The notes beneath the pieces are model-generated. The model was not told the origin of the DNA and searched no databases. It was given only the letters and a program-made list of their open reading frames with translations. A stretch of DNA of 64,000 nucleotides from Candidatus Hodarchaeota archaeon. GTDB lineage: Archaea; Asgardarchaeota; Lokiarchaeia; Sigyniarchaeales; SOKP01. This document shows, piece after piece, positions 1-64,000 of this stretch. Location of the stretch: positions 32,001-96,000 of the forward strand of contig JBHLKM010000007.1 of the NCBI GenBank assembly GCA_048886685.1, given 5' to 3'. The stretch's first letter is position 1; every line of letters begins with the position of its first letter. The position numbers and the translations under genes are program-made.

Positions 1-62
1 GTTAATTTATCAATTTCCCCTTTTTCTAGATCATCATAGATTTTTTTAGGATTTAAAGCCAT
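1..62 (-). CDS. Partial CDS (5' end only, runs off the window); N-terminus MALNPKKIYDDLEKGEIDKL
   Basis: ATG at 62-60 with an open frame to the window edge; product cannot be determined from 20 codons. Confidence 0.5.
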   Translation of the reverse strand, partial: MALNPKKIYDDLEKGEIDKL

Positions 63-246
63 ACCATCTTAAGATTTAGTATTATCGAATAAACCTAATA
101 ATATTATATATTATTAAATTTTTTCAATCAAAAAAACTCCAATAATTAGGGAGATCCTATTAAATAAAAAGAAATTAAATATTAATAAGAATAGGAAGTA
201 AAAACTTTAATCTATTTTACGTAGTTATAAAGCTGATTATTTTAAA

Positions 247-816
247 ATGAAAGTAATTGGTATAAATGGCAGCCCCAATCCAAGAGGTAATACTTTTCAG
301 TTAATTGAAATGGTTTTTGATGCAATAAAAGAAGTAGATAATGAAGTGCAAACTGAATTAATACAACTAGCCGGAAAAACAATAAATTCATGCTTATCTT
401 GTTATAAATGCTTTAAGAATCAAGATAATAAATGTGTTCAAGAAGATGATCTTAATAAATTATATGTGAAAATGATCGAGGCTGATGCAATTATACTTGG
501 AACACCGGTATATTTTGGGGATGCTACTGGAAAAATAAGATGTTTTATTGAGAGAGCAGGATTTCTCGCTTTGGCAAATAAAAGACCATTAACAAGAAAA
601 ATTGGTGCTATAGTCATAGCAAAAAGAAGGCAAGGTGGAATACAAGCTTTGAATACGATGAATTTCTTTTTTTATATAAGCGGGATGATTATTGTTGGTT
701 ATGCTATGGGAATCGGGACATATCCAGGTGAAGTTCAGGATGATACTGAGGGAAAATCAGATATGAGAATTCTGGGAAAAAATATTATATGGCTTTTAAA
801 TAAACTTCATAGGTAA
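247..816 (+). CDS. Iron-sulfur flavoprotein (Isf) / NADPH-dependent FMN reductase family
   Basis: GSPNPRGNT FMN loop, CLSCYKC...C compact 4Fe-4S motif, ADAIILGTPVY. Confidence 0.9.
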   Translation: MKVIGINGSPNPRGNTFQLIEMVFDAIKEVDNEVQTELIQLAGKTINSCLSCYKCFKNQDNKCVQEDDLNKLYVKMIEADAIILGTPVYFGDATGKIRCFIERAGFLALANKRPLTRKIGAIVIAKRRQGGIQALNTMNFFFYISGMIIVGYAMGIGTYPGEVQDDTEGKSDMRILGKNIIWLLNKLHR

Positions 817-858
817 CTTTTTCTTTTGAAAGTAGATAGAAATAAAAAAAAATGTTGT

Positions 859-1959
859 CTAGTTTAGTTTAGCAACTTCAATTATTGCTTTAGCAATAGC
901 TACTGGTTCGATTTCTTCAATAAAATGTCCAGCTTTTTCAAAAGATTTGATATGTCCCTGAAGCTGAGGTAAATTTTCAACCCATTGTTGCATAACCTCA
1001 TCTTTAGCTGATGGATCCCATTTTCCTATAACAGCCCGAACGTCAATATTTTGTCCGTCAGGCCCCCAAACCTTACTAATATTGTCTTGTATAAAGCGAT
1101 AAAAAGGAGATGTATCGCGTTCCCCGAGGTTGGGTTCCTTGTAGGTATTCCCATGTCCCCAGACTGGTGTCTGAAGCACTAAACGTTTTGAACTTAATAC
1201 ATTTTTATCCGATTGAAATTGTTCTCTGAAGAATTTTTGAACAGGAGTTTCATTCTCTGAAAAACTTCCGGTTTCTCTTGAAGCGGCAAGTAAATTGGGT
1301 AGGGCGGCTATTAATTCTTGTGGATCCTCGGGATTATAAAAAATAGCAAAGGAGGTAAATGCACCCCATAAATTGTTTGGAATAATATTCGGTGTATTAG
1401 CCCATGGAAACTGTTTTAATGGATAATTTTCATAGGTCATACCTGATTTCGGAAATGGGAATACTGTACTATTTAAGATGACAAGGTTGAACACACGATC
1501 GGGCTCTTTTAAAAAAGCCCCGATACCAATTGGACCTCCCCAATCATGAATGATAAGTGTCACTTTCTTTAAATCAAGATGTCTTATTAGTTGGGATAAA
1601 TTATCAGCATGATCCATACAAACCATTTCAAATGAAGCTTGATCAGATAAGCCAAAACCAATATGATCCATTGCTATAATTCTGAACGGTTTTTTGGCAG
1701 TTTTTATAAGATGAGCAATGACATTTCTATATGTATATGAAGATTCAGGATTGCCATGAACAAAAACGATTACCTCTTCGGGATTGCCTTCTCCATGACT
1801 GCTGTCTCTGAAAAATATTTTTTTCCCGGCATCAATTCCTTCTGAAATTTCAAACCAATATCCACAACCTTTTGGATAATAATCAGATGGAATGCTGGTC
1901 ACTGGAGTGTTGCTGGGGATCGATTTTGAATTTGACTTTAAGACTATTTTAATCACCAC
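859..1959 (-). CDS. Alpha/beta hydrolase, haloalkane dehalogenase/OleB-like
   Basis: HGNP oxyanion motif, DHIGFGLSD, HDWGG nucleophile elbow, AGHF catalytic His. Confidence 0.85.
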   Translation of the reverse strand: MVIKIVLKSNSKSIPSNTPVTSIPSDYYPKGCGYWFEISEGIDAGKKIFFRDSSHGEGNPEEVIVFVHGNPESSYTYRNVIAHLIKTAKKPFRIIAMDHIGFGLSDQASFEMVCMDHADNLSQLIRHLDLKKVTLIIHDWGGPIGIGAFLKEPDRVFNLVILNSTVFPFPKSGMTYENYPLKQFPWANTPNIIPNNLWGAFTSFAIFYNPEDPQELIAALPNLLAASRETGSFSENETPVQKFFREQFQSDKNVLSSKRLVLQTPVWGHGNTYKEPNLGERDTSPFYRFIQDNISKVWGPDGQNIDVRAVIGKWDPSAKDEVMQQWVENLPQLQGHIKSFEKAGHFIEEIEPVAIAKAIIEVAKLN

Positions 1960-1988
1960 TTATTAATTCAACTTAATTAAAAAAAAAG

Positions 1989-3836
1989 TTAGAATCCCCC
2001 GTAGCTTTGACCTCTTATATTGTTTAGAACGATCTCATCTAATTCGCATAGTTTCTTAGTGGATTTGACTCTGTACTTATAATTCAAGTACTTGTTTATG
2101 AGTTTATATTTTAAATTACTCCTTCTCATATCTTTTCTGACCTGTTTCGGAATTTTATTTGGATATTCAGTAATATAGGGGATATCATCATCTTTTATGG
2201 TTTTATCCTTGTTATAGAGATATCGCTTAGCGGGTTCTTCTCTAGGTTTTCTACCAAATGGATCAAATAGGTGTTTCATCTTGAAATTCACAGCAGCCTG
2301 TTCAATATTTCTGCTAATCATTTCCATCATTGGAGTAGGTTCACCAATAAGATCTCTAAATCTTTCGTCTGCTTTATAAACTCTTCTCCTTACAACTCCA
2401 TTAGGAGCAAAACGATCCATTGCCCCTAACATACTCCATGATATAGCGGAACTCCGTTTAAACAATTGAGATCTATGCTCCTGCATTAGAGCATTATCAG
2501 AATTCAAACAATATTCATAACCATTAAGAGTAACTTCTAGTCTTCTTAACATTGATGGACCCCACGTTTTGTACATCAAATCGTACCCATATTCTGTCAG
2601 ATTCAATGTTTCATGAGTTTCTAAAGAAATATTTTTCTGTGCTCCACTCCAGAAATGTACGTCTTCCCAAGGCACTTCACATACTCTTCCCTGTTCCCTA
2701 AGCTTACGCCATAATTCAGTTCCGGGGAACGGACTTAAGCGGGTTAATTGTTGATAAGTAGGTTTACACGCAATAAAATAATTAAGATCTTCATACATAT
2801 TAGCATGATTATGATAATCCCAACCACATATCCATGCTCCAAGAGTACGAATTCCCATTGAATGAAGTTTATGAAAAACATCTCTAGCATCAGCTTCTTT
2901 TACTTTCCGGTAGCCATGTTCTCCTGCAAATTTAGATTCTACACCAATGAATACCGCACCCATTCCTGTTTCAGGAATGGCATCCCATCCATAATTACTA
3001 GCGAAATGATATACAAAATCTACCGACCCAAAACCTGTCCAGTCAACATTTTCTACAAGATCTAAATTATTCATCCATTTTTCCTTGGTTTTCACCATCC
3101 ATCTTGGGTGACGAAAATGGTCTTCTTCGATTACAAAGATTGATGAAAGCTGTTTAAAGTGTTTACGATAAAGCTCAACATGGTCAACAAAATCTTCGGG
3201 TGAGAGAATTTCAATTCGTTTCTTTCCAAACATTTCAGTTGTTGAACAAAAATCACATCCGCCAGGGCATCCCAATCCTGTTACAAGAAATCCAAGACCA
3301 CCTCTAGGGTATTTATTGAGAAAAGGAGGAGCTCCACCGCACTTAGGCATTAGTTTTTGTTGGATGGGACGATTTGCGTCCTCCCCAAGCAAATTACGAA
3401 GGAATTCTACTCCTTCACCCACAACTACATGATCTACATACTTCTTTTTAGTTTCCTCATCATATTGTGCGGCAAAAGCTTGAGCGCCATAACTTCCTAG
3501 AAGAATTGTTGTCTCTGGAGATTTTTCTCGTATATATTTACACATTTTCATAACCATGTCAAGGTGTACAGGAAATGCACTTATTCCAATATACGCATAT
3601 TGTTTATCTACCTCTTCAGTGAAATTATTCCAGCGCGGATACTCAAGTAAAGTTGCAGGAGTATTAACATTTTGCGCTAAAATGTGATTTGCATAACAGT
3701 GGGTATGAGAAACAAGAGAAAAAATATCATCTCCGTGAGTGAATCGTTGTCCAGTGGCATCTGTGAGGCTATCATTCGCAGGGAGCGAGGGGTAAGGATA
3801 ACATGGGGTTGTTAACAAAATTCGATCTGTAATCAT
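1989..3836 (-). CDS. Cobalamin-binding-domain radical SAM protein
   Basis: N-terminal B12-binding-like domain (IGISAF...ILLGSYGA...DHVVVGEG), CPGGCDFC, IGVES, PFPGTELW. Confidence 0.85.
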   Translation of the reverse strand: MITDRILLTTPCYPYPSLPANDSLTDATGQRFTHGDDIFSLVSHTHCYANHILAQNVNTPATLLEYPRWNNFTEEVDKQYAYIGISAFPVHLDMVMKMCKYIREKSPETTILLGSYGAQAFAAQYDEETKKKYVDHVVVGEGVEFLRNLLGEDANRPIQQKLMPKCGGAPPFLNKYPRGGLGFLVTGLGCPGGCDFCSTTEMFGKKRIEILSPEDFVDHVELYRKHFKQLSSIFVIEEDHFRHPRWMVKTKEKWMNNLDLVENVDWTGFGSVDFVYHFASNYGWDAIPETGMGAVFIGVESKFAGEHGYRKVKEADARDVFHKLHSMGIRTLGAWICGWDYHNHANMYEDLNYFIACKPTYQQLTRLSPFPGTELWRKLREQGRVCEVPWEDVHFWSGAQKNISLETHETLNLTEYGYDLMYKTWGPSMLRRLEVTLNGYEYCLNSDNALMQEHRSQLFKRSSAISWSMLGAMDRFAPNGVVRRRVYKADERFRDLIGEPTPMMEMISRNIEQAAVNFKMKHLFDPFGRKPREEPAKRYLYNKDKTIKDDDIPYITEYPNKIPKQVRKDMRRSNLKYKLINKYLNYKYRVKSTKKLCELDEIVLNNIRGQSYGGF

Positions 3837-4081
3837 AATTTAATCCTTTTTTTAATATTTTTCAAAATTTAAATTATTTATTGTAGTCCTCTTTATTAAT
3901 CACAATTTATCTGATTGTATATATAAATTTTGTCGATTTAAACCTTAAGCATTAAATAATTCAAGCGTTTTGTGAGATATAACTCTATAAATAACTTCTT
4001 ATTGTTTTTCACTTTAGACATTTGAAAATATGTTTTACTAAAAAAATCTCTATAGAAATTAGATTAATTAAAAGCGTTGAG

Positions 4082-4900
4082 TTACTTCTTTTCAGAATTT
4101 TTTATTTGTTTTGTTAATTCTTCCACCTTTTTTTCTAATGTCTTGATTGTCTTCTTCAATTCTTCTTCTGTTTGTATTCTTTCTAATGTATTAGTAAAAG
4201 TAGCAACCATATACATGGGGGAGATTTGAAAGGCGTGAACTTCAAAAGCTCCTTTTATTTCGCCATGTTCATAATCAAATCTGTTTGTCTTCCAGTCTTT
4301 TCCTTCAGCAGCAGCCTCACGGTATCGATCTGGAATTTCTGACTCTATCAAAGGCGGAAATGCTTCTTCAATAGTTTTACCTACAAATTGCATGTTATCA
4401 ACCTTAAGAATTTCGTCAGCAGCAGGATTAGCACCTATAAAAACTAGTCGCCCATCTTCAAATAAATGATACATATGAATACCAATTGGAATTGAATTAA
4501 AGAGATTTAATAAATTTTCTTGCGATTCTCTTAGTTTTTCTTCCGTTTCCTTGATATCTGTGACATCTTCACCTGAACTCAAAGAAGCAACAATAATTCC
4601 ATCATCGTCATATAATAGTGCATTATGCCAGGAGATCATCCTAATGTCACCCCTTTTAGTTATTATTGGATTATTATAATATTCAAAAGGTTCTACATCT
4701 CCATTGATTATCGCTTTAAATACATTTTTAAGCTCTTCCTTATTCTCTTTAGGAATGCATACATCAAACCAATTCTTTCCTATTAACTCGCCCTCATCAT
4801 AATGAAGAATTTCGTAGCCTTTTTTATTTAATAGAGTAATGTTACCCTCTCTATTTAATGCTACAAGGATAACCCCAGCTAAATCTAAATAGTTTTTCAA
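4082..4900 (-). CDS. Tandem PAS/PAC sensor protein with C-terminal coiled coil and no output domain
   Basis: PAS motifs (ALNREGNITLLN...ELIGKNWF...RMISWHN...SSGEDVT; second PAS ANPAADEIL). Start may be ATT at 4933, after AGGTGA at 4946-4941. Confidence 0.85.
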   Translation of the reverse strand: MKNYLDLAGVILVALNREGNITLLNKKGYEILHYDEGELIGKNWFDVCIPKENKEELKNVFKAIINGDVEPFEYYNNPIITKRGDIRMISWHNALLYDDDGIIVASLSSGEDVTDIKETEEKLRESQENLLNLFNSIPIGIHMYHLFEDGRLVFIGANPAADEILKVDNMQFVGKTIEEAFPPLIESEIPDRYREAAAEGKDWKTNRFDYEHGEIKGAFEVHAFQISPMYMVATFTNTLERIQTEEELKKTIKTLEKKVEELTKQIKNSEKK

Positions 4901-5141
4901 CTTATCTTTAGATCTCTCTGTTGGCTCTTGAATTATTGTTTCACCTTTTATAGTAATAACTTAATTAACCAATATGGTTTTTTACTATTTACAATATTGT
5001 TAACGAGTTTTTAAACGTTTGCTAGATGATATTAGTGTATAATCATAATATCTGTTATATTGAGCCTTCTTAAAAAAGTGAAAATAATATAAAATATAAT
5101 ATTTTTAATCCCAGAAATTAGTATAGATTTAAGTCGTCAAA

Positions 5142-5708
5142 ATGTCATTGGTCATTGAAAATTTAAAAGAAGCAATTAATGGGGAGAGTAATGCGAAACG
5201 AAAATATGAATTTTATGCTCAAAAAGCTAAAGAAGAAAATCTTCCTGAAGTTGCTCATTTGTTTAAAGCTATATCAATAACAGAAGCAATTCATATCAAA
5301 AATCATGTAAGAGCTCTCCAAGTTCTAATCAATAGAGAGGTAAAGATTGAAGATTTCATCGATGTGAACGAAGTCGCTTTAAAAGACAATGTTAAAGATA
5401 CTAAATCAAATCTACTTGATGCCATAAATGGAGAAACTTATGAAACTAAACAAATGTATAAATTATTCCTTAAAAACTCGAAGAAAGAAGGAAATGATGT
5501 TGCTGAGCTATCTTTTTCATTAGCGAGAAAAGTGGAGAAAGTTCATGCTGGAATTTGTAGTAAATATTTGTAACAACTTGAGAAAAATGAAAATATAGAG
5601 AAAAGAAAAGTTTTTGTATGTCAAATCTGTGGCAATGTAGAATTTGATGTTCCCCCACAGGTATGCAATCTCTGTGATCATAACCAGAAATTTTTTAATG
5701 AAGTTTAA
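5142..5708 (+). pseudogene. rbr: Rubrerythrin interrupted by an in-frame TAA before its rubredoxin-like domain
   Basis: Di-iron motifs (GESNA...EAIH; GETYE...EKVH); after TAA 5571-5573 the same frame encodes ...VCQICGN...VCNLCDH... up to TAA 5706-5708. Confidence 0.85.
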
Positions 5709-6415
5709 GCAGTAGCAATTAGTTGATCGAGCACAGTTCCTATTCCAAATGAAGCGAGAAAAGCCACTATTCCGATTGATACCATCTCTAAACCACTCCT
5801 GATTTTATGTTCTCCTGTAATCTTCGTTTTTAAAGCCCCTACAATAAATAACATTGAAAATGAGATAATAGAAGATAGAACTAAAGATACTAATCCCAAG
5901 TCGAATAGATAAGCAAATAATGTCAAAAAAGAACCAAAAACAAATGCAAAAAAAGTTAATATCGCTCCTATTATAGAATTCTCCGGTTCCTCTAATCCTA
6001 ATTCACTTTTAGTTAAGAAATCTATCCATACCTGTTTATTTGAAGTTATAGATTCTACACAGGCATCTAGTGTTTGTCCTTTCATACCCATTTTTTCAAA
6101 AATATCTCTAACTTCCTGCTTCTCTTCCTCAGGAAAGAGTTCAATTTCAGCTCTTTCTCTTTTTAATTCATTTTTAATATAATTATATTCTGATTTGCTC
6201 GAAATATATTCACCAAGTCCCATACTAATTGCTCCAGAAACCATTGCCGCAAATCCAGTTATCAAGACAATAGCATTATTACCAGTTGAAGCCAATGTTG
6301 CAGCTGCTACACCAACTAATAATGTAAATGTTGAAATTAAACCATCATTTAATCCTAAAATAATACTTCGGATCTTTCCGCCCCCTGTAATATGTTCTTC
6401 TTGTTTAGAACTCAT
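5705..6415 (-). CDS. VIT1/CCC1 family Fe/Mn transporter
   Basis: ILGLNDGLIS, GAISMGLGEYIS, five hydrophobic segments. Confidence 0.92.
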   Translation of the reverse strand: MSSKQEEHITGGGKIRSIILGLNDGLISTFTLLVGVAAATLASTGNNAIVLITGFAAMVSGAISMGLGEYISSKSEYNYIKNELKRERAEIELFPEEEKQEVRDIFEKMGMKGQTLDACVESITSNKQVWIDFLTKSELGLEEPENSIIGAILTFFAFVFGSFLTLFAYLFDLGLVSLVLSSIISFSMLFIVGALKTKITGEHKIRSGLEMVSIGIVAFLASFGIGTVLDQLIATA

Positions 6416-6541
6416 CTTAAATCACCATAAAATATAAACAGAAATAATAATAAACTATCTAAAAAATCTATTATTGAAAAAAATTACTTAATTACTTTAG
6501 ATTATATTTAATCCAAAAAAGAAAAAATTCCCGTCTTTAAA

Positions 6542-7630
6542 ATGAGTGATTTAGATATAAAAGAGATTAAAGAGTTACTGGAAGAATTCCCATTATTTCA
6601 AGATAAAGAGATTATTTCAAAATTTATAGTAGGGGAAAAACTTTCTCAGAGAGAAATTCTACGTGCTCTTCATATGTCATTTCCACTCTTTACCCTCGTT
6701 ATATTGAATAAACGATTTGAAATGAATAAACAAATCGCTGAAAATGAGTGGTCTAAAGCTAAAATTCAGAAATTAAATAATGTGGGAGCGGTTAAAAAGT
6801 TAACGATTATACCACTAATCGATTTCCATGCAGAAGGTAATTTTTCTATAGAAAAAGGTGTTTCTTATTTTATTAAAGCTGATGAAATTGGTTTATTATT
6901 TGATACAGGCTTAAATTCTGAAGATGAACACCCTTCTCCACTTCTCAAGAACATGGAAGCTTTAAGAATCTCCCCAGAGGACTTTAACTACATTTTCATT
7001 TCCCATTTACATGGTGATCATGTAGGCGGCGCTAAATGGGCTAGAAATAGCACTTTCTCACTTTCAGGCACACAACAAAATTTAAGTCATGTGAATGTAT
7101 TTAGCCCAGTTTCAATGAACCACCCAACTGCTACTGTCAACCAAGTGAAAGGTCCTACTATTATAGCTAATGGTATTGCCTCCATAGGATCGATTCAGAG
7201 TCCTATGTTTTTCTTTGGACAAACTTTCGAACAAGCCTTAGCAATAAACGTAGAGGGAAAAGGTATAGTAGTTGTTGTAGGCTGTGGACATCAAGGAATC
7301 CAAAAAATTATTGACCGCGTTGAAGCTCTTTTTGATGTTCCCATTTATGGAATTATAGGAGGGTTACATTTTCCAATCCCAGAATTTCCAGGTGAGGATA
7401 TCACTTGGTCTGGATTGCCTATTTTTAAGTTTGTTATGACAAGAAGACCCCCATGGGAACCATGGCATAACAATGATAGAGATTTTGCATTAGATTACCT
7501 TAAAGCTAGAAATCTTAAACTTGTATCATTATCTCCTCATGATAGTAGTATGGAGAGTATCCTTGCTTTTGGGGAGACTTTCAAAGAAGCTTATACTGAA
7601 ATAAAGGTTGGTAAGACTATCAATATATAA
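6542..7630 (+). CDS. MBL-fold metallo-hydrolase
   Basis: LFDTG, SHLHGDHVGG, GCGH, GGLH motifs. Confidence 0.85.
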   Translation: MSDLDIKEIKELLEEFPLFQDKEIISKFIVGEKLSQREILRALHMSFPLFTLVILNKRFEMNKQIAENEWSKAKIQKLNNVGAVKKLTIIPLIDFHAEGNFSIEKGVSYFIKADEIGLLFDTGLNSEDEHPSPLLKNMEALRISPEDFNYIFISHLHGDHVGGAKWARNSTFSLSGTQQNLSHVNVFSPVSMNHPTATVNQVKGPTIIANGIASIGSIQSPMFFFGQTFEQALAINVEGKGIVVVVGCGHQGIQKIIDRVEALFDVPIYGIIGGLHFPIPEFPGEDITWSGLPIFKFVMTRRPPWEPWHNNDRDFALDYLKARNLKLVSLSPHDSSMESILAFGETFKEAYTEIKVGKTINI

Positions 7631-7638
7631 TTATTAAA

Positions 7639-8709
7639 TTGATGACATTTATGAAAAACAAAATAATGGATAGAGAAATAACTCAACGGAAAAATAAGCT
7701 ATTTTCTAAATTGGCTTTTGCGGCAAAAGAAGCTAAGGATAGTGGAGGGAAACCATTTATTTTCCATTTTCTTACTACGTTACGATGTAATTGTGATTGT
7801 GAGTCTTGTCTCTGGAAAGATAACTCTGCTAAAAATGAATTATCGCTTGAAGAAATAAAGCGTATTTATTTAGAAGCTAGGGATGCTGGGTTTTTTATAA
7901 CCATTCTTTGGGGTGGTGAGCCTACAGTCCGTCGAGATATTACAGCAATTATAAAATTTATTAAACATGAAGCCAAATTTGCCTTTATAGGAATGGTTAC
8001 TAATGGTTATCTTATTCCTAACCGGATCTCCGAATTTGGAAATGATCTTGACCTTATTCTTATGTCTCTTGATTCTCCCATACAAGAAGAGCATGATCAA
8101 ATTAGAGTTTTGCCTGGATTGTATGAGAAGATAATGGAATCTGTCAATTTAATTAAAAGTGGTTATCCCCATATCTCTTTACAATTCAGTTTTTCTATTA
8201 GCAAATATAACATTCATCGTGTAGATGAGATGATAACACTCGGGGATAAATTGGAGGTTCCCATAGCATTTAATGTGATAAATACAGTACGCCATTATTC
8301 AACCGGGGATGTAGATGAAAAAGGACAACTTTCCGCGACTAGCCAAGAAATAAGTAATACCTTCTCAAGAATATTGGAATCAAAAAGGAATGGCTCTCAT
8401 ATACTAAATTCAGAAATGTATTTGAAACATTTTATTGGCGGGAAAAAATCTTATCGATGTCATGCCAGAAAGGTCTTCATGTATGTTAATTCCAATGGTG
8501 ATATTGAAGATTGTTTAAGATTAGATAACCCAATCGCTAATCTACGAGAAATATCCGTTAAAGAGGCTATGAATTTACCACGATTTCAGCAATATCTAAA
8601 AGATACAGAAAACTGCGATAGCTGTAATTCTCCTACAATGATCGATACGAGTTATGTGTGGGAAGATTGGAGTTTAATAACGAAATCAGGAGGAATTACT
8701 TTTGGTTAA
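7639..8709 (+). CDS. Radical SAM protein with SPASM/Twitch-like C-terminus
   Basis: CNCDCESC, GGEP, TNG, C-terminal Cys residues (CHA...C...CDSC). Confidence 0.88.
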   Translation: MMTFMKNKIMDREITQRKNKLFSKLAFAAKEAKDSGGKPFIFHFLTTLRCNCDCESCLWKDNSAKNELSLEEIKRIYLEARDAGFFITILWGGEPTVRRDITAIIKFIKHEAKFAFIGMVTNGYLIPNRISEFGNDLDLILMSLDSPIQEEHDQIRVLPGLYEKIMESVNLIKSGYPHISLQFSFSISKYNIHRVDEMITLGDKLEVPIAFNVINTVRHYSTGDVDEKGQLSATSQEISNTFSRILESKRNGSHILNSEMYLKHFIGGKKSYRCHARKVFMYVNSNGDIEDCLRLDNPIANLREISVKEAMNLPRFQQYLKDTENCDSCNSPTMIDTSYVWEDWSLITKSGGITFG

Positions 8710-8756
8710 CTACACAAATTTAAAATCTCACATTAATAATAAATGGTGGAAGGTTA

Positions 8757-9590
8757 ATGTCTGAAATTATCACTAAAACACTTCAATCAGATGTTGGTAA
8801 GTTAGTGTATTACAAACTAGTCGGTCACAATAAAGATGTAGTTATTATTTATATTCATGGCTTAGCTCCTATATCTTATCTCTTTGTAAAAGTGTTTGCT
8901 GAACAATACCATGAATATTCTCTTTTTGAATATTCATTTCTAATCCCTAACCTAATAGGATTCGGTGAATCTGAAAAACCCGATAATCTGGACATATATA
9001 CTGTAGAAAAACAAGGTCAATGTCTATATGATCTTTTACTCTCAGAAAATGTCAGTAATGTAATCATAATGGGTATCTCCATGGGAGGTCCAGTCGCGAT
9101 ATCTCTTATAGATAAAATAAAAAATCAAAAAAATAGCAAAATCAAAGTAAAAGGATTATTTTATCTTGAAGGGAATCTTGATATAAATGATGCCTTTTTT
9201 ACCTCGATAATAGTTAAACATACATTCGAACAATTCAAGGAACAGTATAACTCGTGGGTTGATAATTTAATTAAAATGTCGAAACCAGAAGATGAAGAAT
9301 ATTTGGAGGGTTTCCGTGAAATGGGCCCCTATCCAACCTGGGGAATGTCTTATGATTTAGTTAAATTGTCAGAAAGTAATCAGTTGTTACCTCATCTTCA
9401 ACAATTAAGTGATTTTCCTATGTATTTTGTTTTTGGGGAAAAGAATAAAGGAAGGTTTACCTCAGAATCTCTAGTTAAAAACGCAAATCTACCTGTTATT
9501 TACATCCCTAACGCAGGACATTCAATGCGGCAGGATAATCCAGAAGGCTTCTGGAAAATTACGAAAGAATTGTTTAAAAATTGTCTTTGA
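8757..9590 (+). CDS. Alpha/beta hydrolase
   Basis: IHGL, LIGFGES, GISMGG nucleophile, AGH. Confidence 0.85.
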   Translation: MSEIITKTLQSDVGKLVYYKLVGHNKDVVIIYIHGLAPISYLFVKVFAEQYHEYSLFEYSFLIPNLIGFGESEKPDNLDIYTVEKQGQCLYDLLLSENVSNVIIMGISMGGPVAISLIDKIKNQKNSKIKVKGLFYLEGNLDINDAFFTSIIVKHTFEQFKEQYNSWVDNLIKMSKPEDEEYLEGFREMGPYPTWGMSYDLVKLSESNQLLPHLQQLSDFPMYFVFGEKNKGRFTSESLVKNANLPVIYIPNAGHSMRQDNPEGFWKITKELFKNCL

Positions 9591-9662
9591 AGGAATCCTT
9601 TAATAATTCTTATATTTAATAAAGAAAAAATAAAAATATAGTTTCTTTTGGTAAAAATTAAA

Positions 9663-10112
9663 TCAATTCTCCTTCTTCATTTCTTTAATAACTTTATCTC
9701 TGTCTTCAACTTTAAGCTCAAGTATTATTCTGCCCCATCCTCCACATTTTAATCCTATATCAAAACAACCAACTCTTTTAATTCTCATTTCATTAGGATC
9801 AACATCAGCATAGAATAGTTCTTGAGCTGCAAAAATTAATCGCTCCATCTCGCTCAATGCATAAATACAAACACGCTTAGGGTTTAATTTGGTAAGTAGA
9901 TTTCCTGGACCATCGAAGTAAAATTTATCACCAGCTTTATGTAAACTGGCACATCCATGTGAATCTACAACTTCAATTATAATCGTTTTTTGTAATAAAG
10001 CAGGGATTTTCAAAATAGCTTCTTTATTTCTAGGATTTTTCAACCAAAGTTCCATTTCTTCATCTGAGTATCCTAATTGACTTTTGATAAAGTTAAGAGT
10101 TTCTTTAGACAT
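9663..10112 (-). CDS. Conserved Cys-containing hypothetical protein (TIGR04076-like)
   Basis: EVVDSHGC...HKAGDKF...VCIYAL...GCFD pattern. Confidence 0.55.
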   Translation of the reverse strand: MSKETLNFIKSQLGYSDEEMELWLKNPRNKEAILKIPALLQKTIIIEVVDSHGCASLHKAGDKFYFDGPGNLLTKLNPKRVCIYALSEMERLIFAAQELFYADVDPNEMRIKRVGCFDIGLKCGGWGRIILELKVEDRDKVIKEMKKEN

Positions 10113-10239
10113 AATTATTTTTTCCCTCTATCATTTTAATTTATGTCTAATCAATGATTGCAGAACATATATTACTTTTTGATTGACTTATCAATTTAAT
10201 AAAAAAGATAAATAAATAAGAATTTCAGACTTAGTTACT

Positions 10240-11169
10240 TTAAGCCTTGATTACCTCAACCAATTTAGGAAAGATACGAGTATAATGTACAGCCATACAA
10301 TGTACGCCTGCTAACAATCCTTTTGATTTTAATTCCGTAATGAAAGGTTTGAAAAATTCATAATTTAATTGATCATATATCTCTTTTTGTTCTTTCTTAT
10401 CGGTGACATCTGTTTTAACTCTCTTCCACCTTGCTAGTATGTCTTTGGGCACATCAACACCAGGAACAAACATATCAAATCCCTTCGCAATTCCATAACT
10501 TTTCATAGGGAAGATTCCAAGAAATGCTGGTACGTTATATTTCCTTATTTCCCTTAAAAACTCAGCCGTCATATCTATATCATAAACCACTTGAGTTTGG
10601 AAGAATTCTGCTCCAGCTTCAGCTTTTCTGCCAATTTTCAATATTTCAGCTTCCATAGGATCTGCATTAGGATTGGCAGCTCCTCCTACATGAAGTTTAG
10701 GTGGGTGTTCAATTTCATGACCATTAATCGAACCTTTATCAACCATCTCCCTTACAAGTTTTATTAGTGTTGCTGAATCTAAATCAAAGACAGGTTTGGT
10801 TTCCGGACAATCACCCAATGCTGTATGGTCACCTGTAAGTGAGAGAACATTACGTAAACCTAATGCTTGAGCTCCCATAATCTGCCCTGCAATCCCAATT
10901 TTATTACAATCCCTTACTGTCAATTGCCATACACATTCTAAACCAGTTTCTGTTTGAATAATATGAGATGCTGCCATTGAATTAATAGTTACTATTGCTA
11001 AAGGACTATCGGTTACATTTGCAGCAACAACATAAGGTGCCATTTCTTTTGCTTCCTGAATTGTGTGAGAAAGATCACATGTCTTTTCTGGTTCTAACTC
11101 TCCAGTTAAAACAAATTCCCCCTTTGCTATCATTTCACCTAGTTTTGAATACGCTTTCTTTTCTGACAT
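10240..11169 (-). CDS. metF: Methylenetetrahydrofolate reductase (copy 1)
   Basis: ELEP, ANVTD, QLTVRDCN, LSLTGD, GAEFFQTQ. Confidence 0.9.
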   Translation of the reverse strand: MSEKKAYSKLGEMIAKGEFVLTGELEPEKTCDLSHTIQEAKEMAPYVVAANVTDSPLAIVTINSMAASHIIQTETGLECVWQLTVRDCNKIGIAGQIMGAQALGLRNVLSLTGDHTALGDCPETKPVFDLDSATLIKLVREMVDKGSINGHEIEHPPKLHVGGAANPNADPMEAEILKIGRKAEAGAEFFQTQVVYDIDMTAEFLREIRKYNVPAFLGIFPMKSYGIAKGFDMFVPGVDVPKDILARWKRVKTDVTDKKEQKEIYDQLNYEFFKPFITELKSKGLLAGVHCMAVHYTRIFPKLVEVIKA

Positions 11170-11175
11170 TACTAA

Positions 11176-11841
11176 TTACCTCCAAACTACTTCTCGTTGA
11201 TGGCCTGATTCACTCCAATTTACAGGATCTCTTAATTTAGTAAATAAATCTAATCTTCCTAAGTCTTTTAATCGGTTAAAAATTAACACCCAACCACAAT
11301 CCTTTTCATAATCGCCAACTTCACATTTACCACGAACCATTCCACCACATGGTCCATTCATAAGTGATTTTGCACAAGTTGTAATAGGACAAATTCCACC
11401 AGTCTCATTTAATAAACAATCCCCGCATCCACGACAGCGCTGATAAAATCTACCAATTCTCTCTGTCATTCCCATAAATTCTGTATTGGTAGCAATAAAC
11501 ACAGGGATTTCTGGATGCTTTCTAGAAAGAACTTGCGTGATACTAGCTACTCCTAATCCACAACTTAATGTTAGTATTGCATCTATTTCTCCTAACTCTT
11601 CGTCTATTTTGCGAAAATCTTTCATCATAACTCTATTATCACATACTTCTTCAGGAACAATAGTTATCACAACTTCAAATCCCTCTTGCTCCAATTTCTC
11701 TGCCATTTCCTTTGCGCCTTCTGTACCACCAGTTTGACACATCGCAGCACAACTTCCACATGAGACAAGCCCGATTTTATTTACGTTCTTTAAAGCGCCT
11801 AAAACTTCTTCAAATGGTTTTTTCGTTGTTATTATTGTCAT
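11176..11841 (-). CDS. metV: MTHFR small Fe-S/Zn subunit MetV (copy 1)
   Basis: CGSCAAMC; CRGCGDC...GICPITTCAKSLMNGPCGG...CE...CGW; directly upstream of metF. Confidence 0.9.
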   Translation of the reverse strand: MTIITTKKPFEEVLGALKNVNKIGLVSCGSCAAMCQTGGTEGAKEMAEKLEQEGFEVVITIVPEEVCDNRVMMKDFRKIDEELGEIDAILTLSCGLGVASITQVLSRKHPEIPVFIATNTEFMGMTERIGRFYQRCRGCGDCLLNETGGICPITTCAKSLMNGPCGGMVRGKCEVGDYEKDCGWVLIFNRLKDLGRLDLFTKLRDPVNWSESGHQREVVWR

Positions 11842-12003
11842 TTTCTAATTCAATCTATAATTTTTAATTTTTATTGTAAACTTTAATTATTGAAATTAAT
11901 CATGATATTTATTATATTAAGTTATAAAATGTAATGTTTTCGAAAAGAAAAATATTAAAAACAAAAATTTATTAAAGATGTAAAAAAAATAAAAAATTAG
12001 AAT

Positions 12004-13497
12004 TTAAAATATCCCTTCCCACACCATTCTCTCAGCCTTGAAAGGATCATCCACTAACTTTACTTCAGTGCCAAAGAACATTGTAGATCTATTTTCAAGG
12101 TCATAAGGATTCCATTTAGGAATACCCTCATGGTTAGGTGTTCCATCCCTTGCAAATGAAATCCAAGAGTTCATCATTTTTTCACTTAGAATGTCGGTTT
12201 CTTTACTTTTTTTCGGAGTAATTCCTCTTGCATTATCCCCAAATCTTCCAAAAACAAAAGCAATTTCGAGTGCATGACAAGCCCCTAATTTTCCTCCCAT
12301 TTCAGGTGATTTATATGTAAAAAGATAAGAATAAACGTTAGGTTGATGTTTACATTGAGCTTCTGCTAATCGTATACCCGAGATTCTAAACCTAAAATCT
12401 GTTGATATTGCATCTAGAATTTCCTGAGGTTCTCCTTTCCGTGTTCTTTTGTATGTCTCGATGATTTTCTTAGTTACCCTCTCATCTTGATTAAAACGAC
12501 TTATCATCCTGTGGGTTCTTTTAAATAAACCCTCTTCGTCGAGAATTTCCCTTGGAGGGGTTATAGCTGTATATAATTTCGCTTCATCCTGATTTGTACC
12601 TACTATAAGTTCCACATCAGAGGCAAAGCCATCCCGAATCGCTTCAAGCGGATGTTTTGGTAATGTGTTACTATCAATATAAATGCCATATGGAAAATTC
12701 CTACCTTTTGCACGAGCTTCCAATTCCATTTTAGTTTGGACTTCCACTATTTTTTGTGTTGGTACTTTTTTTAATGCTTCAATGTCGATTTTTTTTATGC
12801 CTAGCTCAGTCATGATATGTTCAGCTCCTCTAACTCCACGTTTTGGATTAAACCAACCAGGATGAGCCGCTCCACTTTGAGAAATTACCCGATTAAACAA
12901 TCCTTTTGCTGGAGGCATCGCCATTAAAGTAGAAACTGCTGCTCCACCAGCAGATTCACCAAAAATTGTCACATTGTTCGGATTACCCCCAAAAAGTGTG
13001 ATGTTATCTCGAACCCATCGAAGTGCTGTAATTTGATCCAATTGCCCTAGATTCGCAATTTCGTCTTGAATGAAAATATAGCCGAATATTCCAAGACGGT
13101 AATTTATTGAAACGATAACTATATTACCGAGTTTTGCTAAAATCGTTCCGTCCGTTCTTGAACCGCTGCCAAAAGAAAAACCTCCTCCATGTATCCAAAA
13201 TAAAACGGGACGCTTAGCATCATCAATTTTCGGCGTCCATACGTTTAAAGTTAAACATTTCTCTTCATCTTGTAATGGACGTGGTTGAGGCGTGAAAAAG
13301 GACTCTCTCTGGGGAACATCGGGACCGAATTTTGTACAATCGAGTACACCACTCCAAGGTTCTTTTCGGATAGAGGGTTTGAATCTCAGTCCTCCGACAG
13401 GTGGTTCTGCATATGGAATCCCCTTGAATTTTTTTATCCCCCCTCTTTCATATCCTTTAATTTTGCCCTGTTTGGTTTCAAGAATTATCTCGTTCAC
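12004..13497 (-). CDS. Type B carboxylesterase/lipase
   Basis: FKGIPYA, CLTLNVW, WIHGGGF, FGESAGG, HALEI. Confidence 0.93.
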   Translation of the reverse strand: MNEIILETKQGKIKGYERGGIKKFKGIPYAEPPVGGLRFKPSIRKEPWSGVLDCTKFGPDVPQRESFFTPQPRPLQDEEKCLTLNVWTPKIDDAKRPVLFWIHGGGFSFGSGSRTDGTILAKLGNIVIVSINYRLGIFGYIFIQDEIANLGQLDQITALRWVRDNITLFGGNPNNVTIFGESAGGAAVSTLMAMPPAKGLFNRVISQSGAAHPGWFNPKRGVRGAEHIMTELGIKKIDIEALKKVPTQKIVEVQTKMELEARAKGRNFPYGIYIDSNTLPKHPLEAIRDGFASDVELIVGTNQDEAKLYTAITPPREILDEEGLFKRTHRMISRFNQDERVTKKIIETYKRTRKGEPQEILDAISTDFRFRISGIRLAEAQCKHQPNVYSYLFTYKSPEMGGKLGACHALEIAFVFGRFGDNARGITPKKSKETDILSEKMMNSWISFARDGTPNHEGIPKWNPYDLENRSTMFFGTEVKLVDDPFKAERMVWEGIF

Positions 13498-13552
13498 TAT
13501 TAGACCATCTCTCTAAATTATCCCCTAATTTTATTTCTCATAAAATTATTAA

Positions 13553-14539
13553 TTATCTCAAAATAAATTTCTGAACGTATTGATTTACACTTTCATAAGC
13601 TTTTCTACTTTCGGGTAGTTTCTCTCCAAAATTTTGAAATACATGAGTCATGTTCTCATATACTTCAAGTTTAACCTCTACTCCATCTCTTTTTGCCCGT
13701 TCGGCTAACATGGTTGAGTTGTCTACTAATGCTTCAATTCCACCAGCCTGAATAAGTAAAGGAGGTAATCCTTTTAGATCAGCAAAAACTGGTGAAATTA
13801 AGGGATTATTAAGTGGTTCCTTCTGAGCATATAATTTTGCCATGTTTACAATTCCATCCTTATCTATTAAAGGCTCAAATTTTTTGTTTCTAATAATAGA
13901 TTCTCCGCTTCCTGTAAGATCCGCCCATGGTGACATCAAAACTGCTGCTGCGGGAAGTAGTATATTTAACTCTTTAAGCTTTAATAAAGTTGCGATTGCT
14001 AATCCGCCACCCGCTGACTCACCACCGATAATCATCTTTTTCGGGTCAAAACCTCTTGATATCAACCACTTGTATGATTCAATTGCATCTTCTAAAGCTG
14101 CTGGAAAAGGGTGTTCTGGCGCTAAACGGTATTCAATATTCAAACATCGTAAATGAGTGGCTCGCGAAAGGTGATAGGGGATTATTCGACGGCTTTTTAA
14201 ATTTCCCATGATATATCCTCCACCGAATAAATTATAAAACACTTTATCTTCGTGAGCTCCAGGAACAGAAATCCACTCTGCAGGAATGTTCCCAATTTTA
14301 AATTGTTCAATTACTACGTCTTTGGGGATACTTTTCGCCCTTTCTTCACCTAAATTGTCTGAAATATAGCGATTGAATTCTAGCATTGTTTTTGCATCCA
14401 CATTTCCAGAAGCTAAATCCCTATATGATATACCTTTTTGAGACGCAAACTCTCTACCTACCTTTCTTCTAAATTCAAAACTTTCCTCTATTAAATCACC
14501 AAGTTCCTTATGAACTTTCGAAATTTCTTGATATGCCAT
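13553..14539 (-). CDS. HSL-family alpha/beta hydrolase (esterase)
   Basis: FGGGY, YRLAPEHPFPAA, GESAGG, HVFQ. Confidence 0.92.
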   Translation of the reverse strand: MAYQEISKVHKELGDLIEESFEFRRKVGREFASQKGISYRDLASGNVDAKTMLEFNRYISDNLGEERAKSIPKDVVIEQFKIGNIPAEWISVPGAHEDKVFYNLFGGGYIMGNLKSRRIIPYHLSRATHLRCLNIEYRLAPEHPFPAALEDAIESYKWLISRGFDPKKMIIGGESAGGGLAIATLLKLKELNILLPAAAVLMSPWADLTGSGESIIRNKKFEPLIDKDGIVNMAKLYAQKEPLNNPLISPVFADLKGLPPLLIQAGGIEALVDNSTMLAERAKRDGVEVKLEVYENMTHVFQNFGEKLPESRKAYESVNQYVQKFILR

Positions 14540-14720
14540 TTTTACTCACCAAATTCATTATTAATTATTAAATTATAAATTTAAAATTCATTAAATTGTT
14601 TATGCAGATTTTTAATTTTGGAGATATTTCAAAATTATTCCTATAATTGATAGAAAATAGAAATAGTAATTAGCAGATGTGTTACCAGAATAATGATTTG
14701 ATTATTGAATATAAATTAAT

Positions 14721-16535
14721 TTATTGAGTAAAAATTTCATTAATCACAGTTCTAAGAGCAGCAGGTTTATCGAGGCCCAACATCTCGCTGGTTTTGACTG
14801 ACTTATTGAGCGCTTGCCATATTTCCGAATTCTCCCGAATCGCTTCTGAAAAGCGGGTTAACTTCTGCAACGCGGGATAAGATTGGCCTTTAATTACGTA
14901 GCATGCCAAAAAGGGATCAACGGGGTTAATAAGGATTGTATTTTCTCCAATTCTGATACGGTCAATGGATTTGGAGAACAATTCAGAACTGAACGTATTA
15001 AACGCTGACATAAAAGCGCTAAAAATATCATCAACATCCCATTCACCTACAAATGTATGATTGAAGTATGTAACCCCGCTACTGTCCATAATAAGAAGCA
15101 AGATAGGTTCTTCATCTTCTATCTCAGGAGCTTCAATTACCCCCCTATCTTGTAAACGTTCAAGTACACCATCAATAGACGCTAACTTCAAGCGTTCTGC
15201 CACTGATGCTTGCGTTTTCTTAAAAGATTCCCAGAGATTTAATTCTTCCAATAATTTATCATGCTCTCTCGATATCTCGGTTGCTAATAGTTGGAGACCG
15301 TGTTCATCTGCAATTTTTTGTGCTTCAGCTAACAATCTTCTCGCTTCCACCAAATTTATTTGAACCAGAGCTAATTTCGCCTGGAAGAGTTTTACGTTAG
15401 CTAATAATGAATATGAATTTCGACGTATCGCATTTCTCTGTAAGAGATCTATAAGAGGGAAAATGTCATCCAATATTTCCATCTGATTGGTTAACTGAAA
15501 TTCTTGGAAATATATATCACATAAATTAATTAAGGCCAAGTGAATAAGACCCCCCCCTTCTTCTATAAGATTTTTTAAAATATGTTCTGCTTTGACACGA
15601 TCACGCATTCTACTGCTTGATTTCAATATTAGTGCAGTAGTTAACTGATATATATAATTTATAGCAGCAGTAGACTCATGTCTCTCGTTAAGAAGTTTAA
15701 ATTCGTCAAAATAGTGTTGCAATTCATCATTTTCTTTTTTGATAAGAAAAATGAGTATAATTACATAGTATGTCCCAGCTATCCAATATCCTTCCTCAAA
15801 TTTTTTATAGATTTCAAGACTACTTATATAATATTCTAACGCACGGTCAAAATCTCCTTTATAGTAATATATTGCTCCCATAAGACGGTAAAACTCTGCT
15901 TTCTCAAAAAGAGGTCCGTGATAATTTGACTTAGAAATTAAAGAAATGGCTTTTTCACCACATGATAGTGCGAGATTTAATTCTCCTTTGAAGAAATAGA
16001 CCCAACCCTTTAATCCCTGTACGAAAGTGAGTATAAATGAAAGTGGATCTTTTTTTTCATAATATTCTATACATTTATCAGCATATTCTAAGCTCTGATC
16101 AGGTTTTCCAAGGAAAAAGTCTCTCGTGGCATAAATAGCATCCATATCTGCTTCTATTTGTGGATAATTCAATAAATCTTCCTGATGAATTGATTTAAAA
16201 AGGCTATCAATCAGTTCATAATTCTTAACAAGTTCAACATACTCAGCAAATGTTGCAAAAACCGACCATTTGACATGAAGCGCATCAAAGGAAAAGATAG
16301 CTTTATTAAATTCTTGACTAGTTTGGTAAAGGTTTTCAGCGGTCTGAAGTGCTAATTCGAATTCTCCGAGCCAAAAAAAGAGAAAACTTTTAATCCCTTG
16401 AATATTTAATCTCTCTTCAAGTGTTAAAGCTTCTTTTTGTTCCAAATCATTTAAATATTTAACAGTTTCTTCAAATTCTCCATTATCAATTAAGGTCTTT
16501 GCTTTGATTATTTTCTCAGAAGGTAGAATAATCAT
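14721..16535 (-). CDS. Tetratricopeptide-repeat protein with a C-terminal longin-like module
   Basis: TPR helices (GAIYYYKGDFDRALEYY); C-terminal LLLIMDSSG...FSAFMSAFNTFS...YVIKGQSY domain. Confidence 0.8.
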   Translation of the reverse strand: MIILPSEKIIKAKTLIDNGEFEETVKYLNDLEQKEALTLEERLNIQGIKSFLFFWLGEFELALQTAENLYQTSQEFNKAIFSFDALHVKWSVFATFAEYVELVKNYELIDSLFKSIHQEDLLNYPQIEADMDAIYATRDFFLGKPDQSLEYADKCIEYYEKKDPLSFILTFVQGLKGWVYFFKGELNLALSCGEKAISLISKSNYHGPLFEKAEFYRLMGAIYYYKGDFDRALEYYISSLEIYKKFEEGYWIAGTYYVIILIFLIKKENDELQHYFDEFKLLNERHESTAAINYIYQLTTALILKSSSRMRDRVKAEHILKNLIEEGGGLIHLALINLCDIYFQEFQLTNQMEILDDIFPLIDLLQRNAIRRNSYSLLANVKLFQAKLALVQINLVEARRLLAEAQKIADEHGLQLLATEISREHDKLLEELNLWESFKKTQASVAERLKLASIDGVLERLQDRGVIEAPEIEDEEPILLLIMDSSGVTYFNHTFVGEWDVDDIFSAFMSAFNTFSSELFSKSIDRIRIGENTILINPVDPFLACYVIKGQSYPALQKLTRFSEAIRENSEIWQALNKSVKTSEMLGLDKPAALRTVINEIFTQ

Positions 16536-16782
16536 TGGTGTTGCAATTTATTTTCATTGAATTTAAAAAAATGGAAGTAGCTTTCCCTTTTAAGCCTTGT
16601 GTACCACAATTTCGATTCAAGATTTTTTTTTTTTTAGTTTTTCAAAGAAATTTTCATTAAAATCAGACGCTGAATTTACATTTCCATTCCAAAAGAAAGA
16701 TATTGAGCAAAGTATGTATTATCACTTAAACGTGAAGAATCAATTAAAATTATATAAGAAAATTTATATAAGAAAAAGTAGT

Positions 16783-17052
16783 TTATAAAGGAAATACTTC
16801 CTCCGCTTGCGTCTCATCAAACTCTATCTCGCGCAATTTAATCCGAATCTCGCGAGGGGTGTAGGATTTTCTTAACAGCTCCAAAATCGCATTGTTAAGA
16901 TTAGTTAAATTATCCATCGCTGCTTGACGAAAAAAATTCTGCTCGTTAAAGTTGATATTAATGATTTCGTATAAGCCGGTCAGGCACTCCCGAATATCGC
17001 GATAATTTTCCATCGCATCTTCCAATTTTTCTAATTTTTCTTCTTGACCCAT
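16783..17052 (-). CDS. Small helical hypothetical protein (89 aa)
   Basis: Clean ORF, GAGGGA-type RBS upstream, divergent from 17653. Confidence 0.75.
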   Translation of the reverse strand: MGQEEKLEKLEDAMENYRDIRECLTGLYEIININFNEQNFFRQAAMDNLTNLNNAILELLRKSYTPREIRIKLREIEFDETQAEEVFPL

Positions 17053-17090
17053 CTTATTCCCTCAATTTTTTTTTGTGTTCTAATTAAATA

Positions 17091-17575
17091 ATATGATCGA
17101 TCATATTTAAATGGTGATCATTTTGGGATATTATGTTGCGTTAATCACAAAAAGTGTGATCGGTATATTCCATAATGATCATATTGAAAAGCTTTTCGTT
17201 TGGGAAATAAAAATGTCAATGCTTGTTTTTCTCGATCAAAATGCGCACTTTTCGTAGTTTTTTAGTTGGTTATTATCGATCCCGAATACTGTCGAAAAAA
17301 AATTGTCTTTTTTGATCATTTTTTCAGTTGCTCCATGACAGAAAAATTACTATCATATTAAGATAGGTGCGTTTTCGTGCCTTCATCCTTATAAATTTTT
17401 GCATGATCGTCCTGACAAAAATGCAAAATTTACTGAATAATCCGATCGTTCCCATTAAGATGGGCATTCCTTTTTCGGTCATGAATGCTAACAAAAAAAG
17501 TACAAAAGAGAAATTTTGACAGATTCCGGAAAGAAACAGTACTTTTCTTGACCGAAAGCATTTATATATGATCAT
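17091..17575. promoter_or_regulatory. GATC-dense divergent intergenic region with palindromes and a TATA box
   Basis: 11 GATC sites (17095, 17099, 17116, 17158, 17177, 17234, 17278, 17314, 17405, 17444, 17570); palindrome ATATGATCGATCATAT at 17091-17106; TTTATATA at 17561. Confidence 0.6.
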
Positions 17576-17652
17576 TGAATTAGTATAATTGGGAAAAAAA
17601 TAATAAAAAAACAACCGAAAAAAGTTAAAAAATTAGGATGTGAGAACAGAAA

Positions 17653-17994
17653 ATGGAACCACTTCAAAAAATAGAGGAAGAAGCCCAGGCAATAACCGAC
17701 ACACAGAGGAGTCAAATTTATGAGTTTGCCCGCGAAGTCAGTAAGGACACCTTAGAGGAAGTCTGTCCAGCACTGCTCAACATAGCCATTGAATCAGAAA
17801 GGGGGTTGCTCAAAAACCAGCTAGGGAACGTGATATTCCACCTTCAAAAAAACGAGCGCATCAACACGGTCATTGGTTTACAAAAGCTCATTGATGCGGC
17901 ATTAATAGTCAATCCTGAGGCAATGTTCAAGATTTTCGAGGAATCGGATACGGATGCCCAAGCTCTCGGCAAAAAAATAAAAGCAGTATTATAA
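17653..17994 (+). CDS. Helical hypothetical protein (113 aa)
   Basis: Clean ORF; diverged fragments of homologs at 19441 and 27689 keep the amino-acid sequence, which supports coding. Confidence 0.85.
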   Translation: MEPLQKIEEEAQAITDTQRSQIYEFAREVSKDTLEEVCPALLNIAIESERGLLKNQLGNVIFHLQKNERINTVIGLQKLIDAALIVNPEAMFKIFEESDTDAQALGKKIKAVL

Positions 17995-18001
17995 TTTTTT
18001 T

Positions 18002-18399
18002 TCACTCACCTATCTTCATTATATTAAGCTCTGTTATTGCAGATTGAGATTTAAAAAAATCCATATAAATACCTCCCCAAGTAAATCCTTGAATTGAACA
18101 CCTAGGCAATTTGTATACGATCCCTTCTGGTCCTAACATCACAAAAGATACTCCTATTCTCAGAAGTCCAAGAATTAAATAGTATAGAGTAAAACCACCA
18201 GAGACTACCATACAAGTACTAAGAATAATTACCCTATATTCCGGAATAAAAATTGACAATATTATTCCAAATATTAACCCGAAAATTAATATATAGCATT
18301 TATGATATCTTCAGGAGAAGATATCATCCCAAATTCATAGTTTCCTTCTTGATAGTTATGAAATTGCAATAGGTACTCCTCTAAATTTTCTATACTCAT
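18002..18399 (-). pseudogene. Frameshifted and probably truncated membrane-protein gene
   Basis: ATG 18399 frame (MSIENLEEYLLQF...) stops near 18286; a shifted frame continues CYILIFGLIFGIILSIFIPEY... into the 85-aa ORF. Confidence 0.55.
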
Positions 18400-18656
18400 T
18401 TAACCCTCTATATTTATTTTATCCCATCAGATTATTATTCTATACTACTGTTATTATTTCTTCAATATTTAACATTTCTGTAAGAAAAAAATCCAATTTT
18501 ATAACTTTAATTTCTGATGGAGCTTTTTAGCCGCATTTTCGTCATTTTTGTCACTACAAAAGATTTGGGAAAGTTAGAAGTCCAAGTAAAAAATTAAAGC
18601 CCTAAAAAAATAATAATAAAATCTTTTTGTTCATATATTATTAATAGGGCATTATC

Positions 18657-19388
18657 ATGACTATAAGAAAGCTTATAAAAAATGTTTTAGAAAGAGTTAT
18701 AAAAATATTTAGTATTTTTGTACTTTATAGTTCTGTCTTAGTAGGAATCCTCGCTCCAATGTTACTTATTGTCGGAGGTTTCTTCAAATTTCTTGATCAC
18801 TTTCATTGGATTTCTTGGTTTTTTGCAGATCCAACAACTTATTCAAAAGATCTTATAGTTTGTTGGTTGAATTCAGTTTTACATTGCTCTTTTTTTTACT
18901 CAGATACCTGGGTGTATTTAAACGTAATGATATTTGTAGCGGGTCTTATTCTTTTCATTATTTCTTTGGCATGTCTAGTAATTGGAATTAGAAAGAATGC
19001 GGGGTTAGTACAAGAGAGAATATATAAACATATAAGACATCCTCAAAATTTCTCTATTATTATTATGGCTTTTCCATTATTCTTTTATCGATATGGATTT
19101 AGGTTAGGAGATTTTATCTCATGGATTCAATTTATATTCCTAATAATTATCTATTCTGATCTTGGAGATATTAAATTAAAAAAGAAGTATCCAGAAGAGT
19201 TCCAATCATACTATGAAAATACTGGTTTTTTTCTTCCCAGGATTTTCCCTTATCGAATTAGCTATTATTTCTCTGCCATCTATAACAAAAAGTATCGATA
19301 TCCATTTCTACTTCTAATTTATATCCTAACTATTTATGTACTCTATCAACTTTTTTTGATTTTACCATTTTATTGGGCAACAATATAA
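18657..19388 (+). CDS. ICMT/PEMT-like integral membrane methyltransferase family protein
   Basis: GLVQERIYKHIRHPQ and KKYPEEFQSY...GFFLP motifs, multiple TM segments. Confidence 0.8.
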   Translation: MTIRKLIKNVLERVIKIFSIFVLYSSVLVGILAPMLLIVGGFFKFLDHFHWISWFFADPTTYSKDLIVCWLNSVLHCSFFYSDTWVYLNVMIFVAGLILFIISLACLVIGIRKNAGLVQERIYKHIRHPQNFSIIIMAFPLFFYRYGFRLGDFISWIQFIFLIIIYSDLGDIKLKKKYPEEFQSYYENTGFFLPRIFPYRISYYFSAIYNKKYRYPFLLLIYILTIYVLYQLFLILPFYWATI

Positions 19389-19440
19389 ATAAACTTCTCT
19401 TTAATGATTCATAAAGACATTGAGAATCAATGACAATCCT

Positions 19441-19482
19441 GATGCCCAGCAACTCGCCAAAAAAATAAAGGCAGTATTATAA
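19441..19482 (+). repeat. Orphan copy of the 3' end of gene 17653..17994
   Basis: 36/42 nt identical to 17953-17994; DAQQLAKKIKAVL* vs DAQALGKKIKAVL*; T-tract also shared. Confidence 0.85.
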
Positions 19483-19526
19483 GTTTTTTTCATTCTTATT
19501 TTAATTCAGTCAAATTGATCGAGTTT

Positions 19527-19615
19527 ACTTTTAAGACAATCGGAATTTTAGGGTTCTTTCCCCACACGTTCTTGTTTTCCAGGATATTATTTTTCATGAG
19601 ATTTTATATCTTCTA
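19527..19615. repeat. Direct repeat of 20068..20160 (3' end plus downstream flank of gene 20132..20719)
   Basis: ~90-bp near-identical copies: ACTTTTAAGACAATCGGAATTTTAGGGTTCTTTC...CCAGGATATTATTTTTCATGAGATTTT. Confidence 0.9.
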
Positions 19616-19705
19616 ACTTAAGATTATAGCTGAATCCATCCCAAATATCCGGATCAAAACTATTTTAAATTAATCTATTATCTTTTACTAATAACGAACT
19701 TCTAT

Positions 19706-20059
19706 TTGTGTCTTATGTTTTTCTTAAATTCATATAGCTATCATATACCACAACAAATTCTTGGTTTTCTCATAGTTTTTGGAATCCCATTGTTGATCCT
19801 TTTTGAATTATACTTCACAAAAATACGGAAAATAAAACAGGTCAAGATAATATTTGGAGTTGTTTCGATCATTTATGGTTCAGTTATTATCATCATAGCA
19901 ATATGGGGAAATATAGAATTTACAAAATATTTAGAAAATAGGGAGTATTCTATACTAGGGCCCGATTATCGCTTTATTTTTATTTTATGTATCGGACTTT
20001 TTATAATCTTAGTCATACGTGGAATGATTTTAATTAATAAGAGCAAGTATGTTGAATAA
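19706..20059 (+). CDS. Small 3-TM membrane protein, paralog of 33562..33924
   Basis: Three hydrophobic segments; shared MFxLNxYxYxIP...AIWG...YLE...DY pattern. Confidence 0.75.
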   Translation: MCLMFFLNSYSYHIPQQILGFLIVFGIPLLILFELYFTKIRKIKQVKIIFGVVSIIYGSVIIIIAIWGNIEFTKYLENREYSILGPDYRFIFILCIGLFIILVIRGMILINKSKYVE

Positions 20060-20131
20060 AATAACCAACTTTTAAGACAATCGGAATTTTAGGGTTCTTT
20101 CTCCACACGTAAGATCTTGTTTCCCAGGATA

Positions 20132-20719
20132 TTATTTTTCATGAGATTTTTTATCTTCTAGTAGTTTTACTGCTTTTCTTCCTAGGTTGTACGCTTTTAA
20201 CAATTCATCTTTTTTTTCTAATATTTTTCCTTTTTGATAACAAGCAGGGACACAGATATCCCCAATATAATTTCCTCTAAGAACTTGAATTGTTAATTTC
20301 ATTGGTTCAGTGATAAAACGACTATGCTCATAATCATCCCTACCAAACGTACATAATATTATGTGCCCTTTACTATTAAATCTATCAGCATAACGAGGAT
20401 TATTAAAATATGAAGAAAACCTATCAATAAAACATTTCATTTGTGCGGAAACACCATGCCAATAGAGAGGACTTGCCCAGATGATGAGATCAGATTCTAA
20501 AAATTTATTTAGAAGTTGGGGGTAATCATCATCTGCCCGTAAATCTTCTCTGTTTCGACTATCATCGACTACCTCACCGATAGGTCTTATGTGAAAATCA
20601 TCTAAATAGATTTTATCAACCAAAGCTCCTACTGATTTTGCTCCCTTTAAAACTTCATCTGCCAATAAATCCGAGTTCCCTTTTTTTCTAGGACTTCCTA
20701 ATAATGCTAAAACTTGCAT
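20132..20719 (-). CDS. Flavodoxin-like NADPH-dependent FMN reductase lacking the Fe-S Cys motif
   Basis: GSPRKKGNS, SPLYW, AQMKCFIDR. Confidence 0.88.
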   Translation of the reverse strand: MQVLALLGSPRKKGNSDLLADEVLKGAKSVGALVDKIYLDDFHIRPIGEVVDDSRNREDLRADDDYPQLLNKFLESDLIIWASPLYWHGVSAQMKCFIDRFSSYFNNPRYADRFNSKGHIILCTFGRDDYEHSRFITEPMKLTIQVLRGNYIGDICVPACYQKGKILEKKDELLKAYNLGRKAVKLLEDKKSHEK

Positions 20720-21166
20720 AATAATAGCAATAATATGAAAGTTGTTTTAGATTTTATCATTATTTAGGAAATAGGATATACATTATTGATGTTATCTCAG
20801 TTAGTTTGTAAAACAAACTATAATAGCTATCTTAATTTTATGATCTTCTCTTTAATATGCCTATTAATCCACCTAGAATATCATACTATATAAAAAAAAA
20901 AGATTTAGGAAAGTTAGATTTCTTTCATAATTTTTTATGGATTTTTTGTAAGAAAGTCTTTTGTTATAGTCAAGTTCTGATTTTGAGAAAGGAATTAGAC
21001 TCCAATAGTATTCTAAGATCTAGTAAAAGGGTCATTAATAGGGCGATCAGAATCGAAGAGATAATGTGAACTTTTAAATAATTATACTAAATTAAATAGA
21101 TTACTGGAATTAAATAATATGCAAATTAAATAGAATGTAATAATTAAATAGAGGTTAATATTTGTT

Positions 21167-22048
21167 ATGGGAAGACTTAATGAAAAAGTTGCGGTGATTA
21201 CTGGGGGCTCAAGTGGTATAGGGAAAGCGACTGTTGAGCTCTTCATTAAAGAGGGTGCTCGCGTTGTGTTTGGTGATATTCTTGATCAGCAAGGAAAAGA
21301 GATTGCTGAAAAACTTGGGGATAATGCTTCTTATATCCATACGAATGTAAGATTCGAGTCCGACATTAAAGCTTTATTAGACCTTGCTGTTAATAAATAT
21401 GGGAGAATTGATATCTTATATAATAATGCGGGTTTTGGGGGTGCATTAGGATTAATTGAGAATATTCCAACCGATGCATTTGATGTAACAATGGAGGTTT
21501 TATTCCGAAGTGTATTTTTGGGAATAAAGCTTGTAACCCCAATCATGAAGGAACAAGGTTCAGGAAGTATAATAAGTACGTCCAGCGTAGCTGGTATGCA
21601 TGGAGAAGGGCTTCACATATATAGTTCAGCAAAAGCGGCGATTATTCAATTTACGCGTTCTGTTGCAAAAGAACTTGGTGAATATGGCATTCGTGTAAAT
21701 TGTATTTGTCCAGGCGTTATCGCAACCCCTATATTTGGAAAAGCATTTGGACTCCCCCAAGATCAGGCGGAAAGGATGGCTGAAATGATTAAGGCTATGC
21801 CAACAGAAAACCAACCTATAAATCGTAGAGGAATTCCTGAAGATATAGCTAAAGCAGCTTTATGGCTTGCAAGTGAAGATTCTGGATTTGTAACGGGGCA
21901 TGCATTGATAGTTGATGGAGGGCTTTTGGGGGGCCCAAAATACTCAAAATCTATTGAAAGTTATGAAATGATCGCAAAAACCCTAAAATTGGGAGATTTA
22001 GAGGACATTTTCAATAAAGTAAACGAAAGAATCGCTGAAAGTAAATAG
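21167..22048 (+). CDS. Short-chain dehydrogenase/reductase
   Basis: TGGSSGIG, NNAG, YSSAK, VNCICPG. Confidence 0.93.
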   Translation: MGRLNEKVAVITGGSSGIGKATVELFIKEGARVVFGDILDQQGKEIAEKLGDNASYIHTNVRFESDIKALLDLAVNKYGRIDILYNNAGFGGALGLIENIPTDAFDVTMEVLFRSVFLGIKLVTPIMKEQGSGSIISTSSVAGMHGEGLHIYSSAKAAIIQFTRSVAKELGEYGIRVNCICPGVIATPIFGKAFGLPQDQAERMAEMIKAMPTENQPINRRGIPEDIAKAALWLASEDSGFVTGHALIVDGGLLGGPKYSKSIESYEMIAKTLKLGDLEDIFNKVNERIAESK

Positions 22049-22251
22049 CACATAAAATTATAATATTTTTTTCACTCTTATTTTATCTCAATCGATTCTT
22101 AAATCGGCGCAAAACTAAAAGTCGGGTGAATATTGAAGAAAAACAACGTATTGATCTTGACTACTGATACTTTAAATCATAGATATCTTCAATTTTCTCA
22201 TAGAAAAAATCATAAATATACTAATATTTTTAACATTAAATTGTCAAAGAA

Positions 22252-23847
22252 TTGATGGAAAAAATGAGTAATTCAGTTATTAAAACTGTTGATTTATTTT
22301 ATAATCCAAAGTCAGTTGCAGTAATTGGTGCTTCGAAGGTTCCAATGAAAGGTGGGAACCGTATAGTTAAAAATCTATATAGAAATGGCTACAAAGGTCA
22401 GATTTATCCTGTTAATCCCAACTATAATGAAGAAGATGAACTATGTGGTTTCCAATTTTATAAAACTGTTTTAGATATAAAAGGGGAGGTAGATCTTGCC
22501 ATTTTTTATGTAAACAATCGTATTGCAACTAATATTCTTAAAGATTGTGTTAAGAAAGGAATAAAAGCGGCAATAATCCAAAGCGCTGGTTTTGAGGAAG
22601 TGGGGGTAGAAGGGTTAAAATTAAGGGATGAAATTGCTGCTATTACAGAAAATTTCTCTAAATTACGTATTATTGGTCCTAATTGTATGGGAATCAGTCG
22701 CTTCGATGGGGATTATGATGATAAAAAAGGAGGTTTCTTCACTGGACAATTTACTCTTAGGAATTACAAAAGAGGTAATGTGGCGATCATCACCCAGAGT
22801 GGTTTCTTGAATGGAGGAATAGCGCCACTGATTTTTCGTCAGTATCCAAATCTTGGATTTAGGTACATCATTTCAATTGGAAACAAGATGGACTTGGGAG
22901 AAAATGAATTTTTAGAATACATATTAGAAGATGATACTGTGAATGTCATTGCGATATATTTAGAGTCATTTAAAGACCCTAGAAAATTCATCTCTTTATG
23001 TAGAAAAGCAAAACAAATGCCTAAAAAAACTATTATCCTTGTAAAAGGTGGAAAAACAAGCCAAGGGATGAAAGCAGCTTCTAGCCACACAGGTGCTTTA
23101 GCTGAAGATGAAAGACTAATTGACGCTATTATAAAACAAGCAGGAGTTATTCAAGCAAATAATTTTTTTGAAATGTTCCAATTTCTAAGAACATTTTCCA
23201 TGATGTATAAATCCGGTAAAAAATTCCCTAAGAAAGGAAATATCGCTCTTGTTGTTGGGAGTGGAGGTATGGGAACTGTAATGGGGGATGTTGCTATGAA
23301 ATATGGTTTAAAGTTCCCTGAATTTGGTGAGAATAGTTATAACATTCTTAAAAGTGTATTCCCTGATTGGATGCCTCCAAACCGATTTGCTCTCGTTGAT
23401 TCTTGGCCTACAATGGAAAAAGCAATGATGGATGCAGCTAAAAAAGCCAAAAGTACTACTAAAAAATCACCGAATAAGACTACTACAAATGAAAAAGAAA
23501 TGAATCCATTTCGTATGATGGGTTCTTTTGGAAATGTTATGGACGTAATTCAAAGAGCCGTTTTAGAAGAACCTAAAATAGAAGGATTGTTCACATCAAT
23601 GCCAGGTGGTCCAAGAGGACGTGAAGGAACAATGGGTTTTATGACACCGATGCTTGAACGCATAGCAAAATACCCGAAACCCGTTTTCTTTTATTCAGTA
23701 ATGGAAAGTGAGGAATCTTTGGAGATGTTACGGTTGTATGGCAAGTATAATATTCCTTTTTTTAACAGAACTGAAGATGTTGCCAAGAATTTTGCGATTT
23801 TGGTCCAAGAAACAAAGATTAAAGAAAGATTTTTAAAAACATTTTAA
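22252..23847 (+). CDS. ADP-forming acyl-CoA synthetase alpha-type (CoA-binding) protein
   Basis: SVAVIGAS, IYPVNP, IIGPNCMG, TQSG, AASSHTGAL. Confidence 0.9.
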   Translation: MMEKMSNSVIKTVDLFYNPKSVAVIGASKVPMKGGNRIVKNLYRNGYKGQIYPVNPNYNEEDELCGFQFYKTVLDIKGEVDLAIFYVNNRIATNILKDCVKKGIKAAIIQSAGFEEVGVEGLKLRDEIAAITENFSKLRIIGPNCMGISRFDGDYDDKKGGFFTGQFTLRNYKRGNVAIITQSGFLNGGIAPLIFRQYPNLGFRYIISIGNKMDLGENEFLEYILEDDTVNVIAIYLESFKDPRKFISLCRKAKQMPKKTIILVKGGKTSQGMKAASSHTGALAEDERLIDAIIKQAGVIQANNFFEMFQFLRTFSMMYKSGKKFPKKGNIALVVGSGGMGTVMGDVAMKYGLKFPEFGENSYNILKSVFPDWMPPNRFALVDSWPTMEKAMMDAAKKAKSTTKKSPNKTTTNEKEMNPFRMMGSFGNVMDVIQRAVLEEPKIEGLFTSMPGGPRGREGTMGFMTPMLERIAKYPKPVFFYSVMESEESLEMLRLYGKYNIPFFNRTEDVAKNFAILVQETKIKERFLKTF

Positions 23848-23957
23848 CCTTTGGAATGGTGCTTGTACTTAGTTATCTTATTTGGTTCGGAATCCATTCC
23901 AACAAGCTATTTATTTCACAAAAAATATTTTCGAATATAAAAAATATATAATTGAGG

Positions 23958-24071
23958 AAAATTTTAGTTATAAGTTTAATAATTCAATAAATTGCTTTAC
24001 TCCTCGATTTGGATCATATTGCATATGTGGATTGGTAGAACTAGATATAATGAAAGTATTTTCAGGAAATC
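23958..24071 (-). repeat. Orphan copy of the 3' end of gene 27865..29040
   Basis: 105/114 nt identical to 27855-27968; encodes ...PHMQYDPNRGVKQFIELLNL* vs PHMYYDPNRGVKQFIELLKL*. Confidence 0.92.
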
Positions 24072-24130
24072 CATTATATAGACTATGTCTATAAAGATAG
24101 ATTTAAATATCTAATTTAGTAATAATAAAA

Positions 24131-24625
24131 TTGAGGATCGAAATGAAATACTTACATTCAGTAGCTATAATTGGTCTTATAGGGAGTTTATTATTAATAT
24201 ATGGTTTTTTTGCTTTATTAAATTACATCTTTGAATATGCGACAATTTTAAGTGGATTTGGTTTGACATATCAAATTATTAGCTCAGATCTTCTAACATT
24301 TTTTATTTTAAATGCCATATTGCAATTGATTTTTGGAATAATTGCGTTGATTTCTTCAATATTTGTGATTAAAGAAAAGAAAATAGGTGTTTACATTTTA
24401 TTTTGTATTGGTATTATTACTTCAATATTTATGTTTATAGTTATCTATCCACGTCAAGAATATATGTTATCACCAGATATAACATTAATTATTGGACCTA
24501 TACGATTATTATCTAATCATACAATTGATATTACTCCTTTTATTATTCTAATTGCTGGATTATTACCCTTTATCCTTAAATCTGATGAGTGGGTAATTAT
24601 CAACAAAGACAAAAAGATTAGTTAA
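24131..24625 (+). CDS. Hypothetical multi-pass membrane protein
   Basis: Four hydrophobic segments; clean ORF. Confidence 0.7.
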   Translation: MRIEMKYLHSVAIIGLIGSLLLIYGFFALLNYIFEYATILSGFGLTYQIISSDLLTFFILNAILQLIFGIIALISSIFVIKEKKIGVYILFCIGIITSIFMFIVIYPRQEYMLSPDITLIIGPIRLLSNHTIDITPFIILIAGLLPFILKSDEWVIINKDKKIS

Positions 24626-24815
24626 TGTCTAATAGTTTAATAGTCTAATAGTGGTTTTAATTTTTCTTGGAATAATAACATTGGTAGTTGTCTTACTTTT
24701 TGCTCCCGGTAGAAGTGAAAAAATTTTTGGTATTCTAACTTTTCTTGCTGTACTTCTTATAGTTATTCCCTTTTTCATCTTTATGTTATTTTATCAAAAG
24801 ATAAGATCTAGTTAA
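24625..24815 (+). pseudogene. Small 2-TM protein gene frameshifted by an 8-bp duplication (or translated from GTG 24651)
   Basis: Removing CTAATAGT at 24645-24652 joins ATG 24625 (TAATG overlap) to an open frame: MSNSLIVVLIFLGIITLVVVLLFAPGRSEKIFGILTFLAVLLIVIPFFIFMLFYQKIRSS*. Confidence 0.55.
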
Positions 24816-25005
24816 TTTTATTTAATTTAATCAACGTTTTTTTGCTGTTTTTTCCTTAATTATCTATACTATAAAATTGATATAGAGAGTATCAAATTCG
24901 AACATCAACTGTTTTGATTTGTAAGATTTAAATTGAATGGAACTTATAGGAAGTAAAGCATAACACTCTCTATAATCCAATGGTATATATAGAGATCAGA
25001 AAAAA

Positions 25006-26094
25006 ATGAAAGAGAATAAAGTTATTACTGATATAGAGCAGCTAACCCCGGAATGGTTGACGAATATCTTCAAGAATAAGGGTTACCTTAGCCAAGGAAA
25101 AGTTACAAAAATAATTAAGAAAAAATCGCAAGAAACCATTACTTCTTTTGTGTATTTCTTAGAGCTAAACTTTTCAACTGATGCTCAGACAGAACCACCT
25201 TCTCGTGAATTAGTTGTAAAAATTTCAAAACACAATGATGAGTTCAAAATTTACGGGAGACAAGAAGCTAAATTTTATAATATCATAGCTGAAAACATGA
25301 TTGAAATGCCAATTCCAACTTGCTATGATGCGGTATTTTCTGAAGAAACTGGTTTGTCTCATATTATCCTTGAAAATATATCGAAGACCCATGAAACATT
25401 GTTGAACTTTCCTTTTGGACCACCTCCTTCAAAACAACATTTTGAAAAAGCGATTGATAGTTTAGCAGAAATTCATGCTTTTTGGTGGGATCATAAAAAC
25501 CTTAAGGAATTATCTAAACAATCAAGAGGACCTCTTTCTCTTTTTTTAACAAGAGTAAGAAAAGAGGCACTTCAACGTTTTTTAGAAGACGTTGGAGATA
25601 AAATGAGTGATAACAGAAAATCACTATTGAAGAAAATATTTTCATTATATCCCCAAGCAGTAGATGAGCGAATCGCAAAAAAAAATCTAACTATAATACA
25701 TACTGACGCTCATTTAGGGCAATTTTTTTATCCAAAAAATAATGATAATGAAAAGTATAAAGCGATACTAAGTGATTGGCAAGGTTGGAATATCGGTGTA
25801 GGAGGTCTAGATCTAGCATATATGATTGGGCTTTTTTTATCCCCCGAAAACAGACGTTTAATGGAAAAAAAACTTATCAAACGTTATCATAGCCATCTTA
25901 TTAAGTTGGGCATAAAAAACTATAACTGGGATAAGTGTTGGTATGATTACAAATTATTTACATTTTTAAACATTTACCACTGTATCTGGTGGTGGAATGT
26001 GGGTATGGTTTCTTCTTCCTTCTTCTGGGCTAGATTAGAAACATCCATTGCTACCATAGAAGATTTAAATTGTATGGAACTTTTAGAAAGCTGA
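25006..26094 (+). CDS. APH/choline-kinase-like (EcKL) phosphotransferase
   Basis: LVVK, EAKFY, LAEIHAFWW, IIHTDAHLGQ (Brenner-like), LSDWQ, DLAY. Confidence 0.85.
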   Translation: MKENKVITDIEQLTPEWLTNIFKNKGYLSQGKVTKIIKKKSQETITSFVYFLELNFSTDAQTEPPSRELVVKISKHNDEFKIYGRQEAKFYNIIAENMIEMPIPTCYDAVFSEETGLSHIILENISKTHETLLNFPFGPPPSKQHFEKAIDSLAEIHAFWWDHKNLKELSKQSRGPLSLFLTRVRKEALQRFLEDVGDKMSDNRKSLLKKIFSLYPQAVDERIAKKNLTIIHTDAHLGQFFYPKNNDNEKYKAILSDWQGWNIGVGGLDLAYMIGLFLSPENRRLMEKKLIKRYHSHLIKLGIKNYNWDKCWYDYKLFTFLNIYHCIWWWNVGMVSSSFFWARLETSIATIEDLNCMELLES

Positions 26095-26248
26095 AGTACC
26101 TTTAAGAACTGAAAGAACAAAGTCATAACAGTTTCATAATCCCAATTTTTTAGGTTATTAAGAGTCTATTTTTAATAGTTCTATAAGCATACTTATATAA
26201 ATGCTTTGAAAAAAACAACATTTATTTGATGAATAATTATATTTTATT

Positions 26249-27568
26249 TTATACTTGTTTTCGGATTAAATATTTTCTAAGGTATACTAGAGAAATCACG
26301 ATTATTAGGATATGTAGAATATAAATATTTCCTAATGAAATGGTTAGTCTATCCCCATTGCCATCTTCAAATAATTCAACACGAGATAAGAAATATACCG
26401 AATTGTCTGGAGAATAAGTTCCAGCAACAATATTATTACCATCAGACGAAATTGCTACTTTAGATACAGCATATCCGGTTTGGTAACTCCACAATGGTAC
26501 AGAACTAGAATTTTCGAAAAAGGAGATCTTATTTTTCTCATAGCCTGCTATTAAATAAGTACCATTTGAAGATATCGCAACTGAATTTACATTATTATCC
26601 ATTTCAGGAGTTTCATAGCTCCATAGGTGTGTTTTTGGTAAAGTTGTTGAATTATCAAACAAATAAATTGTACTTTGTAAAGTACCAGCAATTATATAGT
26701 TATTATCGGATGATATAGCTATTGTTTGTACACTTGGGGTGGGAGTATTATAGCTCCATAAAGGAGTGGAACTATCTTTTTGAAAAAGATAGACATGAGA
26801 ATCTAGAGTTCCTGCTGCAATATTATTACCATTTGCCGAAATCGATACAGAATAAACCCATGATCCAGTATGGTTATTCTATATTGGCAATTTAGGAGTA
26901 GAAATCGAATTATTGAATAGGTATACGTATGAGTCATAACCTCCTGCTACAATATAATTTCCATCAGCCGAAATTGATACCGAATTTGGAGTATCAGATC
27001 TTAAAAAGTTCCACATAGGTGTTTTTGGTGTTGTAATTGAATTATTAAATAGATAAATTTTATTATCACCACCTGCTACTGCTATATATTTTCCATCCGA
27101 AGAAATAGCTACATCTTGTACTACTTTAATCGCTGTTTGATAACTCCATAGTGGGGTTTTTAGGGTTGCAACTGATTTGTTAAATAAATAGATTTTACCT
27201 ATACTAGACCCCGCTACAATATAATTCCCATTTGAAGATATCGCAACTGTCTGAACATTATTCCCTGTATTATAGCTCCATAATGGTGTTGAATTTGAAT
27301 TCTCGAAAAAGTAAACCTTATCATCATTGCTACCTGCTACAAGATACTTCCCATCGGAAGATATATCTACTGACCATATTGCCCCTTCTGATCTATAAAT
27401 CCATGCTAAATTAGTTCCTGAACTCTGTGGATGAATATTATATCTATCATTTATTTTTCTGGAAATTTCACTCTCTTTGAGAAAATTGAATGTTGTCTGA
27501 ATGCTTATTAAAAATGTAAAAATAAATATGAACTTAATAATTATTATTTTTTTTCTCATTGTTACCAA
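26249..27568 (-). pseudogene. Membrane-anchored WD40-like beta-propeller gene with one in-frame TAG
   Basis: Repeats V.ISSDG.Y.VAG...YLF...PLW; both listed ORFs share one frame and are separated only by TAG at 26879-26881 where Trp is expected; N- and C-terminal TM segments. Confidence 0.85.
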
Positions 27569-27688
27569 TCTAGAATTAGTTTGTCTGATAAATAATGTAC
27601 AAAAATTGTCTTTAGGTTAAGATTTATTTAATCAAATACATAAGCTTTCTGCTAAAATATTTAGATTTAAAACTTTCTTATTTGAAAA

Positions 27689-27799
27689 ATGGAATCACTC
27701 TATAAAATAGAGGAAGAGGCCATAGGAATAACAGATTCGTAACGAGCTCAAATTTACGAGTTTGCCAGGTCAGTTAGTAAAGAAGTCCTGGAAGAGGTG
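27689..27799 (+). pseudogene. 5' fragment of a homolog of the 113-aa gene (17653)
   Basis: MESLYKIEEEAIGITDS*RAQIYEFARSVSKEVLEEV vs MEPLQKIEEEAQAITDTQRSQIYEFAREVSKDTLEEV (27/37 identical, internal TAA). Confidence 0.88.
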
Positions 27800-27864
27800 T
27801 ACTATTTATTTTGTAAAAACAATTTCCAAGTAAAAAAAAAATAAATAATTCAGAAAAATTTTAG

Positions 27865-29040
27865 TTATAATTTTAATAATTCAATAAATTGTTTTACTCC
27901 TCGATTTGGATCATAATACATATGTGGAGTGGCAGAACTTGGTATAATGGAAGTATTTTCAGGAAATCTTCCCGTGAAATTAACAATAATACTTTTAGAT
28001 TTGATACTTTTTGTAGAATTAATGGCTCCGATGAAAGCAATCAACCCACTTTTTTCAAGTTCAAAAAATTTTAAACCTAATTCAATGGTAGGATACACTC
28101 TCGCGTTGACCAATTCTCTAATTATATTTTCCTTATGATTGAGGATATCCTTGTTTGAAACCTGTGATGTGAGAATTCTTCCACCGTCTTTTCTCCAACG
28201 GACAAATCTTTCTATAGCATATATAGGTTTAGAACTTCCTAATGTAGTTTCAATATCCGAAGTTTCATATGTCCTTTCCTTAAATACATCTAAAGGATTA
28301 TTACCCATGGAGTGCTCATTTAAAGCATCAACAATAGGCGTTGATACATTACTTACTGGTTGAACCACTAAAATCTCGGGACTTAAATTCACTTGCGAAG
28401 CATATTCAATGAATCCTATTGGACCTACACCTCCAGATACAGTCTGGACATAACATATATCATTATTTAATAGATTCATATGATCTAATACAAAACCAAT
28501 TTGACCATATGCAGCTGTTTTTAGATTTGCATCAGCTAGAACAACCTTATATGATTTTGACATCTCTTTCATGAGTTTTGTGGCAAAATTTCTTATATTA
28601 TCTAGTGATGAATTTCTTAAGATAATATATTTCACATAAGGATTGTTTTCAATTACACTTTGAGATACTTTGAAAGAAGAGATTTCAGGAACCAACAAAA
28701 TTCCTTTGATTTCCTTCTTTGATTCAATATTATACTTTTTTAGTGATCTCGCCAGAGATTCAACTGTATTTCCAGATGAAGTTGAGATTATATAGTCAAT
28801 TTCATTCTTATCATATACATGAAGTAAATACTGACAATCGACGTCTTTAAAAGTTGGTGTACTCCAGCATATACAAAATACTTTTTTATTAGGTATTAAC
28901 TCAGGGATATATCTAACAGATATAGGTATGATTGGAAAATATTCGGATTGGATCTTCCTTCCTGTCAATTTAAAATAAATGTTATCACTAAATTTCCAAT
29001 TATTTCCTCCAATATAACTTGAAGAAATTGTATTTGTCAT
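27865..29040 (-). CDS. Fold-type II PLP-dependent enzyme (threonine synthase/dehydratase-like), divergent
   Basis: TPTFKD (PLP Lys), SSGNT, VSGGVG phosphate loop, VNFTG. Confidence 0.75.
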   Translation of the reverse strand: MTNTISSSYIGGNNWKFSDNIYFKLTGRKIQSEYFPIIPISVRYIPELIPNKKVFCICWSTPTFKDVDCQYLLHVYDKNEIDYIISTSSGNTVESLARSLKKYNIESKKEIKGILLVPEISSFKVSQSVIENNPYVKYIILRNSSLDNIRNFATKLMKEMSKSYKVVLADANLKTAAYGQIGFVLDHMNLLNNDICYVQTVSGGVGPIGFIEYASQVNLSPEILVVQPVSNVSTPIVDALNEHSMGNNPLDVFKERTYETSDIETTLGSSKPIYAIERFVRWRKDGGRILTSQVSNKDILNHKENIIRELVNARVYPTIELGLKFFELEKSGLIAFIGAINSTKSIKSKSIIVNFTGRFPENTSIIPSSATPHMYYDPNRGVKQFIELLKL

Positions 29041-29058
29041 AGTTCTTCTTAGAAAAAT

Positions 29059-29229
29059 TTAAGGATTGTTACACCACAAAGGTTCTTTTGGAGGGAGAAT
29101 ATCTTCACATTTTTCTTTCACATCACAATCTCGACAGATAGTTGAAATACTTCTAAAATTTCCATAACACGATGGTAAAATTATTATAATCGAGACATAA
29201 TTATCGGATTTAATCTCATTTTTGCTCAT
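29059..29229 (-). CDS. Small Cys-rich protein (56 aa), not in the ORF track
   Basis: AGGAG RBS upstream; MSKNEIKSDNYVSIIIILPSCYGNFRSISTICRDCDVKEKCEDILPPKEPLWCNNP*. Confidence 0.6.
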   Translation of the reverse strand: MSKNEIKSDNYVSIIIILPSCYGNFRSISTICRDCDVKEKCEDILPPKEPLWCNNP

Positions 29230-29362
29230 TTAAGTTTTCTCCTAAATTTTTTGATGGATGTAATACTCATTGAAAATAGTGACACAAATATTTAAAGTTT
29301 ATGATGCATTATGACATAATTAATGACATAAAATTATTTTCAAGTCAAAAAAAGGTGTTTGA

Positions 29363-29938
29363 ATTATATCTCATGAAAGAAAAGGTCAAAAGAACTCGGT
29401 TCATGCTACAATTTCCCATGAATCTTATGAAATTTTACAGCAATATAAAGAAGAATTTGGTTCAAAGTCTGCTGTTGTAGATGCTGCACTCAAATCGTTG
29501 AAGAAATCTAAAGAACCACACTTAGAGGATCAAAAAAGAGTATGGTGTAGAGCCAGAGATGAACTAAATATGCTCTTGGTTGGAAAAACGACCTTTCTTA
29601 GTTATATTAAAGGTAAAGTTAAGGAGGCTTACACAAAAAATATTGCTGTTGAAACAATTGAATGGTATTTAGGAAAAAGGATAGAAAGTATGACTTTACA
29701 AGAATTTTTGGGAGGTCTTAAAGGAATGTGGCTTGTTGCTAATTATTTTTATAGTATAGAATTAGAAAAAAATGAAAAAGGTACTTATCAAATGAGATTC
29801 AATCATGAATTGACAAAAGATTATAGCATTTTCTGGGCAGAATACTTCGAGAAGCTATTGATCGATAATTGGGGATGTTTTATTGAGGCTTTCATCCGCA
29901 ATGAATCTTTTTATTTAATTATTAGGAAAGAATTATGA
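29363..29938 (+). CDS. Putative ribbon-helix-helix transcriptional regulator; true N-terminus lies upstream of the listed 29498 start
   Basis: In-frame upstream sequence VHATISHESYEILQQYKEEFGSKSAVVDAALKSL has an RHH pattern; no ATG/GTG/TTG in that frame. Confidence 0.6.
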   Translation: MISHERKGQKNSVHATISHESYEILQQYKEEFGSKSAVVDAALKSLKKSKEPHLEDQKRVWCRARDELNMLLVGKTTFLSYIKGKVKEAYTKNIAVETIEWYLGKRIESMTLQEFLGGLKGMWLVANYFYSIELEKNEKGTYQMRFNHELTKDYSIFWAEYFEKLLIDNWGCFIEAFIRNESFYLIIRKEL

Positions 29939-29968
29939 TAAATTCTCTTTATAGTTATCTTAAAGATA

Positions 29969-30880
29969 TTAAAATGAGGAGGCTATCTCTTCCATAAAGG
30001 TCTCCTTTTCATCTTTGAATCCAGTTATGACAAAAATGAATTGTTTACAGCCCAAGTCAACATACTCTTGTAATACATTGATACAGTTGTCATACGTACA
30101 ATAAATGCCCTTTTCCACCCCCAAAGCACTAATTTTCTTATTTAAATCTATTTTATTCTTTCCAATCAAAAAGTTCCCACTCCAGGATAATTCAATATCT
30201 TCTATTTTCCGTTCGAGTATATCACAGTATTCTTGTAGAATGTGTACCTTTCTTTTGTATTCTTCGATTGAAGCACCCCATCTGTCCCAGATATTTCCTA
30301 TTTCAGCTGCGACCTTTAGCGTATATTTTTCTCCACCCCCTCCAATCATGATCGGAGGATGCGGTTTTTGTAAGGGCTTTGGTTTACAGATTGCTTCCTT
30401 TGCTTCATAGAATTCTCCTTGAAAACTCGTACTTTCTTCAGTCCAGAGCTTTTTTATGAGAGTTATCCCTTCTCTCATTTGATTCACTCTAGTAACTGGG
30501 TCTCTGAACGAAAATCCATAAGCCTTGTATTCCTCCTCCTTCCAACCAGCGCCATAGCCAAATATTAACCTTCCTTTGGAGATAACATCAATTGTGGCTG
30601 CAATTTTAGCAGTTAGTGTAGGACTTCTAAAAGAATTACACGCTACCAAAGGTCCAAGTTTGATTGATTTTGTTTCCACTGCTAACGCAGATAGCAGTGT
30701 CCATGCCTCGAAAACACTTCCCTCATTAAAAGGGCCCCACATAAAGTGATCCATAGCCCAAAGAGAATCATAACCCAATCTTTCACATTCCTGTGCCATT
30801 TTTCTAACGGAATTGTAATCAGACCTATACAACATATCCGGTGTGGCATTTATAGTCACTCCAAACTTGATTTTACTCAT
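29969..30880 (-). CDS. LLM-class (likely F420-dependent) flavin oxidoreductase
   Basis: GYDSLWAMDH, ISKGRLIFGYGAGW, PKPLQKPHPPIMIGGGGEK. Confidence 0.92.
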   Translation of the reverse strand: MSKIKFGVTINATPDMLYRSDYNSVRKMAQECERLGYDSLWAMDHFMWGPFNEGSVFEAWTLLSALAVETKSIKLGPLVACNSFRSPTLTAKIAATIDVISKGRLIFGYGAGWKEEEYKAYGFSFRDPVTRVNQMREGITLIKKLWTEESTSFQGEFYEAKEAICKPKPLQKPHPPIMIGGGGEKYTLKVAAEIGNIWDRWGASIEEYKRKVHILQEYCDILERKIEDIELSWSGNFLIGKNKIDLNKKISALGVEKGIYCTYDNCINVLQEYVDLGCKQFIFVITGFKDEKETFMEEIASSF

Positions 30881-31021
30881 AATAAACCATCCTCGAATAA
30901 ATATGATAATTTATATTATTATAAACAATTTAATCAATTTATAATACAAAAAAAACTATTTTTTTTAGAGTTTAAAGAAGTAAATTATCAGCTTTACAGT
31001 AGCAATAATATTGTTTTATTT

Positions 31022-32452
31022 TTATTTATAATTTTTATAACGATATAAATTCGAAAAAGCTTTAGCTGCCCTTGAAAAGCTGCGGAATCCAGGTATTTCC
31101 AATTCAATTAACTTTTTTTTAAAATCTTTACCGATTGAATTAGGAATATTTAACATGAAGGGTTTTCTCAATTTATCGCATATTTCTTTGTATCTAATTA
31201 ATTCTGCATAAAACTTTTTTAATCTTTCTTCATCTTGATCTATTCCTCTCCATCTAGGTCCTGGATTAAGTTGAATAACACCTGATATATACTCTTCACT
31301 AATAGCTAGTTTGAACAATTCATATCGGATTTCTTCATCTCTAAGATCCGGAAGATCTAAAGGATTTGTTATAGAACCTACTCTGATTAATTTTTTCATT
31401 TTGGAACGAGTGGGTTCTCGAATTTCAGGAACATCTATTCCAACATTCAAACGAGCAATTGAATCTACGCCTAACACTGAAGATCCTCCACTATAAGTTA
31501 TCATAAGTATACTATTATGTTTTGGTTCACAATTGGGACAAAATCTAAACAATACCGCAGTGTCTATTAATTCATCGTATGATATTATTTGGATCGCATT
31601 TGTTTGTTTGAATATGGAATTCCATATTTTATTTTGTGATGCTAAGGATCCTGTATGACTACTCGCTGCTCTTTTTCCTAACTCTGAAATTCCACCTTTC
31701 AATAGAAGTAATGGTTTCTTATTCTTCTTCAATGAATCGAAAAAAATTCTGCCCTCAAATTCAGGTGTTCGAAATTGAGAAAAACCTTCCATATAAGATA
31801 AAATAACTTCTGTATGTTCGTCTTTATTATAGTAATCGATTAAATCTGAAGATCTAAGAGAAATAGAGTTGCCTATACTCGCCGCATAAGAAAAATAAAC
31901 GCCTCTGTTATTTAGACTAGAAACAATCCGATTAGTAAGATCCCCACTCTGTGAAACTAAGGCAAAATTACCTGCTTTTTCACTAAAACGTTCGCTATAT
32001 GAGAATTTTCCCCTTGGACTGTAAATTCCCATGCAGTTTGGACCCACAAGTCGACTATTTTCGTTGTTTTTGAATAGTTCATATAATTCTGCTTCAATTT
32101 TAATTCCTTTCTCATCGAATTCACCAGTTCCTGCGGAGAATACATGAATTGTATAAAATTTCTTTTCTAAACATGTCTTTATAGTTTTTATTAATCTATT
32201 TCTGTTAACCGAAATTAAACTGTGGTCTATTTCATCAGGAATCTCTGAAAGATCTCTGTAAACATTCACACCTTTTAATCGTTCTGCGTGTTTTTCCATT
32301 AATTTGTCATAGTAATTTGTAACAATATAGAGAGAATCTTTTGGAAATCTATCTATGTAACCATCTATATGCCAAATTCTTCTTGGATTGGCACCTATAA
32401 ACGCAAGTGTTTTTGGATAGAACAATTTCTCGAAAAAGTCAATTTGTTTCAA
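31022..32452 (-). CDS. ADP-forming acyl-CoA synthetase alpha-type (CoA-binding) protein
   Basis: LVGPNCMG, VSQSG, AASSHTGSL, NPLDL. Confidence 0.88.
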   Translation of the reverse strand: MKQIDFFEKLFYPKTLAFIGANPRRIWHIDGYIDRFPKDSLYIVTNYYDKLMEKHAERLKGVNVYRDLSEIPDEIDHSLISVNRNRLIKTIKTCLEKKFYTIHVFSAGTGEFDEKGIKIEAELYELFKNNENSRLVGPNCMGIYSPRGKFSYSERFSEKAGNFALVSQSGDLTNRIVSSLNNRGVYFSYAASIGNSISLRSSDLIDYYNKDEHTEVILSYMEGFSQFRTPEFEGRIFFDSLKKNKKPLLLLKGGISELGKRAASSHTGSLASQNKIWNSIFKQTNAIQIISYDELIDTAVLFRFCPNCEPKHNSILMITYSGGSSVLGVDSIARLNVGIDVPEIREPTRSKMKKLIRVGSITNPLDLPDLRDEEIRYELFKLAISEEYISGVIQLNPGPRWRGIDQDEERLKKFYAELIRYKEICDKLRKPFMLNIPNSIGKDFKKKLIELEIPGFRSFSRAAKAFSNLYRYKNYK

Positions 32453-32649
32453 TATACCACCTTAAAAACATCAAATAAATTATCCAATTAAAACATTATT
32501 TTATTCTTTTAATCAAAAGTAAAGGATATTAAATTTTTAATACTAAAATTTGGAAGATGAGGTTTTTTCCTGAATTTCATTTTTTTTTTCTAAAATATTA
32601 AATAATAAAATATAATCATTATCATAAACTAGCTCTGTGGGTATAAATT

Positions 32650-33522
32650 TTGAATTTAAATAAGAATCCAGGCATAGACTTAGTTGCTGATGAAAGGATT
32701 TGGAGTGAATCCGTATATGCTGATTGCGTTAGTTCTGATGGTCACACCGCTATTATGACAAGATTATGCCGTTATCCTGAATATTCTACTTCATGGCTTT
32801 GGGCTTTCTGTTTTTTAACTCAAGGAATTTATGGATATAATAACAATTACCTCCCATGCGATAATGAAATAAGTCTTGTTGAAGGTCCTGATTTAAATTA
32901 TATTCATTTAAGGCAAGAGAAAGCTAAATTTGAGCGATTTGGACCTCGAGATTCTCCTAATGGGGCTCAAGTTACAGTTGATATTAAGGCACATAAGGGT
33001 TCGAAGGTTCCTCAAAACTTAGGTCCTCTTAAAATGCAGATTAAAGCCGATATTACTCCTAAACATAAACCATGGAGATTGAACCGATATAGGACAGAGT
33101 GGATAAATGATGCTAAAATTGTGGTTAAAATTGATGATTTAGAGTTTAAATATAAAGGATCCGGCCATTGGCACGAACAGCATCAGAAAGCACCAAGATG
33201 GAAAATACAATTCACATATATTTCTCTTCGTGGCGATAATCTCTGTTTAATTGGTAGTGCAACAGAACCCAATGATGCTGGATTCGTTGTCAACTCATCC
33301 AAGCGTACAAAAATTACACAAATTAAGATTGATCCACCATCGACGATACGGAATATTAAAATAACGCTTGAAGATAATTCTACATTGAACGGTACGATTC
33401 ACACTATTTACAATTATCTAGTACCTATATATAATCAATTGCGACCAGGTACCATAGTAACTGCACAGTTCAAAAAAGAATTACTTTCTGGAGTTGTAAA
33501 TGATTGGTTAATAAACGATTAA
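32650..33522 (+). CDS. Hypothetical beta-rich protein (possibly AttH/tocopherol-cyclase-like fold)
   Basis: WSESVY, GSGHWHEQH motifs; the fold assignment is inference. Confidence 0.6.
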   Translation: MNLNKNPGIDLVADERIWSESVYADCVSSDGHTAIMTRLCRYPEYSTSWLWAFCFLTQGIYGYNNNYLPCDNEISLVEGPDLNYIHLRQEKAKFERFGPRDSPNGAQVTVDIKAHKGSKVPQNLGPLKMQIKADITPKHKPWRLNRYRTEWINDAKIVVKIDDLEFKYKGSGHWHEQHQKAPRWKIQFTYISLRGDNLCLIGSATEPNDAGFVVNSSKRTKITQIKIDPPSTIRNIKITLEDNSTLNGTIHTIYNYLVPIYNQLRPGTIVTAQFKKELLSGVVNDWLIND

Positions 33523-33561
33523 AAAATTTTAATTTAGAATTATAGGCATATAATTATTTTT

Positions 33562-33924
33562 TTGTTTCATATGTTCATCTTAAATCAATATGATTACATT
33601 ATACCACTTAGAATTCTTGGAATTCTTGCATTGATTGGAACTCCATTACTCCTTAGTGGAATATACCTTGCAAAACTAAGAAAAAAAAAGGAACTTATAC
33701 TAATGTTAGGATACATTTCGATCATTTTTGGGGCATTGTTTATTATTTTAGCTATATGGGGTGATATCTGCTGGAATCGGTATTTAGAAACTTGTAACCC
33801 CTGCATTTTGTTCGATTATACTCCAATTTTTTTATTGTTAATTATGCTAGGGATAATATTAATTATATATGCGATGTTTTTAATACATAATACGATAGTG
33901 GGAATAAGAGTTAATGAAAATTAA
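33562..33924 (+). CDS. Small 3-TM membrane protein, paralog of 19706..20059
   Basis: Colinear similarity including AIWG and YLE. Confidence 0.75.
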   Translation: MFHMFILNQYDYIIPLRILGILALIGTPLLLSGIYLAKLRKKKELILMLGYISIIFGALFIILAIWGDICWNRYLETCNPCILFDYTPIFLLLIMLGIILIIYAMFLIHNTIVGIRVNEN

Positions 33925-33931
33925 TGAATCG

Positions 33932-34072
33932 ATGAAAGAATTGAAAAATCTATATCCATTGACCTTGGTTAATACAACTAATAGATTTAGCCTAAAATGT
34001 CAATATTGTTTCCTTTTTCGGGAAGGTAATCCGAATAAAGGTTGTGTAAATGATTGGTATAAAATTAAATAA
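33932..34072 (+). pseudogene. Chimeric relic: 5' end of a radical SAM homolog fused to the 3' end of a 32650 homolog
   Basis: MKELKNLYPLTLVNTTNRFSLKCQYCFLFREGNPNK (25/36 identical to the 34881 N-terminus) + GCVNDWYKIK* (cf. GVVNDWLIND*, 14-nt exact core). Confidence 0.82.
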
Positions 34073-34129
34073 ATAATATGGAAACTAATATTGTTAATCT
34101 TGATATAATTATTAAATTATAATTATGAG

Positions 34130-34861
34130 TTGATCATGTCGTTTAAGGGAAAAGTTATAATAATAACAGGAGCAAGCGGAGGAATTGGAAGTGAAACTGC
34201 TCGATTATTTGCTAAAAATAGAGCCAATATTATTATTAATTACAACTCTTCTCCTGCTAAAGCAAAAAACACTTTAAACATGGTTAAAGACTTGGGAGTA
34301 GATGCGATAAATATTAAAGCGGATATTTCTAATACAAATGAAGTAAAAAATATGATTGATGAGACTATAAATAATTTTGGGAAAATAGATGTCTTAGTGA
34401 ATAATGCCTCTAAACATCCTCCTCCCTTATTTAACTTTCACAAACCTGATTGGGAATTATGGAAAAGGATGGTTCAAGTGAATGTTATGGGAATTTTAAT
34501 TTGTTCTCATTTTAGTTTTCCTTATTTGAAAGAAACTAATGGTAATATTGTCAATATAGTAATGGATTATGATCCAGGAGGATTAGGTTATGTGTTTACT
34601 AAAATGGCAGGAACTCCTCTGACTAGAGGATTAGCCAGAAAATTAGCACCAGTAAGAGTTAATGCTGTATCTCCCGGAGTGATTGAAACATGGGAAATGA
34701 GTGAAGAAGAGAAAAAGGATTGGTTAAAAACAATAATTATAAAAAGAATTGGTCAACCTATAGATATCGCAAGAGCTATCCTATTTTTGGCATCTGATGA
34801 GGCATCATACATTACAGGAGAAACTCTTCATGTAGATGGGGGACATCAATTATTAGTTTAA
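34130..34861 (+). CDS. Short-chain dehydrogenase/reductase
   Basis: TGASGGIG, VNNA, YVFTK, VNAVSPG, YITGETLHVDGG. Confidence 0.92.
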   Translation: MIMSFKGKVIIITGASGGIGSETARLFAKNRANIIINYNSSPAKAKNTLNMVKDLGVDAINIKADISNTNEVKNMIDETINNFGKIDVLVNNASKHPPPLFNFHKPDWELWKRMVQVNVMGILICSHFSFPYLKETNGNIVNIVMDYDPGGLGYVFTKMAGTPLTRGLARKLAPVRVNAVSPGVIETWEMSEEEKKDWLKTIIIKRIGQPIDIARAILFLASDEASYITGETLHVDGGHQLLV

Positions 34862-34880
34862 AATAAAATTAAAGGGAACC

Positions 34881-35804
34881 ATGAGAGAATTGAAAAAGTT
34901 ATTTCCATTGGCCTTGGTAAATATAACAAATAGATGTAACCTTAAATGTAAACATTGTTTTGTCTTTCGGGAAGGTAATCCTAATAGACCTACTGAGAAA
35001 AATGAAATGGAAACAGACTTAATGATAAAAGAAATAAAAAGCTATAAAAGTAGATATGGAATTTTCAGAATGCTTTGGATGGGAGGAGAACCACTTCTAA
35101 GAAAAGATGTGTTAAAACAAGGGGTCACACTTTTTCCCCAAAATGTTATTGCTACTAATGGAACATTACCACTAATCAATTTAGGTCCGAGTATTAAATG
35201 GACAATTTCAATAGATGGTCCTGAAGAAATAAACGATGAAATTAGGGGTAAAGGGAGCTTCGAAAGAGTGATTTACAATTTGAATAATTTACCTGAGGAT
35301 TTTACTGGAGATCTCCAATGTAATTGTGCAGTTACAAAATTGAATGAAGATTGTTTTGAAGAACTTATTAATGTCTTGCATAAAGAGACTCCAATAAGAG
35401 GTATAAACTTTAATTTTTATGTTCCGAAAGAACACGATACTTCCAAATTTGCTTGGAAATCTCTAATGGAGAGGGATTCTGCGGTGATTAAGATATTAAA
35501 ATTAAAAAAGAAATATCCTAAATTTATTCTTAATAATAAGATGGTACTTAAACTAATGCTATCTCAAAATGCAGCTGAAATAACAAAAGATTGCCCATTA
35601 AAAAAAATTATACTTCCCCTCTATTTAGGAGAAAATGGATTCGAAATTCCATTTTGTTGTTATGGGAACAATGTTAATTGTGATTTATGTGGATCTTGGG
35701 CAGTTTTTCATCTTGAATATATCAGGAGGTTAAATCCAGGATTTCCTTTTAAAATGACAGGAAACATTTTCAAAAAAGTGACACCTTCAGGATTTACATT
35801 ATAG
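34881..35804 (+). CDS. Radical SAM protein
   Basis: CNLKCKHC, GGEP, TNG, ISIDG, C-terminal CC...CDLC. Confidence 0.9.
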   Translation: MRELKKLFPLALVNITNRCNLKCKHCFVFREGNPNRPTEKNEMETDLMIKEIKSYKSRYGIFRMLWMGGEPLLRKDVLKQGVTLFPQNVIATNGTLPLINLGPSIKWTISIDGPEEINDEIRGKGSFERVIYNLNNLPEDFTGDLQCNCAVTKLNEDCFEELINVLHKETPIRGINFNFYVPKEHDTSKFAWKSLMERDSAVIKILKLKKKYPKFILNNKMVLKLMLSQNAAEITKDCPLKKIILPLYLGENGFEIPFCCYGNNVNCDLCGSWAVFHLEYIRRLNPGFPFKMTGNIFKKVTPSGFTL

Positions 35805-35911
35805 GGATTAAAATATACTAAACAATACAAAAATCCCTCAAAAACCCAAATTAGACTAGCTTCCTAATTTAGAAAGAATTAATTATTAGCTAGTAATTAT
35901 AAGTTCTTATT

Positions 35912-37258
35912 TTATTTTTGAATATTATTATCATCTGATTGATTTCTTAAATCTTGAGCTTGCATAACTGTACGTCCTGGCATTTCTTTATCAGGGTCAC
36001 CACCCATTTTTCTTGCTGCTGATAAATAAATTCCAATTGCCATTGTTGATTTTTCCATTTTAGCTCTTGTAATAAACACTTTCGAAGCAATCTCACTGAC
36101 ATATTTATTATTAGGTGAACTAGACCAAGCCCATTCAGCAAGGTGACATGCCATCCTTAATTCACCCTTATTCATAAGCTCTAATGCTCTTTCAGCTAAC
36201 TTTACTGCGCCTCCAGCAAGGTTTGCAATTTCTTTTGCTTGAATTATTTCAGGAGCCGGTTTTAAATGAGAAGGGATTCCATCATACCAACCCCCATATA
36301 ATCGCCAAATATTTCTTACAATGAATTCAGGTTCATCATATACTGGTTTAAGATATGGTTTTTTGAATAATTCATCAGGAGTTTTCACTGTATGAATAAT
36401 TGTATCTAAAGATACTCCCTTATTCATTAGAGAAATTACTTGTGTATGAAGTGATTCAAGTAAGAGAGCTGTATTATCTAATGCTTCATTAACACGTTCT
36501 TGGCCAATTATAGGAACTCCATGTCCTGGGCATAAGATTTTAGGATTATACTCTTTCATTTCCCGTAATGTTAACGCCCATTCATGAGCATAGCGTTGAA
36601 CTTTTTGGGGATTTCCCGCATTTGGTACTCCCCAAATAAATAGATCACCAGAACATAATATATTGGTATCAGGGAAATATACCCATGTATGATCATCTGT
36701 TTCTCCTCGAGAATGGTTTAACTGAACCTGCACACCAGCAATTTGAATTGTCATATCATCTTTATAAGTCAAATTTGGATAATAAAAATCTTTCTTAAAA
36801 AGAGGTTCACCTTTATCTCCTCTAAATTGCCTTAAATTAATAAGCGCATTCCAAGAGTTTGTTAATTTATATCTATCAAAACGATCAATAATTGCTTCGT
36901 GTGCAATAATACGAGGTACAGGCCAATGGTTATTTTCACATTCCTCCATATAAGGTTTTATTCCAACATGATCAACATGGCCATGAGTAAATATTACTGT
37001 ATTTACTCTTTGAGAAGTTTCTTCACGTAAAGCTTTAAATTTCTGATCTACGTCAAAATCTGCCCCTGGATCAATAATTATCAACCCTTCGTTGGTTTCT
37101 CTTATTATTGAATTTGAAAAACCTCTGTAAAACCAAGTTCGTTGAGAATTATATTCATTTATGAGTTCAAGACCACGAGGTACTCCAAATGGATGATGAG
37201 AATATGTATTTTTCCTTCCAACCCATAGATCTTCAGCAAGGTCTAAAATTTTTCCCAT
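35912..37258 (-). CDS. Alkyl/aryl sulfatase (SdsA/BDS1-like MBL fold)
   Basis: THGHVDH, GETDDH, PGHG, YGGWYDG dimerization region. Confidence 0.88.
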   Translation of the reverse strand: MGKILDLAEDLWVGRKNTYSHHPFGVPRGLELINEYNSQRTWFYRGFSNSIIRETNEGLIIIDPGADFDVDQKFKALREETSQRVNTVIFTHGHVDHVGIKPYMEECENNHWPVPRIIAHEAIIDRFDRYKLTNSWNALINLRQFRGDKGEPLFKKDFYYPNLTYKDDMTIQIAGVQVQLNHSRGETDDHTWVYFPDTNILCSGDLFIWGVPNAGNPQKVQRYAHEWALTLREMKEYNPKILCPGHGVPIIGQERVNEALDNTALLLESLHTQVISLMNKGVSLDTIIHTVKTPDELFKKPYLKPVYDEPEFIVRNIWRLYGGWYDGIPSHLKPAPEIIQAKEIANLAGGAVKLAERALELMNKGELRMACHLAEWAWSSSPNNKYVSEIASKVFITRAKMEKSTMAIGIYLSAARKMGGDPDKEMPGRTVMQAQDLRNQSDDNNIQK

Positions 37259-37798
37259 TATTTTTCACCCTATTTTGATTTTAAATTAAATTCTTAATTA
37301 ATTGTGATTTTCTCAAGATAGAGATGATGTATCATTCATATTTAAAACATAATATATTTTTTATTTATTTGATAGAGTTTATATTGTGCTTTTTTTAATA
37401 GCTTCTATAACCTTTTTGAAGATGAAATGACACATTTTCAAGATTTAGATAATTCCAGTTAGTGAGAAAGAAAATTATAAATAAAACTAGCATTATTATA
37501 CATAATAAGAGATCATAGATAATTTAAGATTTGAATGGCAAAATTACGTAAAGCTTCAAATATTTCTATTCGATGGAATCAACCAAAGATTTTATTGATT
37601 GTTATAGCATTCCTCTTGAAAGGTATATTAATGGCTTTCTGGGCAATTAGTTATTATATATGCAGTTAGATTCCTACATTTATCTGAAGAATTTTTAAAT
37701 TCATTTAAGTTTATATTTAATCAGATGAGATTACTCAGGATTTAGATAAAAAAATAAAAAGAGTTATAAAAGTAGATTAGAAATTAATGAGAGTATTC

Positions 37799-38146
37799 TT
37801 AAACTGCTTCTATTTCTTTCACAAATACTATTTCGCTGTTAACTTCATAAAACTTACGACCTACTATTGATTCTATAAATGCTGCAAATTTTTTTACCTG
37901 CTCTTGATACAACCCACTTTTTTCTATTGCTTCAGCATCCTCTTTCGTCTCCCATAACGCTAAAGAGATTCCTTCATCTCTTTGTTCTGAAGCTAATAAA
38001 AAGCCGCCGATAAAGCCTTTTTGATCTCTAATAGCAGGCATTATATTTTCGTCCCATATTCTTCTTGCCTCATCTAAATCAATATCTGGCTTTAATTTTG
38101 AAGTTGTCATGCTAACGATTACCACATTTATCACCTCAAATTTCAA
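37799..38146 (-). CDS. ABM-like dimeric alpha-beta barrel protein
   Basis: QKGFIGG...ISLALWETKEDAEA; real start probably a few codons downstream, after GAGGTGA. Confidence 0.78.
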   Translation of the reverse strand: MKFEVINVVIVSMTTSKLKPDIDLDEARRIWDENIMPAIRDQKGFIGGFLLASEQRDEGISLALWETKEDAEAIEKSGLYQEQVKKFAAFIESIVGRKFYEVNSEIVFVKEIEAV

Positions 38147-38489
38147 TTCATATAATTTATATTTTTTTGTTAAATTTTATTCCATTGTTAGTGATGCAAC
38201 TCAGATTTATAAATATTATACTGAAAACATCATTTAGCCGCTTTAGGGCGATTTTCAGGGAAATGGATTAAAATCAAAATTCATGTTTTTGTGTTGCATA
38301 ATCTATAGAAACATTTAAAAATGAAACTTAAAATGGATCTCATTATATTTTATATAAAAACGGTTTTTTAATATTAGAGAAATAAGAATCTAAGATTAGT
38401 CTAAGACTCCATTGAAAGTTCTTATTATTAAACTATATATATAATCTTAACAGTATTATAATTATAAAAAAAAGAAAAGTGGAAAAAAA

Positions 38490-38681
38490 ATGACACAAGT
38501 TATTGAAAAAGTATTGGAAGAGAAAAGACCTAAAATTGAACAAGCTGAAAATGATCAAATGCTTGGAGATTTAAATCCAAGATATTTTGAGGAAGCCATG
38601 ACTCTTAAAGAAGCACAACAAAAAGTTTATTCATCAACTATTAATTTGAGTTGTAGATATAACGTTTTTAGGGCTTTTTAG
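38490..38681 (+). CDS. Small hypothetical protein (63 aa)
   Basis: Isolated ORF with upstream TATA-like TATATATATAA and a downstream T-tract. Confidence 0.55.
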   Translation: MTQVIEKVLEEKRPKIEQAENDQMLGDLNPRYFEEAMTLKEAQQKVYSSTINLSCRYNVFRAF

Positions 38682-38882
38682 AAGAATTAAATGATTTTTT
38701 TTATACCCTTATCCTTTTTAATTTTAACAAAGTAAAGATATTATTATACACATTATTAATTATTAATCTTCAGAAGATATTAAAAATTCTTCAGGTATTA
38801 GACAAGCTAGTTTTGAAATAAGTTAAAAAAATAATGAGAATGTAAAAAAAAAAGTTAATTATATTGATAATAAAAACAGCAG

Positions 38883-39962
38883 TTACTGGAGAAAGCTATT
38901 CGCTTGTTTTAATGCTTTCTCAGTATCTTTTATAACTGTTTCGATGATATCAGAAACACTTTCAATCTGGTTTATAGCCCCTATACTCTGCCCTAATAAG
39001 ACCCCACCATTCTCCATATCGCCTTGATAAGCTGCAAACGCAGCATATGCATCTTTTCTTAATTCTTCCTCAAGTTCTTCCTGTGATATCTCAGAACGGT
39101 GATCAGCCCTAAATTTTTCTTCAGCCATTTTTTCTTCTTTGCTCTTTACTAAACCTTTTGACAGAGCATATTTATTCTTCCAATACCTTATGGTTCCTAG
39201 AGTTCCTGTTCTGATAATTGTATCTGAAGCTTTTGCCGGTGGTATCACATTTTTGTAATTTTCATGGAATTCACTATCTTTCGATGCAATAAATCTTGAT
39301 CCCATCGCAATTCCTCCTGCTCCAAGAGCTAAAGCTGCAGCCATACCTGCTCCTGTAGCAAATCCACCACACGCAATTTTTGGAATATCTGGGTGTTTTT
39401 GCTGTACCTGTTGTAATAAAACCAAACCGCCAACTTTTTCATATGACTGATGACCTCCTCCTTCGAATCCTGTGACCACCAGCCCGTCACATCCCGCTGC
39501 GACACATTTATCAGCTAACCAAAGCGCGGGAGCAACATGGAAATGTTTAATCTCCGTACTTTCCCTTAATTTTTGGAAATCCTTGTTCTCAGGCAGTCTC
39601 CTTGCTGAACCCGCACTACTGAGTGCATATAAGCATTGTTCTCTCAATTTGGGATTTGCCATTATATGCTTTGAAGTTTCTGAAATTAAATTGTCACAAT
39701 TTAACGTAAGTCTCGAAGTTCTTATGTTGAAACCAAAAGGTTTATCTGTATGTTCTACAACATAATCAAGATTTTTTTTCATGGCAACAAGGGCATTTGT
39801 TTCCCTACCATCCATAGATTGGTTTGCATGAGAGATCATCCCAAGACCTCCTGCTTCTGAGACTGCTATTGCCAATTCGGTTGTTCTGAAAGGTCCCATA
39901 GCTGCGCTTGCGATTGGATGTTTTATTCCAAACATTTCGGTAATGATAGTTTTTAATGTCAA
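38883..39962 (-). CDS. Nitronate monooxygenase / FabK-like FMN enzyme
   Basis: AVSEAGGLG, GFEGGGH, ACGGF, ALALGAGGIAMGSRF. Confidence 0.9.
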   Translation of the reverse strand: MTLKTIITEMFGIKHPIASAAMGPFRTTELAIAVSEAGGLGMISHANQSMDGRETNALVAMKKNLDYVVEHTDKPFGFNIRTSRLTLNCDNLISETSKHIMANPKLREQCLYALSSAGSARRLPENKDFQKLRESTEIKHFHVAPALWLADKCVAAGCDGLVVTGFEGGGHQSYEKVGGLVLLQQVQQKHPDIPKIACGGFATGAGMAAALALGAGGIAMGSRFIASKDSEFHENYKNVIPPAKASDTIIRTGTLGTIRYWKNKYALSKGLVKSKEEKMAEEKFRADHRSEISQEELEEELRKDAYAAFAAYQGDMENGGVLLGQSIGAINQIESVSDIIETVIKDTEKALKQANSFLQ

Positions 39963-40120
39963 AATAAATCACCTTCTATTCTATTTTAATTGGAATCTAA
40001 ATAAAATTAACCTTTTTCTTTTTTCATTGTAGTTTTTGTTTGCAATTGTCTATTTACAGGATTTTGAAATCTAGAGCTTTTAAAACATAGATTATAAATC
40101 TTCAAGTAACTGAGTTTATT

Positions 40121-41221
40121 ATGAAGGAAAACAAAGAATCCAAAAAATTATATATCTTTTACTTTGACCAAGTAGAAGGTCCAAAGTTATTTTTCAGTAA
40201 GCATGAATTTAATCCATTTGATAGTGTAATATTAGATATGCTATTGGGCTATGGTGGTGGAGAAAAACCATTTCCTATAGCATTTGAAGACTTTCAAACA
40301 TTAAACTATAAGTTTTATATTCCCTCAAAATTAGCAAGAAGTGGATTCGAAGAATTCATGATTACTTTGCTAGTAAATGAGCCATCTATAGAGAATTTCA
40401 AATCATTAAAACTCAAATCTCAAATTCTAAAAGAATTCGCTCATGAATTAAAAAATCTTAAAGAATTCCCCAAAATTCTATTTGAGAAGCGTAAATCAAG
40501 AAAAGAATTCTGGGAGATGGGTTATAATAAGTTTAGAAATACTCTCTTAGAGATATATGATAAATATTTTAATATTTTAGCATTACCTTTTACTGGAAAA
40601 CCGAGAAATGAGACAATTTTTAAGTTGAAAATGAATATCAAGCCAGAGATCTTAATCTATATTGTTCATGCTCACTTATTTAGGAAGAAAATATTTATTC
40701 CAATTAATAAGGAATATTATCATTCGATTCATGAAATAAATAATTTTATTGATTATATTTTTCAGAAATCTTTCACAGGAGATATTTTAATTAAATCTAA
40801 AACCCAATACAAGAGAAATAGGCAATTGTATGAAGAATACATCATAATGTATGAAAAAGATTTAGTTAATGAAACTAGGAAACTGATAAATTCTAATCTA
40901 CTAAAATATGAAACAGAATTAATAAGAACTTTCTATAATAATAAGGATAATGATTTATGTGTTCTTGATTTAAAAGAGAAGCTTGAGGGAATTTACATCT
41001 TAACAAGACATTTATTTAATTTTTATGAAAGGATTGATATCAAAAAACCGTTATCTCCAAGAACCCTAATAAAACATTTAGAGGAATCTCTTCTAGTTAA
41101 AAAAATCCAAAAGCAATATCTCTATTTTTTAACTGATGTTATTAGGGCTTATTTTGGTTTAAATATTATTTGGAAATGGGATGAACTCGGTGAAAAAATT
41201 GATGATTTATGGAAAGGCTAA
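40121..41221 (+). CDS. Hypothetical protein with an N-terminal longin/uDENN-like motif
   Basis: LYIFYFDQVEGPKL start and ARSGFE motif; co-oriented upstream of a small GTPase. Confidence 0.55.
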   Translation: MKENKESKKLYIFYFDQVEGPKLFFSKHEFNPFDSVILDMLLGYGGGEKPFPIAFEDFQTLNYKFYIPSKLARSGFEEFMITLLVNEPSIENFKSLKLKSQILKEFAHELKNLKEFPKILFEKRKSRKEFWEMGYNKFRNTLLEIYDKYFNILALPFTGKPRNETIFKLKMNIKPEILIYIVHAHLFRKKIFIPINKEYYHSIHEINNFIDYIFQKSFTGDILIKSKTQYKRNRQLYEEYIIMYEKDLVNETRKLINSNLLKYETELIRTFYNNKDNDLCVLDLKEKLEGIYILTRHLFNFYERIDIKKPLSPRTLIKHLEESLLVKKIQKQYLYFLTDVIRAYFGLNIIWKWDELGEKIDDLWKG

Positions 41222-41289
41222 ATTCAATAAATATTAGAAAAAAATCCCAAAAGATTGGTTTTTAAAAATATAATTTTAGACTAAAAAAT

Positions 41290-41889
41290 ATGATTATAGA
41301 TCATGTCGATAAAATATTGAGTATAAAAATTGTATATTTTGGACCTGCTCTTTCGGGTAAGACAACTTCCATTAAGGCATTATTTTCTCTTTTTGGTATG
41401 GATGAAAAAATATGTAGCATTGAAAGTACGGTCGAAAGGACATTATTTTTTGATTATGGTGTGGTTACCTTTCAAAATCAGGATTGGCAACTTAAAATTC
41501 ATATTTATACGACAACAGGTCAAGATTTCTATCTGATAACTAGATTAACGACATTACGTGCAGTAGATGGAATTATCTTTGTAATAGATTCACAAAAAGA
41601 AGTTTATGAAAGGAATTTAATATCTTGGAAAGAACTTTTTTCATATTTTACTGAATCTATAGAAGCTATTCCAATCCTCATAGCATTCAATAAACAAGAT
41701 TTAGGTTTAGAATTAAAATTTAATGCTGACGACTTTTTGAAAGAAATAGACTATTACAAGTATAAAAATATCGATTCGAGATATACTAGTGCGATTAACG
41801 GAGAAGGTGTATTAGAGTGTTTCGAAGATATTTTGCGATTAGTATTGAAGAAGTATTTTAGAAAAAAATTGATTTCTGTTATAATTTAA
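41290..41889 (+). CDS. MglA-like small GTPase
   Basis: KIVYFGPALSGKTT, ERTLFFDY, TTGQ, NKQD, SAING. Confidence 0.9.
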   Translation: MIIDHVDKILSIKIVYFGPALSGKTTSIKALFSLFGMDEKICSIESTVERTLFFDYGVVTFQNQDWQLKIHIYTTTGQDFYLITRLTTLRAVDGIIFVIDSQKEVYERNLISWKELFSYFTESIEAIPILIAFNKQDLGLELKFNADDFLKEIDYYKYKNIDSRYTSAINGEGVLECFEDILRLVLKKYFRKKLISVII

Positions 41890-41890
41890 G

Positions 41891-42667
41891 TTATTTTTTA
41901 CTATTTAATAGTTCTTTGATATCACTCGTAAGCTTTTCTGCTAATTTCTCGATATAAACCTTACCTTTCTCAATGTTCGCTTTAGTTGGATCGCCTACAA
42001 CACCTATTTCAGATAAGGCAGAAATTCCTTTTTCATATAACAATTTTTCTGTTTTTGGACCAAGTATACCCAAATATCCTGGTTTAAAACGTTCTTTTCT
42101 TACCTGATTTTCTGTTATGGCTAATACTTGAGAAGTCTCAACTTCACCTGCATGTGCACCAGCTTCTTCATTAGTTATCCCAAATTCATTCGCAATCTGC
42201 CATTCATACACAATAAATTTTAATATATTAGTATATCCAACAATGTTGATGTCTTGGTAGTCAGATTGTATTTCTTCTACAGCTTCTTTTATTGCAGCAG
42301 TGTTTCCACCGTGAGAAGGAATAAAGATGATTTTTTGAAAACCATGTTTTGAGAGGCTTCTAATATAATCAAAAATTATTGCCTTTAATGTATCCTTCTC
42401 CAAAGAAATTGTTCCAGGAAAAGATAAATGATGATCTGAACAACCTACTCTAATGGTTTGAGCTTGTAATGCATTTCCTAGCTTTAATGCTATTTTATTA
42501 GCTAAAATATCACCAATAATCGTATCTGTGTGGGTAGGAAGATGTGGGCCATGTTGTTCTGTAGATCCAACCCCAATAACAACCGTAGTAAATCCACTCT
42601 TAATTGCGTCTTTAATATCTACCCAATTCATCTCTTCCATACGGATAGTCTCCATAAAAACTTTCAC
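41891..42667 (-). CDS. Creatininase family amidohydrolase
   Basis: GSTEQHGPHLP, GCSDHH...FPGT, SHGGN, HAGEVETS, GVVGDP; likely start ATG 42655. Confidence 0.92.
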   Translation of the reverse strand: MKVFMETIRMEEMNWVDIKDAIKSGFTTVVIGVGSTEQHGPHLPTHTDTIIGDILANKIALKLGNALQAQTIRVGCSDHHLSFPGTISLEKDTLKAIIFDYIRSLSKHGFQKIIFIPSHGGNTAAIKEAVEEIQSDYQDINIVGYTNILKFIVYEWQIANEFGITNEEAGAHAGEVETSQVLAITENQVRKERFKPGYLGILGPKTEKLLYEKGISALSEIGVVGDPTKANIEKGKVYIEKLAEKLTSDIKELLNSKK

Positions 42668-42737
42668 CTATTATTCTTCTATTAATTAATTTGATGTGAT
42701 TAAAAAGATAAAAAAAATTAAAAAAATATTTATTAGC

Positions 42738-44642
42738 TTAGTTAAGCAACCAATCTAATTTCAATCTCTTTAGAGTTTCTTCAGTTGGGTTTCCTGTTTT
42801 TTTGTCCCAACCCGCCATATCATAATACATTTCTTGAGCTTTGAAAAATTCTTCTTTATTGATGCCAACGCCTTTACCAGGCCCTTCAGGAACGGGTTTG
42901 AAGACTCGATCTGGTAATTTATCATCTTCTTTAGTAAATCCTTCTCGTGCATTAAAGTGTCTCATCATATTGAGGCAACGCTCCCCGATTTCGAGAAGTT
43001 CTTTCATGTTAGTTTCCCATCCTAATCCGTATTTGCACAAATCAATAAGATGATTAGGCCCATAAAGTTGCCAAGCGAAGCCCCAGGCAAATGTACAAAG
43101 AGACAGGGAATTTTGCATAGAATAGTAACATTGACCGTCATATATGTAGCGAATTTTATTCTCATCTAAAATAGTTGAAACTTCATAATGATCGTAATTT
43201 CCAACCATATCTGTACGACTCTTAAATGGATTTCCTGGAATTGCAATCAATGTGTCATGTTCAGTCGTTTGATGATCTGCTCCATAAGGATTTGCCGCAT
43301 ACACAACAGCTAGCCCTGGTTTCTGTTGAGGCATATGAGCGGGAAATTCTTGTCCTTTTACACCCATAAAGAGGGATTTTGCCTCTTCACCTAATTGATC
43401 AGCATATCGTTTACTACCTTCTGCCAAAAGATTTCCTATACCCTCTCTTTTCGCAATTTTTTTAACTAAAATTGGGAGAACTTCATGATTTCCAAATTTT
43501 AGTTCTAAACCATCAGTATTTTCTTGAGTGAGAATTCCTTTTTCATAACATTCCATTGCAAAAGCAATAGTTGCTCCCGCCGAGATTGTATCTAGACCAT
43601 GCATATTACAAAGTTGATTGCATATGCAAATAGTTTCTAAATCAAGTACTCCACAATAAGAACCGAATGTGGCAAGTGTTTCATATTCAGGACCACCATA
43701 TTGAGGATTAACTTTACCAGGAATATCAATTATTCTCTTGCATGTTACTGCGCAAGCATAACAAGTTTCTCTGCCTTTTAGGATTCCTGTTTCTTCCATT
43801 GCTCTTCCATCAATTTTAGGAGCATTTTTCAATGTTCCCTCTGAAAAATTTCTAGTTGGAAGAAAGCCACTCCTATTCATGGGAATTATAGTTCCACTCG
43901 TACCATATTTCCCAAAACCATCAGCAAATCCGGGAATTCTAGCTTTCATCTCAGGAGAATTGATTAATGATGTATTTAAGCCTTCTTTATCATAGGGTCT
44001 TATTGTTGCCTGTCTTTGAACCACTACAGCTTTTAAATTTTTTGAACCCATTACTGCTCCTGTACCATTTCTACCATTTGCTCTTGTCTTCATATTTATA
44101 ACACAGGCATACTTAACTAAGTTTTCACCAGCAGGACCTATTTGAGCTACTTCAATTTTATCACTACCAATTTCCTTTTTTATAACTTCCTCAGATTCAC
44201 CTGTTACTTTTCCCCAAATGTTCTTTGCATTCTTGATTTCAACTTTTTCTCCATCAATGTAAAGATATGAGGGCCCTTCTGATTTTCCACGAATAACTAT
44301 CGCATCATAGCCATTAGATTTTAAATAAGCAGGAAAATTTCCCCCTGCTTGAGTATCTCCACAACCGCCTGTAAGTGGACTCTTGGTTGTAATCGTCAGC
44401 CTACTAGTGCCACTAATTGGGAGACCGGTTAGGGGGGATACAGAAAATATAAGTAAATTATCAGGAGATAGGGGGTCTATTTTCGGTTTTTGTTCTTGCA
44501 ACATTAAATATACTCCTAAAGCAGATCCTCCAGGATATAATTTATAAAGATCTCCTGAAAGAGTTCTTTTAGATATTTTTTTACTTGTCAGATCTACATC
44601 TAATATAATAGCATCTGGAAATGATTTTTGTATTGTTGTCAT
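42738..44642 (-). CDS. aor: Tungsten aldehyde:ferredoxin oxidoreductase family
   Basis: KSPLTGG, IGPAGEN, GAVMGSKNLKA, CYACAVTC, GPEYET, GLDTIS. Confidence 0.93.
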   Translation of the reverse strand: MTTIQKSFPDAIILDVDLTSKKISKRTLSGDLYKLYPGGSALGVYLMLQEQKPKIDPLSPDNLLIFSVSPLTGLPISGTSRLTITTKSPLTGGCGDTQAGGNFPAYLKSNGYDAIVIRGKSEGPSYLYIDGEKVEIKNAKNIWGKVTGESEEVIKKEIGSDKIEVAQIGPAGENLVKYACVINMKTRANGRNGTGAVMGSKNLKAVVVQRQATIRPYDKEGLNTSLINSPEMKARIPGFADGFGKYGTSGTIIPMNRSGFLPTRNFSEGTLKNAPKIDGRAMEETGILKGRETCYACAVTCKRIIDIPGKVNPQYGGPEYETLATFGSYCGVLDLETICICNQLCNMHGLDTISAGATIAFAMECYEKGILTQENTDGLELKFGNHEVLPILVKKIAKREGIGNLLAEGSKRYADQLGEEAKSLFMGVKGQEFPAHMPQQKPGLAVVYAANPYGADHQTTEHDTLIAIPGNPFKSRTDMVGNYDHYEVSTILDENKIRYIYDGQCYYSMQNSLSLCTFAWGFAWQLYGPNHLIDLCKYGLGWETNMKELLEIGERCLNMMRHFNAREGFTKEDDKLPDRVFKPVPEGPGKGVGINKEEFFKAQEMYYDMAGWDKKTGNPTEETLKRLKLDWLLN

Positions 44643-44794
44643 TTTTAATAACCACTTTTATAAAATTCAGATTATAAAGCTAATAATATTTTATATAAAT
44701 TTATTAATTTCTGGTTTAATTTCAATTTTGAAATATAATTAGTGACAACAAAGTAAGTTCTACATGTACTTGATGTGAAAGCTAGAAGTGGAAA

Positions 44795-45685
44795 CTAAAG
44801 ATTATACTTATTAATTTTGGTTTTACCTTTTTTATGGAGTTTTTTCTTATATTTTTCTAGATATTTTTTATTTAGAATATAATTTCTGTTAGCTAATAGT
44901 CGTAGTAAGGCATCAACAATAATTTTCTTACCATATTCATCTTCAAACATATTCAAGGTTAATTTAAGAAACTTTTTTGTATTTTTTAACTTTTGAAACG
45001 CTCTATCGCGAAATACATTATGTCGCACAGCAAATCCTCTTAATAATTCTACAAGAATATTTTTTGCATTTTGATCATAAAACCTAGCGATTTTATAATT
45101 GCCATAGGTTGTACACAGCAAATTCCAATTTGGGACATAAGCAAAATTTACATTTCGAATAAAAAAGGAGTTAAATCTTATTCTAAATAAGTTAGGCGAG
45201 AATCTATCAGAAAAAGAGAAATATAAAGCATAAGGTTGCGTAGTTTTGAATTTTTCTTCTTGGTATTTGATATTTACATAGTAAACCCTTCCTCTGTAAA
45301 GCTGATGTAACCGCATTTCAGCAGGAGAGATTTTTAGATTTTTAAGATGGTGAGGACTTTTCGGTGACCCAACACATTTCCCATGCCCATAAAAGACCCA
45401 TAACACGTATATTCCTCTATTATTATAATCCTTTGTTCTGGCGGTAAGCTCCCTTGAAGTTATTGGAGAATTCTGGATCTCTACTACTATTTCTTGCCCT
45501 GTGTTATATTTAAAATATATATCGGCTTGTCGAGTTCCAAAATATTTTTCTAACGAGGTTTCAATTATATTGGAATTACTTTCTAAAATTTTATTGTAAA
45601 ATAGATATTTTATTGCTTTATGGGCAAATGATTCTGATTTGGATTCTACTTTTGGTATGATATAATTAATAAATTTAGATTTCAT
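44795..45685 (-). CDS. CoiA-like PD-(D/E)xK nuclease
   Basis: ESFAHKAIK, EK...RQADI, VVEIQNS, RT..Y...GIYVLWVF. Confidence 0.75.
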   Translation of the reverse strand: MKSKFINYIIPKVESKSESFAHKAIKYLFYNKILESNSNIIETSLEKYFGTRQADIYFKYNTGQEIVVEIQNSPITSRELTARTKDYNNRGIYVLWVFYGHGKCVGSPKSPHHLKNLKISPAEMRLHQLYRGRVYYVNIKYQEEKFKTTQPYALYFSFSDRFSPNLFRIRFNSFFIRNVNFAYVPNWNLLCTTYGNYKIARFYDQNAKNILVELLRGFAVRHNVFRDRAFQKLKNTKKFLKLTLNMFEDEYGKKIIVDALLRLLANRNYILNKKYLEKYKKKLHKKGKTKINKYNL

Positions 45686-45889
45686 AATTTAGAATGTGTT
45701 AATTGATGAGATTTTTATAATCCCTTTTCTAATACAACTGAATTTAACGAGCATAAAGCAAATCAACGATATAAAGAAAGAGACAATGAAAAATTTGTAA
45801 ATTACTAATAAAAATTTAATCATAAAATCAGTTTTCTCTTTTTCTTTAAATATTTCGGAAAAATTATTATCATAAATTTAATATCAATA

Positions 45890-46600
45890 GTGAAAAATAT
45901 GGTAGATGTCCATAGTCAAAGTTTTTTTGGTCAAAGCACCGGAATGTTCATACAGAGTTCTTCGAAGAGTGAATCTTTTATATTCATGAAATTTATAAAA
46001 AAGAAAAATAATGGTACATGGGAAAAATTATCCAATGGAGAAGGAAAAACAATTAAATGTGGTTTGGAAGAAATAGTAATGATTCTTGAAGTCCTAAAGA
46101 AGAAGAGTAATTCATGGTCCACTGTACATAGTTTTAAAGACGAGAAAACTCAGATATCTCTTAACTGGGAGGGAGATAATAAACTATGGTTTAATGTGGG
46201 GGATTATCCCAAAATGTTAATTTTTACTCAAATAGAGATTTTGAGATTGTTATTAACTCATATCTTAGAGGAAAAAATTGAATTTTCAACCGTTCCAGAC
46301 ATAAGTAAATCGTTTGTAACTAATAATCCAAAAAAAGACAATAGTATCGTGGAACAAAATAATAAGAAAGATGATGGGTTAACTGTTCACGAGGAGATGA
46401 ATTTAGGAGCGAAAATAAGACAACTAAAGGGAAAAATTTTAGGTGAAACCGAAAAGGCTTTACGGGTGGCAATAAATAATGGAAGTGATATATGGATTCC
46501 TAAATCCACAATAAAATCTCAATATAATCCTGAAATAAACATAAAACAAACTTTCTTAATTGATTCGTGGTTTTTAGAAAAAAACAATCTTCAACTATAA
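45890..46600 (+). CDS. Hypothetical protein with a Whirly/PC4-like N-terminal domain and an ETEKA...WIPKS C-terminal domain
   Basis: Beta-beta-helix pattern FMKFIK...WEK...KTIKCGLEEIVMIL...WSTVHSF; low-complexity linker; C-terminal GETEKAL...WIPKSTI...WFLEK. Confidence 0.55.
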   Translation: MKNMVDVHSQSFFGQSTGMFIQSSSKSESFIFMKFIKKKNNGTWEKLSNGEGKTIKCGLEEIVMILEVLKKKSNSWSTVHSFKDEKTQISLNWEGDNKLWFNVGDYPKMLIFTQIEILRLLLTHILEEKIEFSTVPDISKSFVTNNPKKDNSIVEQNNKKDDGLTVHEEMNLGAKIRQLKGKILGETEKALRVAINNGSDIWIPKSTIKSQYNPEINIKQTFLIDSWFLEKNNLQL

Positions 46601-46605
46601 ATTTT

Positions 46606-46809
46606 TTAATCATCATGCTTAGAAACAAAATCCACAAATTCATAAAGCATGAGAGCTTGAAATATGGGATGTCTCTCTTTGAAAGGTATCTTTTCTACTC
46701 CAATATAAATATATTCTTCATTCTTTTGGCTGGAAATCTCAGAAAACGGTATGATTAAATCAGTTATACCTTGAGTTCTTCTATCGTTCGTTTCTAAAAC
46801 CGTTGATAT
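46606..46809 (-). CDS. Possible small protein (67 codons) without a canonical start
   Basis: Open frame ISTVLETNDRR...KHDD* directly after AAGGTGA (46816-46810), with a TATA-like TATAAATA near 46842-46835. Confidence 0.35.
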   Translation of the reverse strand: MSTVLETNDRRTQGITDLIIPFSEISSQKNEEYIYIGVEKIPFKERHPIFQALMLYEFVDFVSKHDD

Positions 46810-46952
46810 TCACCTTTTTAAAGAGTTTATTCTTATTTATAGTATTTAGTTTAGTCACAAATATTTAGTTTTACTTCGTATACTTCAAGCGAACTTCGAA
46901 TCAACGTAAAAGTTTCATCCTAAACGCTTAAGGATTGCTTTAAACAGTTAAT

Positions 46953-47201
46953 TTACTCATATACCGAAAATAATCGGTACCTACCAACAAAAATAGAAGG
47001 ATAGTTCAAATCTATAAAAGGAAGAAAGTGCCCCGTGCCAACCGACGCAATTTAGCGCCTAAAAATCAATAGGGTAAGATTATAGAGTGTAATGAATTAC
47101 ACTACCAAAAGACAAAAATCCAGGGTGTAAGCATGGGGCATAGTTTAATTTCATTGTATATAGTATAAGACAAAAAATTCCTGTCTTCTAGTAATGAGTA
47201 A
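46953..47201 (+). ncRNA. Candidate structured non-coding RNA (core 47028-47141)
   Basis: 11-bp helix GTGCCCCGTGC/GCATGGGGCAT (two G-U pairs on +), internal hairpins, outer stem TTACTCAT/ATGAGTAA; no ORF. Confidence 0.5.
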
Positions 47202-47530
47202 GATATTTGATAATTTAAATTTCACATTTTTTCTTTATAAACAATCAGTTTAATAATGGTTGAAAATGAGATTGAGATCGAAAGAAAGAAAATCACACTA
47301 GATCATATTATGAAGAAGCATAAAAAACAGTAGCGTCAGATAATATTGAGCAAGCAATTGATTTAACCGAAAAATTAAAGTAATAAAGTCTAAAAAGTTT
47401 CTAGACACCTTATATTTTTTTACTGAAAATAATTGTCATGAGAATTAGTTGATTTTAAAAAAATAGATTATGATTAAAATTTAGAAATTTATAAGATTTA
47501 AAAACAGTAAAAAAAGATGAGAGGAGTAAA

Positions 47531-48352
47531 ATGCAAACAAGGCAGAATTATCTCTTAACTTTAGTTTTAGGTATTATTATTGGTTTCATTTCGATTATAA
47601 TATTATATTTAATTAATTTAAATATTGTTAAAGAAACAATGGCTACTGTTGAGGGAGCTATCCCAGTTCTGACAGCATATATTATTAGAATCTCTATTCT
47701 GATGGGTATGTCTATTTATTTATTTATTAGATGGTTTATGCAAGAAAAAATGTATACTTCGGACCTTCCTTTCTTATTCGGGATGTTTTTTATCCTTTTG
47801 GTGTTCGGAAAATTATTAGATATGCTTTCAAATTTCATGTATCCTGTTGTAGCTCAGGACATTTTTTTGTTTTATCTTAAAATCCGTCAATTTGTAGTAA
47901 TCGCTACTTTGGCACCGATGGTATTCTTAAGTATCATGATGATTGTTATTTTTCTCCAAGCAAGTGGTAAGATTAAGAAATACAATGTCCCTCGAGAAAG
48001 AAACACTTTCTCACTAAAAATCTTGATAATAATAGCAATTATAGAAGCTATATTGATAATTATCACTCCCAATACAACTATTGCAGGGATAAATTTCGCT
48101 AATTTTGTGATATTTTCATTGTTAGTTATCACATGGATGTTTTATTTTTCTTATCGCAATAGAAGATTATCTCAAATACACCCATTAATTGTAGCCGTTG
48201 GATTTACAGTTTACTTGATATCTAATATACTAAGAGTTCTATTCCAGAATATAATCGGAGAAAATGCATTATTTATCGTTACAACTGAGGTTTTAGATAT
48301 AATTATATGTCTGGTTATTTTCATAGGCTATATCAAGAAAGCTAAATATTAA
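47531..48352 (+). CDS. Multi-pass (about 7-8 TM) membrane protein
   Basis: Alternating hydrophobic segments; GAGGAG RBS. Confidence 0.8.
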   Translation: MQTRQNYLLTLVLGIIIGFISIIILYLINLNIVKETMATVEGAIPVLTAYIIRISILMGMSIYLFIRWFMQEKMYTSDLPFLFGMFFILLVFGKLLDMLSNFMYPVVAQDIFLFYLKIRQFVVIATLAPMVFLSIMMIVIFLQASGKIKKYNVPRERNTFSLKILIIIAIIEAILIIITPNTTIAGINFANFVIFSLLVITWMFYFSYRNRRLSQIHPLIVAVGFTVYLISNILRVLFQNIIGENALFIVTTEVLDIIICLVIFIGYIKKAKY

Positions 48353-48486
48353 ATCTATTATTTGTATATTATACAAATTTAATTTTATCATACTATTTAT
48401 TAAAAAAAATAGAAAATCGAGGAATTTAAATAGGTAAAATCGAAAAGAAAAATATTTTTTGATCACTATTTTTACTCAATTCTAAA

Positions 48487-48515
48487 ATGAGAGAAGAATT
48501 TTTTTCTTCTCTTAT
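48487..48515. terminator. Hairpin between convergent genes
   Basis: ATGAGAGAAGAA-TTTTT-TTCTTCTCTTAT inverted repeat. Confidence 0.5.
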
Positions 48516-48552
48516 CATATTTATAGAAAGAAGGATAATTTCAAGTAAAAGT

Positions 48553-48999
48553 TTAATTTTGAGAAGTTACTTTAATAGGTTTTAAAACGATGCATATCCT
48601 TTCTACACTTTCAATATCCGTTCGAGAACGGAACATTTCTAATATTGCATCTAACTCATTAGTATCCGGAACATTTACTTTAATTAAAATACCACACCTA
48701 CCATCCAATTTATATACTTCCTCACATTGGGGTAGTATTACAGTTTCTCTCAATAACTCTTTAATTTCCGATTCATTTTTCGGTATAAGTGTAAGGAAAG
48801 CATAAATACATCTCTCATCTTCACGACAGATCTTAATAGTAAATTTTTCAATTACACCCCCCTCTTGTAATTTCATTACTCTTTTTCTAACTGTTGATTC
48901 AGATAATCCAACTTCATCCGCAATTTCATGATAAGGTCTTCTTGAATTTTCAAATAACATTTCGATTATTTTTTTATCTTTCTCATCAAGATTTCTCAT
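48553..48999 (-). CDS. Lrp/AsnC family regulator
   Basis: LDEKDKKII...SRRPYHEIADEVGLSESTVRKRVMKL...GVIEKF. Confidence 0.93.
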   Translation of the reverse strand: MRNLDEKDKKIIEMLFENSRRPYHEIADEVGLSESTVRKRVMKLQEGGVIEKFTIKICREDERCIYAFLTLIPKNESEIKELLRETVILPQCEEVYKLDGRCGILIKVNVPDTNELDAILEMFRSRTDIESVERICIVLKPIKVTSQN

Positions 49000-49072
49000 T
49001 TTTTTTCCTCATCTTCGGGTATTTAAAATATAAAAAAATATAAAATTTAATAAAAAAATTTCACCTAATTAT

Positions 49073-50026
49073 TTACTTCACATATTCTGGAAAATCTCCT
49101 AATAGGGGTGCGAAAAGTCTCTCATATTCAACAGCCATACAATGTATTCCAGCAGCTTTTGTAGTCTTTTTTATCTCATCGATAAATGGTTTAAAGAAAT
49201 CGATATTAATTTTATCTATAGCAGCATATTTTGCCGGTTTATTTCCTTTATTCTCTTTTTCCGCAGTTTTTAAAGCTTTAAGAAGATCCTTTGGAACTGA
49301 GACCCCTGGAATGAAATTATCGAAATACCAAGCAATTCCATGAGATTTAAGAGGAAAGACACCCAATAGCACAGGTACATTGAATTGTTCTAATTCCTTT
49401 AAGAATTCTTTTGCTTGATCAATATCAAAAGCAGTTTGAGTCTGGATGAAGTCAATTCCACGTTCCACCTTACGACCTACCTTAAGGATTTCTGGTTCCC
49501 GAGGGTTACTATTAGGATTTGCAACACATCCAAAGTTCATCTCGATTTTTCCACCTTCAATTTCATTACCTTCATAGTCGGTTCCATCATCTATCATCAT
49601 AGATAACATTTCAGCAAATTGAGTACTATCTATATCATATACCGCCCGACCTTTTTTATGATCTCCCAGTGCTGTATGATCACCTGTAAGTGTTAGTATA
49701 TTTTTTAAACCAAGAACTGCACCTGCGATAACATCCCCAAAGAGAGCAACACGATTTCTATCTCTTACAGTTACTTGCCATACTGCTTCAATATTTGCTC
49801 TTTCTTGAACTAAATAGCTTGGTACCATTGATGACATGTAAGCATCACCTTGTGGACCATCTGTCACATTAGCAGCAACAATCCTCCCTGTTTTTTTCAT
49901 TTCTTTAGCAGAATGGATTATCTCATCAAGATTTAAGATTTTTTTTGGCTCGAGTTCTCCTGTAAATACGAAATGACCTTCTTCAATTGCCTTCATTAAA
50001 TTGCTATATGCTGGTCTTTTTCCCAT
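49073..50026 (-). CDS. metF: Methylenetetrahydrofolate reductase (copy 2)
   Basis: ELEP, ANVTDG, QVTVRDRN, LTLTGD, FIQTQ. Confidence 0.9.
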   Translation of the reverse strand: MGKRPAYSNLMKAIEEGHFVFTGELEPKKILNLDEIIHSAKEMKKTGRIVAANVTDGPQGDAYMSSMVPSYLVQERANIEAVWQVTVRDRNRVALFGDVIAGAVLGLKNILTLTGDHTALGDHKKGRAVYDIDSTQFAEMLSMMIDDGTDYEGNEIEGGKIEMNFGCVANPNSNPREPEILKVGRKVERGIDFIQTQTAFDIDQAKEFLKELEQFNVPVLLGVFPLKSHGIAWYFDNFIPGVSVPKDLLKALKTAEKENKGNKPAKYAAIDKINIDFFKPFIDEIKKTTKAAGIHCMAVEYERLFAPLLGDFPEYVK

Positions 50027-50722
50027 TTATTTGCTCTCCTCCTTTTTTTCTTCAATATTAGTATAATCTTTGTAGATATTACCATACCCTGGGCTTGTAG
50101 AAGTTCGAAAATCTCTCGGACCTCTATACTTCTTAAAGAGATCAAGCCTGTCAAATTCTTTTAGCCGCATCCAAATGCGTACCCAAGCGCAAGGAATCGT
50201 ATAACCTCCAACTTCACACATTCCTTCAACCATTCCTCCGCAAGGACCATTACTCAGATGCTTAGCACATCCTGCTCGAGGACAGACTCCCCCTGTTTCA
50301 CCAATTATACAGTCTCCACAAGTTTCACATAGTTCAATGTAATTATTTTGACTATTGTCTTGTACACCACCGAACATGCTATTTTGGGCAGGATAGGTTA
50401 AAATATTTGGAAGAACTTTATTCATCATTACTACACCAAGACCACATGCCAATGACACAATTGCTTCAAAATCTTCTACATAGGGACGGCATGTCGTAGC
50501 AACGATTCTATCATCACACTGTCTTAGAACTGTAATAGCTTTCCATTTTAGCTCTTTACCTTCAGTTTTTGCTTTTAATTCTAAAAGCTGTCCAAGTACT
50601 TTTGCTTCATTAAGTGATCGAGGAGGTTGACAGCATCCATCACAACCAGTAATTAAGATTTTATTGAATGGTTTTATGAGTTCATATATTTCGCTTATTT
50701 CTTTTTGTTGTGTAATTATCAT
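50027..50722 (-). CDS. metV: MetV (copy 2)
   Basis: GCDGCC, RQCD, CETCGDC...CPRAGCAKHLSNGPCGG. Confidence 0.9.
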   Translation of the reverse strand: MIITQQKEISEIYELIKPFNKILITGCDGCCQPPRSLNEAKVLGQLLELKAKTEGKELKWKAITVLRQCDDRIVATTCRPYVEDFEAIVSLACGLGVVMMNKVLPNILTYPAQNSMFGGVQDNSQNNYIELCETCGDCIIGETGGVCPRAGCAKHLSNGPCGGMVEGMCEVGGYTIPCAWVRIWMRLKEFDRLDLFKKYRGPRDFRTSTSPGYGNIYKDYTNIEEKKEESK

Positions 50723-50814
50723 ATTACAAAACTCCTTTTTTTCACATTTTTTAATTTTTTCTTTTCATTTTCATTTTATATTAGCTTTATTAGTGTTTAA
50801 AAAATTCACACATC

Positions 50815-51696
50815 TTAGGTTGTTAATTTATCAATTAACTTATTCGGTTTGACACTTCTTTTTTTCAGACTGAGATCTTGAAGATCCACTCCTAATGCAT
50901 ATGCCATAATTTCTGCTAAATACAAGACAGGAATATCTAAATCCTTTCCCGATTTACGTGAAATTATTTTTTCCTTTCTATCATATTGAGTAGTACAAGC
51001 AGGACACACAGCAATTAACGCATCAACTTCTTCTTCAAGTTCACATAATTCTGTCATTTTATCTTCAACCAATTTTTCACCAATTTCATCTTGTAATCTC
51101 GCGCAATAACCACAACATTCTAATTTGTTCGCAAACTCGATTGTTTTAGCTCCAAGTGCCTGGAGTATGATATCAATTTTTTGAGGTTTCTCTGGGTGAT
51201 CAAACTGCATAATCTTACTAGGCCTTACAAGATGGCACCCATAATGTACGGCAAGATTCAAATCATCTAAAGGGTTTACCAAAATATTCTTCATTTTTTC
51301 TAACCATTCTGGTTGGCTGAATAATTCAACAAAATGAAATACTTTCGTTTTCCCGGTGTATTTGTAATTAATTTTCTTTAGTATTTCATTAATTTTTGCT
51401 AAATATTCCTGATCTTCTTCCAATAACACACTTACTGTCTTTAACGTCTCATAACAACCAGAGCAGATTGTCATAATATTTAAACCCATTTTCTCGGCAA
51501 TTGCTAAATTTCTTGCGCCCAAGGTCATCCAAGTATCTATATTTAAAGATTGTAAAGATACTGGTTCAGGACAGCAACTTACTCCTTCCATTTCCTTTAA
51601 TTTTACGTTTAGAATGCTTGCAACATCTCTAAAAGCTTTCTCTAAATGAGGCAGCTTTAAAGGTATTGTACATCCCAAAAATAGTGCATATTCCAT
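50815..51696 (-). CDS. hdrB: Heterodisulfide reductase subunit B
   Basis: FLGC, SCCP, CSGC, HYGCH, ECCG, CPACTTQYD (two CCG domains). Confidence 0.93.
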   Translation of the reverse strand: MEYALFLGCTIPLKLPHLEKAFRDVASILNVKLKEMEGVSCCPEPVSLQSLNIDTWMTLGARNLAIAEKMGLNIMTICSGCYETLKTVSVLLEEDQEYLAKINEILKKINYKYTGKTKVFHFVELFSQPEWLEKMKNILVNPLDDLNLAVHYGCHLVRPSKIMQFDHPEKPQKIDIILQALGAKTIEFANKLECCGYCARLQDEIGEKLVEDKMTELCELEEEVDALIAVCPACTTQYDRKEKIISRKSGKDLDIPVLYLAEIMAYALGVDLQDLSLKKRSVKPNKLIDKLTT

Positions 51697-51699
51697 TTT

Positions 51700-52236
51700 T
51701 TAATCACCTTCTCCTTGTTTTGCGAGATCTCCCAATCCCGTTTCTTCTATAATAAACCTTATTTCGTCTAGATCAGGGGGTATGAGTTCTGGTAACCCCA
51801 TTCTAGTCCGTCTTCTATCAATATTAACTTTTAATCCCCCAGTATATGGTACTACATATCCATTATTATATATTGTTACTACTGTCCCAGAGTATTCTTC
51901 GGGAATCTTACCTTCTTTAACTGCCATATTTCGTAAGAGAGCAAGAATAAATGAATAATCAACATTTTTAGGACAACGTTCAGTGCATCTATGACATAAA
52001 GAACACGTCCAAATTGCCTGGCTTGAAAGCACTTCTTCTTTTAAGCCTAAAAGACATGAGGCAACAACTCTATGGGGTTGCATATCTACATATTCTGTCA
52101 CAGTACACCCTGAGCTACATACTCCACATTGTATGCAGTTAAGAAGTGATTTAGCTCCAACTCTTTTACTAATTTCATAGCGAAAATCGTGATCTAAATT
52201 TTTAGCCTCTTTCTTAATCATTTCTACCATATTCAT
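51700..52236 (-). CDS. hdrC: Heterodisulfide reductase subunit C
   Basis: CIQCGVCSSGC and CSLCHRCTERCP. Confidence 0.93.
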   Translation of the reverse strand: MNMVEMIKKEAKNLDHDFRYEISKRVGAKSLLNCIQCGVCSSGCTVTEYVDMQPHRVVASCLLGLKEEVLSSQAIWTCSLCHRCTERCPKNVDYSFILALLRNMAVKEGKIPEEYSGTVVTIYNNGYVVPYTGGLKVNIDRRRTRMGLPELIPPDLDEIRFIIEETGLGDLAKQGEGD

Positions 52237-55200
52237 GCACCCTCCTTAGCTTTTTCTTTTTTTTCAATTTTATCACCCGTTTTAGGGAGAGGTCCTAACT
52301 CTTTAATTGTATTAACAAATTCAGTAACAACTTGAGAAAATCGTTTTCCTTCTGATGCGCTTACCCATTCAAGACGATATCTATCAGAATTGATCCCAAC
52401 ATCTTCAAGAATATCTTTAAGCTCATTATAGCGTTGAAGCATATCATAATTACCTTCTAAATAATGACAATCACCAATATGACATCCTCCAACAAAAACA
52501 CCATCAGCACCTTCCAAAAATGCTTGTAAAATAAAACTTTTTGGTATTCTCCCTGTACACATTACTCTTATTGGTCGAACATTTGTGGGGTATTGGAAAC
52601 GACTTACCCCACAAGTATCAGCTCCTGCATAACTGCACCAATTACATAAGAAAGCTACAATTCTTGGTCTCTCATCTACGTACGCACCTTTAACAGCCTC
52701 ACGTATCATTGGATAGATTTGATTATCTGCAAAATGACTCATCGTTATCGCTCCAGCTGGACAAGCTGCTGAACAATCTCCGCACCCTTTACATAAGAGT
52801 GGATTAGATTCTGATACCAATACATCATTATCAAAATTAACTCCTATTGCACCGAAATTACATACCTCTTCACATTTTTGGCATGCAATACACAAAGCAG
52901 GATCTACAATTGAAACCAGTGGCTCATTTTCCACTTCACCTGAGATCAAAGGGATCAAAGCATGAGCTGCAGCACCACGTCCCTGTGAAATTGAATCTGC
53001 AATTCCTTTGGGACCATGACATGTCCCTGCTAGGTATATACCGTCAGTCGAAAAGTCTACTGGCCTTAATTTGATATGGGCTTCTAAGAAAAATCCGTTT
53101 TGATCCCGGGCACATTTTATCATTTCTCCTAATTGTTGAGTATCGTGGGGTATTAAAGGTGTAGATAAAACTACTTTATCTGCTTCGATAATAAGGTCAG
53201 TTTGAGTTAAAATATCTTTGACGTTAACATTTAACTTATTATTATTAAGATCGACAGTAGGATATTCATTAAACCGTAAATAGTTAACATTCTCACGCGC
53301 CTTCCAATAATATGGTTCTTCATCTGTGCCTACTCTAATGTCTCTATACAAGACGTATATAGTGGAGTTAGGGTATGTTTCTCTTACATATAAAGCATGT
53401 CTAATCGATTCTGAACAGCAAATTAATGAGCAATAGGTAACCCCATTTCCATCCTCAGGTTGTCTGGATCCTACACAATGGATAAAAACAAGGGTTTCTC
53501 CATCCTTTAGTTCATTATTCCTAAGTTTTTCAGATAATTCAAGTTGAGTCATTACATTGTTGTTTTCACCGTAATGATACCACCCGTGAGGTTTATATTC
53601 ATAAGCACCTGTGGCAGTAATGATTGTACCCACATTCAAATTGATGTCTTTCTCCCCAGCTTTATCCTTGACTTTAACTTTGAAATCTCCGATAGAACCT
53701 TTTACATCAATAACTTCTGAATTTAAATAGAGGATTATATTTTTTTGATTATTAAATTCTTTTAATTTTGTATCTAAGAATTTCTTTGAATCAATTCTAT
53801 CGAAATTAATTTTGTAAATCAAGTTTAATTGTCCTCCTAACTTATCATCTTTTTCCACTAAATGAACTTTAAATCCCTTATTTGCGATTTCCATCGCTGC
53901 ACTCATTCCAGCGATTCCCCCTCCAACCACTAAAGATTCACGTACAACATCACCCTTGATTTTTAATTCCGCTTTTTGAGCAGCTACGCGTGCTACACCC
54001 ATTCTAATAAGGTCTTTTGCTTTATCGGTTGCTTTAGGATTATCATTCATGTGTACCCATGAATCTAATTCCCTAATACTAACGAAATTAAACAAATATT
54101 CGTTTAAACCTGCTTCTCTAATAGTTTTTTGGAATAAAGGTTCATGGGTTCTCGGTGTACAAGCTGCAACAACAACTCTATTTAAATTTAACTCTTCAAT
54201 TTTTTCTTTTATAATATCTTGAGTTAATTGTGAGCAACTATATTTATTTTCCATTGAATATACTACATTTGGGAGAGTTTTTGCATATTCTACCAATGTT
54301 GGAACATCCATATATCCAGCAATGTTGATGCCACAACGACAGATGAATACTCCAATACGAGGTTCATCTTTCGGATTAACAGGTTTAAGAGGGGGAAGTT
54401 CTATTTTTGCTTCTTCGGCGCTTAATGGAATAGCATGAGTAGCAGCCAATGCTGCAGCTCCTCCTGCTTTTGCCACTGAATTAGCAATATCATCAGGAGA
54501 TTGGCATGAACCAGTCACATAAACTCCCTCTCTAGTAGAACGCAGATCTTCTGTGGAATCTTTAGTTTTGAAAAAACCAAACTCATTTTGTTCAATACCT
54601 AATATCGTTGCCAATTGTTCAGCATCTTTTCTAGGGATAATTGCATTTGCAAGTACAACTAAATCAAACTCACTAATTTCAACATCACCAGTATCAAGGT
54701 TCGCATGCTTTACATAAAGATTATGGTTTTCAGGATTTTCGCGGATATCTCCAGGAATCCCTCTGTAATAGATAAGACCATATTCTTTTTTAGCTCTTTC
54801 AATAAATTCTTCTTGGTTTTTTCCGATTACCCTACTATCATTAAAGAAAATAGTGACATTAGTGTCCGGAGAATGTTCTCTAGTGATAACACCTTCTTTT
54901 GTTTGATACATACAACAAAATTTTGAACAGTATGAACATAAATCCAAGTTTCTAGACCCCACGCAACTAATAAAACCTATATTATACGCATGTTCTTTAT
55001 CTGAGGGTCTTAGTAATTCACCCTCAGTTGGACCGGAGGCACTCAACAATCGTTCATATTGCATTGCAGTAATAACATTCGGATATTCTCCATAATGATA
55101 ACGATCAAGAACACTTGGATCTAACTGATCATACCCTGTTGCTACTATTATGGATGCAACATTATAATCTACGATTTCATCCTTATCATCCCAATTGATT

Positions 55201-55718
55201 GCTCCAGCTTCACATTCTTTTTCACATAATTTACATGCATTTTTAGTTAAGTAAAGGCATTTTTCTGCATCAATAACTGCTTTTCGCGGAACTGCTTGAG
55301 GAAATGGGATATAGATAGCAGTTCTATTACTCATCTCCTCTTCAAATTCAGATGGGATTTTTTTCATTGGACATTTCTCAGAACACGCTCCACATCCAGT
55401 ACAAGCATCCCAAGATACATATTTAGCTTTCTTTTTAATTTTAACATTAAAATTCCCCACTTCACCTGACAACTCTTGTACTTCTGAGTAAGCAAGAAGC
55501 TCAACATTAGGATGTCTAGATACTTCTACCATTTTAGGAGCAAGAATACATATACTACAATCCAAAGTTGGAAATGTTTTATCTAGTTGTGCCATTCTAC
55601 CTCCAACAGAAGAAGATTTTTCAACCAGAATAACGTGATATCCTTGATCACCAAGAGACAATGCTGCTTCGATTCCACTAATACCAGCACCAATAATTAA
55701 TACATTATTACGTGTCAT
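52233..55718 (-). CDS. hdrA: Long two-FAD-module HdrA with a C-terminal MvhD fusion
   Basis: GAGISG...AQLDKTFPTLDCSIC; ferredoxin motifs; internal GVFICRCG/ACTPRTHE; second GGGIAG; C-terminal FLCNWCSYAGAD...VMCTGR...GCHIGDCHY. Confidence 0.93.
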   Translation of the reverse strand: MTRNNVLIIGAGISGIEAALSLGDQGYHVILVEKSSSVGGRMAQLDKTFPTLDCSICILAPKMVEVSRHPNVELLAYSEVQELSGEVGNFNVKIKKKAKYVSWDACTGCGACSEKCPMKKIPSEFEEEMSNRTAIYIPFPQAVPRKAVIDAEKCLYLTKNACKLCEKECEAGAINWDDKDEIVDYNVASIIVATGYDQLDPSVLDRYHYGEYPNVITAMQYERLLSASGPTEGELLRPSDKEHAYNIGFISCVGSRNLDLCSYCSKFCCMYQTKEGVITREHSPDTNVTIFFNDSRVIGKNQEEFIERAKKEYGLIYYRGIPGDIRENPENHNLYVKHANLDTGDVEISEFDLVVLANAIIPRKDAEQLATILGIEQNEFGFFKTKDSTEDLRSTREGVYVTGSCQSPDDIANSVAKAGGAAALAATHAIPLSAEEAKIELPPLKPVNPKDEPRIGVFICRCGINIAGYMDVPTLVEYAKTLPNVVYSMENKYSCSQLTQDIIKEKIEELNLNRVVVAACTPRTHEPLFQKTIREAGLNEYLFNFVSIRELDSWVHMNDNPKATDKAKDLIRMGVARVAAQKAELKIKGDVVRESLVVGGGIAGMSAAMEIANKGFKVHLVEKDDKLGGQLNLIYKINFDRIDSKKFLDTKLKEFNNQKNIILYLNSEVIDVKGSIGDFKVKVKDKAGEKDINLNVGTIITATGAYEYKPHGWYHYGENNNVMTQLELSEKLRNNELKDGETLVFIHCVGSRQPEDGNGVTYCSLICCSESIRHALYVRETYPNSTIYVLYRDIRVGTDEEPYYWKARENVNYLRFNEYPTVDLNNNKLNVNVKDILTQTDLIIEADKVVLSTPLIPHDTQQLGEMIKCARDQNGFFLEAHIKLRPVDFSTDGIYLAGTCHGPKGIADSISQGRGAAAHALIPLISGEVENEPLVSIVDPALCIACQKCEEVCNFGAIGVNFDNDVLVSESNPLLCKGCGDCSAACPAGAITMSHFADNQIYPMIREAVKGAYVDERPRIVAFLCNWCSYAGADTCGVSRFQYPTNVRPIRVMCTGRIPKSFILQAFLEGADGVFVGGCHIGDCHYLEGNYDMLQRYNELKDILEDVGINSDRYRLEWVSASEGKRFSQVVTEFVNTIKELGPLPKTGDKIEKKEKAKEGA

Positions 55719-56265
55719 TTTTCTTCAATTTTTAGCTTTAAATTATCTAAAAAAATCTATTTGTAAAAAATATTCTAATCAATTTGAAAATTTCTCTTTA
55801 TTCCGAAAAGACTAGACTTTTTAATTATTTTATTTAACAGATTTCTATATAAAACTTTTTATTATCGACTAATTTTGACACTATATTATTGATTTCTTTA
55901 GGAAAAAGTGATTTATCGATCAATTTATTCTGAAAATCTTATTGATTTTGCCAATTCTATTAAAATCATAAAATCATAAAACTGTCAAAAACATGCTAGA
56001 AAAGTAGACTTTTCTGTCAAATAATAGGAAGATAAATTAACTAAATAGGAAAAGATCTCTCTCAAAACCAATTAGATATTATTTTGTATAAAGAAAAGAT
56101 CCTCTTAATTATATAAGTAAAATTGATAAGAAAATGAAGATTCTAATAATTAAACTACAAATTAGTTATTATCTCTGTAATAAAAATTTATAATTATAGA
56201 TATTACATCCTTTTATATAAGAAAAATCTAAGTTAAAATTGCATTATTAAATATTTGGTGATCGT

Positions 56266-56946
56266 TTGAAAATCGTTGTCTCTGGCCCATTACAATCAGG
56301 AAAATCAAGTTATATAAAGGCTCTAGATGAAAATGCACTGAATGTCGAAGCAAAAGGCAAGGATGATAAATATTATACAGTTGGGATGGATTTAGGGTCA
56401 GTTAAGTTAAATGGTTTTGATTGTTATCTATTCGGTACACCGGGACTTCTTAGATTCTCAATTATGAGAAGTATAGTGATGCAAGGGAGTGATGGCATTA
56501 TTTTTCTTTTTGACGCTGTCGCTCCTGAAAAAGATGATAGTGCAATTATGATATTAAACTCCATTAGAAAATTATTACCTTCCAATGTTCCCATAGTTTT
56601 CTTAGCTAATAAACAAGATATTGAAGGTGCTCGGCCTCCGGAAGTGATCCGTGAGCAAAATTATCTACCTGAGAATACTAAAATCTTTCCAACAAGTACA
56701 AAAACAGGATTAAACATAAAAGAAGCAATAACACATTTAGTTAATATAATATATGAAGAGTATTCCTCACTTCTACAGATATTAAAAGTGTATGAAAAAG
56801 ATATTCAGGGATTAGGAGAGGAACTTAAGAAAGATCGTGCTGAAATGAGGGATTTTCTTAACAATCTTGAAATTAAGAGATTCATTGAGGTAGATAGGGT
56901 TAATAAAACCTATAAAGTAAGAAGTGGATTAAAATATTTAGTCTAA
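56266..56946 (+). CDS. Small GTPase (Arf/MglA-related) with a C-terminal winged-helix-like extension
   Basis: SGPLQSGKS, TVGMDLG, FGTPG, NKQD, STKTG. Confidence 0.88.
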   Translation: MKIVVSGPLQSGKSSYIKALDENALNVEAKGKDDKYYTVGMDLGSVKLNGFDCYLFGTPGLLRFSIMRSIVMQGSDGIIFLFDAVAPEKDDSAIMILNSIRKLLPSNVPIVFLANKQDIEGARPPEVIREQNYLPENTKIFPTSTKTGLNIKEAITHLVNIIYEEYSSLLQILKVYEKDIQGLGEELKKDRAEMRDFLNNLEIKRFIEVDRVNKTYKVRSGLKYLV

Positions 56947-56961
56947 TTAGATTAGTATAAC

Positions 56962-58839
56962 TTACGCTTTCTTTAATAGTAAAGGTGAAACTTCTTCAAT
57001 ATTATATTCATTATTCAGACTTATCAAGCTTTTTCTCTGACCATTAAGGATATCCCAGAAAAATTGTGGAACATCTTTTTCTTTTTTATACATGGATTCA
57101 ATGCGATCTAATTTTTCTAATATTTTTTTAGTACGAATAGAAAATTGTTTAATATAATCTGGTTCTGAATAATCTATAGCAAGGTATTGCTTAAATAAAG
57201 TTTTTAAATCTGTATATATAGGTATATAGCCAATAGGTGTCCTTATAGCCTCAAAATCATATTGAGATCGACCTTCTGCCCAGATTACCCAGCAAAGTTT
57301 ATCTAACATTCCATTTAAATACTTTCCATCTTTATCTTTAAGGAAGTAGTTAGTTGCAAACACTTTTGGGCAATTTTCTAGCATTTTACCAAAATCTAAA
57401 TGATTTTTGAGATATTTTCCCAAACTGACTACTATAAAATCTAAATTTGCGTTAGGCTGTTGTGTTCTTACACCTTCAGCACCTAATGTAGCTGAGGTTG
57501 TTTCTGATTCAATCGAGGCTCCCAAGAAAATTCCGTGTTCCCAATTTAGGCTTTCAATGATAGGAGGCATTGTGTCACTGTCCCGTCCACCATAGAATAT
57601 TCCAGATATAGGAACGCCATTTGGATTATGTAGATTTTCATCAGCATTACTTAATTCTTCAATCGCAATTGTATATCGAGCATTCGGATGTGCATGTGGA
57701 ATTTCTTTTCCATCAGTATCTTTTTTACCAATATACCAATCACCTGAAAAATTAAATCCCTTTGTAGGAACTTCTCTTCCATCACCAATCCAATAGGGTG
57801 TTCTCTCAGTTACTAAAACATTACTAAATATTGTCTCTCTAGGTGTTGTTATTGCTTCAAAAATAACAGGATCATCTTCTGGATTAACATCTTTTATTAT
57901 ACCAAAAATTCCTCTCTCAATATTGACAGCATGTGCATATCCATCATTCAAAACTCGCAAATAGGCAATATCATCACCCACTATAGTCTGACCAGGTAAC
58001 ATAGCTGTACTAGTCTTTCCACAAGCACTAGGGAAGGCGCCACAGAAATATGAAACTCTATTCTTTCCTTTCGGGTGTACGCCTAGAATAAAATAGTGTT
58101 CTGCTAACCAATCCTCATTATTGGATTTATAAATTGCTAATCTTAAAGCTAACTTTTTTAGTCCAAGACTGTTTCCCGCGTATTGATTATTAACAGATAA
58201 TACACGTCCTTCTTGTAGATCCACATAAATTCTTCTCTTACTCAGGTTTTTTGTTACTGGTGGATCTCCAATTAATTCTCCGGAGGAATGAATAAAATAG
58301 AAGAAATCTTCAGATCCGTTCAATTTTTTGAATTCTTCATAACCTGCTCTATAGAGGAGATCTTCTGAATGAGCTACGTAAAATGAATCTGTAAGCTGAA
58401 GGGCAAGGATTGAGAATTTTGAATTTTTAGGGCCTAAACAAAAAAATCGCACTACACATTCGTGACCTTCCATACATCCTTTCATAACTTCTAAAATTTC
58501 TTTGAGTCCCTCTTCTCTCTCAATAGTATTTATGGCAGGAGGGTGATATTGACCTTTAGGGATTAGTACTTTCGTATTTTTCTTGTCTCTTGCTTGATCA
58601 TGATTTGACATTGAAAAGAAACCATCAAAATGGATAGTATGACCATTTATCTCTAATTCTTCTTCTTCGCCAATTTCAATCGCTCTTTGTCTGCAATATG
58701 CAATATCATCAATTGAATCTGTTATTACTGTAACCTTAGAAGGTCTACACAATTCGACAAATTCATTTATGATCTTTATAACCTTTTCATTATTTAGTGC
58801 TTTTAATTTGTCAAAATTTTCTTTATCAATGATCTCCAT
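56962..58839 (-). CDS. pckG: Phosphoenolpyruvate carboxykinase (GTP)
   Basis: DQAR, YAGNSLGLKK, AFPSACGKTS, VGDDIA, HPNARY. Confidence 0.95.
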   Translation of the reverse strand: MEIIDKENFDKLKALNNEKVIKIINEFVELCRPSKVTVITDSIDDIAYCRQRAIEIGEEEELEINGHTIHFDGFFSMSNHDQARDKKNTKVLIPKGQYHPPAINTIEREEGLKEILEVMKGCMEGHECVVRFFCLGPKNSKFSILALQLTDSFYVAHSEDLLYRAGYEEFKKLNGSEDFFYFIHSSGELIGDPPVTKNLSKRRIYVDLQEGRVLSVNNQYAGNSLGLKKLALRLAIYKSNNEDWLAEHYFILGVHPKGKNRVSYFCGAFPSACGKTSTAMLPGQTIVGDDIAYLRVLNDGYAHAVNIERGIFGIIKDVNPEDDPVIFEAITTPRETIFSNVLVTERTPYWIGDGREVPTKGFNFSGDWYIGKKDTDGKEIPHAHPNARYTIAIEELSNADENLHNPNGVPISGIFYGGRDSDTMPPIIESLNWEHGIFLGASIESETTSATLGAEGVRTQQPNANLDFIVVSLGKYLKNHLDFGKMLENCPKVFATNYFLKDKDGKYLNGMLDKLCWVIWAEGRSQYDFEAIRTPIGYIPIYTDLKTLFKQYLAIDYSEPDYIKQFSIRTKKILEKLDRIESMYKKEKDVPQFFWDILNGQRKSLISLNNEYNIEEVSPLLLKKA

Positions 58840-59056
58840 TATGAAAACAGTATTAATGTTAATGTTTATTGATATCTATTAGTGTATAATGTGTTATATG
58901 AAAAATTGGTAACTATATTAACTTTATCTAAGCTTACATAATAGTTTACATTAAATAAGATGATCTTAGTTAAAAATTATCCTGAGATTGTTAAATCTAT
59001 AATTTTATGTAGATTAAATAAAGAAAAAAAAGAAAATAAAGAAAAATAATCTAATA

Positions 59057-60646
59057 TTACATTCCGCCTTCTTTCGAGCCTTTTGCACTAATGATTCGAT
59101 CAATCCGTAAAATCAAATTTGCTAATTCGCTTCCAGATTTGATAATGTGGTTGATCAACTCAGCGGGTTCAACAATTCCTTTTTTGAAATTGTCCGAAAT
59201 TTCATTAGTTATCGTGTCAATACCAATCCATTTATCAGCATCCGTTTTATGCGCTGCTCTTAATTCAGTCAGTTTTTCAATCTCTTCTAAACCCGCATTT
59301 CTAATCAAGGTTTTTGGGATTTCTTCAAGCGCAAGAGCAAATGCATTTACAGCAAGCTGTTCTTTTCCGCCAATTTCATTAGCATAAGCTCGAATTAGTT
59401 TAGCCAGTTCCATGTAAATTGCCCCACCGCCAGCGACGACTATTCTTCCATCCATTATCTTACTAATCACGCATAACACATCATGCAAAGACACCTCAGC
59501 AGTGCTTAAGATCTTATCAAGTCCACCTTTAAGAAGAATAGACACAGATTTTGGATTTTTACAACCTGAAAATAATGTATATTCATCGTCGCCTAGTTTC
59601 TCAAAATTTACTTTTTCAGCAAACCCCATATCATCCTCTGAGAGTGAAGTTAAATCGTCAACAAGTTTTGCACCAACAGCTTTTAAGATAGATTTATAAT
59701 CACTTTCACCAACATTCTTAATAGCAGCAATTCCTTCTTTAGCCAAAAAAGCACCAAATTTATCAGAGATATCACTACTGTTTACAACCATGTTAACTCC
59801 TAAATCTTTGAAAATCTTCAGGTAATCTAACAAAATTTTCTCCTCTTGGTCAAGAAATCTTTGGATTTCTGTTGGACTAGAAATTCGAACTTGGGCATCA
59901 AATTCAGTCTTTTTCACGTCGAGTTTCTTTCTAATTACAGCTATCTTCGCATCTCTTACAACTGCAGGCATCATAGCATTGACTTTTTCTTTCTGAATGT
60001 AAACCCCATTAATTAACTCACTGTCTTTTAATGATTTCCCGGGAGCTTTTACGATTTTTACATTTGCTATTTTACCGAATGTATTCCCCTCATCATCTGC
60101 TATTTGTTTTACAGCTTTTAAAGCCAATTCCGCAAAAAATTCTTTTAAAGGCGAGATATCTTTTGCATTCATAGCAGTCTTTGCTGCATTAATGAGGATT
60201 TCATCATTATCCTTGGAAATTGTCTCTGCGATTTCTTTAATAATTTCAAGTGATTTATCTGCTGCTAGTTTATATCCATGAGTAATCGGTTTTGGATGAA
60301 TATCTTGTTCAATTAAATCTAATGCATTATTTAATAGAGTGGCGGAAAAAATTACAGCAGAAGTAGTTCCATCTCCTATATCATCATCAATCGACTTAGC
60401 TACATTGACCATCATATTAGCTGCAATATTTTCAATATCTAAATTCTTAAGGATTTCAGCACCATCATTAGTAATAGTAACATCACCCATAGAATCGACG
60501 AGCATTTTTGACATACCTTTAGGGCCAAGTGTAGATCGTATAGACTCAGCAATAGCAACCATCGCCGAAATATTTTGTTTTCGAGCTTCCTTTTCACGAA
60601 CTTCTTCTGTCCCCTCTTTAAGTATAATAATTGGAACGCCTGACAT
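59057..60646 (-). CDS. Thermosome (group II chaperonin) subunit
   Basis: STLGPKGMSKML, TNDGA, GDGTTS, VAGGGA. Confidence 0.96.
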   Translation of the reverse strand: MSGVPIIILKEGTEEVREKEARKQNISAMVAIAESIRSTLGPKGMSKMLVDSMGDVTITNDGAEILKNLDIENIAANMMVNVAKSIDDDIGDGTTSAVIFSATLLNNALDLIEQDIHPKPITHGYKLAADKSLEIIKEIAETISKDNDEILINAAKTAMNAKDISPLKEFFAELALKAVKQIADDEGNTFGKIANVKIVKAPGKSLKDSELINGVYIQKEKVNAMMPAVVRDAKIAVIRKKLDVKKTEFDAQVRISSPTEIQRFLDQEEKILLDYLKIFKDLGVNMVVNSSDISDKFGAFLAKEGIAAIKNVGESDYKSILKAVGAKLVDDLTSLSEDDMGFAEKVNFEKLGDDEYTLFSGCKNPKSVSILLKGGLDKILSTAEVSLHDVLCVISKIMDGRIVVAGGGAIYMELAKLIRAYANEIGGKEQLAVNAFALALEEIPKTLIRNAGLEEIEKLTELRAAHKTDADKWIGIDTITNEISDNFKKGIVEPAELINHIIKSGSELANLILRIDRIISAKGSKEGGM

Positions 60647-60811
60647 ATTTTTTCACGTTTTTATGTGTTTTTGAATTTAAAATATAATTTGTTTATAATT
60701 ATTTATAAAGATCTCTAAGTCATAAAATTAAAAAAAGTTTACTTTTTTTAAAGTAAAAGAGGTAGAATATGAGATTGATTCCTAATTGTCATTTATACGG
60801 GAAAATAAAAA

Positions 60812-61297
60812 TTACCCTTCTTTTAAGCCCCCAATATCGACAAACGCCGAGTTTTTGTACTCTTTTAAAATCATATTAGAATTTGTGCGGGTTATATATT
60901 GTTTTTTATTCAGTTCCCGAATGAATTTATGTACATCTTCGCTATCTTTGAATCTACAAATTAATGCTGCGGATTGTTCCCCTGTTGTATGGAATACAGA
61001 ACAAACTTCAGGTACTGAAGCAATATCATTCAAGATTTCTTCAGTAAACTTACCATCACAATTGATCCTTATTAAAAAAGATAATTTATACCCAAGTTTA
61101 ACATTATTAAGCCGAAGGGTGTAGCCCTCTATAATGCCATTATCTCTTAGTTTAGAAATTCTATTATGTATAGTACCAATCGAGATACCAAGTCTGTCTT
61201 GAATCTCTCTATAGCTTGTACGAGCATCATCTTGAAGAATTCTTAGAATATTTTTATCAATATCATCGAGTGCTTTTTCTTTTTTCATAAAGAACAA
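60812..61297 (-). CDS. Lrp/AsnC family regulator
   Basis: LDDIDKNILRILQDDARTSY...GTIHNRISKL...GIIEGY. Confidence 0.93.
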   Translation of the reverse strand: MFFMKKEKALDDIDKNILRILQDDARTSYREIQDRLGISIGTIHNRISKLRDNGIIEGYTLRLNNVKLGYKLSFLIRINCDGKFTEEILNDIASVPEVCSVFHTTGEQSAALICRFKDSEDVHKFIRELNKKQYITRTNSNMILKEYKNSAFVDIGGLKEG

Positions 61298-61409
61298 CCC
61301 TAATAGGAATAAAATTTTTAAACAAAACCAATATAATTTATCTTGATAAATATATAAAACTTTAGAAAATCTTCTAATTTTTCTAATTTTTTATGAAAAT
61401 TGTTTAAAT

Positions 61410-61832
61410 CTAATTCTCATATACCTCTTTAGGATCAAAAATTCTTTTTCTAAATTCATTAAATCTTCCATTATTGAAAGTTCGATAAAAGCAAGAATAA
61501 TATCCTTCATGACAAGCAGCCCCAATTTGCTTTACTTTCATCAGAATTGAATCATTGTCACAATCTGTAATTATTTCTTCGATTTCTTGAAAATGTCCGC
61601 TAGTTTCTCCCTTTTTCCATATTTCTTGCCTTGATCTTGAATAGTAATGCATGAATCCCGTTTCTAAGGATTTTTTAATAGCCTTTTTATTAGCAAATGC
61701 GAGCATCAAAACTTCATTAGAATCTAAATTTTGGGCAATGACTGGTATTAATTCACCTTCAATTTTGGAAAAATCTAATAAATCTATTAAAACTTTAATT
61801 TCTTCTTTAGAAAATTTCTTCATACTTATCAA
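61410..61832 (-). CDS. hisI: Phosphoribosyl-AMP cyclohydrolase
   Basis: YYSRSRQEIWKKGETSGH, DCDND, ACHEGYYSCFY. Confidence 0.96.
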   Translation of the reverse strand: MISMKKFSKEEIKVLIDLLDFSKIEGELIPVIAQNLDSNEVLMLAFANKKAIKKSLETGFMHYYSRSRQEIWKKGETSGHFQEIEEIITDCDNDSILMKVKQIGAACHEGYYSCFYRTFNNGRFNEFRKRIFDPKEVYEN

Positions 61833-61879
61833 AATTTATGTATATATTTTAATTATTATTATTATTAAACGTCATTTTA

Positions 61880-62992
61880 ATGGAGATCATTATGGCTGAT
61901 AATTTTAAAATAGATCCATGGGGTGCCTCGACTCTCGAGGAGGAAGATTATGCTAGACTTATTAAAGAGTTTGGAATTGAAGAGATAACGGAATCTTTAA
62001 GGCAGAAAATGCTCAAAAATAGATTTATTAGGAGGAAAATTATATTCGGGCATCGAGATTTGAATCTTATTTTTAAAGCTATTGAAAAAGGTCAGCCTTG
62101 GGCAGTAATGAGTGGAATTAAACCATCCGGACCATTCCATTTAGGAACATTAACAACAGCCCTAGAAATCGTTGAATTTCAGAAAATGGGTGGAAAGGCT
62201 TATTATGCAATCGCAGATATTGAAAGTTGGGAAGACAACGGGATACCTTGGGATGAAGCTGAAGAAGCTGCAGTTGATAACATTGCTGATATCTTAGCAC
62301 TTGGTCTAGATCCTTCACCCGAAAAGGCGTATATTTGGCGACAATCAAAAGAACCAATCGTAAAAGATGTATGCTTTAAGGTAAGTAGGTTAGTCACACA
62401 GAATATGTTAAACGCTATTTATGGAGAACGAACATTTGGGCTTTATATTTCTTCATTAATCCAAGTTGGGGATATAGTTTTACCCCAAGTGTTAGACGGT
62501 TTACAACCAACAGTTGTACCAGTAGGTATTGATCAAGATCCGCATATACGACTCACCAGAGATTTAACTCGTAGAAATTACAAAAAATTTTTCTTACCAG
62601 GATCCACATATCATTATTTATTATCGGGTATAGATGGCTCAGAAAAAATGGCTAAGAGAAATCCGAATAGTTATTTTACGTTTAATGAACCTTATGAATC
62701 AATTGAAAGAAAAGTAAAGGGAGCTTTAACTGGGGGAAGGAGAAACCTGAAAGAACAACGTGAGTTAGGTGGAGAACCTCAGAAATGCATGATTTACAAA
62801 ATATTGATGTATCACTTTGAAGAAGACGATGAAAAATTGGCGAACGATTTTGAAATGTGTGCAAAAGGAGAATTAATGTGCGGAGATCATAAACAAGAAT
62901 GCGTCGAAAAAGTGTTAAAATTCATTAAAAATCATCGAAAGAAAAAGGAAAAACTAATCGACAAAGCTAAAAATCTTTTGAAAATTGACTAA
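61880..62992 (+). CDS. trpS: Tryptophan--tRNA ligase, archaeal type
   Basis: IDPWG, RRKIIFGHRD, GIKPSGPFHLG, PVGIDQDPH, TGGR...QRELGG. Confidence 0.93.
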   Translation: MEIIMADNFKIDPWGASTLEEEDYARLIKEFGIEEITESLRQKMLKNRFIRRKIIFGHRDLNLIFKAIEKGQPWAVMSGIKPSGPFHLGTLTTALEIVEFQKMGGKAYYAIADIESWEDNGIPWDEAEEAAVDNIADILALGLDPSPEKAYIWRQSKEPIVKDVCFKVSRLVTQNMLNAIYGERTFGLYISSLIQVGDIVLPQVLDGLQPTVVPVGIDQDPHIRLTRDLTRRNYKKFFLPGSTYHYLLSGIDGSEKMAKRNPNSYFTFNEPYESIERKVKGALTGGRRNLKEQRELGGEPQKCMIYKILMYHFEEDDEKLANDFEMCAKGELMCGDHKQECVEKVLKFIKNHRKKKEKLIDKAKNLLKID

Positions 62993-63001
62993 TTTTTTCT
63001 A

Positions 63002-63928
63002 TTAAATTAATTGTTTTAAAATCTGTGATAAGTCTTCAAGAAATTCTGGAAAATTAGTTAAGAGATCGTCTTTGTGGCTTTCTTTTGTTACAACTGAAAT
63101 AAAAAACAACTCTGAACCTAATTTATATCTATGTAAATAGGAGAAAAGAGTATGTTCACTTGATGATATATCATGATCATATTCATATGTCGATTCTTCT
63201 TCCATCCTTTTAAGTAAAAATAGGTGTTCCTTAATTGATTCTAACAATTCAACGTATACGTCGGGTTTTATATCACTATAATATTCAGAAATAATTATAC
63301 CATTTCGATCAAATACGAGCAAAGCCTGACTATTGAAAACTTCTATATATTTCTCTAATAATTCAGATAGTTCAAAAAATTTATCGTCAAATACAGAAAG
63401 TCCATATGAAACTAATTGAACAATGGAAATAATATCATAAATAGAAGTTTGTTGAAACAAGATTTTAAAATTCGAATATTTATCTGATATCCTTATTCGT
63501 AATTTATCAATGTCCTGTAAAATCTCTTCATTTCCTCTTAAATCCGGATCATACTTATGGAAAGTTATTATCAGAGGGACATCCATTTCACTTTCAGTAA
63601 AAAACGTTAAAATTGAATTTAAATACTCAAGCGAGTTCTCAAATCTTTCAGGATCTTGAATATCAATCACATATATTAATAAGTCAGTAGCATCAAAATA
63701 AACATCTTGATAATTAATATAAATGTCTCGGTATTGATCTTGTCCTCCCATATCCCAGAAGATCGTATTATTCCTCAGGAAATTCATCTTGTGATATTCA
63801 ACCCTAATTGTTGGCTTCAATTGAACAATATCCTTTTGAAAATCATATTTTTTATCTAAAGCAGTCAAAATCGAAGTTTTTCCTGCATTATCGAGCCCAC
63901 TAATGATTACTTTTAAAAGATTTTCCAT
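63002..63928 (-). CDS. Rag/Arf-like small GTPase with a C-terminal roadblock/longin-like domain
   Basis: GLDNAGKTS, WDMGGQ, HKYD, TSIYD; C-terminal LLVFDRNGIIISE. Confidence 0.88.
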   Translation of the reverse strand: MENLLKVIISGLDNAGKTSILTALDKKYDFQKDIVQLKPTIRVEYHKMNFLRNNTIFWDMGGQDQYRDIYINYQDVYFDATDLLIYVIDIQDPERFENSLEYLNSILTFFTESEMDVPLIITFHKYDPDLRGNEEILQDIDKLRIRISDKYSNFKILFQQTSIYDIISIVQLVSYGLSVFDDKFFELSELLEKYIEVFNSQALLVFDRNGIIISEYYSDIKPDVYVELLESIKEHLFLLKRMEEESTYEYDHDISSSEHTLFSYLHRYKLGSELFFISVVTKESHKDDLLTNFPEFLEDLSQILKQLI

Positions 63929-64000
63929 TGATTATACCAAATTTACGATTTTTAAATTTAATAAAATAATAGTCTAAACTAATTTAAACTTCTTGGATAG

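Follow-up and report, generated by a model that had tools for sequence, protein, structure and literature searches.

Displaced gene ends have been described in several bacterial systems. In rhs C-terminal displacement arrays, laterally acquired DNA comes after a live gene, and beyond it stand displaced 3' ends in direct orientation (Jackson et al. 2009, PMC2935791). In Vibrio cholerae, T6SS effector-immunity modules are displaced one after another, which has been ascribed to homology-facilitated illegitimate recombination, HFIR (Kirchberger et al. 2017, PMC5361080). HFIR is known experimentally from Acinetobacter, Streptococcus pneumoniae and Pseudomonas stutzeri (Prudhomme 2002; Meier & Wackernagel 2003, as cited in PMC5361080) and has also been described for E. 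coli conjugation (PMC3240628). In the literature, no description of such scars was found for Asgard archaea, and by this comparison their occurrence there, though the scar kind is familiar from bacteria (Rhs, T6SS arrays), appears to be new.

The window analyzed here is a 64,000-nt stretch of a Lokiarchaeia genome. It contains short, dead copies of gene ends that would flag the splice points of DNA from related Lokiarchaeia, with no integrase or transposase nearby. They lie in a variable island of about 18 kb (17995-35911), bounded by the conserved genes G1 and 35912 (Table 1). G1 adjoins the ortholog of gene 16783 in 15 of the 15 genus loci inspected, is single-copy in the genome apart from its relics, and matched no Pfam, NCBIfam or PHROG family. 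In genome G022 a single gene separates G1 from 35912, and in G022 and G017 the distance from the 35912 ortholog to G1, or to a second G1 copy (G1'), is 1.6 kb. The nearest relatives of the island genes are scattered over different species and contexts, and two cargo genes, 19706 and 33562, are paralogous to each other, with 48% aa identity. As the original prediction had it, profile searches found no integrase or transposase domain in any island gene. There was also no Rfam match in 16000-37500 and no tRNA in 10000-42000. Comparison with related genomes makes it rather probable that this hypervariable island has grown by repeated additive recombination with DNA of related Lokiarchaeia.

Table 1. 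Features of the variable island and its borders, in window positions.
Feature	Position	Strand	Description
G1 (gene 17653)	17653-17994	+	113 aa, conserved, function not assigned; left island border; recurrent insertion hotspot
Live unit a	17953-18007	+	85% identity to 19441-19495
Cargo a	18008-19440	.	doubtful 85-aa ORF 18002-18259 (-); membrane protein gene 18657-19388 (+)
Relic a	19441-19516	+	probable displaced old G1 3' end with ancestral downstream flank
Relic b	19527-19615	-	probable displaced flank and 3' end of gene 20132; pair unique in genome
Cargo b	19616-20067	+	small 4-helix membrane protein gene 19706-20059, between both copies
G2 (gene 20132)	20068-20719 (gene 20132-20719)	-	FMN-reductase/flavodoxin-like; live unit b 20068-20160
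Relic c	23907-24071	-	probable displaced flank and end of gene 27865; 60 nt past stop of gene 22252
Between copies c	24072-27685	.	membrane gene 24131, relic f, kinase-like 25006, broken WD40 gene 26249-27568
Relic f	24923-24953 vs 26060-26090		3' end of kinase gene 25006, placed upstream of 25006
Relic e	27686-27800	+	dead second G1 copy (G1'), 5' part, aa 1-37; tblastn 73% over 37 aa
G3 (gene 27865)	27802-29040 (gene 27865-29040)	-	PLP-dependent-enzyme-like; live unit c 27802-27968
Gene 33562	33562-33924	+	membrane protein; in putative incoming block at site d
Relic d2	33913-34037	+	orphan 5' end of diverged radical-SAM allele: 19 nt upstream and first 106 nt
Possible relic d	34043-34074	+	last ~30 nt of gene 32650, in-frame fusion behind relic d2; weak
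Resident block	34114-37258	.	SDR 34130, radical SAM 34881, MBL-fold 35912
Gene 35912			right anchor; MBL-fold; ends resident block

Four sites had been proposed at which a gene, its cargo and an orphan copy of the gene's 3' end follow one another. In a 40-kb self-BLAST, three of them (a, b and c) score 64-196 bits (E ≤ 1e-3) and are direct repeats far above chance, whereas the fourth (d) is near chance level. Sites a, b, c and d2 each form a significant direct pair that is unique and belongs to no repeat family. The unit at site a consists of the last 42 nt of G1 and 13 nt of flank (85% over 55 nt, self-BLAST). Homology of the live G1 flank to relatives ends at 18007, where the cargo starts; gene 18657 within it is 93-94% identical (nt) to species G017 and 83% to G018, with a weak NCBIfam match to isoprenylcysteine methyltransferase (E = 2e-4). 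The flank of relic a up to 19516 matches the sequence 3' of G1 or G1' in G017, G011 and G003, and at least 20 nt of extra flank shared with these three species are absent 3' of the live G1. Relic a retains the ancestral flank, in support of an insertion scar. For sites b, c and d neither an empty nor a donor allele was found in relatives, so that no single event could be rebuilt from both parents.

At site b the unit comprises 64 nt of flank and about 25-29 nt from the end of gene 20132; the copies are 92% identical over 93 columns, one 4-nt indel included, and 96-98% identical beside that indel. The G2 protein matches Pfam FMN_red (2.8e-20). It has no ortholog among 29 genus genomes (top identity 35%), and alleles with 77-87% aa identity are present on metagenome contigs L065-L068, in differing downstream contexts. 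Cargo gene 19706 has no family match.

The orphan at site c, first placed at 23958-24071, is real and extends further, to 23907. Its unit (86% over 167 nt) contains 63 nt of flank and the final 104 nt of gene 27865, and the coding part of the relic is indel-free against the live copy. G3 has a Pfam PALP match under the cut-off and keeps its synteny with gene 29498 in eight or more genus genomes, with a different downstream neighbour in each. Gene 24131 is 90-91% identical (nt) to G013, but the G3 of G013 is only 73% identical; similarly, gene 22252 is 90% identical (nt) to G011, yet the G1 of G011 only 75%. Over the WD40 part, identity to G017 is 86% and synteny is kept. In G017 the WD40 gene is a single 456-aa ORF, followed by a G1' whose 3' part is retained, at the place matching relic e; in our genome relic e is cut off exactly at the start of unit c. 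Relics e and f, which like d2 were absent from the earlier list, are better read as decayed duplicates. With four of the seven orphan 5' ends found genome-wide they share a decayed-duplicate geometry, and hence more than one process generates gene fragments in the island.

The copies at site d (33493-33527 and 34043-34074) are 76% identical over ~33 nt, and the pair was not recovered by self-BLAST. A 22-nt pattern with 3 mismatches, built post hoc from both copies, has a chance expectation of 0.04 occurrences in the window, and the repeat is plausible only through its context. The robust repeat at this fourth site is d2, in which the 5' end of the downstream radical-SAM gene 34881 is orphaned: the relic is 82% identical to 34862-34986 (122 nt, indel-free) and 72-80% identical to radical-SAM orthologs of other Promethearchaeia MAGs at their 5' ends. 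Positions 34114-35816 are colinear with contig L080, from another Promethearchaeia MAG (85.5% nt), where an ortholog of 35912 (85% aa) follows and no relic precedes the block. This colinearity identifies SDR-radical SAM-35912 as the resident arrangement; SDR 34130, the gene enclosed by the two copies at this site, is therefore the old resident and not cargo. Sites d/d2 and a locus on another contig (C4:240688-240889) share the layout A-X-B'/A'-Y-B, which would represent two alleles of one interval in series.

A local self-BLAST across the whole genome recovered 27 pairs of a gene end and an intergenic copy, all 27 direct and none inverted, in agreement with the predicted orientation bias. Thirteen of the 14 orphan 3' ends lie downstream of the live gene (binomial p = 0.0018). 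Orphan 5' ends also occur (about seven), and a restriction to 3' ends was too narrow. Differences between orphan and live ends are distributed 80:66:165 over codon positions 1:2:3 (53% third; chi-square p = 1e-12), and 1:0:12 at one site on contig C19. By this concentration at third positions the orphans resemble alleles, as had been suggested, and the profile is that of two functional alleles: in functional pairs from this island, third positions carry 57% of the differences (56% within the last 150 nt). The repeat units (37-223 nt) are unique pairs with variable lengths and boundaries, involve at least 14 different target genes and have no common motif. The cargo of ten sites consists of ordinary metabolic or cellular genes. 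Cargo can measure as little as 452 bp, and cargo genes match other species far more closely than the anchors do. About 14-21 scars per ~3,700 genes, hotspot-clustered and detected by a BLAST search biased to young relics, do not demonstrate the dominant acquisition route once envisaged.

Orphan G1 ends are found 3' of G1, in direct orientation and with different cargo each time, in G000, G016, G002, G001 and G007; G016 has three G1 copies and several stacked orphan G1 ends. Counted without the genome analyzed here, G1 orphans of this kind occur in four species with independent assemblies and on a JGI metagenome contig. G031, a genome of the same order assembled as one contig without gaps, contains three clean cases within 400 kb. 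The only tyrosine recombinase in our genome is XerA-like (contig C2); searches of the whole genome gave no match to DDE_Tnp_1 or to serine recombinases, and none to TnpB above the cut-off, and the G1-island contigs of five relatives have no tyrosine recombinase. Because MAGs under-assemble insertion sequences, the lack of a transposase is a weak negative. Insertion scars with no recombinase nearby are supported, and "enzyme-free" is to be read as the failure to find a dedicated recombinase.

We regard the orphan ends, with a probability of about 0.6, as displacement scars of homology-assisted illegitimate recombination or of the single crossover of circularised fragments. An incoming fragment would have one gene in common with the resident chromosome and different neighbours. 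On one side it would pair homologously within the shared gene, and on the other it would be joined illegitimately a few tens of bases short of that gene's end. The earlier proposal of a join just short of the end does not hold for the cargo side, where the repeat unit runs over the stop codon and into 13-64 nt of flank. If a circularised fragment integrated via a single crossover, the product would be identical, and sequence alone cannot distinguish this from HFIR. The live gene would keep a complete end, now donor-derived and next to the new genes, and the old end and flank would be displaced outward and then decay. This order of events and the donor side are what we infer, as are the DNA entry route and a pathway that may combine RadA-type strand exchange with an end-joining step. 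To our knowledge, neither DNA uptake nor cell fusion has been demonstrated in these organisms, and we know of no DNA-uptake route in Lokiarchaeia.

The relics might instead be in-place copies and not foreign alleles, left by local duplication of whole genes or segments and decay (a copy deleted to its end) or by insertion of DNA that duplicated a long staggered target. Tandem and nearby paralogs abound in Lokiarchaeia genomes (PMC13247210), and this genome has 255 direct gene-internal pairs, with truncated copies of 240-750 nt grading into short relics. Relic e, the remnant of a G1 copy largely kept in G017, the three G1 copies of G016 and the geometry of relic f and four of the seven orphan 5' ends all fit duplication, as does the similar divergence of flank (12.2%) and coding sequence (12.4%) in the units. 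Decay of either copy, however, predicts orphan 3' ends at ~1:1 rather than 13:1 downstream, and the intervening DNA bears no relation to that past the second copy, which leaves no tandem unit. With 53% of differences at third positions, the orphans resemble functional pairs and depart from the ~42% that we estimate, with assumed rates, for in-place duplication and neutral decay (z about 3.9). Target duplication is unable to give A-X-B'/A'-Y-B layouts, and the cargo has foreign affinities; an in-place origin is unlikely.

Layouts of this type would also arise if an assembler joined contigs or graph paths of co-occurring strains or species, placing two haplotypes in series. Our genome is indeed a MAG of short-read style, with 47 contigs, gaps of 100 N and 8.4% contamination, and the collection comprises 52 species of the genus. 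The junctions, though, lack Ns, whereas scaffold gaps here are 100 N; genes are intact at all of them, and chimeric joining at shared k-mers leaves the shared sequence unduplicated. With similar G1 orphans in the independent assemblies mentioned above, the WD40-G1' order common to G017, and the clean cases in the N-free first 400 kb of G031, an artefact is very improbable. Scarcely more credible is an unrecognised enzyme that moves cassettes, a dedicated recombinase acting in trans on an integron-like or mobilisable island with attL/attR-like repeats. Integration at 3' ends with partial duplication is a classic integrase signature, single-gene cargo is frequent, cargo genes 19706 and 33562 are paralogous, the G1 end has been struck repeatedly across species, and numerous Asgard proteins have no known function. 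Against this, no recombinase turned up in cargo or islands and the genome has only the XerA-like enzyme, the many targets share no motif, the units form no family and vary in length and boundaries, and the copies diverge over their full length with no exact core.

Integrase-mediated insertion into the 3' end of a tRNA or protein gene leaves attL/attR direct repeats flanking the insert and the gene intact. The present sites likewise have a duplicated gene end directly flanking the insert and an intact gene, but no integrase or exact core, many targets, and very small cargo. As in the experimental HFIR events, foreign DNA would be gained via one homologous and one illegitimate end; those were laboratory events with known parents, whereas here products alone are seen and the anchor end is duplicated. 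Recipient DNA is reportedly usually deleted in such experiments. The displacement arrangement of T6SS modules also has a conserved upstream anchor, an illegitimately joined non-homologous end and old genes moved downstream with no integrase involved, and finished arrays spread afterwards via ordinary homologous recombination (PMC5361080). Vibrio, however, has natural competence, and the modules that it displaces are conflict genes (PMC5361080), whereas the island's cargo resembles housekeeping genes (reductases, a kinase-like gene, membrane proteins) and displacement affects 5' ends too. The rhs arrays have the same order of live gene, laterally acquired DNA and old 3' ends in one orientation (PMC2935791), and serial events stack orphan ends, as for G1 in G016. 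Rhs tips are functionally distinct toxin domains with immunity genes under diversifying selection (PMC2935791), unlike the Asgard case, in which old and new ends of ordinary genes are near-synonymous and the relics measure 37-223 nt.

The source genome (4.42 Mb in 47 contigs, GC ~31%, completeness/contamination 100/8.4%) has 100-N gaps in some of its scaffolds; the window covers positions 32001-96000 of its contig C7. The repeats of the island were checked by repeat search, pairwise alignment and self-BLAST in 40 kb windows. The original prediction described four sites (a to d) at which a gene is followed by cargo and then by an orphan copy of its own 3' end, and at sites a, b and c the repeats were found by BLAST and alignment where they had been placed. 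Each unit (repeated stretch) of these three sites runs across a stop codon, taking in the last 29-104 nt of the gene and the next 13-64 nt of flank. Taken alone, site d is weak, being a match of ~33 nt at 76% identity that is absent from the BLAST output, and the pattern for which 0.04 chance occurrences are expected in the window was made after both copies had been seen. Exact runs are ~34 nt long in site b; in sites a, c and d2 pairwise alignment shows scattered mismatches along the whole length. The sequence AACTT, a candidate junction microhomology, is common to the cargo and unit boundaries of site b.

Positions of repeats, orphan gene ends (relics) and genes of the island with their closest matches (window positions, or contigs C of the source genome; G, genomes of relatives)
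Feature	Position	Description	Orientation	Identity
Site a	17953-18007 / 19441-19495	units at the end of gene 17653	direct	85%
Site b	19527-19615 / 20068-20160	units at the end of gene 20132; one 4-nt indel	direct	92%
Site c	23907-24071 / 27802-27968	units at the end of gene 27865	direct	86% over 167 nt
Relic d2	33913-34037	5' end of radical-SAM gene 34881 (106 nt, and 19 nt upstream); strong repeat at site d		82%
Relic e	27686-27800	aa 1-37 of the second copy of gene 17653
Relic f	24923-24953	end of kinase-like gene 25006, located upstream of that gene
Gene 18657		best match G017		93-94% nt
Gene 22252		best match G011		90% nt
Gene 24131		best match G013		91%
Genes 27865 + 29498		best match G003		~80%
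Gene 31022	31025-32516	CoA-ligase-like; best match G003		84%
Paralog of gene 31022	C23:37056-38547	same genome		87% nt
Genes 34130-34881-35912		best match contig L080		85.5%
TPR gene	14721-16684	604 aa, immediately left of the island
Paralogs of the TPR gene	C19:27898-29848; C20:776-2639; C2:402749-403172; C19:88253-89518	four, same genome		77-85% nt

The junction has as a by-product a chimeric open frame of 46 codons (33932-34072), in which 37 N-terminal codons of a radical-SAM gene are joined to ~9 resembling the C-terminus of gene 32650 and then a stop. A motif made up of a T-run and then CACTCTTATTTTA is shared by several genes shortly past their stop codons, both here (22058-22092, 17995-18007 and 19483-19516) and on C11 and C3, and may be a terminator-type signal. 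The 131 nt intergenic stretch at 24816-24946 is 86% identical to an intergenic stretch of another species (G067; L075 3973-4103), well above the adjacent non-coding DNA. No Rfam family matches this stretch, and its final 24 nt are shared with relic f; it may represent a small RNA gene or a further gene-end relic.

Gene 17653, the left anchor, adjoins the ortholog of gene 16783 in 15 of the 15 genus loci inspected, and its sequel is different in each. In G022, a single 386-aa gene lies between it and the ortholog of gene 35912, the right anchor, and in the closest relative (G017) a 5'-damaged second copy of gene 17653 is flanked by an intact WD40 gene of 456 aa and the ortholog of gene 35912. 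Taken together, these arrangements indicate that the entire region 17995-35911 is material inserted between two anchors. Its content is unlike in every relative compared, and the best matches of its genes are spread over different species and contigs (see table). The cargo is 90-94% identical to other species and the anchors only 73-79% (gene 17653 is merely 75% identical to G011, and gene 27865 merely 73% to G013), a discordance indicative of recent exchange among species. The adjacency of genes 22252 and 27865 was seen in none of the relatives searched, and an ortholog of gene 20132 is absent from 29 genus genomes; alleles of the latter (77-87% aa identity) occur on metagenome contigs among other neighbours.

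The domains of the island genes (FMN reductase, two SDRs, two CoA-ligase-like, kinase-like, WD40, PLP-enzyme-like, luciferase-like and radical SAM) are all ordinary, and these genes carry no viral or recombinase signal. The WD40 gene (26249-27568) is interrupted, leaving ORFs of 137 and 229 aa between which the repeat units continue, and its ortholog in G017 is one ORF of 456 aa (L018 2183-3553), so it is probably a decaying gene. One paralog of the TPR gene (C19:27898-29848) abuts another orphan gene-end site, at C19:29899-30017. The C23 paralog of gene 31022 is either a recent duplication or transfer, or comes from a second strain in the bin; C23 itself has two orphan 3'-end sites. A kinase-like gene of G011 (L038 7013-8080, or G011:C46:111004-112076) matches gene 25006 at 85% over the first 195 nt and at 74% at the end, with no DNA-level match reported between the two, which suggests a mosaic produced by intragenic recombination. 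In G067, a homolog of gene 31022 has left an orphan 5' fragment (L075 885-1037, on contig C4 of that genome; aa 4-54, 75%) that lies ~5.7 kb from an ortholog of gene 29969 (84% aa identity), pointing to related island modules and relics in that species.

Individual relics can be read against the relatives. The flank of relic a, up to 19516, matches that found behind gene 17653 or its second copy in G017, G011 and G003, but the flank of the live gene diverges from those of the relatives after 13 nt, precisely at the start of the cargo. Since the ancestral flank has been kept by relic a and not by the live gene, relic a is the old end of gene 17653 together with its old surroundings. Relics a and b are 31 nt apart and look like the former convergent junction of gene 17653 and gene 20132, with cargo that would have been inserted on either side. 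The original prediction had expected relatives to lack the cargo; empty alleles of sites b, c and d were not found in the relatives and metagenome contigs searched. Relic e ends at 27800 and unit c begins at 27802, so the block opening with unit c was joined into the second copy of gene 17653.

At the right end of the island, the SDR gene, the radical-SAM gene and gene 35912 form a conserved resident block in contig L080, with homology to the window starting at 34114. Relic d2 is part of the left-hand block, whose end falls within a diverged radical-SAM allele, and the DNA between the d2 copies is the resident SDR gene, an exception to the pattern of acquired cargo. Should the weak relic d be genuine, gene 32650, the membrane gene and radSAM' are followed by 32650', SDR and radSAM, so that one interval is present as two alleles in series. 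This arrangement is also found at C4:240688-240889, where both relics are robust.

The extent of such scars in the genome was assessed by local self-BLAST across all contigs, comparing the ends of ~3,730 ORF-based genes (86% coding) with intergenic copies. The comparison gave 14 orphan copies of 3' ends and 13 of 5' ends; about seven of the 5' orphans include 25 or more coding nt. Every one of the 27 is direct, with no inverted case, but local repeats are 88% direct overall (0.88^27 = 0.03), so that orientation alone is modest evidence for the orientation bias that had been forecast. The position of the 3' orphans is stronger evidence: in 13 of 14 cases the orphan is on the downstream side, separated from the live gene by unrelated genes (binomial p=0.0018). 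The 5' ends, which had not been foreseen, are split 3:4. Cargo at ten other sites encodes ordinary proteins, including saccharopine dehydrogenase, beta-lactamase fold, B12-binding, Ras-like GTPase, DUF72 and methyltransferase proteins. Because five of the 27 orphans, as well as relic f, fall within the 18 kb of the island, the window is a hotspot and atypical of the genome; the idea of insertion scars was largely right at its core and overstated in its reach.

The divergence of the orphan ends is allele-like, as had been proposed. Differences between orphan and live ends, summed over 22 relics of this genome and its relatives (n=311), are distributed 80:66:165 over codon positions 1:2:3, a third-position share of 53% (chi-square p=1e-12). 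For 15 functional gene pairs of the same island the share is 57% (56% over the last 150 nt), and for an in-place copy decaying neutrally beside a constrained gene it is estimated, from assumed rates, at ~42%. The observed value is ~3.9 SD above this model-dependent null and 0.9 below the functional value. At one site on C19 the differences are 1:0:12, without an indel. A share so near that of functional pairs argues that most of the divergence predates the meeting of the two ends, both then in working genes, a statistical statement whose null depends on the assumed rates. Flank and coding parts are about equally diverged (12.2% and 12.4%), and BLAST detection is biased to young relics.

That the junctions are artefacts of chimeric assembly is very unlikely. 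Some scaffolds are gapped, but Ns are absent from every junction in the window, genes are left intact at all of them, and comparable orphans recur elsewhere. Orphan ends of gene 17653 also occur in G016 (two), G002, G001 and G007, where they are downstream of the gene and oriented as it is, but with other cargo, and a JGI contig with an allele of gene 20132 has the orphan end of a convergent neighbour directly behind that allele. G031, a single-contig genome from another genus of the order, has no Ns in its first 400 kb, which contain three clean downstream orphan 3' ends (55-157 nt, 92-93% identity, 1-3 genes between copies). Two regions of G031 (C1:125000-137700 and 163400-174800; L166, L168) hold large arrays of ~75-nt periodic direct repeats that swamp the local repeat scan. 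G005, chosen as a closed control from the same genus, has 3,300 Ns in 400 kb, and is thus gapped; it gave two small cases. A whole-contig strain duplicate was rejected, as C7 shares just single-gene paralogs (70-87%) with other contigs. Decayed tandem duplication, which had been named as a possible refutation, has a geometry that fits only relics e and f and some 5' orphans. Against it for the 3' ends are their 13:1 downstream position and the DNA past the second copy, which is unrelated to the cargo.

The predicted lack of integrases and transposases held, no such domain being present in the island genes. The only PF00589 match in the genome is a 315-aa tyrosine recombinase on C2, which is conserved across relatives and for that reason considered XerA-like, and an island bounded by attL/attR is unlikely. 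No tyrosine recombinase occurs on the contigs carrying the gene 17653 island in five relatives, and profile searches of the genome gave no DDE_Tnp_1 match, no serine recombinase and no TnpB above the cut-off, a negative qualified for transposases by the tendency of MAGs to drop insertion sequences at contig breaks. The units vary in length (37-223 nt) and are diverged, which, with no transposase found, speaks against a transposon or insertion sequence, and no inverted-repeat pairs framing cargo were among the pairs listed. Every unit has exactly one partner in the 4.4-Mb genome, so neither a repeat family or MITE nor, with no integrase found, an integron-like cassette array applies. An RNA gene or tRNA target was rejected, since 16000-37500 gave no Rfam match up to E=0.1 and 10000-42000 contains no tRNA, and a viral or defence origin of the small island proteins is unsupported (no PHROG matches). 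Aloposons of Heimdallarchaeia, whose defining traits are tandem giant genes and tRNA targets (PMC8813620), were rejected, since neither is present here. Retroposition of transcripts was suggested by homology to relatives that is confined to single genes, and was rejected because some units extend 44-47 nt beyond the start codon on its upstream side and genes on both strands occur in several cargos.

The feature is real, and extends a known kind of scar to this lineage. To our knowledge, the physical route by which genes enter Asgard genomes has not been established, and the scars are a countable, sequence-level footprint of one such route. Transfer and duplication are known to have shaped the large genomes of Asgard archaea (PMC13247210). 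In family searches the classical vehicles, integrases and insertion sequences, appear nearly absent from this genome. Tentatively, and with a probability of about 0.3, integrase-free additive recombination at gene ends could be a pervasive, order-wide means of single-gene gain and reshuffling in Lokiarchaeia, whose genomes studied here have almost no integrases or transposases. Related cells would exchange chromosomal DNA, by fusion or uptake, and unequal or illegitimate joins of homologous chromosomes would follow. If so, the archaea closest to eukaryotes would remodel their genomes in a eukaryote-like manner. Given closed genomes or population data from long reads, the scars would allow the frequency of gene gain from relatives in Lokiarchaeia, independent of mobile-element enzymes, to be measured, hotspots (here the end of gene 17653) to be located and donors to be inferred.

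The same scars are found in bacteria at Rhs, CDI and T6SS loci; we know of no DNA-uptake route in the host archaeon. Full-text literature searches returned no account of such scars in Asgard archaea. The product matches the C-terminal or sequential displacement of the bacterial work. For rhs genes, Jackson et al. proposed homologous recombination with circular intermediates (PMC2935791), and to account for the T6SS modules of Vibrio, Kirchberger et al. put forward homology-facilitated illegitimate recombination, with one homologous and one illegitimate join (PMC5361080). The latter was also the route originally predicted here; the two would leave an identical sequence outcome and are inseparable at these sites. 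Unlike the Rhs and T6SS cases, these sites involve ordinary genes, whose ends, old and new, are near-synonymous. The relics are also short, displacement extends to 5' ends, and the host is an archaeon.

Follow-up and report, generated by a model that had tools for sequence, protein, structure and literature searches.

The window, by which we mean the whole 64,000-nucleotide stretch of Asgard archaeal DNA analysed here, contains two divergent genes that we call A and B. Gene A (44795-45685, minus strand, stop codon at 44795-44797) encodes a 296-aa protein, and the open reading frame of gene B runs on the plus strand from a GTG at 45890 to position 46600 (236 aa). The list of open reading frames confirms in this respect the two divergent genes described by the first-pass annotation. 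The ATG at 45899 is the likelier start of gene B, because its homologues begin with MVD.H.QSFFGQ and an identical copy in the databases has 233 aa. Counted from this conserved codon (45899-46600), the 233-aa product comprises a Whirly-fold domain, a linker and a small beta barrel; residue numbers below are those of the 236-aa form. An AT-rich spacer separates the two genes, measuring 204 bp to the GTG and 213 bp to the conserved ATG (45686-45898).

The product of gene A is a CoiA_nuc-type PD-(D/E)XK nuclease with an intact site, as indicated by Pfam, its Asgard homologues and an AlphaFold2 model. The Pfam family CoiA_nuc (PF06054) matches it with an E-value of 2.3e-12 and 47.8 bits against a cut-off of 20.3, the match spanning only positions 1-81 of the 158 in the profile. 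DUF6035 gives a second match (E 3e-4), and beyond these two no Pfam family matches A at E<=1. All of the CoiA-type motifs quoted in the first-pass annotation are present, namely ESFAH (E18-H22), ADI (A54-D55-I56), EIQNS (E69-S73), RTKDY (R83-Y87) and WVF (W96-F98), at positions that are invariant or nearly so in the family alignment. Residues E18, H22, K26, E46, D55, E69, Q71 and S73 are invariant across 28 homologues, as are R83, Y87 and W96, and the site consists of the invariant E18/H22/D55/E69-x-Q71. In the model (pLDDT 86.7), helix 20-36, strands 40-49, 52-60 and 65-71, helix 77-89 and strand 92-99 form the alpha-beta-beta-beta-alpha-beta core of PD-(D/E)XK nucleases, with the acidic residues on beta2 and beta3: the second strand carries D55 and the third carries E69/Q71, all of them invariant. 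The modelled fold matches those of SfsA, NucS, Bax1, Hjc, Can2 and Card1; a phmmer search of the PDB sequences returned no match for A. The nuclease core and a beta-rich extension occupy residues 18-204 (45074-45634, minus strand). They are followed on the same strand by a helical region that models as a winged-helix-like domain (residues 205-276, 44858-45073, pI 10.3) and by a lysine-rich basic tail (residues 277-296, 44798-44857) with 9 K+R in its 20 residues. A derivation of this winged helix from RPA32 was considered and rejected, as an hhalign comparison of the two families gave a probability of 0.3.

CoiA itself is, among bacteria, restricted to Bacillota (PMC13663708). It has an N-terminal C2H2 zinc finger and an atypical PD-(D/E)XK site, whose D lies on beta2 and whose E lies on beta3; it cleaves single-strand/duplex junctions and resolves, together with RadA, the transformation D-loop (PMC13663708). 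The nuclease core of A is homologous to that of CoiA and shares its atypical site, D being on beta2 and E-x-Q on beta3. In contrast to CoiA, A is archaeal, matches half of the CoiA_nuc profile and ends in the winged-helix-like domain and basic tail. The zinc finger of CoiA was not found in A: its nuclease helix begins at about residue 18, residues 1-17 hold neither Cys nor His, and the whole protein has 2 Cys. Because the catalytic site is kept but the zinc finger is missing, the sequence argues that A is a CoiA_nuc-domain nuclease and not a CoiA orthologue. Thus, the earlier assignment to CoiA-type nucleases stands for the domain and its invariant site. A search of a large database returned 64 homologues of A, every one from an Asgard-labelled source and many of them named 'competence protein CoiA family'. 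In 50,697 phage records, tblastn found a single match for A (24% identity, E 7e-3) and none for B, and pattern scans of IMG/VR returned one contig each. At the sequence level, neither family is typically viral.

B belongs to no Pfam, NCBIfam or PADLOC family; NCBIfam likewise gave no useful match for A, and PADLOC returned 0 families for either protein at E<=1. The 676 relatives of B in a word-indexed database carry no Pfam domain and are all labelled 'hypothetical', and a profile search over 1.84 billion representatives returned 581 at E<=0.001. Eight longer or fused representatives of the family (288-995 aa) have no Pfam domain either. In the family alignment, the N-terminal part (to about residue 135) and the C-terminal part (from about residue 166) are conserved, and the linker between them is variable. 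The AlphaFold2 model has an overall pLDDT of 75, with values of about 80-94 in the N-terminal domain and below 50 for residues 137-173. These low values and the unconserved columns delimit an acidic linker (46298-46408, plus strand, pI 5.0) that is predicted to be disordered.

The N-terminal domain of B (residues 4-136, 45899-46297, plus strand) has a predicted beta4-alpha-beta4-alpha organisation. The model reads E-E-E-E-H-E-E-E-E-H over residues 9-134, with a long second helix, in agreement with the repeated strand-strand-helix pattern recognised in the first-pass annotation. A Whirly fold is defined by two antiparallel sheets of four strands, with a helix after each, and the model of this domain has them. 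In an independent feature search of the ESM Atlas, the nearest cluster to this domain is labelled Whirly (0.92, 217 shared features), and all ten family-bearing matches in the best ten agree on family or clan. The clusters near it are mostly tailed-virus proteins, and phage Whirly-fold models in BFVD match the domain. By sequence, the Whirly family PF08536 was found in none of 33 alignment members at E<=10, a level at which the HMMER filters may hide very weak matches, and was also absent from a single-protein Pfam scan of B. The B family profile retrieved no Whirly chain from the PDB sequences, where phmmer with B alone returned only MTH11 (E 0.14). Plant Whirly proteins have a KGKAAL motif. 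It was not found in B or in the consensus of its family, whose own invariant residues include E51-G52-K53 and K56. As judged from the model with high confidence, the fold of this near-neutral domain (pI 7.8) is Whirly, and membership of PF08536 was not found by sequence. Hence, the proposal of a Whirly/PC4-like single-strand binder holds for the predicted fold and not for family membership by sequence.

Several known systems resemble this domain without coinciding with it. Plant Whirly proteins (WHY1/2/3, StWhy2, PBF-2/p24; PF08536) are 8-12% identical to B, which is archaeal, occurs in one order only within our sample and adds the linker and the C-terminal barrel. Trypanosome MRP1/MRP2, the RNA annealers of kinetoplastid mitochondria, have no sequence similarity to B. 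The Pur-alpha/PC4-like superfamily, including bacterial YdbC and SsgB, is a clearly weaker match than Whirly and MRP, and Pur repeats are arranged otherwise than the B domain. Unlike archaeal RPA32/Rpa2, B is not an OB-fold single-strand binding protein. Whirly proteins have been called plant-specific in a review (PMC9070903), and PC4-like and Whirly-like folds occur across life and in phages (PMC7549692, PMC11077065).

Beyond the linker, residues 174-236 (46409-46597, plus strand) form a small basic beta-barrel domain (pI 9.7) with the signature GETEKA...W-x-PKS and a weak resemblance to Rpp29, S1 and OB folds. The small ETEKA-WIPKS beta domain noted earlier is recovered here as GETEKA...WIPKS at residues 185-206, in which T187, W202, P204, K205 and S206 are invariant, and the model shows a small barrel with a short helix over residues 176-231. 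A Pfam scan gave a weak S1 match (E 0.014), and RNase_P-MRP_p29 (PF01868) matches 9 of 33 family members weakly, and even the best of these matches (E 0.0022) falls short of the curated cut-off. The family profile also retrieved MTH11 and archaeal Rpp29 chains weakly from the PDB (E 0.019 and 0.43). Short viral proteins are the nearest look-alikes of the barrel in the ESM Atlas (0.79, a lead only) and likewise in BFVD, and PHROGs yielded only three weak matches over it, of unknown function. More telling than these matches is where the domain occurs. It is found apart from the Whirly-fold domain, as a stand-alone 96-aa open reading frame on another contig (C38) of the same genome as the window (L003:215-505). 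In other genomes, it forms the C-terminus of a 948-aa UvrD/Rep-type helicase (L018:4787-7633, minus strand; UvrD-helicase E 1.8e-41), the N-terminus of a 403-aa NERD protein (L019:1946-3157, plus strand; NERD E 1.6e-6) and the last part of 295-aa proteins in which Pfam recognises no domain (e.g. L020:3258-4145).

The first-pass annotation placed both genes on a shared promoter. This is not borne out by the present data; the spacer contains a conserved BRE/TATA-like motif, TTTTTCTTTAAATAT (45839-45853, plus strand), about 46 nt upstream of the ATG of gene B. The A-B spacers have in common the motif TTTTTCTTTAAATA(T), which precedes B by about 50-75 nt; of 8 orthologous spacers, 6 contain the core TTTTTCTTT and 5 contain TTTTTCTTTA. 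Given the archaeal TATA consensus, this motif is probably the own BRE/TATA promoter of gene B. On the other side of gene B, an ORF-poor gap (46601-47530) holds an element of about 350 bp (47025-47374) that begins at a GC-rich long-range stem; the segment 46960-47160 folds with z-scores of -4.0 on the plus and -3.5 on the minus strand. No Rfam family matches this element, either at the gathering score over the whole window or at E<=1 over 46550-47560, and no tRNA was found. It recurs at 85% identity elsewhere in the same genome (G000:C24:16956-17324, minus strand), with shorter pieces on contigs C12 and C8. In a genome of a different genus (G137), it was not found in the 200-bp spacer between B and a membrane-protein gene. 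Because it is missing there, it is more likely to be a structured element that is repeated or mobile than a partner of B, and the tie between B and the adjacent structured region that had been suggested is not upheld.

We determined the distribution of both families in 200 genomes drawn evenly from the phylum. The B family has matches in all 39 sampled genomes of the family to which the window belongs. Of the three genomes of a sister family, 2 have them, and the remaining 25 families of this sample yielded none. A genome usually has 2-5 matches, some of them confined to the N-terminal or to the C-terminal domain. The A family was detected in 30 of the 39 genomes, and elsewhere as one weak match only. 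Taking as orthologues of A the top tier of matches (E<1e-75), and as linked a B gene on the same contig within 4 kb, 19 of 28 A-bearing genomes have the pair linked, divergently in all 19, although these genomes are kin from one family and the counts overstate independence. The neighbourhood comparison called for at the outset therefore supports linkage in part, with B absent from the corresponding position in at least two genomes, described below. About 150-250 bp separate A and B in eight genomes and 0.6-1.3 kb in ten, where small extra open reading frames are inserted in at least 4; in one further genome (G070), three inserted genes part them by 3.7 kb. The insertions include a 221-235-aa membrane-like protein in two genomes and small open reading frames in others (L012:7081-7788, L016:7206-7871, L013:6860-10050, L011:6897-7271, L015:6972-7280), and the spacer seems to tolerate or attract them. 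Second-tier paralogues of A have no full-length B match on the same contig.

Two flanking contexts were found. In most genomes, the order is F6, A and B (divergent), a deacetylase gene (Hist_deacetyl), F3, F5 and a GFO/IDH/MocA oxidoreductase gene. In the window and in G137, B is followed by a gene for a 273-aa membrane protein, and the genes on the side of A are unrelated. This indicates that the pair stayed together through at least one relocation. The flanking genes have no function in common with the pair. Same-contig linkage is lacking in 9 of the 28 A-bearing genomes, seven of these nine being counted regardless of contig ends. In G176 (L022:5749-7925) and G191 (L024:4009-6152), A directly adjoins the deacetylase gene, B is missing from its slot, and a B-family gene lies in another conserved context. 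The two genomes are of one genus, and a genus-specific B clade (7 sequences, 6 genomes, SH-aLRT 100) lies elsewhere, beside a gene of the aminoglycoside N-acetyltransferase family. One genome carries a degenerate A-family fragment (G170:C53:52273-52434; profile positions 6-136, one in-frame TGA) 4.7 kb from a C-domain-only B-family match (G170:C53:57127-57504), which may together be a decayed second copy of the pair. Some genomes lack both A and the linked B clade; we did not accept this as evidence of coupling, because adjacent genes can be lost by one deletion or assembly gap.

We built a quick maximum-likelihood tree from 79 full-length sequences of the B family, and it separates several paralogue groups. 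The 19 linked copies cluster in it (5 label changes versus 17.1 for shuffles) without forming a single resolved clade. The core clade (SH-aLRT 100) evolves slowly, includes the second copy of the window's genome (C10), is never linked to A and lies among housekeeping genes. Most B paralogues adjoin no nuclease. A third clade, which we call B4 (SH-aLRT 95), has a context of its own: in 8 of 9 loci from three genera (L106-L112, L122), it is divergently paired with a gene of about 245 codons, as at L106:2536-3294 (minus strand) and 4069 onward (plus strand). This partner is an RPA32/Rpa2 orthologue, as its family profile matches RPA32 of P. abyssi over the full length (E 3e-15) and Pfam recognises an OB fold and RPA_C. 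The remaining context is housekeeping (NMD3, eIF2-beta, M50 peptidase, PP-loop ATPase, ArsA), the M50 peptidase and PP-loop ATPase genes lying downstream. No DEDD exonuclease was seen in the B-family contexts scanned, where several small neighbouring proteins (142-184 aa) match no Pfam family. A putative virus (L026, IMGVR_UViG_3300018080_000050) carries the two B domains as separate genes (5263-6897). All genes of this contig (35% GC) are on one strand, and a 139-aa stand-alone Whirly gene lies two genes after one for a 307-aa zinc-finger protein that ends in the C-terminal domain. Genes for thymidylate synthase, a weak PDDEXK_1 match, a PCNA-like protein and AAA_5 and VWA proteins surround them, so that the B-domain genes lie in a putative viral replication and nucleotide-metabolism block.

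Altogether, A is a nuclease with an intact site and B a Whirly-fold protein with a tethered small barrel; their divergent pairing is recurrent, and B-family domains are repeatedly associated with proteins of DNA metabolism, that is, RPA32, a UvrD-type helicase, NERD and a viral replication module. We tentatively propose, at somewhat under even confidence, that the pair combines a single-strand binder with a structure-specific nuclease and that both work on the same intermediates of recombination or repair; the binding of nucleic acid by B, the substrate that A would cut and a cooperation of the two are all things that we infer. As a member of the CoiA_nuc branch of the PD-(D/E)XK superfamily, A would act as a structure-specific DNA endonuclease, its core being followed by a winged helix and a basic tail. 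B would bind single-stranded nucleic acid through the Whirly-fold domain, tethered by a flexible linker to the basic barrel, which may contact nucleic acid as well or serve DNA enzymes as a docking module. Like plant Whirly proteins, B would coat or organise single-stranded DNA at breaks, gaps or D-loops; like bacterial CoiA, A would cut the adjoining single-strand/duplex junction, and together they would process recombination or repair intermediates. Phage two-component recombinases of the lambda Exo/Beta type consist of a PD-(D/E)XK exonuclease and a single-strand annealing protein. By analogy, the logic is alike, in that the gene of a PD-(D/E)XK nuclease adjoins that of a protein which binds or anneals single strands; there is no homology to lambda Exo/YqaJ or to Red-beta/RecT/ERF/Rad52, and A and B are divergent rather than in an operon, and chromosomal rather than viral.

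Coupling of A and B is weakened by the fact that linkage is not obligatory, as the empty slots of G176 and G191 and the 9 unlinked genomes illustrate. Moreover, the genes are not co-transcribed, B has its own promoter motif, much of the linkage within one family could be inherited synteny, and the paralogues without a neighbouring nuclease, including the housekeeping core copy, speak in the same direction. A DNA role of B is also called into question, as Whirly-like folds bind RNA too (MRP1/2, Pur-alpha and phage ChmC; PMC11077065), the weak matches of the C-terminal domain are RNA-binding barrels (Rpp29, S1), and the Whirly domain is near neutral. B could accordingly be an RNA-binding or RNA-annealing protein, like MRP1/2, Pur-alpha or jumbo-phage ChmC, with an Rpp29/S1-like barrel, and its adjacency to A an inherited gene order without common function. 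We consider this unlikely, as every Rpp29 and S1 match is below the curated cut-offs and the other context signals (RPA32, the UvrD helicase and NERD fusions, the viral replication module) point to DNA.

An antiviral or conflict module, in which a nuclease effector is joined to a sensor of single-stranded nucleic acid, would fit the long branches of the linked B clade (0.2-0.6, versus 0.004-0.15 in most of the core clade), the several B paralogues per genome and the gene insertions between A and B in several genomes. It would also fit the fusion of the C-terminal domain to UvrD-type and NERD proteins, both common in defence islands, and the viral origin of the nearest look-alikes of both B domains. 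Yet PADLOC recognises neither protein, the flanks are housekeeping genes rather than a defence island, and the locus resembles its surroundings in composition and keeps a stable chromosomal position across genera, which makes this reading rather improbable. Still less probable is that B is a single-stranded-DNA-binding transcription factor, comparable to PBF-2/Whirly1, PC4 or Pur-alpha, that regulates the divergent gene A. Divergent regulator-target layouts are common, the AT-rich spacer holds a conserved motif, and Whirly, PC4 and Pur-alpha entered the literature as transcription factors (PMC7549692, PMC9070903), but this motif resembles a basal BRE/TATA element rather than an operator, B-family paralogues occur in many contexts without A, and A persists without a nearby B in some genomes. 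The DNA-uptake role envisaged in the first-pass annotation, namely a natural-transformation module as in streptococcal competence, finds some basis in the Pfam name, in the homology of the nuclease core to CoiA and in the dedicated SSB that competence regulons include. We regard it as very improbable, given that no link of A to competence and no uptake-machinery genes were seen in the neighbourhoods examined, that CoiA proper, reported as Bacillota-restricted, works with RadA (PMC13663708), and that A lacks the zinc finger and matches half of the CoiA_nuc profile. Similarly, nothing links the pair to the 'scars' of which it had been considered a possible source.

Regarding what was known before, A is annotated as CoiA-family in public metagenome-assembled genomes and B is unannotated; our literature search found no paper describing an Asgard Whirly-fold family. 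The new elements are a Whirly fold in a two-domain architecture, a lineage-specific expanded archaeal family and a CoiA-type nuclease as its recurrent neighbour. The B family comprises hundreds of sequence clusters that are 'hypothetical' everywhere, and no sampled genome of one Asgard family lacks it. It is conserved in two independent pairings, one with the CoiA-type nuclease and one with RPA32; these and the helicase and NERD fusions give B a testable place in DNA metabolism. Speculatively, and with low confidence, the family might give Lokiarchaeia-type Asgard archaea a second, hitherto unrecognised and lineage-specific means of handling single-stranded DNA, in which 2-5 Whirly-fold paralogues per genome would work with RPA32 and a CoiA-type junction nuclease via the docking barrel; the family may also be related by descent, either directly or by way of viruses, to the organellar Whirly and MRP proteins of eukaryotes. 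The confinement of the family to one order in the sample and its viral nearest look-alikes argue against a simple reading as a 'eukaryotic signature protein'. If true, the proposed role of A and B would give archaeal recombination and repair a single-strand binder that is not of the OB type, would extend the CoiA-type junction nuclease beyond Bacillota competence, and would offer a point of reference among prokaryotes for how the eukaryotic Whirly and MRP proteins arose.

Follow-up and report, generated by a model that had tools for sequence, protein, structure and literature searches.

An uncatalogued family of structured small RNA genes in Loki-type Asgard archaea, with a possible docking site for an Sm-type protein

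Introduction

Sm-class snRNAs (U1, U2, U4, U5, and U7) and archaeal RNAs bound by SmAP/LSm proteins are short RNAs bearing a single-stranded, stem-flanked element of the A-U-run-G type. The classical Sm consensus reads purine-A-U(4–6)-G-purine and is likewise single-stranded between stems. The Hfq-dependent sibling sRNAs of bacteria, of which Qrr1–5 are an example, are encoded by dispersed paralogues with unrelated neighbours and share an invariant single-stranded block within a conserved fold. The omega RNAs of TnpB/IscB and the bridge RNAs of IS110 are structured, occur in multiple copies, and have a scaffold that is conserved. No known organisms are more closely related to eukaryotes than the Asgard archaea; to our knowledge, almost nothing is known of their non-coding RNAs.

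Here we describe a gene for a structured small RNA from a Lokiarchaeial genome and place it next to these systems. It represents a new, unannotated family of non-coding RNAs in Asgard archaea (Promethearchaeota), which lies outside all Rfam families. Our best joint reading, namely, an uncatalogued structured RNA gene with a P1-P2-P3 fold, probably transcribed from the minus strand and carrying a putative docking site for an Sm-type protein, is put forward as a tentative whole, whose parts are of unequal strength.

Results

A small RNA gene with a three-helix fold

At positions 47014–47143, the window, that is, the whole stretch of 64,000 nucleotides analysed here, carries a stand-alone gene whose product is a structured small RNA about 115–130 nt long. 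Its parts and surroundings are given below, with the minus strand entered for the RNA as the probable one.

47014–47143, minus strand: small RNA gene; the covariance-model match spans 47027–47147 (contig 7: 79027–79147)
47141–47143 to 47014–47021, minus strand: putative ends if the RNA is read from this strand, with the start near 47141–47143 (AU before P1) and the end in a short U run at 47014–47021
~47026 to ~47150, plus strand: putative ends if the RNA is read from this strand
47028–47039, minus strand: one arm of the terminal helix P1, partner 47131–47141; 9/9 modelled P1 pairs are doubly compensated in the family
47131–47141, minus strand: the other arm of P1, from its pairing and the compensatory changes in the family
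47044–47059, minus strand: hairpin P2, 5 bp; one pair is A.C here on the plus strand, equivalent to G.U on the minus strand
47060–47085, minus strand: variable junction, purine-rich on the plus strand and C/U-rich on the minus strand
47086–47103, minus strand: hairpin P3, 7 bp; 7/7 pairs covary in the family
47104–47125, minus strand: invariant single-stranded block, ACCAAAAGACAAAAAUCCAGGG on the plus strand, U-rich with GGAUUUUUGUCUUUUGG on the minus strand
47142–47255, strand not applicable: duplicated spacer including the hairpin 47167–47187, from a three-way alignment
47256–47333, plus strand: 25-codon truncated remnant of the 5′ end of a helix-hairpin-helix gene, from the alignment with the intact starts on contig 24 and in genome G017

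The terminal helix P1 encloses P2 and P3, and two long unpaired junctions lie between the helices. In the window copy, P1 (47028–47038 with 47131–47141) consists of nine Watson-Crick and two G-U pairs when read on the plus strand. The variable junction is GGGGGAGGAGGG on the plus-type strand in most members of the family; the window copy is divergent at this place.

A BLAST search of the assembly of the source genome (4.4 Mb, 47 contigs) showed that the element has four dispersed copies. The copy on contig 24 is 97.5% identical to that of the window over 122 nt, and contigs 12 and 8 bear one copy each, matched by BLAST only over 40–68 nt. All four have the same architecture: the sequences of P1 and P2 differ and yet stay complementary. 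A further 19-nt BLAST match, found on contig 44, falls within unremarkable sequence and was rejected. Two covariance models were built, R1 from ten copies and R2 from 85 diverse copies. The window copy scored 135 bits with R1 (E ~1e-33) and 103 bits with R2, and all three helices and the invariant block are present in it.

The initial annotation of this locus had proposed a multi-stem RNA, the core of which was confirmed by the collection of 115 homologues. The GC-rich 11-bp helix 47028–47038/47131–47141 is present in the window and conserved with compensatory changes (our P1). The CGC/GCG hairpin is real and extends to GACGC/GCGCC, 47044–47048 with 47055–47059, being conserved in the homologues as P2, and the AGTGTAA/TTACACT hairpin (47086–47092 with 47097–47103) is present and conserved with compensation as P3. 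In addition, the 249-nt stretch around the element folds better than its dinucleotide shuffles, with z-scores of −4.48 for the plus and −4.32 for the minus strand. The remaining stems fared otherwise. The CCTA/TAGG hairpin is already gone from the nearly identical contig-24 copy. The outer shell, made of flanking hairpins and a closing 8-mer, proved to be copy-specific or at chance level and to lie outside the element: TACCGA/TCGGTA belongs to a flank common to no other copy; AAGACA/TGTCTT (47167–47187), located in the duplicated spacer, occurs only in the contig-24 copy and its G017 orthologue and shows no covariation; the 8-bp closure TTACTCAT/ATGAGTAA is seen in 15% of flanks after shuffling, and hairpins of 6 bp are seen in 10–28%.

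Helices drift and a single-stranded block stays frozen

The comparison across the family clearly showed that the three helices are maintained by compensatory changes. In an alignment of 85 sequences, which was fitted to the covariance model and hence favours pairing, all 21 modelled pairs display double compensatory changes, and standard pairs occupy 95.9% of the cells vs. 20–48% after a shift of the 3′ partner by 1–3 columns. None of 500 column shuffles reached the observed values. Compensatory P1 pairs were already visible in an unfitted MAFFT alignment of ten copies, and P1, P2, and P3 are all compensated across the 115 homologues.

While the helices drift, a block of 22–24 nt is unchanged in the ten-copy alignment and near-invariant in the 115 copies; in the source genome, it is found only at the four gene copies. 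A frozen single strand of this length amid freely changing helices indicates a conserved partner. The other junction behaves differently in two places: the contig-12 paralogue (L003, ~78077–78233) has an insert of ~30 nt in the purine-rich junction, which folds into hairpins of its own, and the copies of genome G081 carry a CCCC/GGGG hairpin within the same junction. Hence, the purine-rich junction tolerates an extra helix.

Distribution of the family

A search with R1 found the RNA in 47 of the 52 genomes of the genus and in 121/129 genomes of the taxonomic family, representing 12 of its 13 sampled genera, with 1–18 copies per genome at both levels. The sister-family genus g8 was positive in both of its genomes, and no copy was found in the remaining 17 genomes of the order. 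With R2, a phylum-wide sample gave matches in 24/24 family members and in 0/125 genomes from 26 other Asgard families. A targeted search recovered three to four divergent copies in the single-contig genome G081 (sister family) and found none in G031, G037, G029, and G032. These figures come from genome samples and are to be read as "not found in those searched" rather than as absence; as far as sampled, the family is confined to one Loki-type Asgard family and one sister genus.

An exact-motif scan of species-representative genomes returned more than 108 contigs, nearly all of them titled as Promethearchaeota/Promethearchaeia MAGs. Copies were also present on contigs L162, L191, L219, L165, L184, and L192, which carry the labels of Clostridia, Saccharibacteria, Patescibacteria, Thorarchaeota, and Odinarchaeota MAGs. 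Four of them (L165, L184, L192, and L219) score 86–120 bits and two (L162 and L191) only ~35 bits. Most likely, they are Loki-type contigs mis-binned into those MAGs.

The same kind of scan of IMG/VR gave four matches, of which only one resembles the RNA. It lies at positions 41–147 of the virus-classified contig L142 (IMGVR_UViG_3300029288_000001, 224,826 bp) and scores 48 bits (E 3e-11); P3 and the invariant block are present, P1 is weak, and P2 is missing. Six ORFs of at least 150 aa lie in its vicinity; in five of them Pfam recognizes nothing or nothing beyond a carbohydrate-binding module, and the sixth encodes an HNH endonuclease. Two other matches (L140:6073–6091 and L143:278–296) are exact 19-mers within an apparent proline/lysine-rich coding repeat (..PKDKNPDGTPP..), which we judged to be a low-complexity coincidence, and the last one is very weak (25.6 bits).

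Which strand is read

The initial annotation placed the RNA on the plus strand because of its G-U pairs. This holds for P1 of the window copy and fails in its P2 as well as family-wide, showing that a strand call made from the G-U pairs of one copy can mislead. We counted wobbles in unique sequences from the 115 copies, treating G.U and A.C alike in the helix definition and taking only mismatches located between Watson-Crick pairs:

P1: G.U on plus, 22; A.C on plus (equivalent to G.U on minus), 54
P2: G.U on plus, 3; A.C on plus (equivalent to G.U on minus), 29
P3: G.U on plus, 1; A.C on plus (equivalent to G.U on minus), 19

In total, 102 interior wobbles speak for the minus strand vs. 26 for the plus strand; the copies are related, so this overstates their independence, and a rough count by lineage gives ~2:1. 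Since both models had been built in plus orientation, any search bias would act against the excess on the minus strand. The consensus energies from RNAalifold for two alignments also favour minus over plus (−18.8 vs. −16.4 and −26.9 vs. −18.3). Several otherwise intact copies would need a P1 with three to four C.A mismatches on the plus strand, with a duplex of −7 to −13 kcal/mol vs. ~−23 kcal/mol on the minus strand; several such copies fold on plus no better than shuffles and well on minus (for L083, z is −0.4 and −3.7, respectively). The P1 duplex energies alone are mixed, 27 of the unique variants favouring minus and 10 favouring plus. In P2, a single substitution separates the window copy from that of contig 24; it produces A.C when read on plus and G.U when read on minus. 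Taken together, the wobble counts and RNAalifold point away from the plus orientation, and the RNA is probably read from the minus strand of the window.

The alternative keeps the same gene and helices and reads them from the plus strand. The product would then end at an oligo-T terminator and act as a structured RNP or as a decoy that binds C/U-rich partners, for example, the 3′ end of 16S rRNA; its junctions would be an invariant A-rich block and a G/A-rich, GGAGG-like block. Structured RNAs typically have unpaired regions rich in A. The flanks argue for this strand. A run of at least five T within 20 nt downstream follows 50% of the copies on plus and 13% on minus, with 36% of the 33 tRNA genes of the source genome as a benchmark; the downstream flank on plus is T-rich, like the tRNA trailers of this genome, and the upstream side on minus is unusually A-rich. 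Furthermore, a G.U-type closing pair just outside P1 on the plus strand is kept in 62/85 copies, and some copies (e.g., L052 and L092) have two to three G.U pairs on plus, in line with the G-U pairs in P1 of the window copy. Terminators and flank composition thus conflict with the wobble evidence, and this conflict remains. Promoter words add little: in a positional search, TATA-like words did not peak clearly at the expected distance for either strand; the minus strand has a weak TATA excess at 45–56 nt upstream, and on the plus strand a word resembling TTATAAAGG abuts P1. Given the interior wobbles, the mismatched P1 duplexes, and the consensus energies, we regard transcription from the plus strand as unlikely, though it keeps a substantial share of our doubt.

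Neighbouring genes and origin of the window copy

According to Pfam, the window copy has as neighbours the genes for a protein with a CoiA-type nuclease domain, a protein of 236 aa that matches no Pfam entry, and a membrane protein. The contig-24 copy lies next to genes for a helix-hairpin-helix protein (HhH domains) and a DEAD-box (hel308-like) helicase, the contig-12 copy next to a radical-SAM enzyme gene, and the contig-8 copy next to a gene for a MarR regulator. No conserved gene neighbourhood was found among the four copies.

A three-way alignment with G017 showed that the window copy arose recently from the contig-24 locus by segmental duplication. Copied along with the RNA were a spacer of ~110 nt and the opening codons of the helix-hairpin-helix gene; the other edge of the duplicated segment lies at most ~10 nt from P1. 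In the frame at 47256–47333 (MVENEIEIERKK...), a 19-nt deletion has taken out the original start region. The hel308-side copy is syntenic between the source genome and G017. As a result of the duplication, the window copy stands beside the nuclease gene by accident, and with unrelated neighbours at all four copies the partnership with the nuclease/"Whirly" pair suggested by the initial annotation is not supported.

Known families and other identities of the element

The statement that the locus matches no tRNA, 5S, SRP, RNase P, or riboswitch and may be a novel Asgard ncRNA stands, both searches that bear on it being empty: Rfam 15, whose families also include C/D and H/ACA RNAs, ribozymes, and HEARO, gave 0 matches at gathering thresholds in the whole 64-kb window, and ARAGORN found no tRNA. 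When E-values up to 10 were admitted near the site, Rfam returned only two chance-level matches in the flanks, one of 16.9 bits (threshold 37) and one of 11 bits (threshold 80). A full-text literature search found no description of such an RNA.

A repeat acting at the DNA level, be it a miniature mobile element, a recombination site, or a bidirectional terminator with hairpins working in DNA or in both transcripts, would account for the copy number varying from 1 to 18, the A-runs and T-runs on both sides, the wobble pairs on both strands, and the birth of the window copy by duplication. Against it, the terminal arms differ between copies and covary, whereas sites recognized by a transposase would be conserved; the genes beside the four copies include no transposase, TnpB, IscB, or recombinase; the paralogues are old and divergent, one of them syntenic with G017 as described; the family is near-universal in one clade; and the 4:1 strand asymmetry of the wobbles is not expected of a purely DNA-level element. 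Only the copies on contigs 7 and 24 are near-identical, and this pair comes from a segmental duplication that included a gene fragment. We therefore rejected a MITE or another mobile repeat and consider a DNA-level element in general very improbable. An omega RNA, a bridge RNA, or a tracrRNA was likewise rejected, since Pfam analysis of the neighbours revealed no cognate nuclease or recombinase adjacent to the four copies. Scarcely credible, finally, is a micro-ORF or a leader-peptide switch, in which the minus strand would open with AUG and a 14-codon frame would run through the invariant block. An AUG does stand at the start of P1 on the minus strand in most copies, followed by short open frames, 14 codons long in the window copy; 23 copies are without it, however, and the distance from AUG to the block varies between 18 and 22 nt, so that 50, 18, and 12 copies fall into three frames, differing among genera. 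The block is unchanged at all three codon positions, and the helices covary. A small protein or a leader peptide was rejected in the absence of a conserved reading frame.

Discussion

In this work, we provided evidence for a structured RNA that has very strong comparative support and is multi-copy and near-universal in one large Lokiarchaeial family. As to its function, the most economical model, and our leading idea from the sequence features, would be a small RNA that acts in trans and is held by a ring of the Sm type. Read on minus, the RNA has an invariant junction that is U-rich (GGAUUUUUGUCUUUUGG) and another that is C/U-rich. The U-rich block may be where a conserved protein docks, the most plausible candidate being a ring of the Sm type (SmAP/LSm), and the folded scaffold could expose the C/U-rich junction so that it pairs with purine-rich sites on other RNAs, for instance, those of the Shine-Dalgarno type. 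On this view, the paralogues would act as sibling regulators in trans or as scaffolds of RNPs. Were the RNA read from the plus strand, the blocks would be A-rich and GGAGG-like, which would call for the reverse of this model.

The candidate docking site is an A-U-run-G element placed between two stems, as in Sm sites. In the window, the minus-strand junction between P1 and P3 reads G-A-U5-G-U, the last position not being a purine, and this comparison presupposes the probable strand call. The UUUGUCU heptamer of the invariant block is presumably shared with the Sm site of U7. The source genome contains four LSM-domain genes, one of which adjoins the L37e gene, the usual placing of archaeal SmAP1; it also uses ribosome-binding sites of the GGAGG type, enriched 5–7 fold at −20 to −5. 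These genes and sites count toward a candidate partner and candidate targets as plausibility only. No long complementary target of the invariant block was found in the source genome, where a search allowing up to four mismatches gave only the four gene copies; this search covered an assembly without a 16S gene. Archaeal 16S rRNA indeed had no match in the 4.4-Mb, 47-contig assembly (completeness given as 100%), in which the rRNA operon evidently was left unassembled.

If an Sm-type ring is the partner, the origin of Sm-class RNPs becomes open to experiment. A bolder proposal, which we consider improbable, is that small RNAs with Sm sites form stable RNPs with Sm-type rings in Loki-type Asgard archaea, as the archaeal counterpart of Sm-class RNPs. 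If true, the eukaryotic snRNPs could have been recruited from such particles, and a related copy may sit on a large virus-like contig. Even without an Sm-type partner, the covariance model is ready for annotating hundreds of Asgard genomes.

Compared with the guide RNAs of mobile nucleases, the window family is alike in being multi-copy and structured around a conserved scaffold. Unlike the TnpB/IscB omega RNAs and the IS110 bridge RNAs, it has no adjacent cognate nuclease or recombinase gene at its four source-genome copies; HEARO and other Rfam models fail on the window RNA, and its copies are old and partly syntenic. With the Sm-class snRNAs and the archaeal SmAP/LSm-bound RNAs, it shares the short length, a candidate for the stem-flanked single-stranded A-U-run-G element, and the presence of Sm-type genes in the source genome. 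It differs from them in having neither a splicing context nor sequence or Rfam similarity to any snRNA, and in a candidate site ending with GU rather than with G-purine on the probable strand. In contrast to the Qrr1–5 RNAs, the window family is archaeal, has a larger three-helix fold with a terminal stem, and has only putative targets and a putative chaperone; just as these sRNAs, it comprises dispersed paralogues with unrelated neighbours, a conserved fold, and an invariant single-stranded block. By analogy, this RNA would work most like the Sm- or Hfq-dependent sibling small RNAs.
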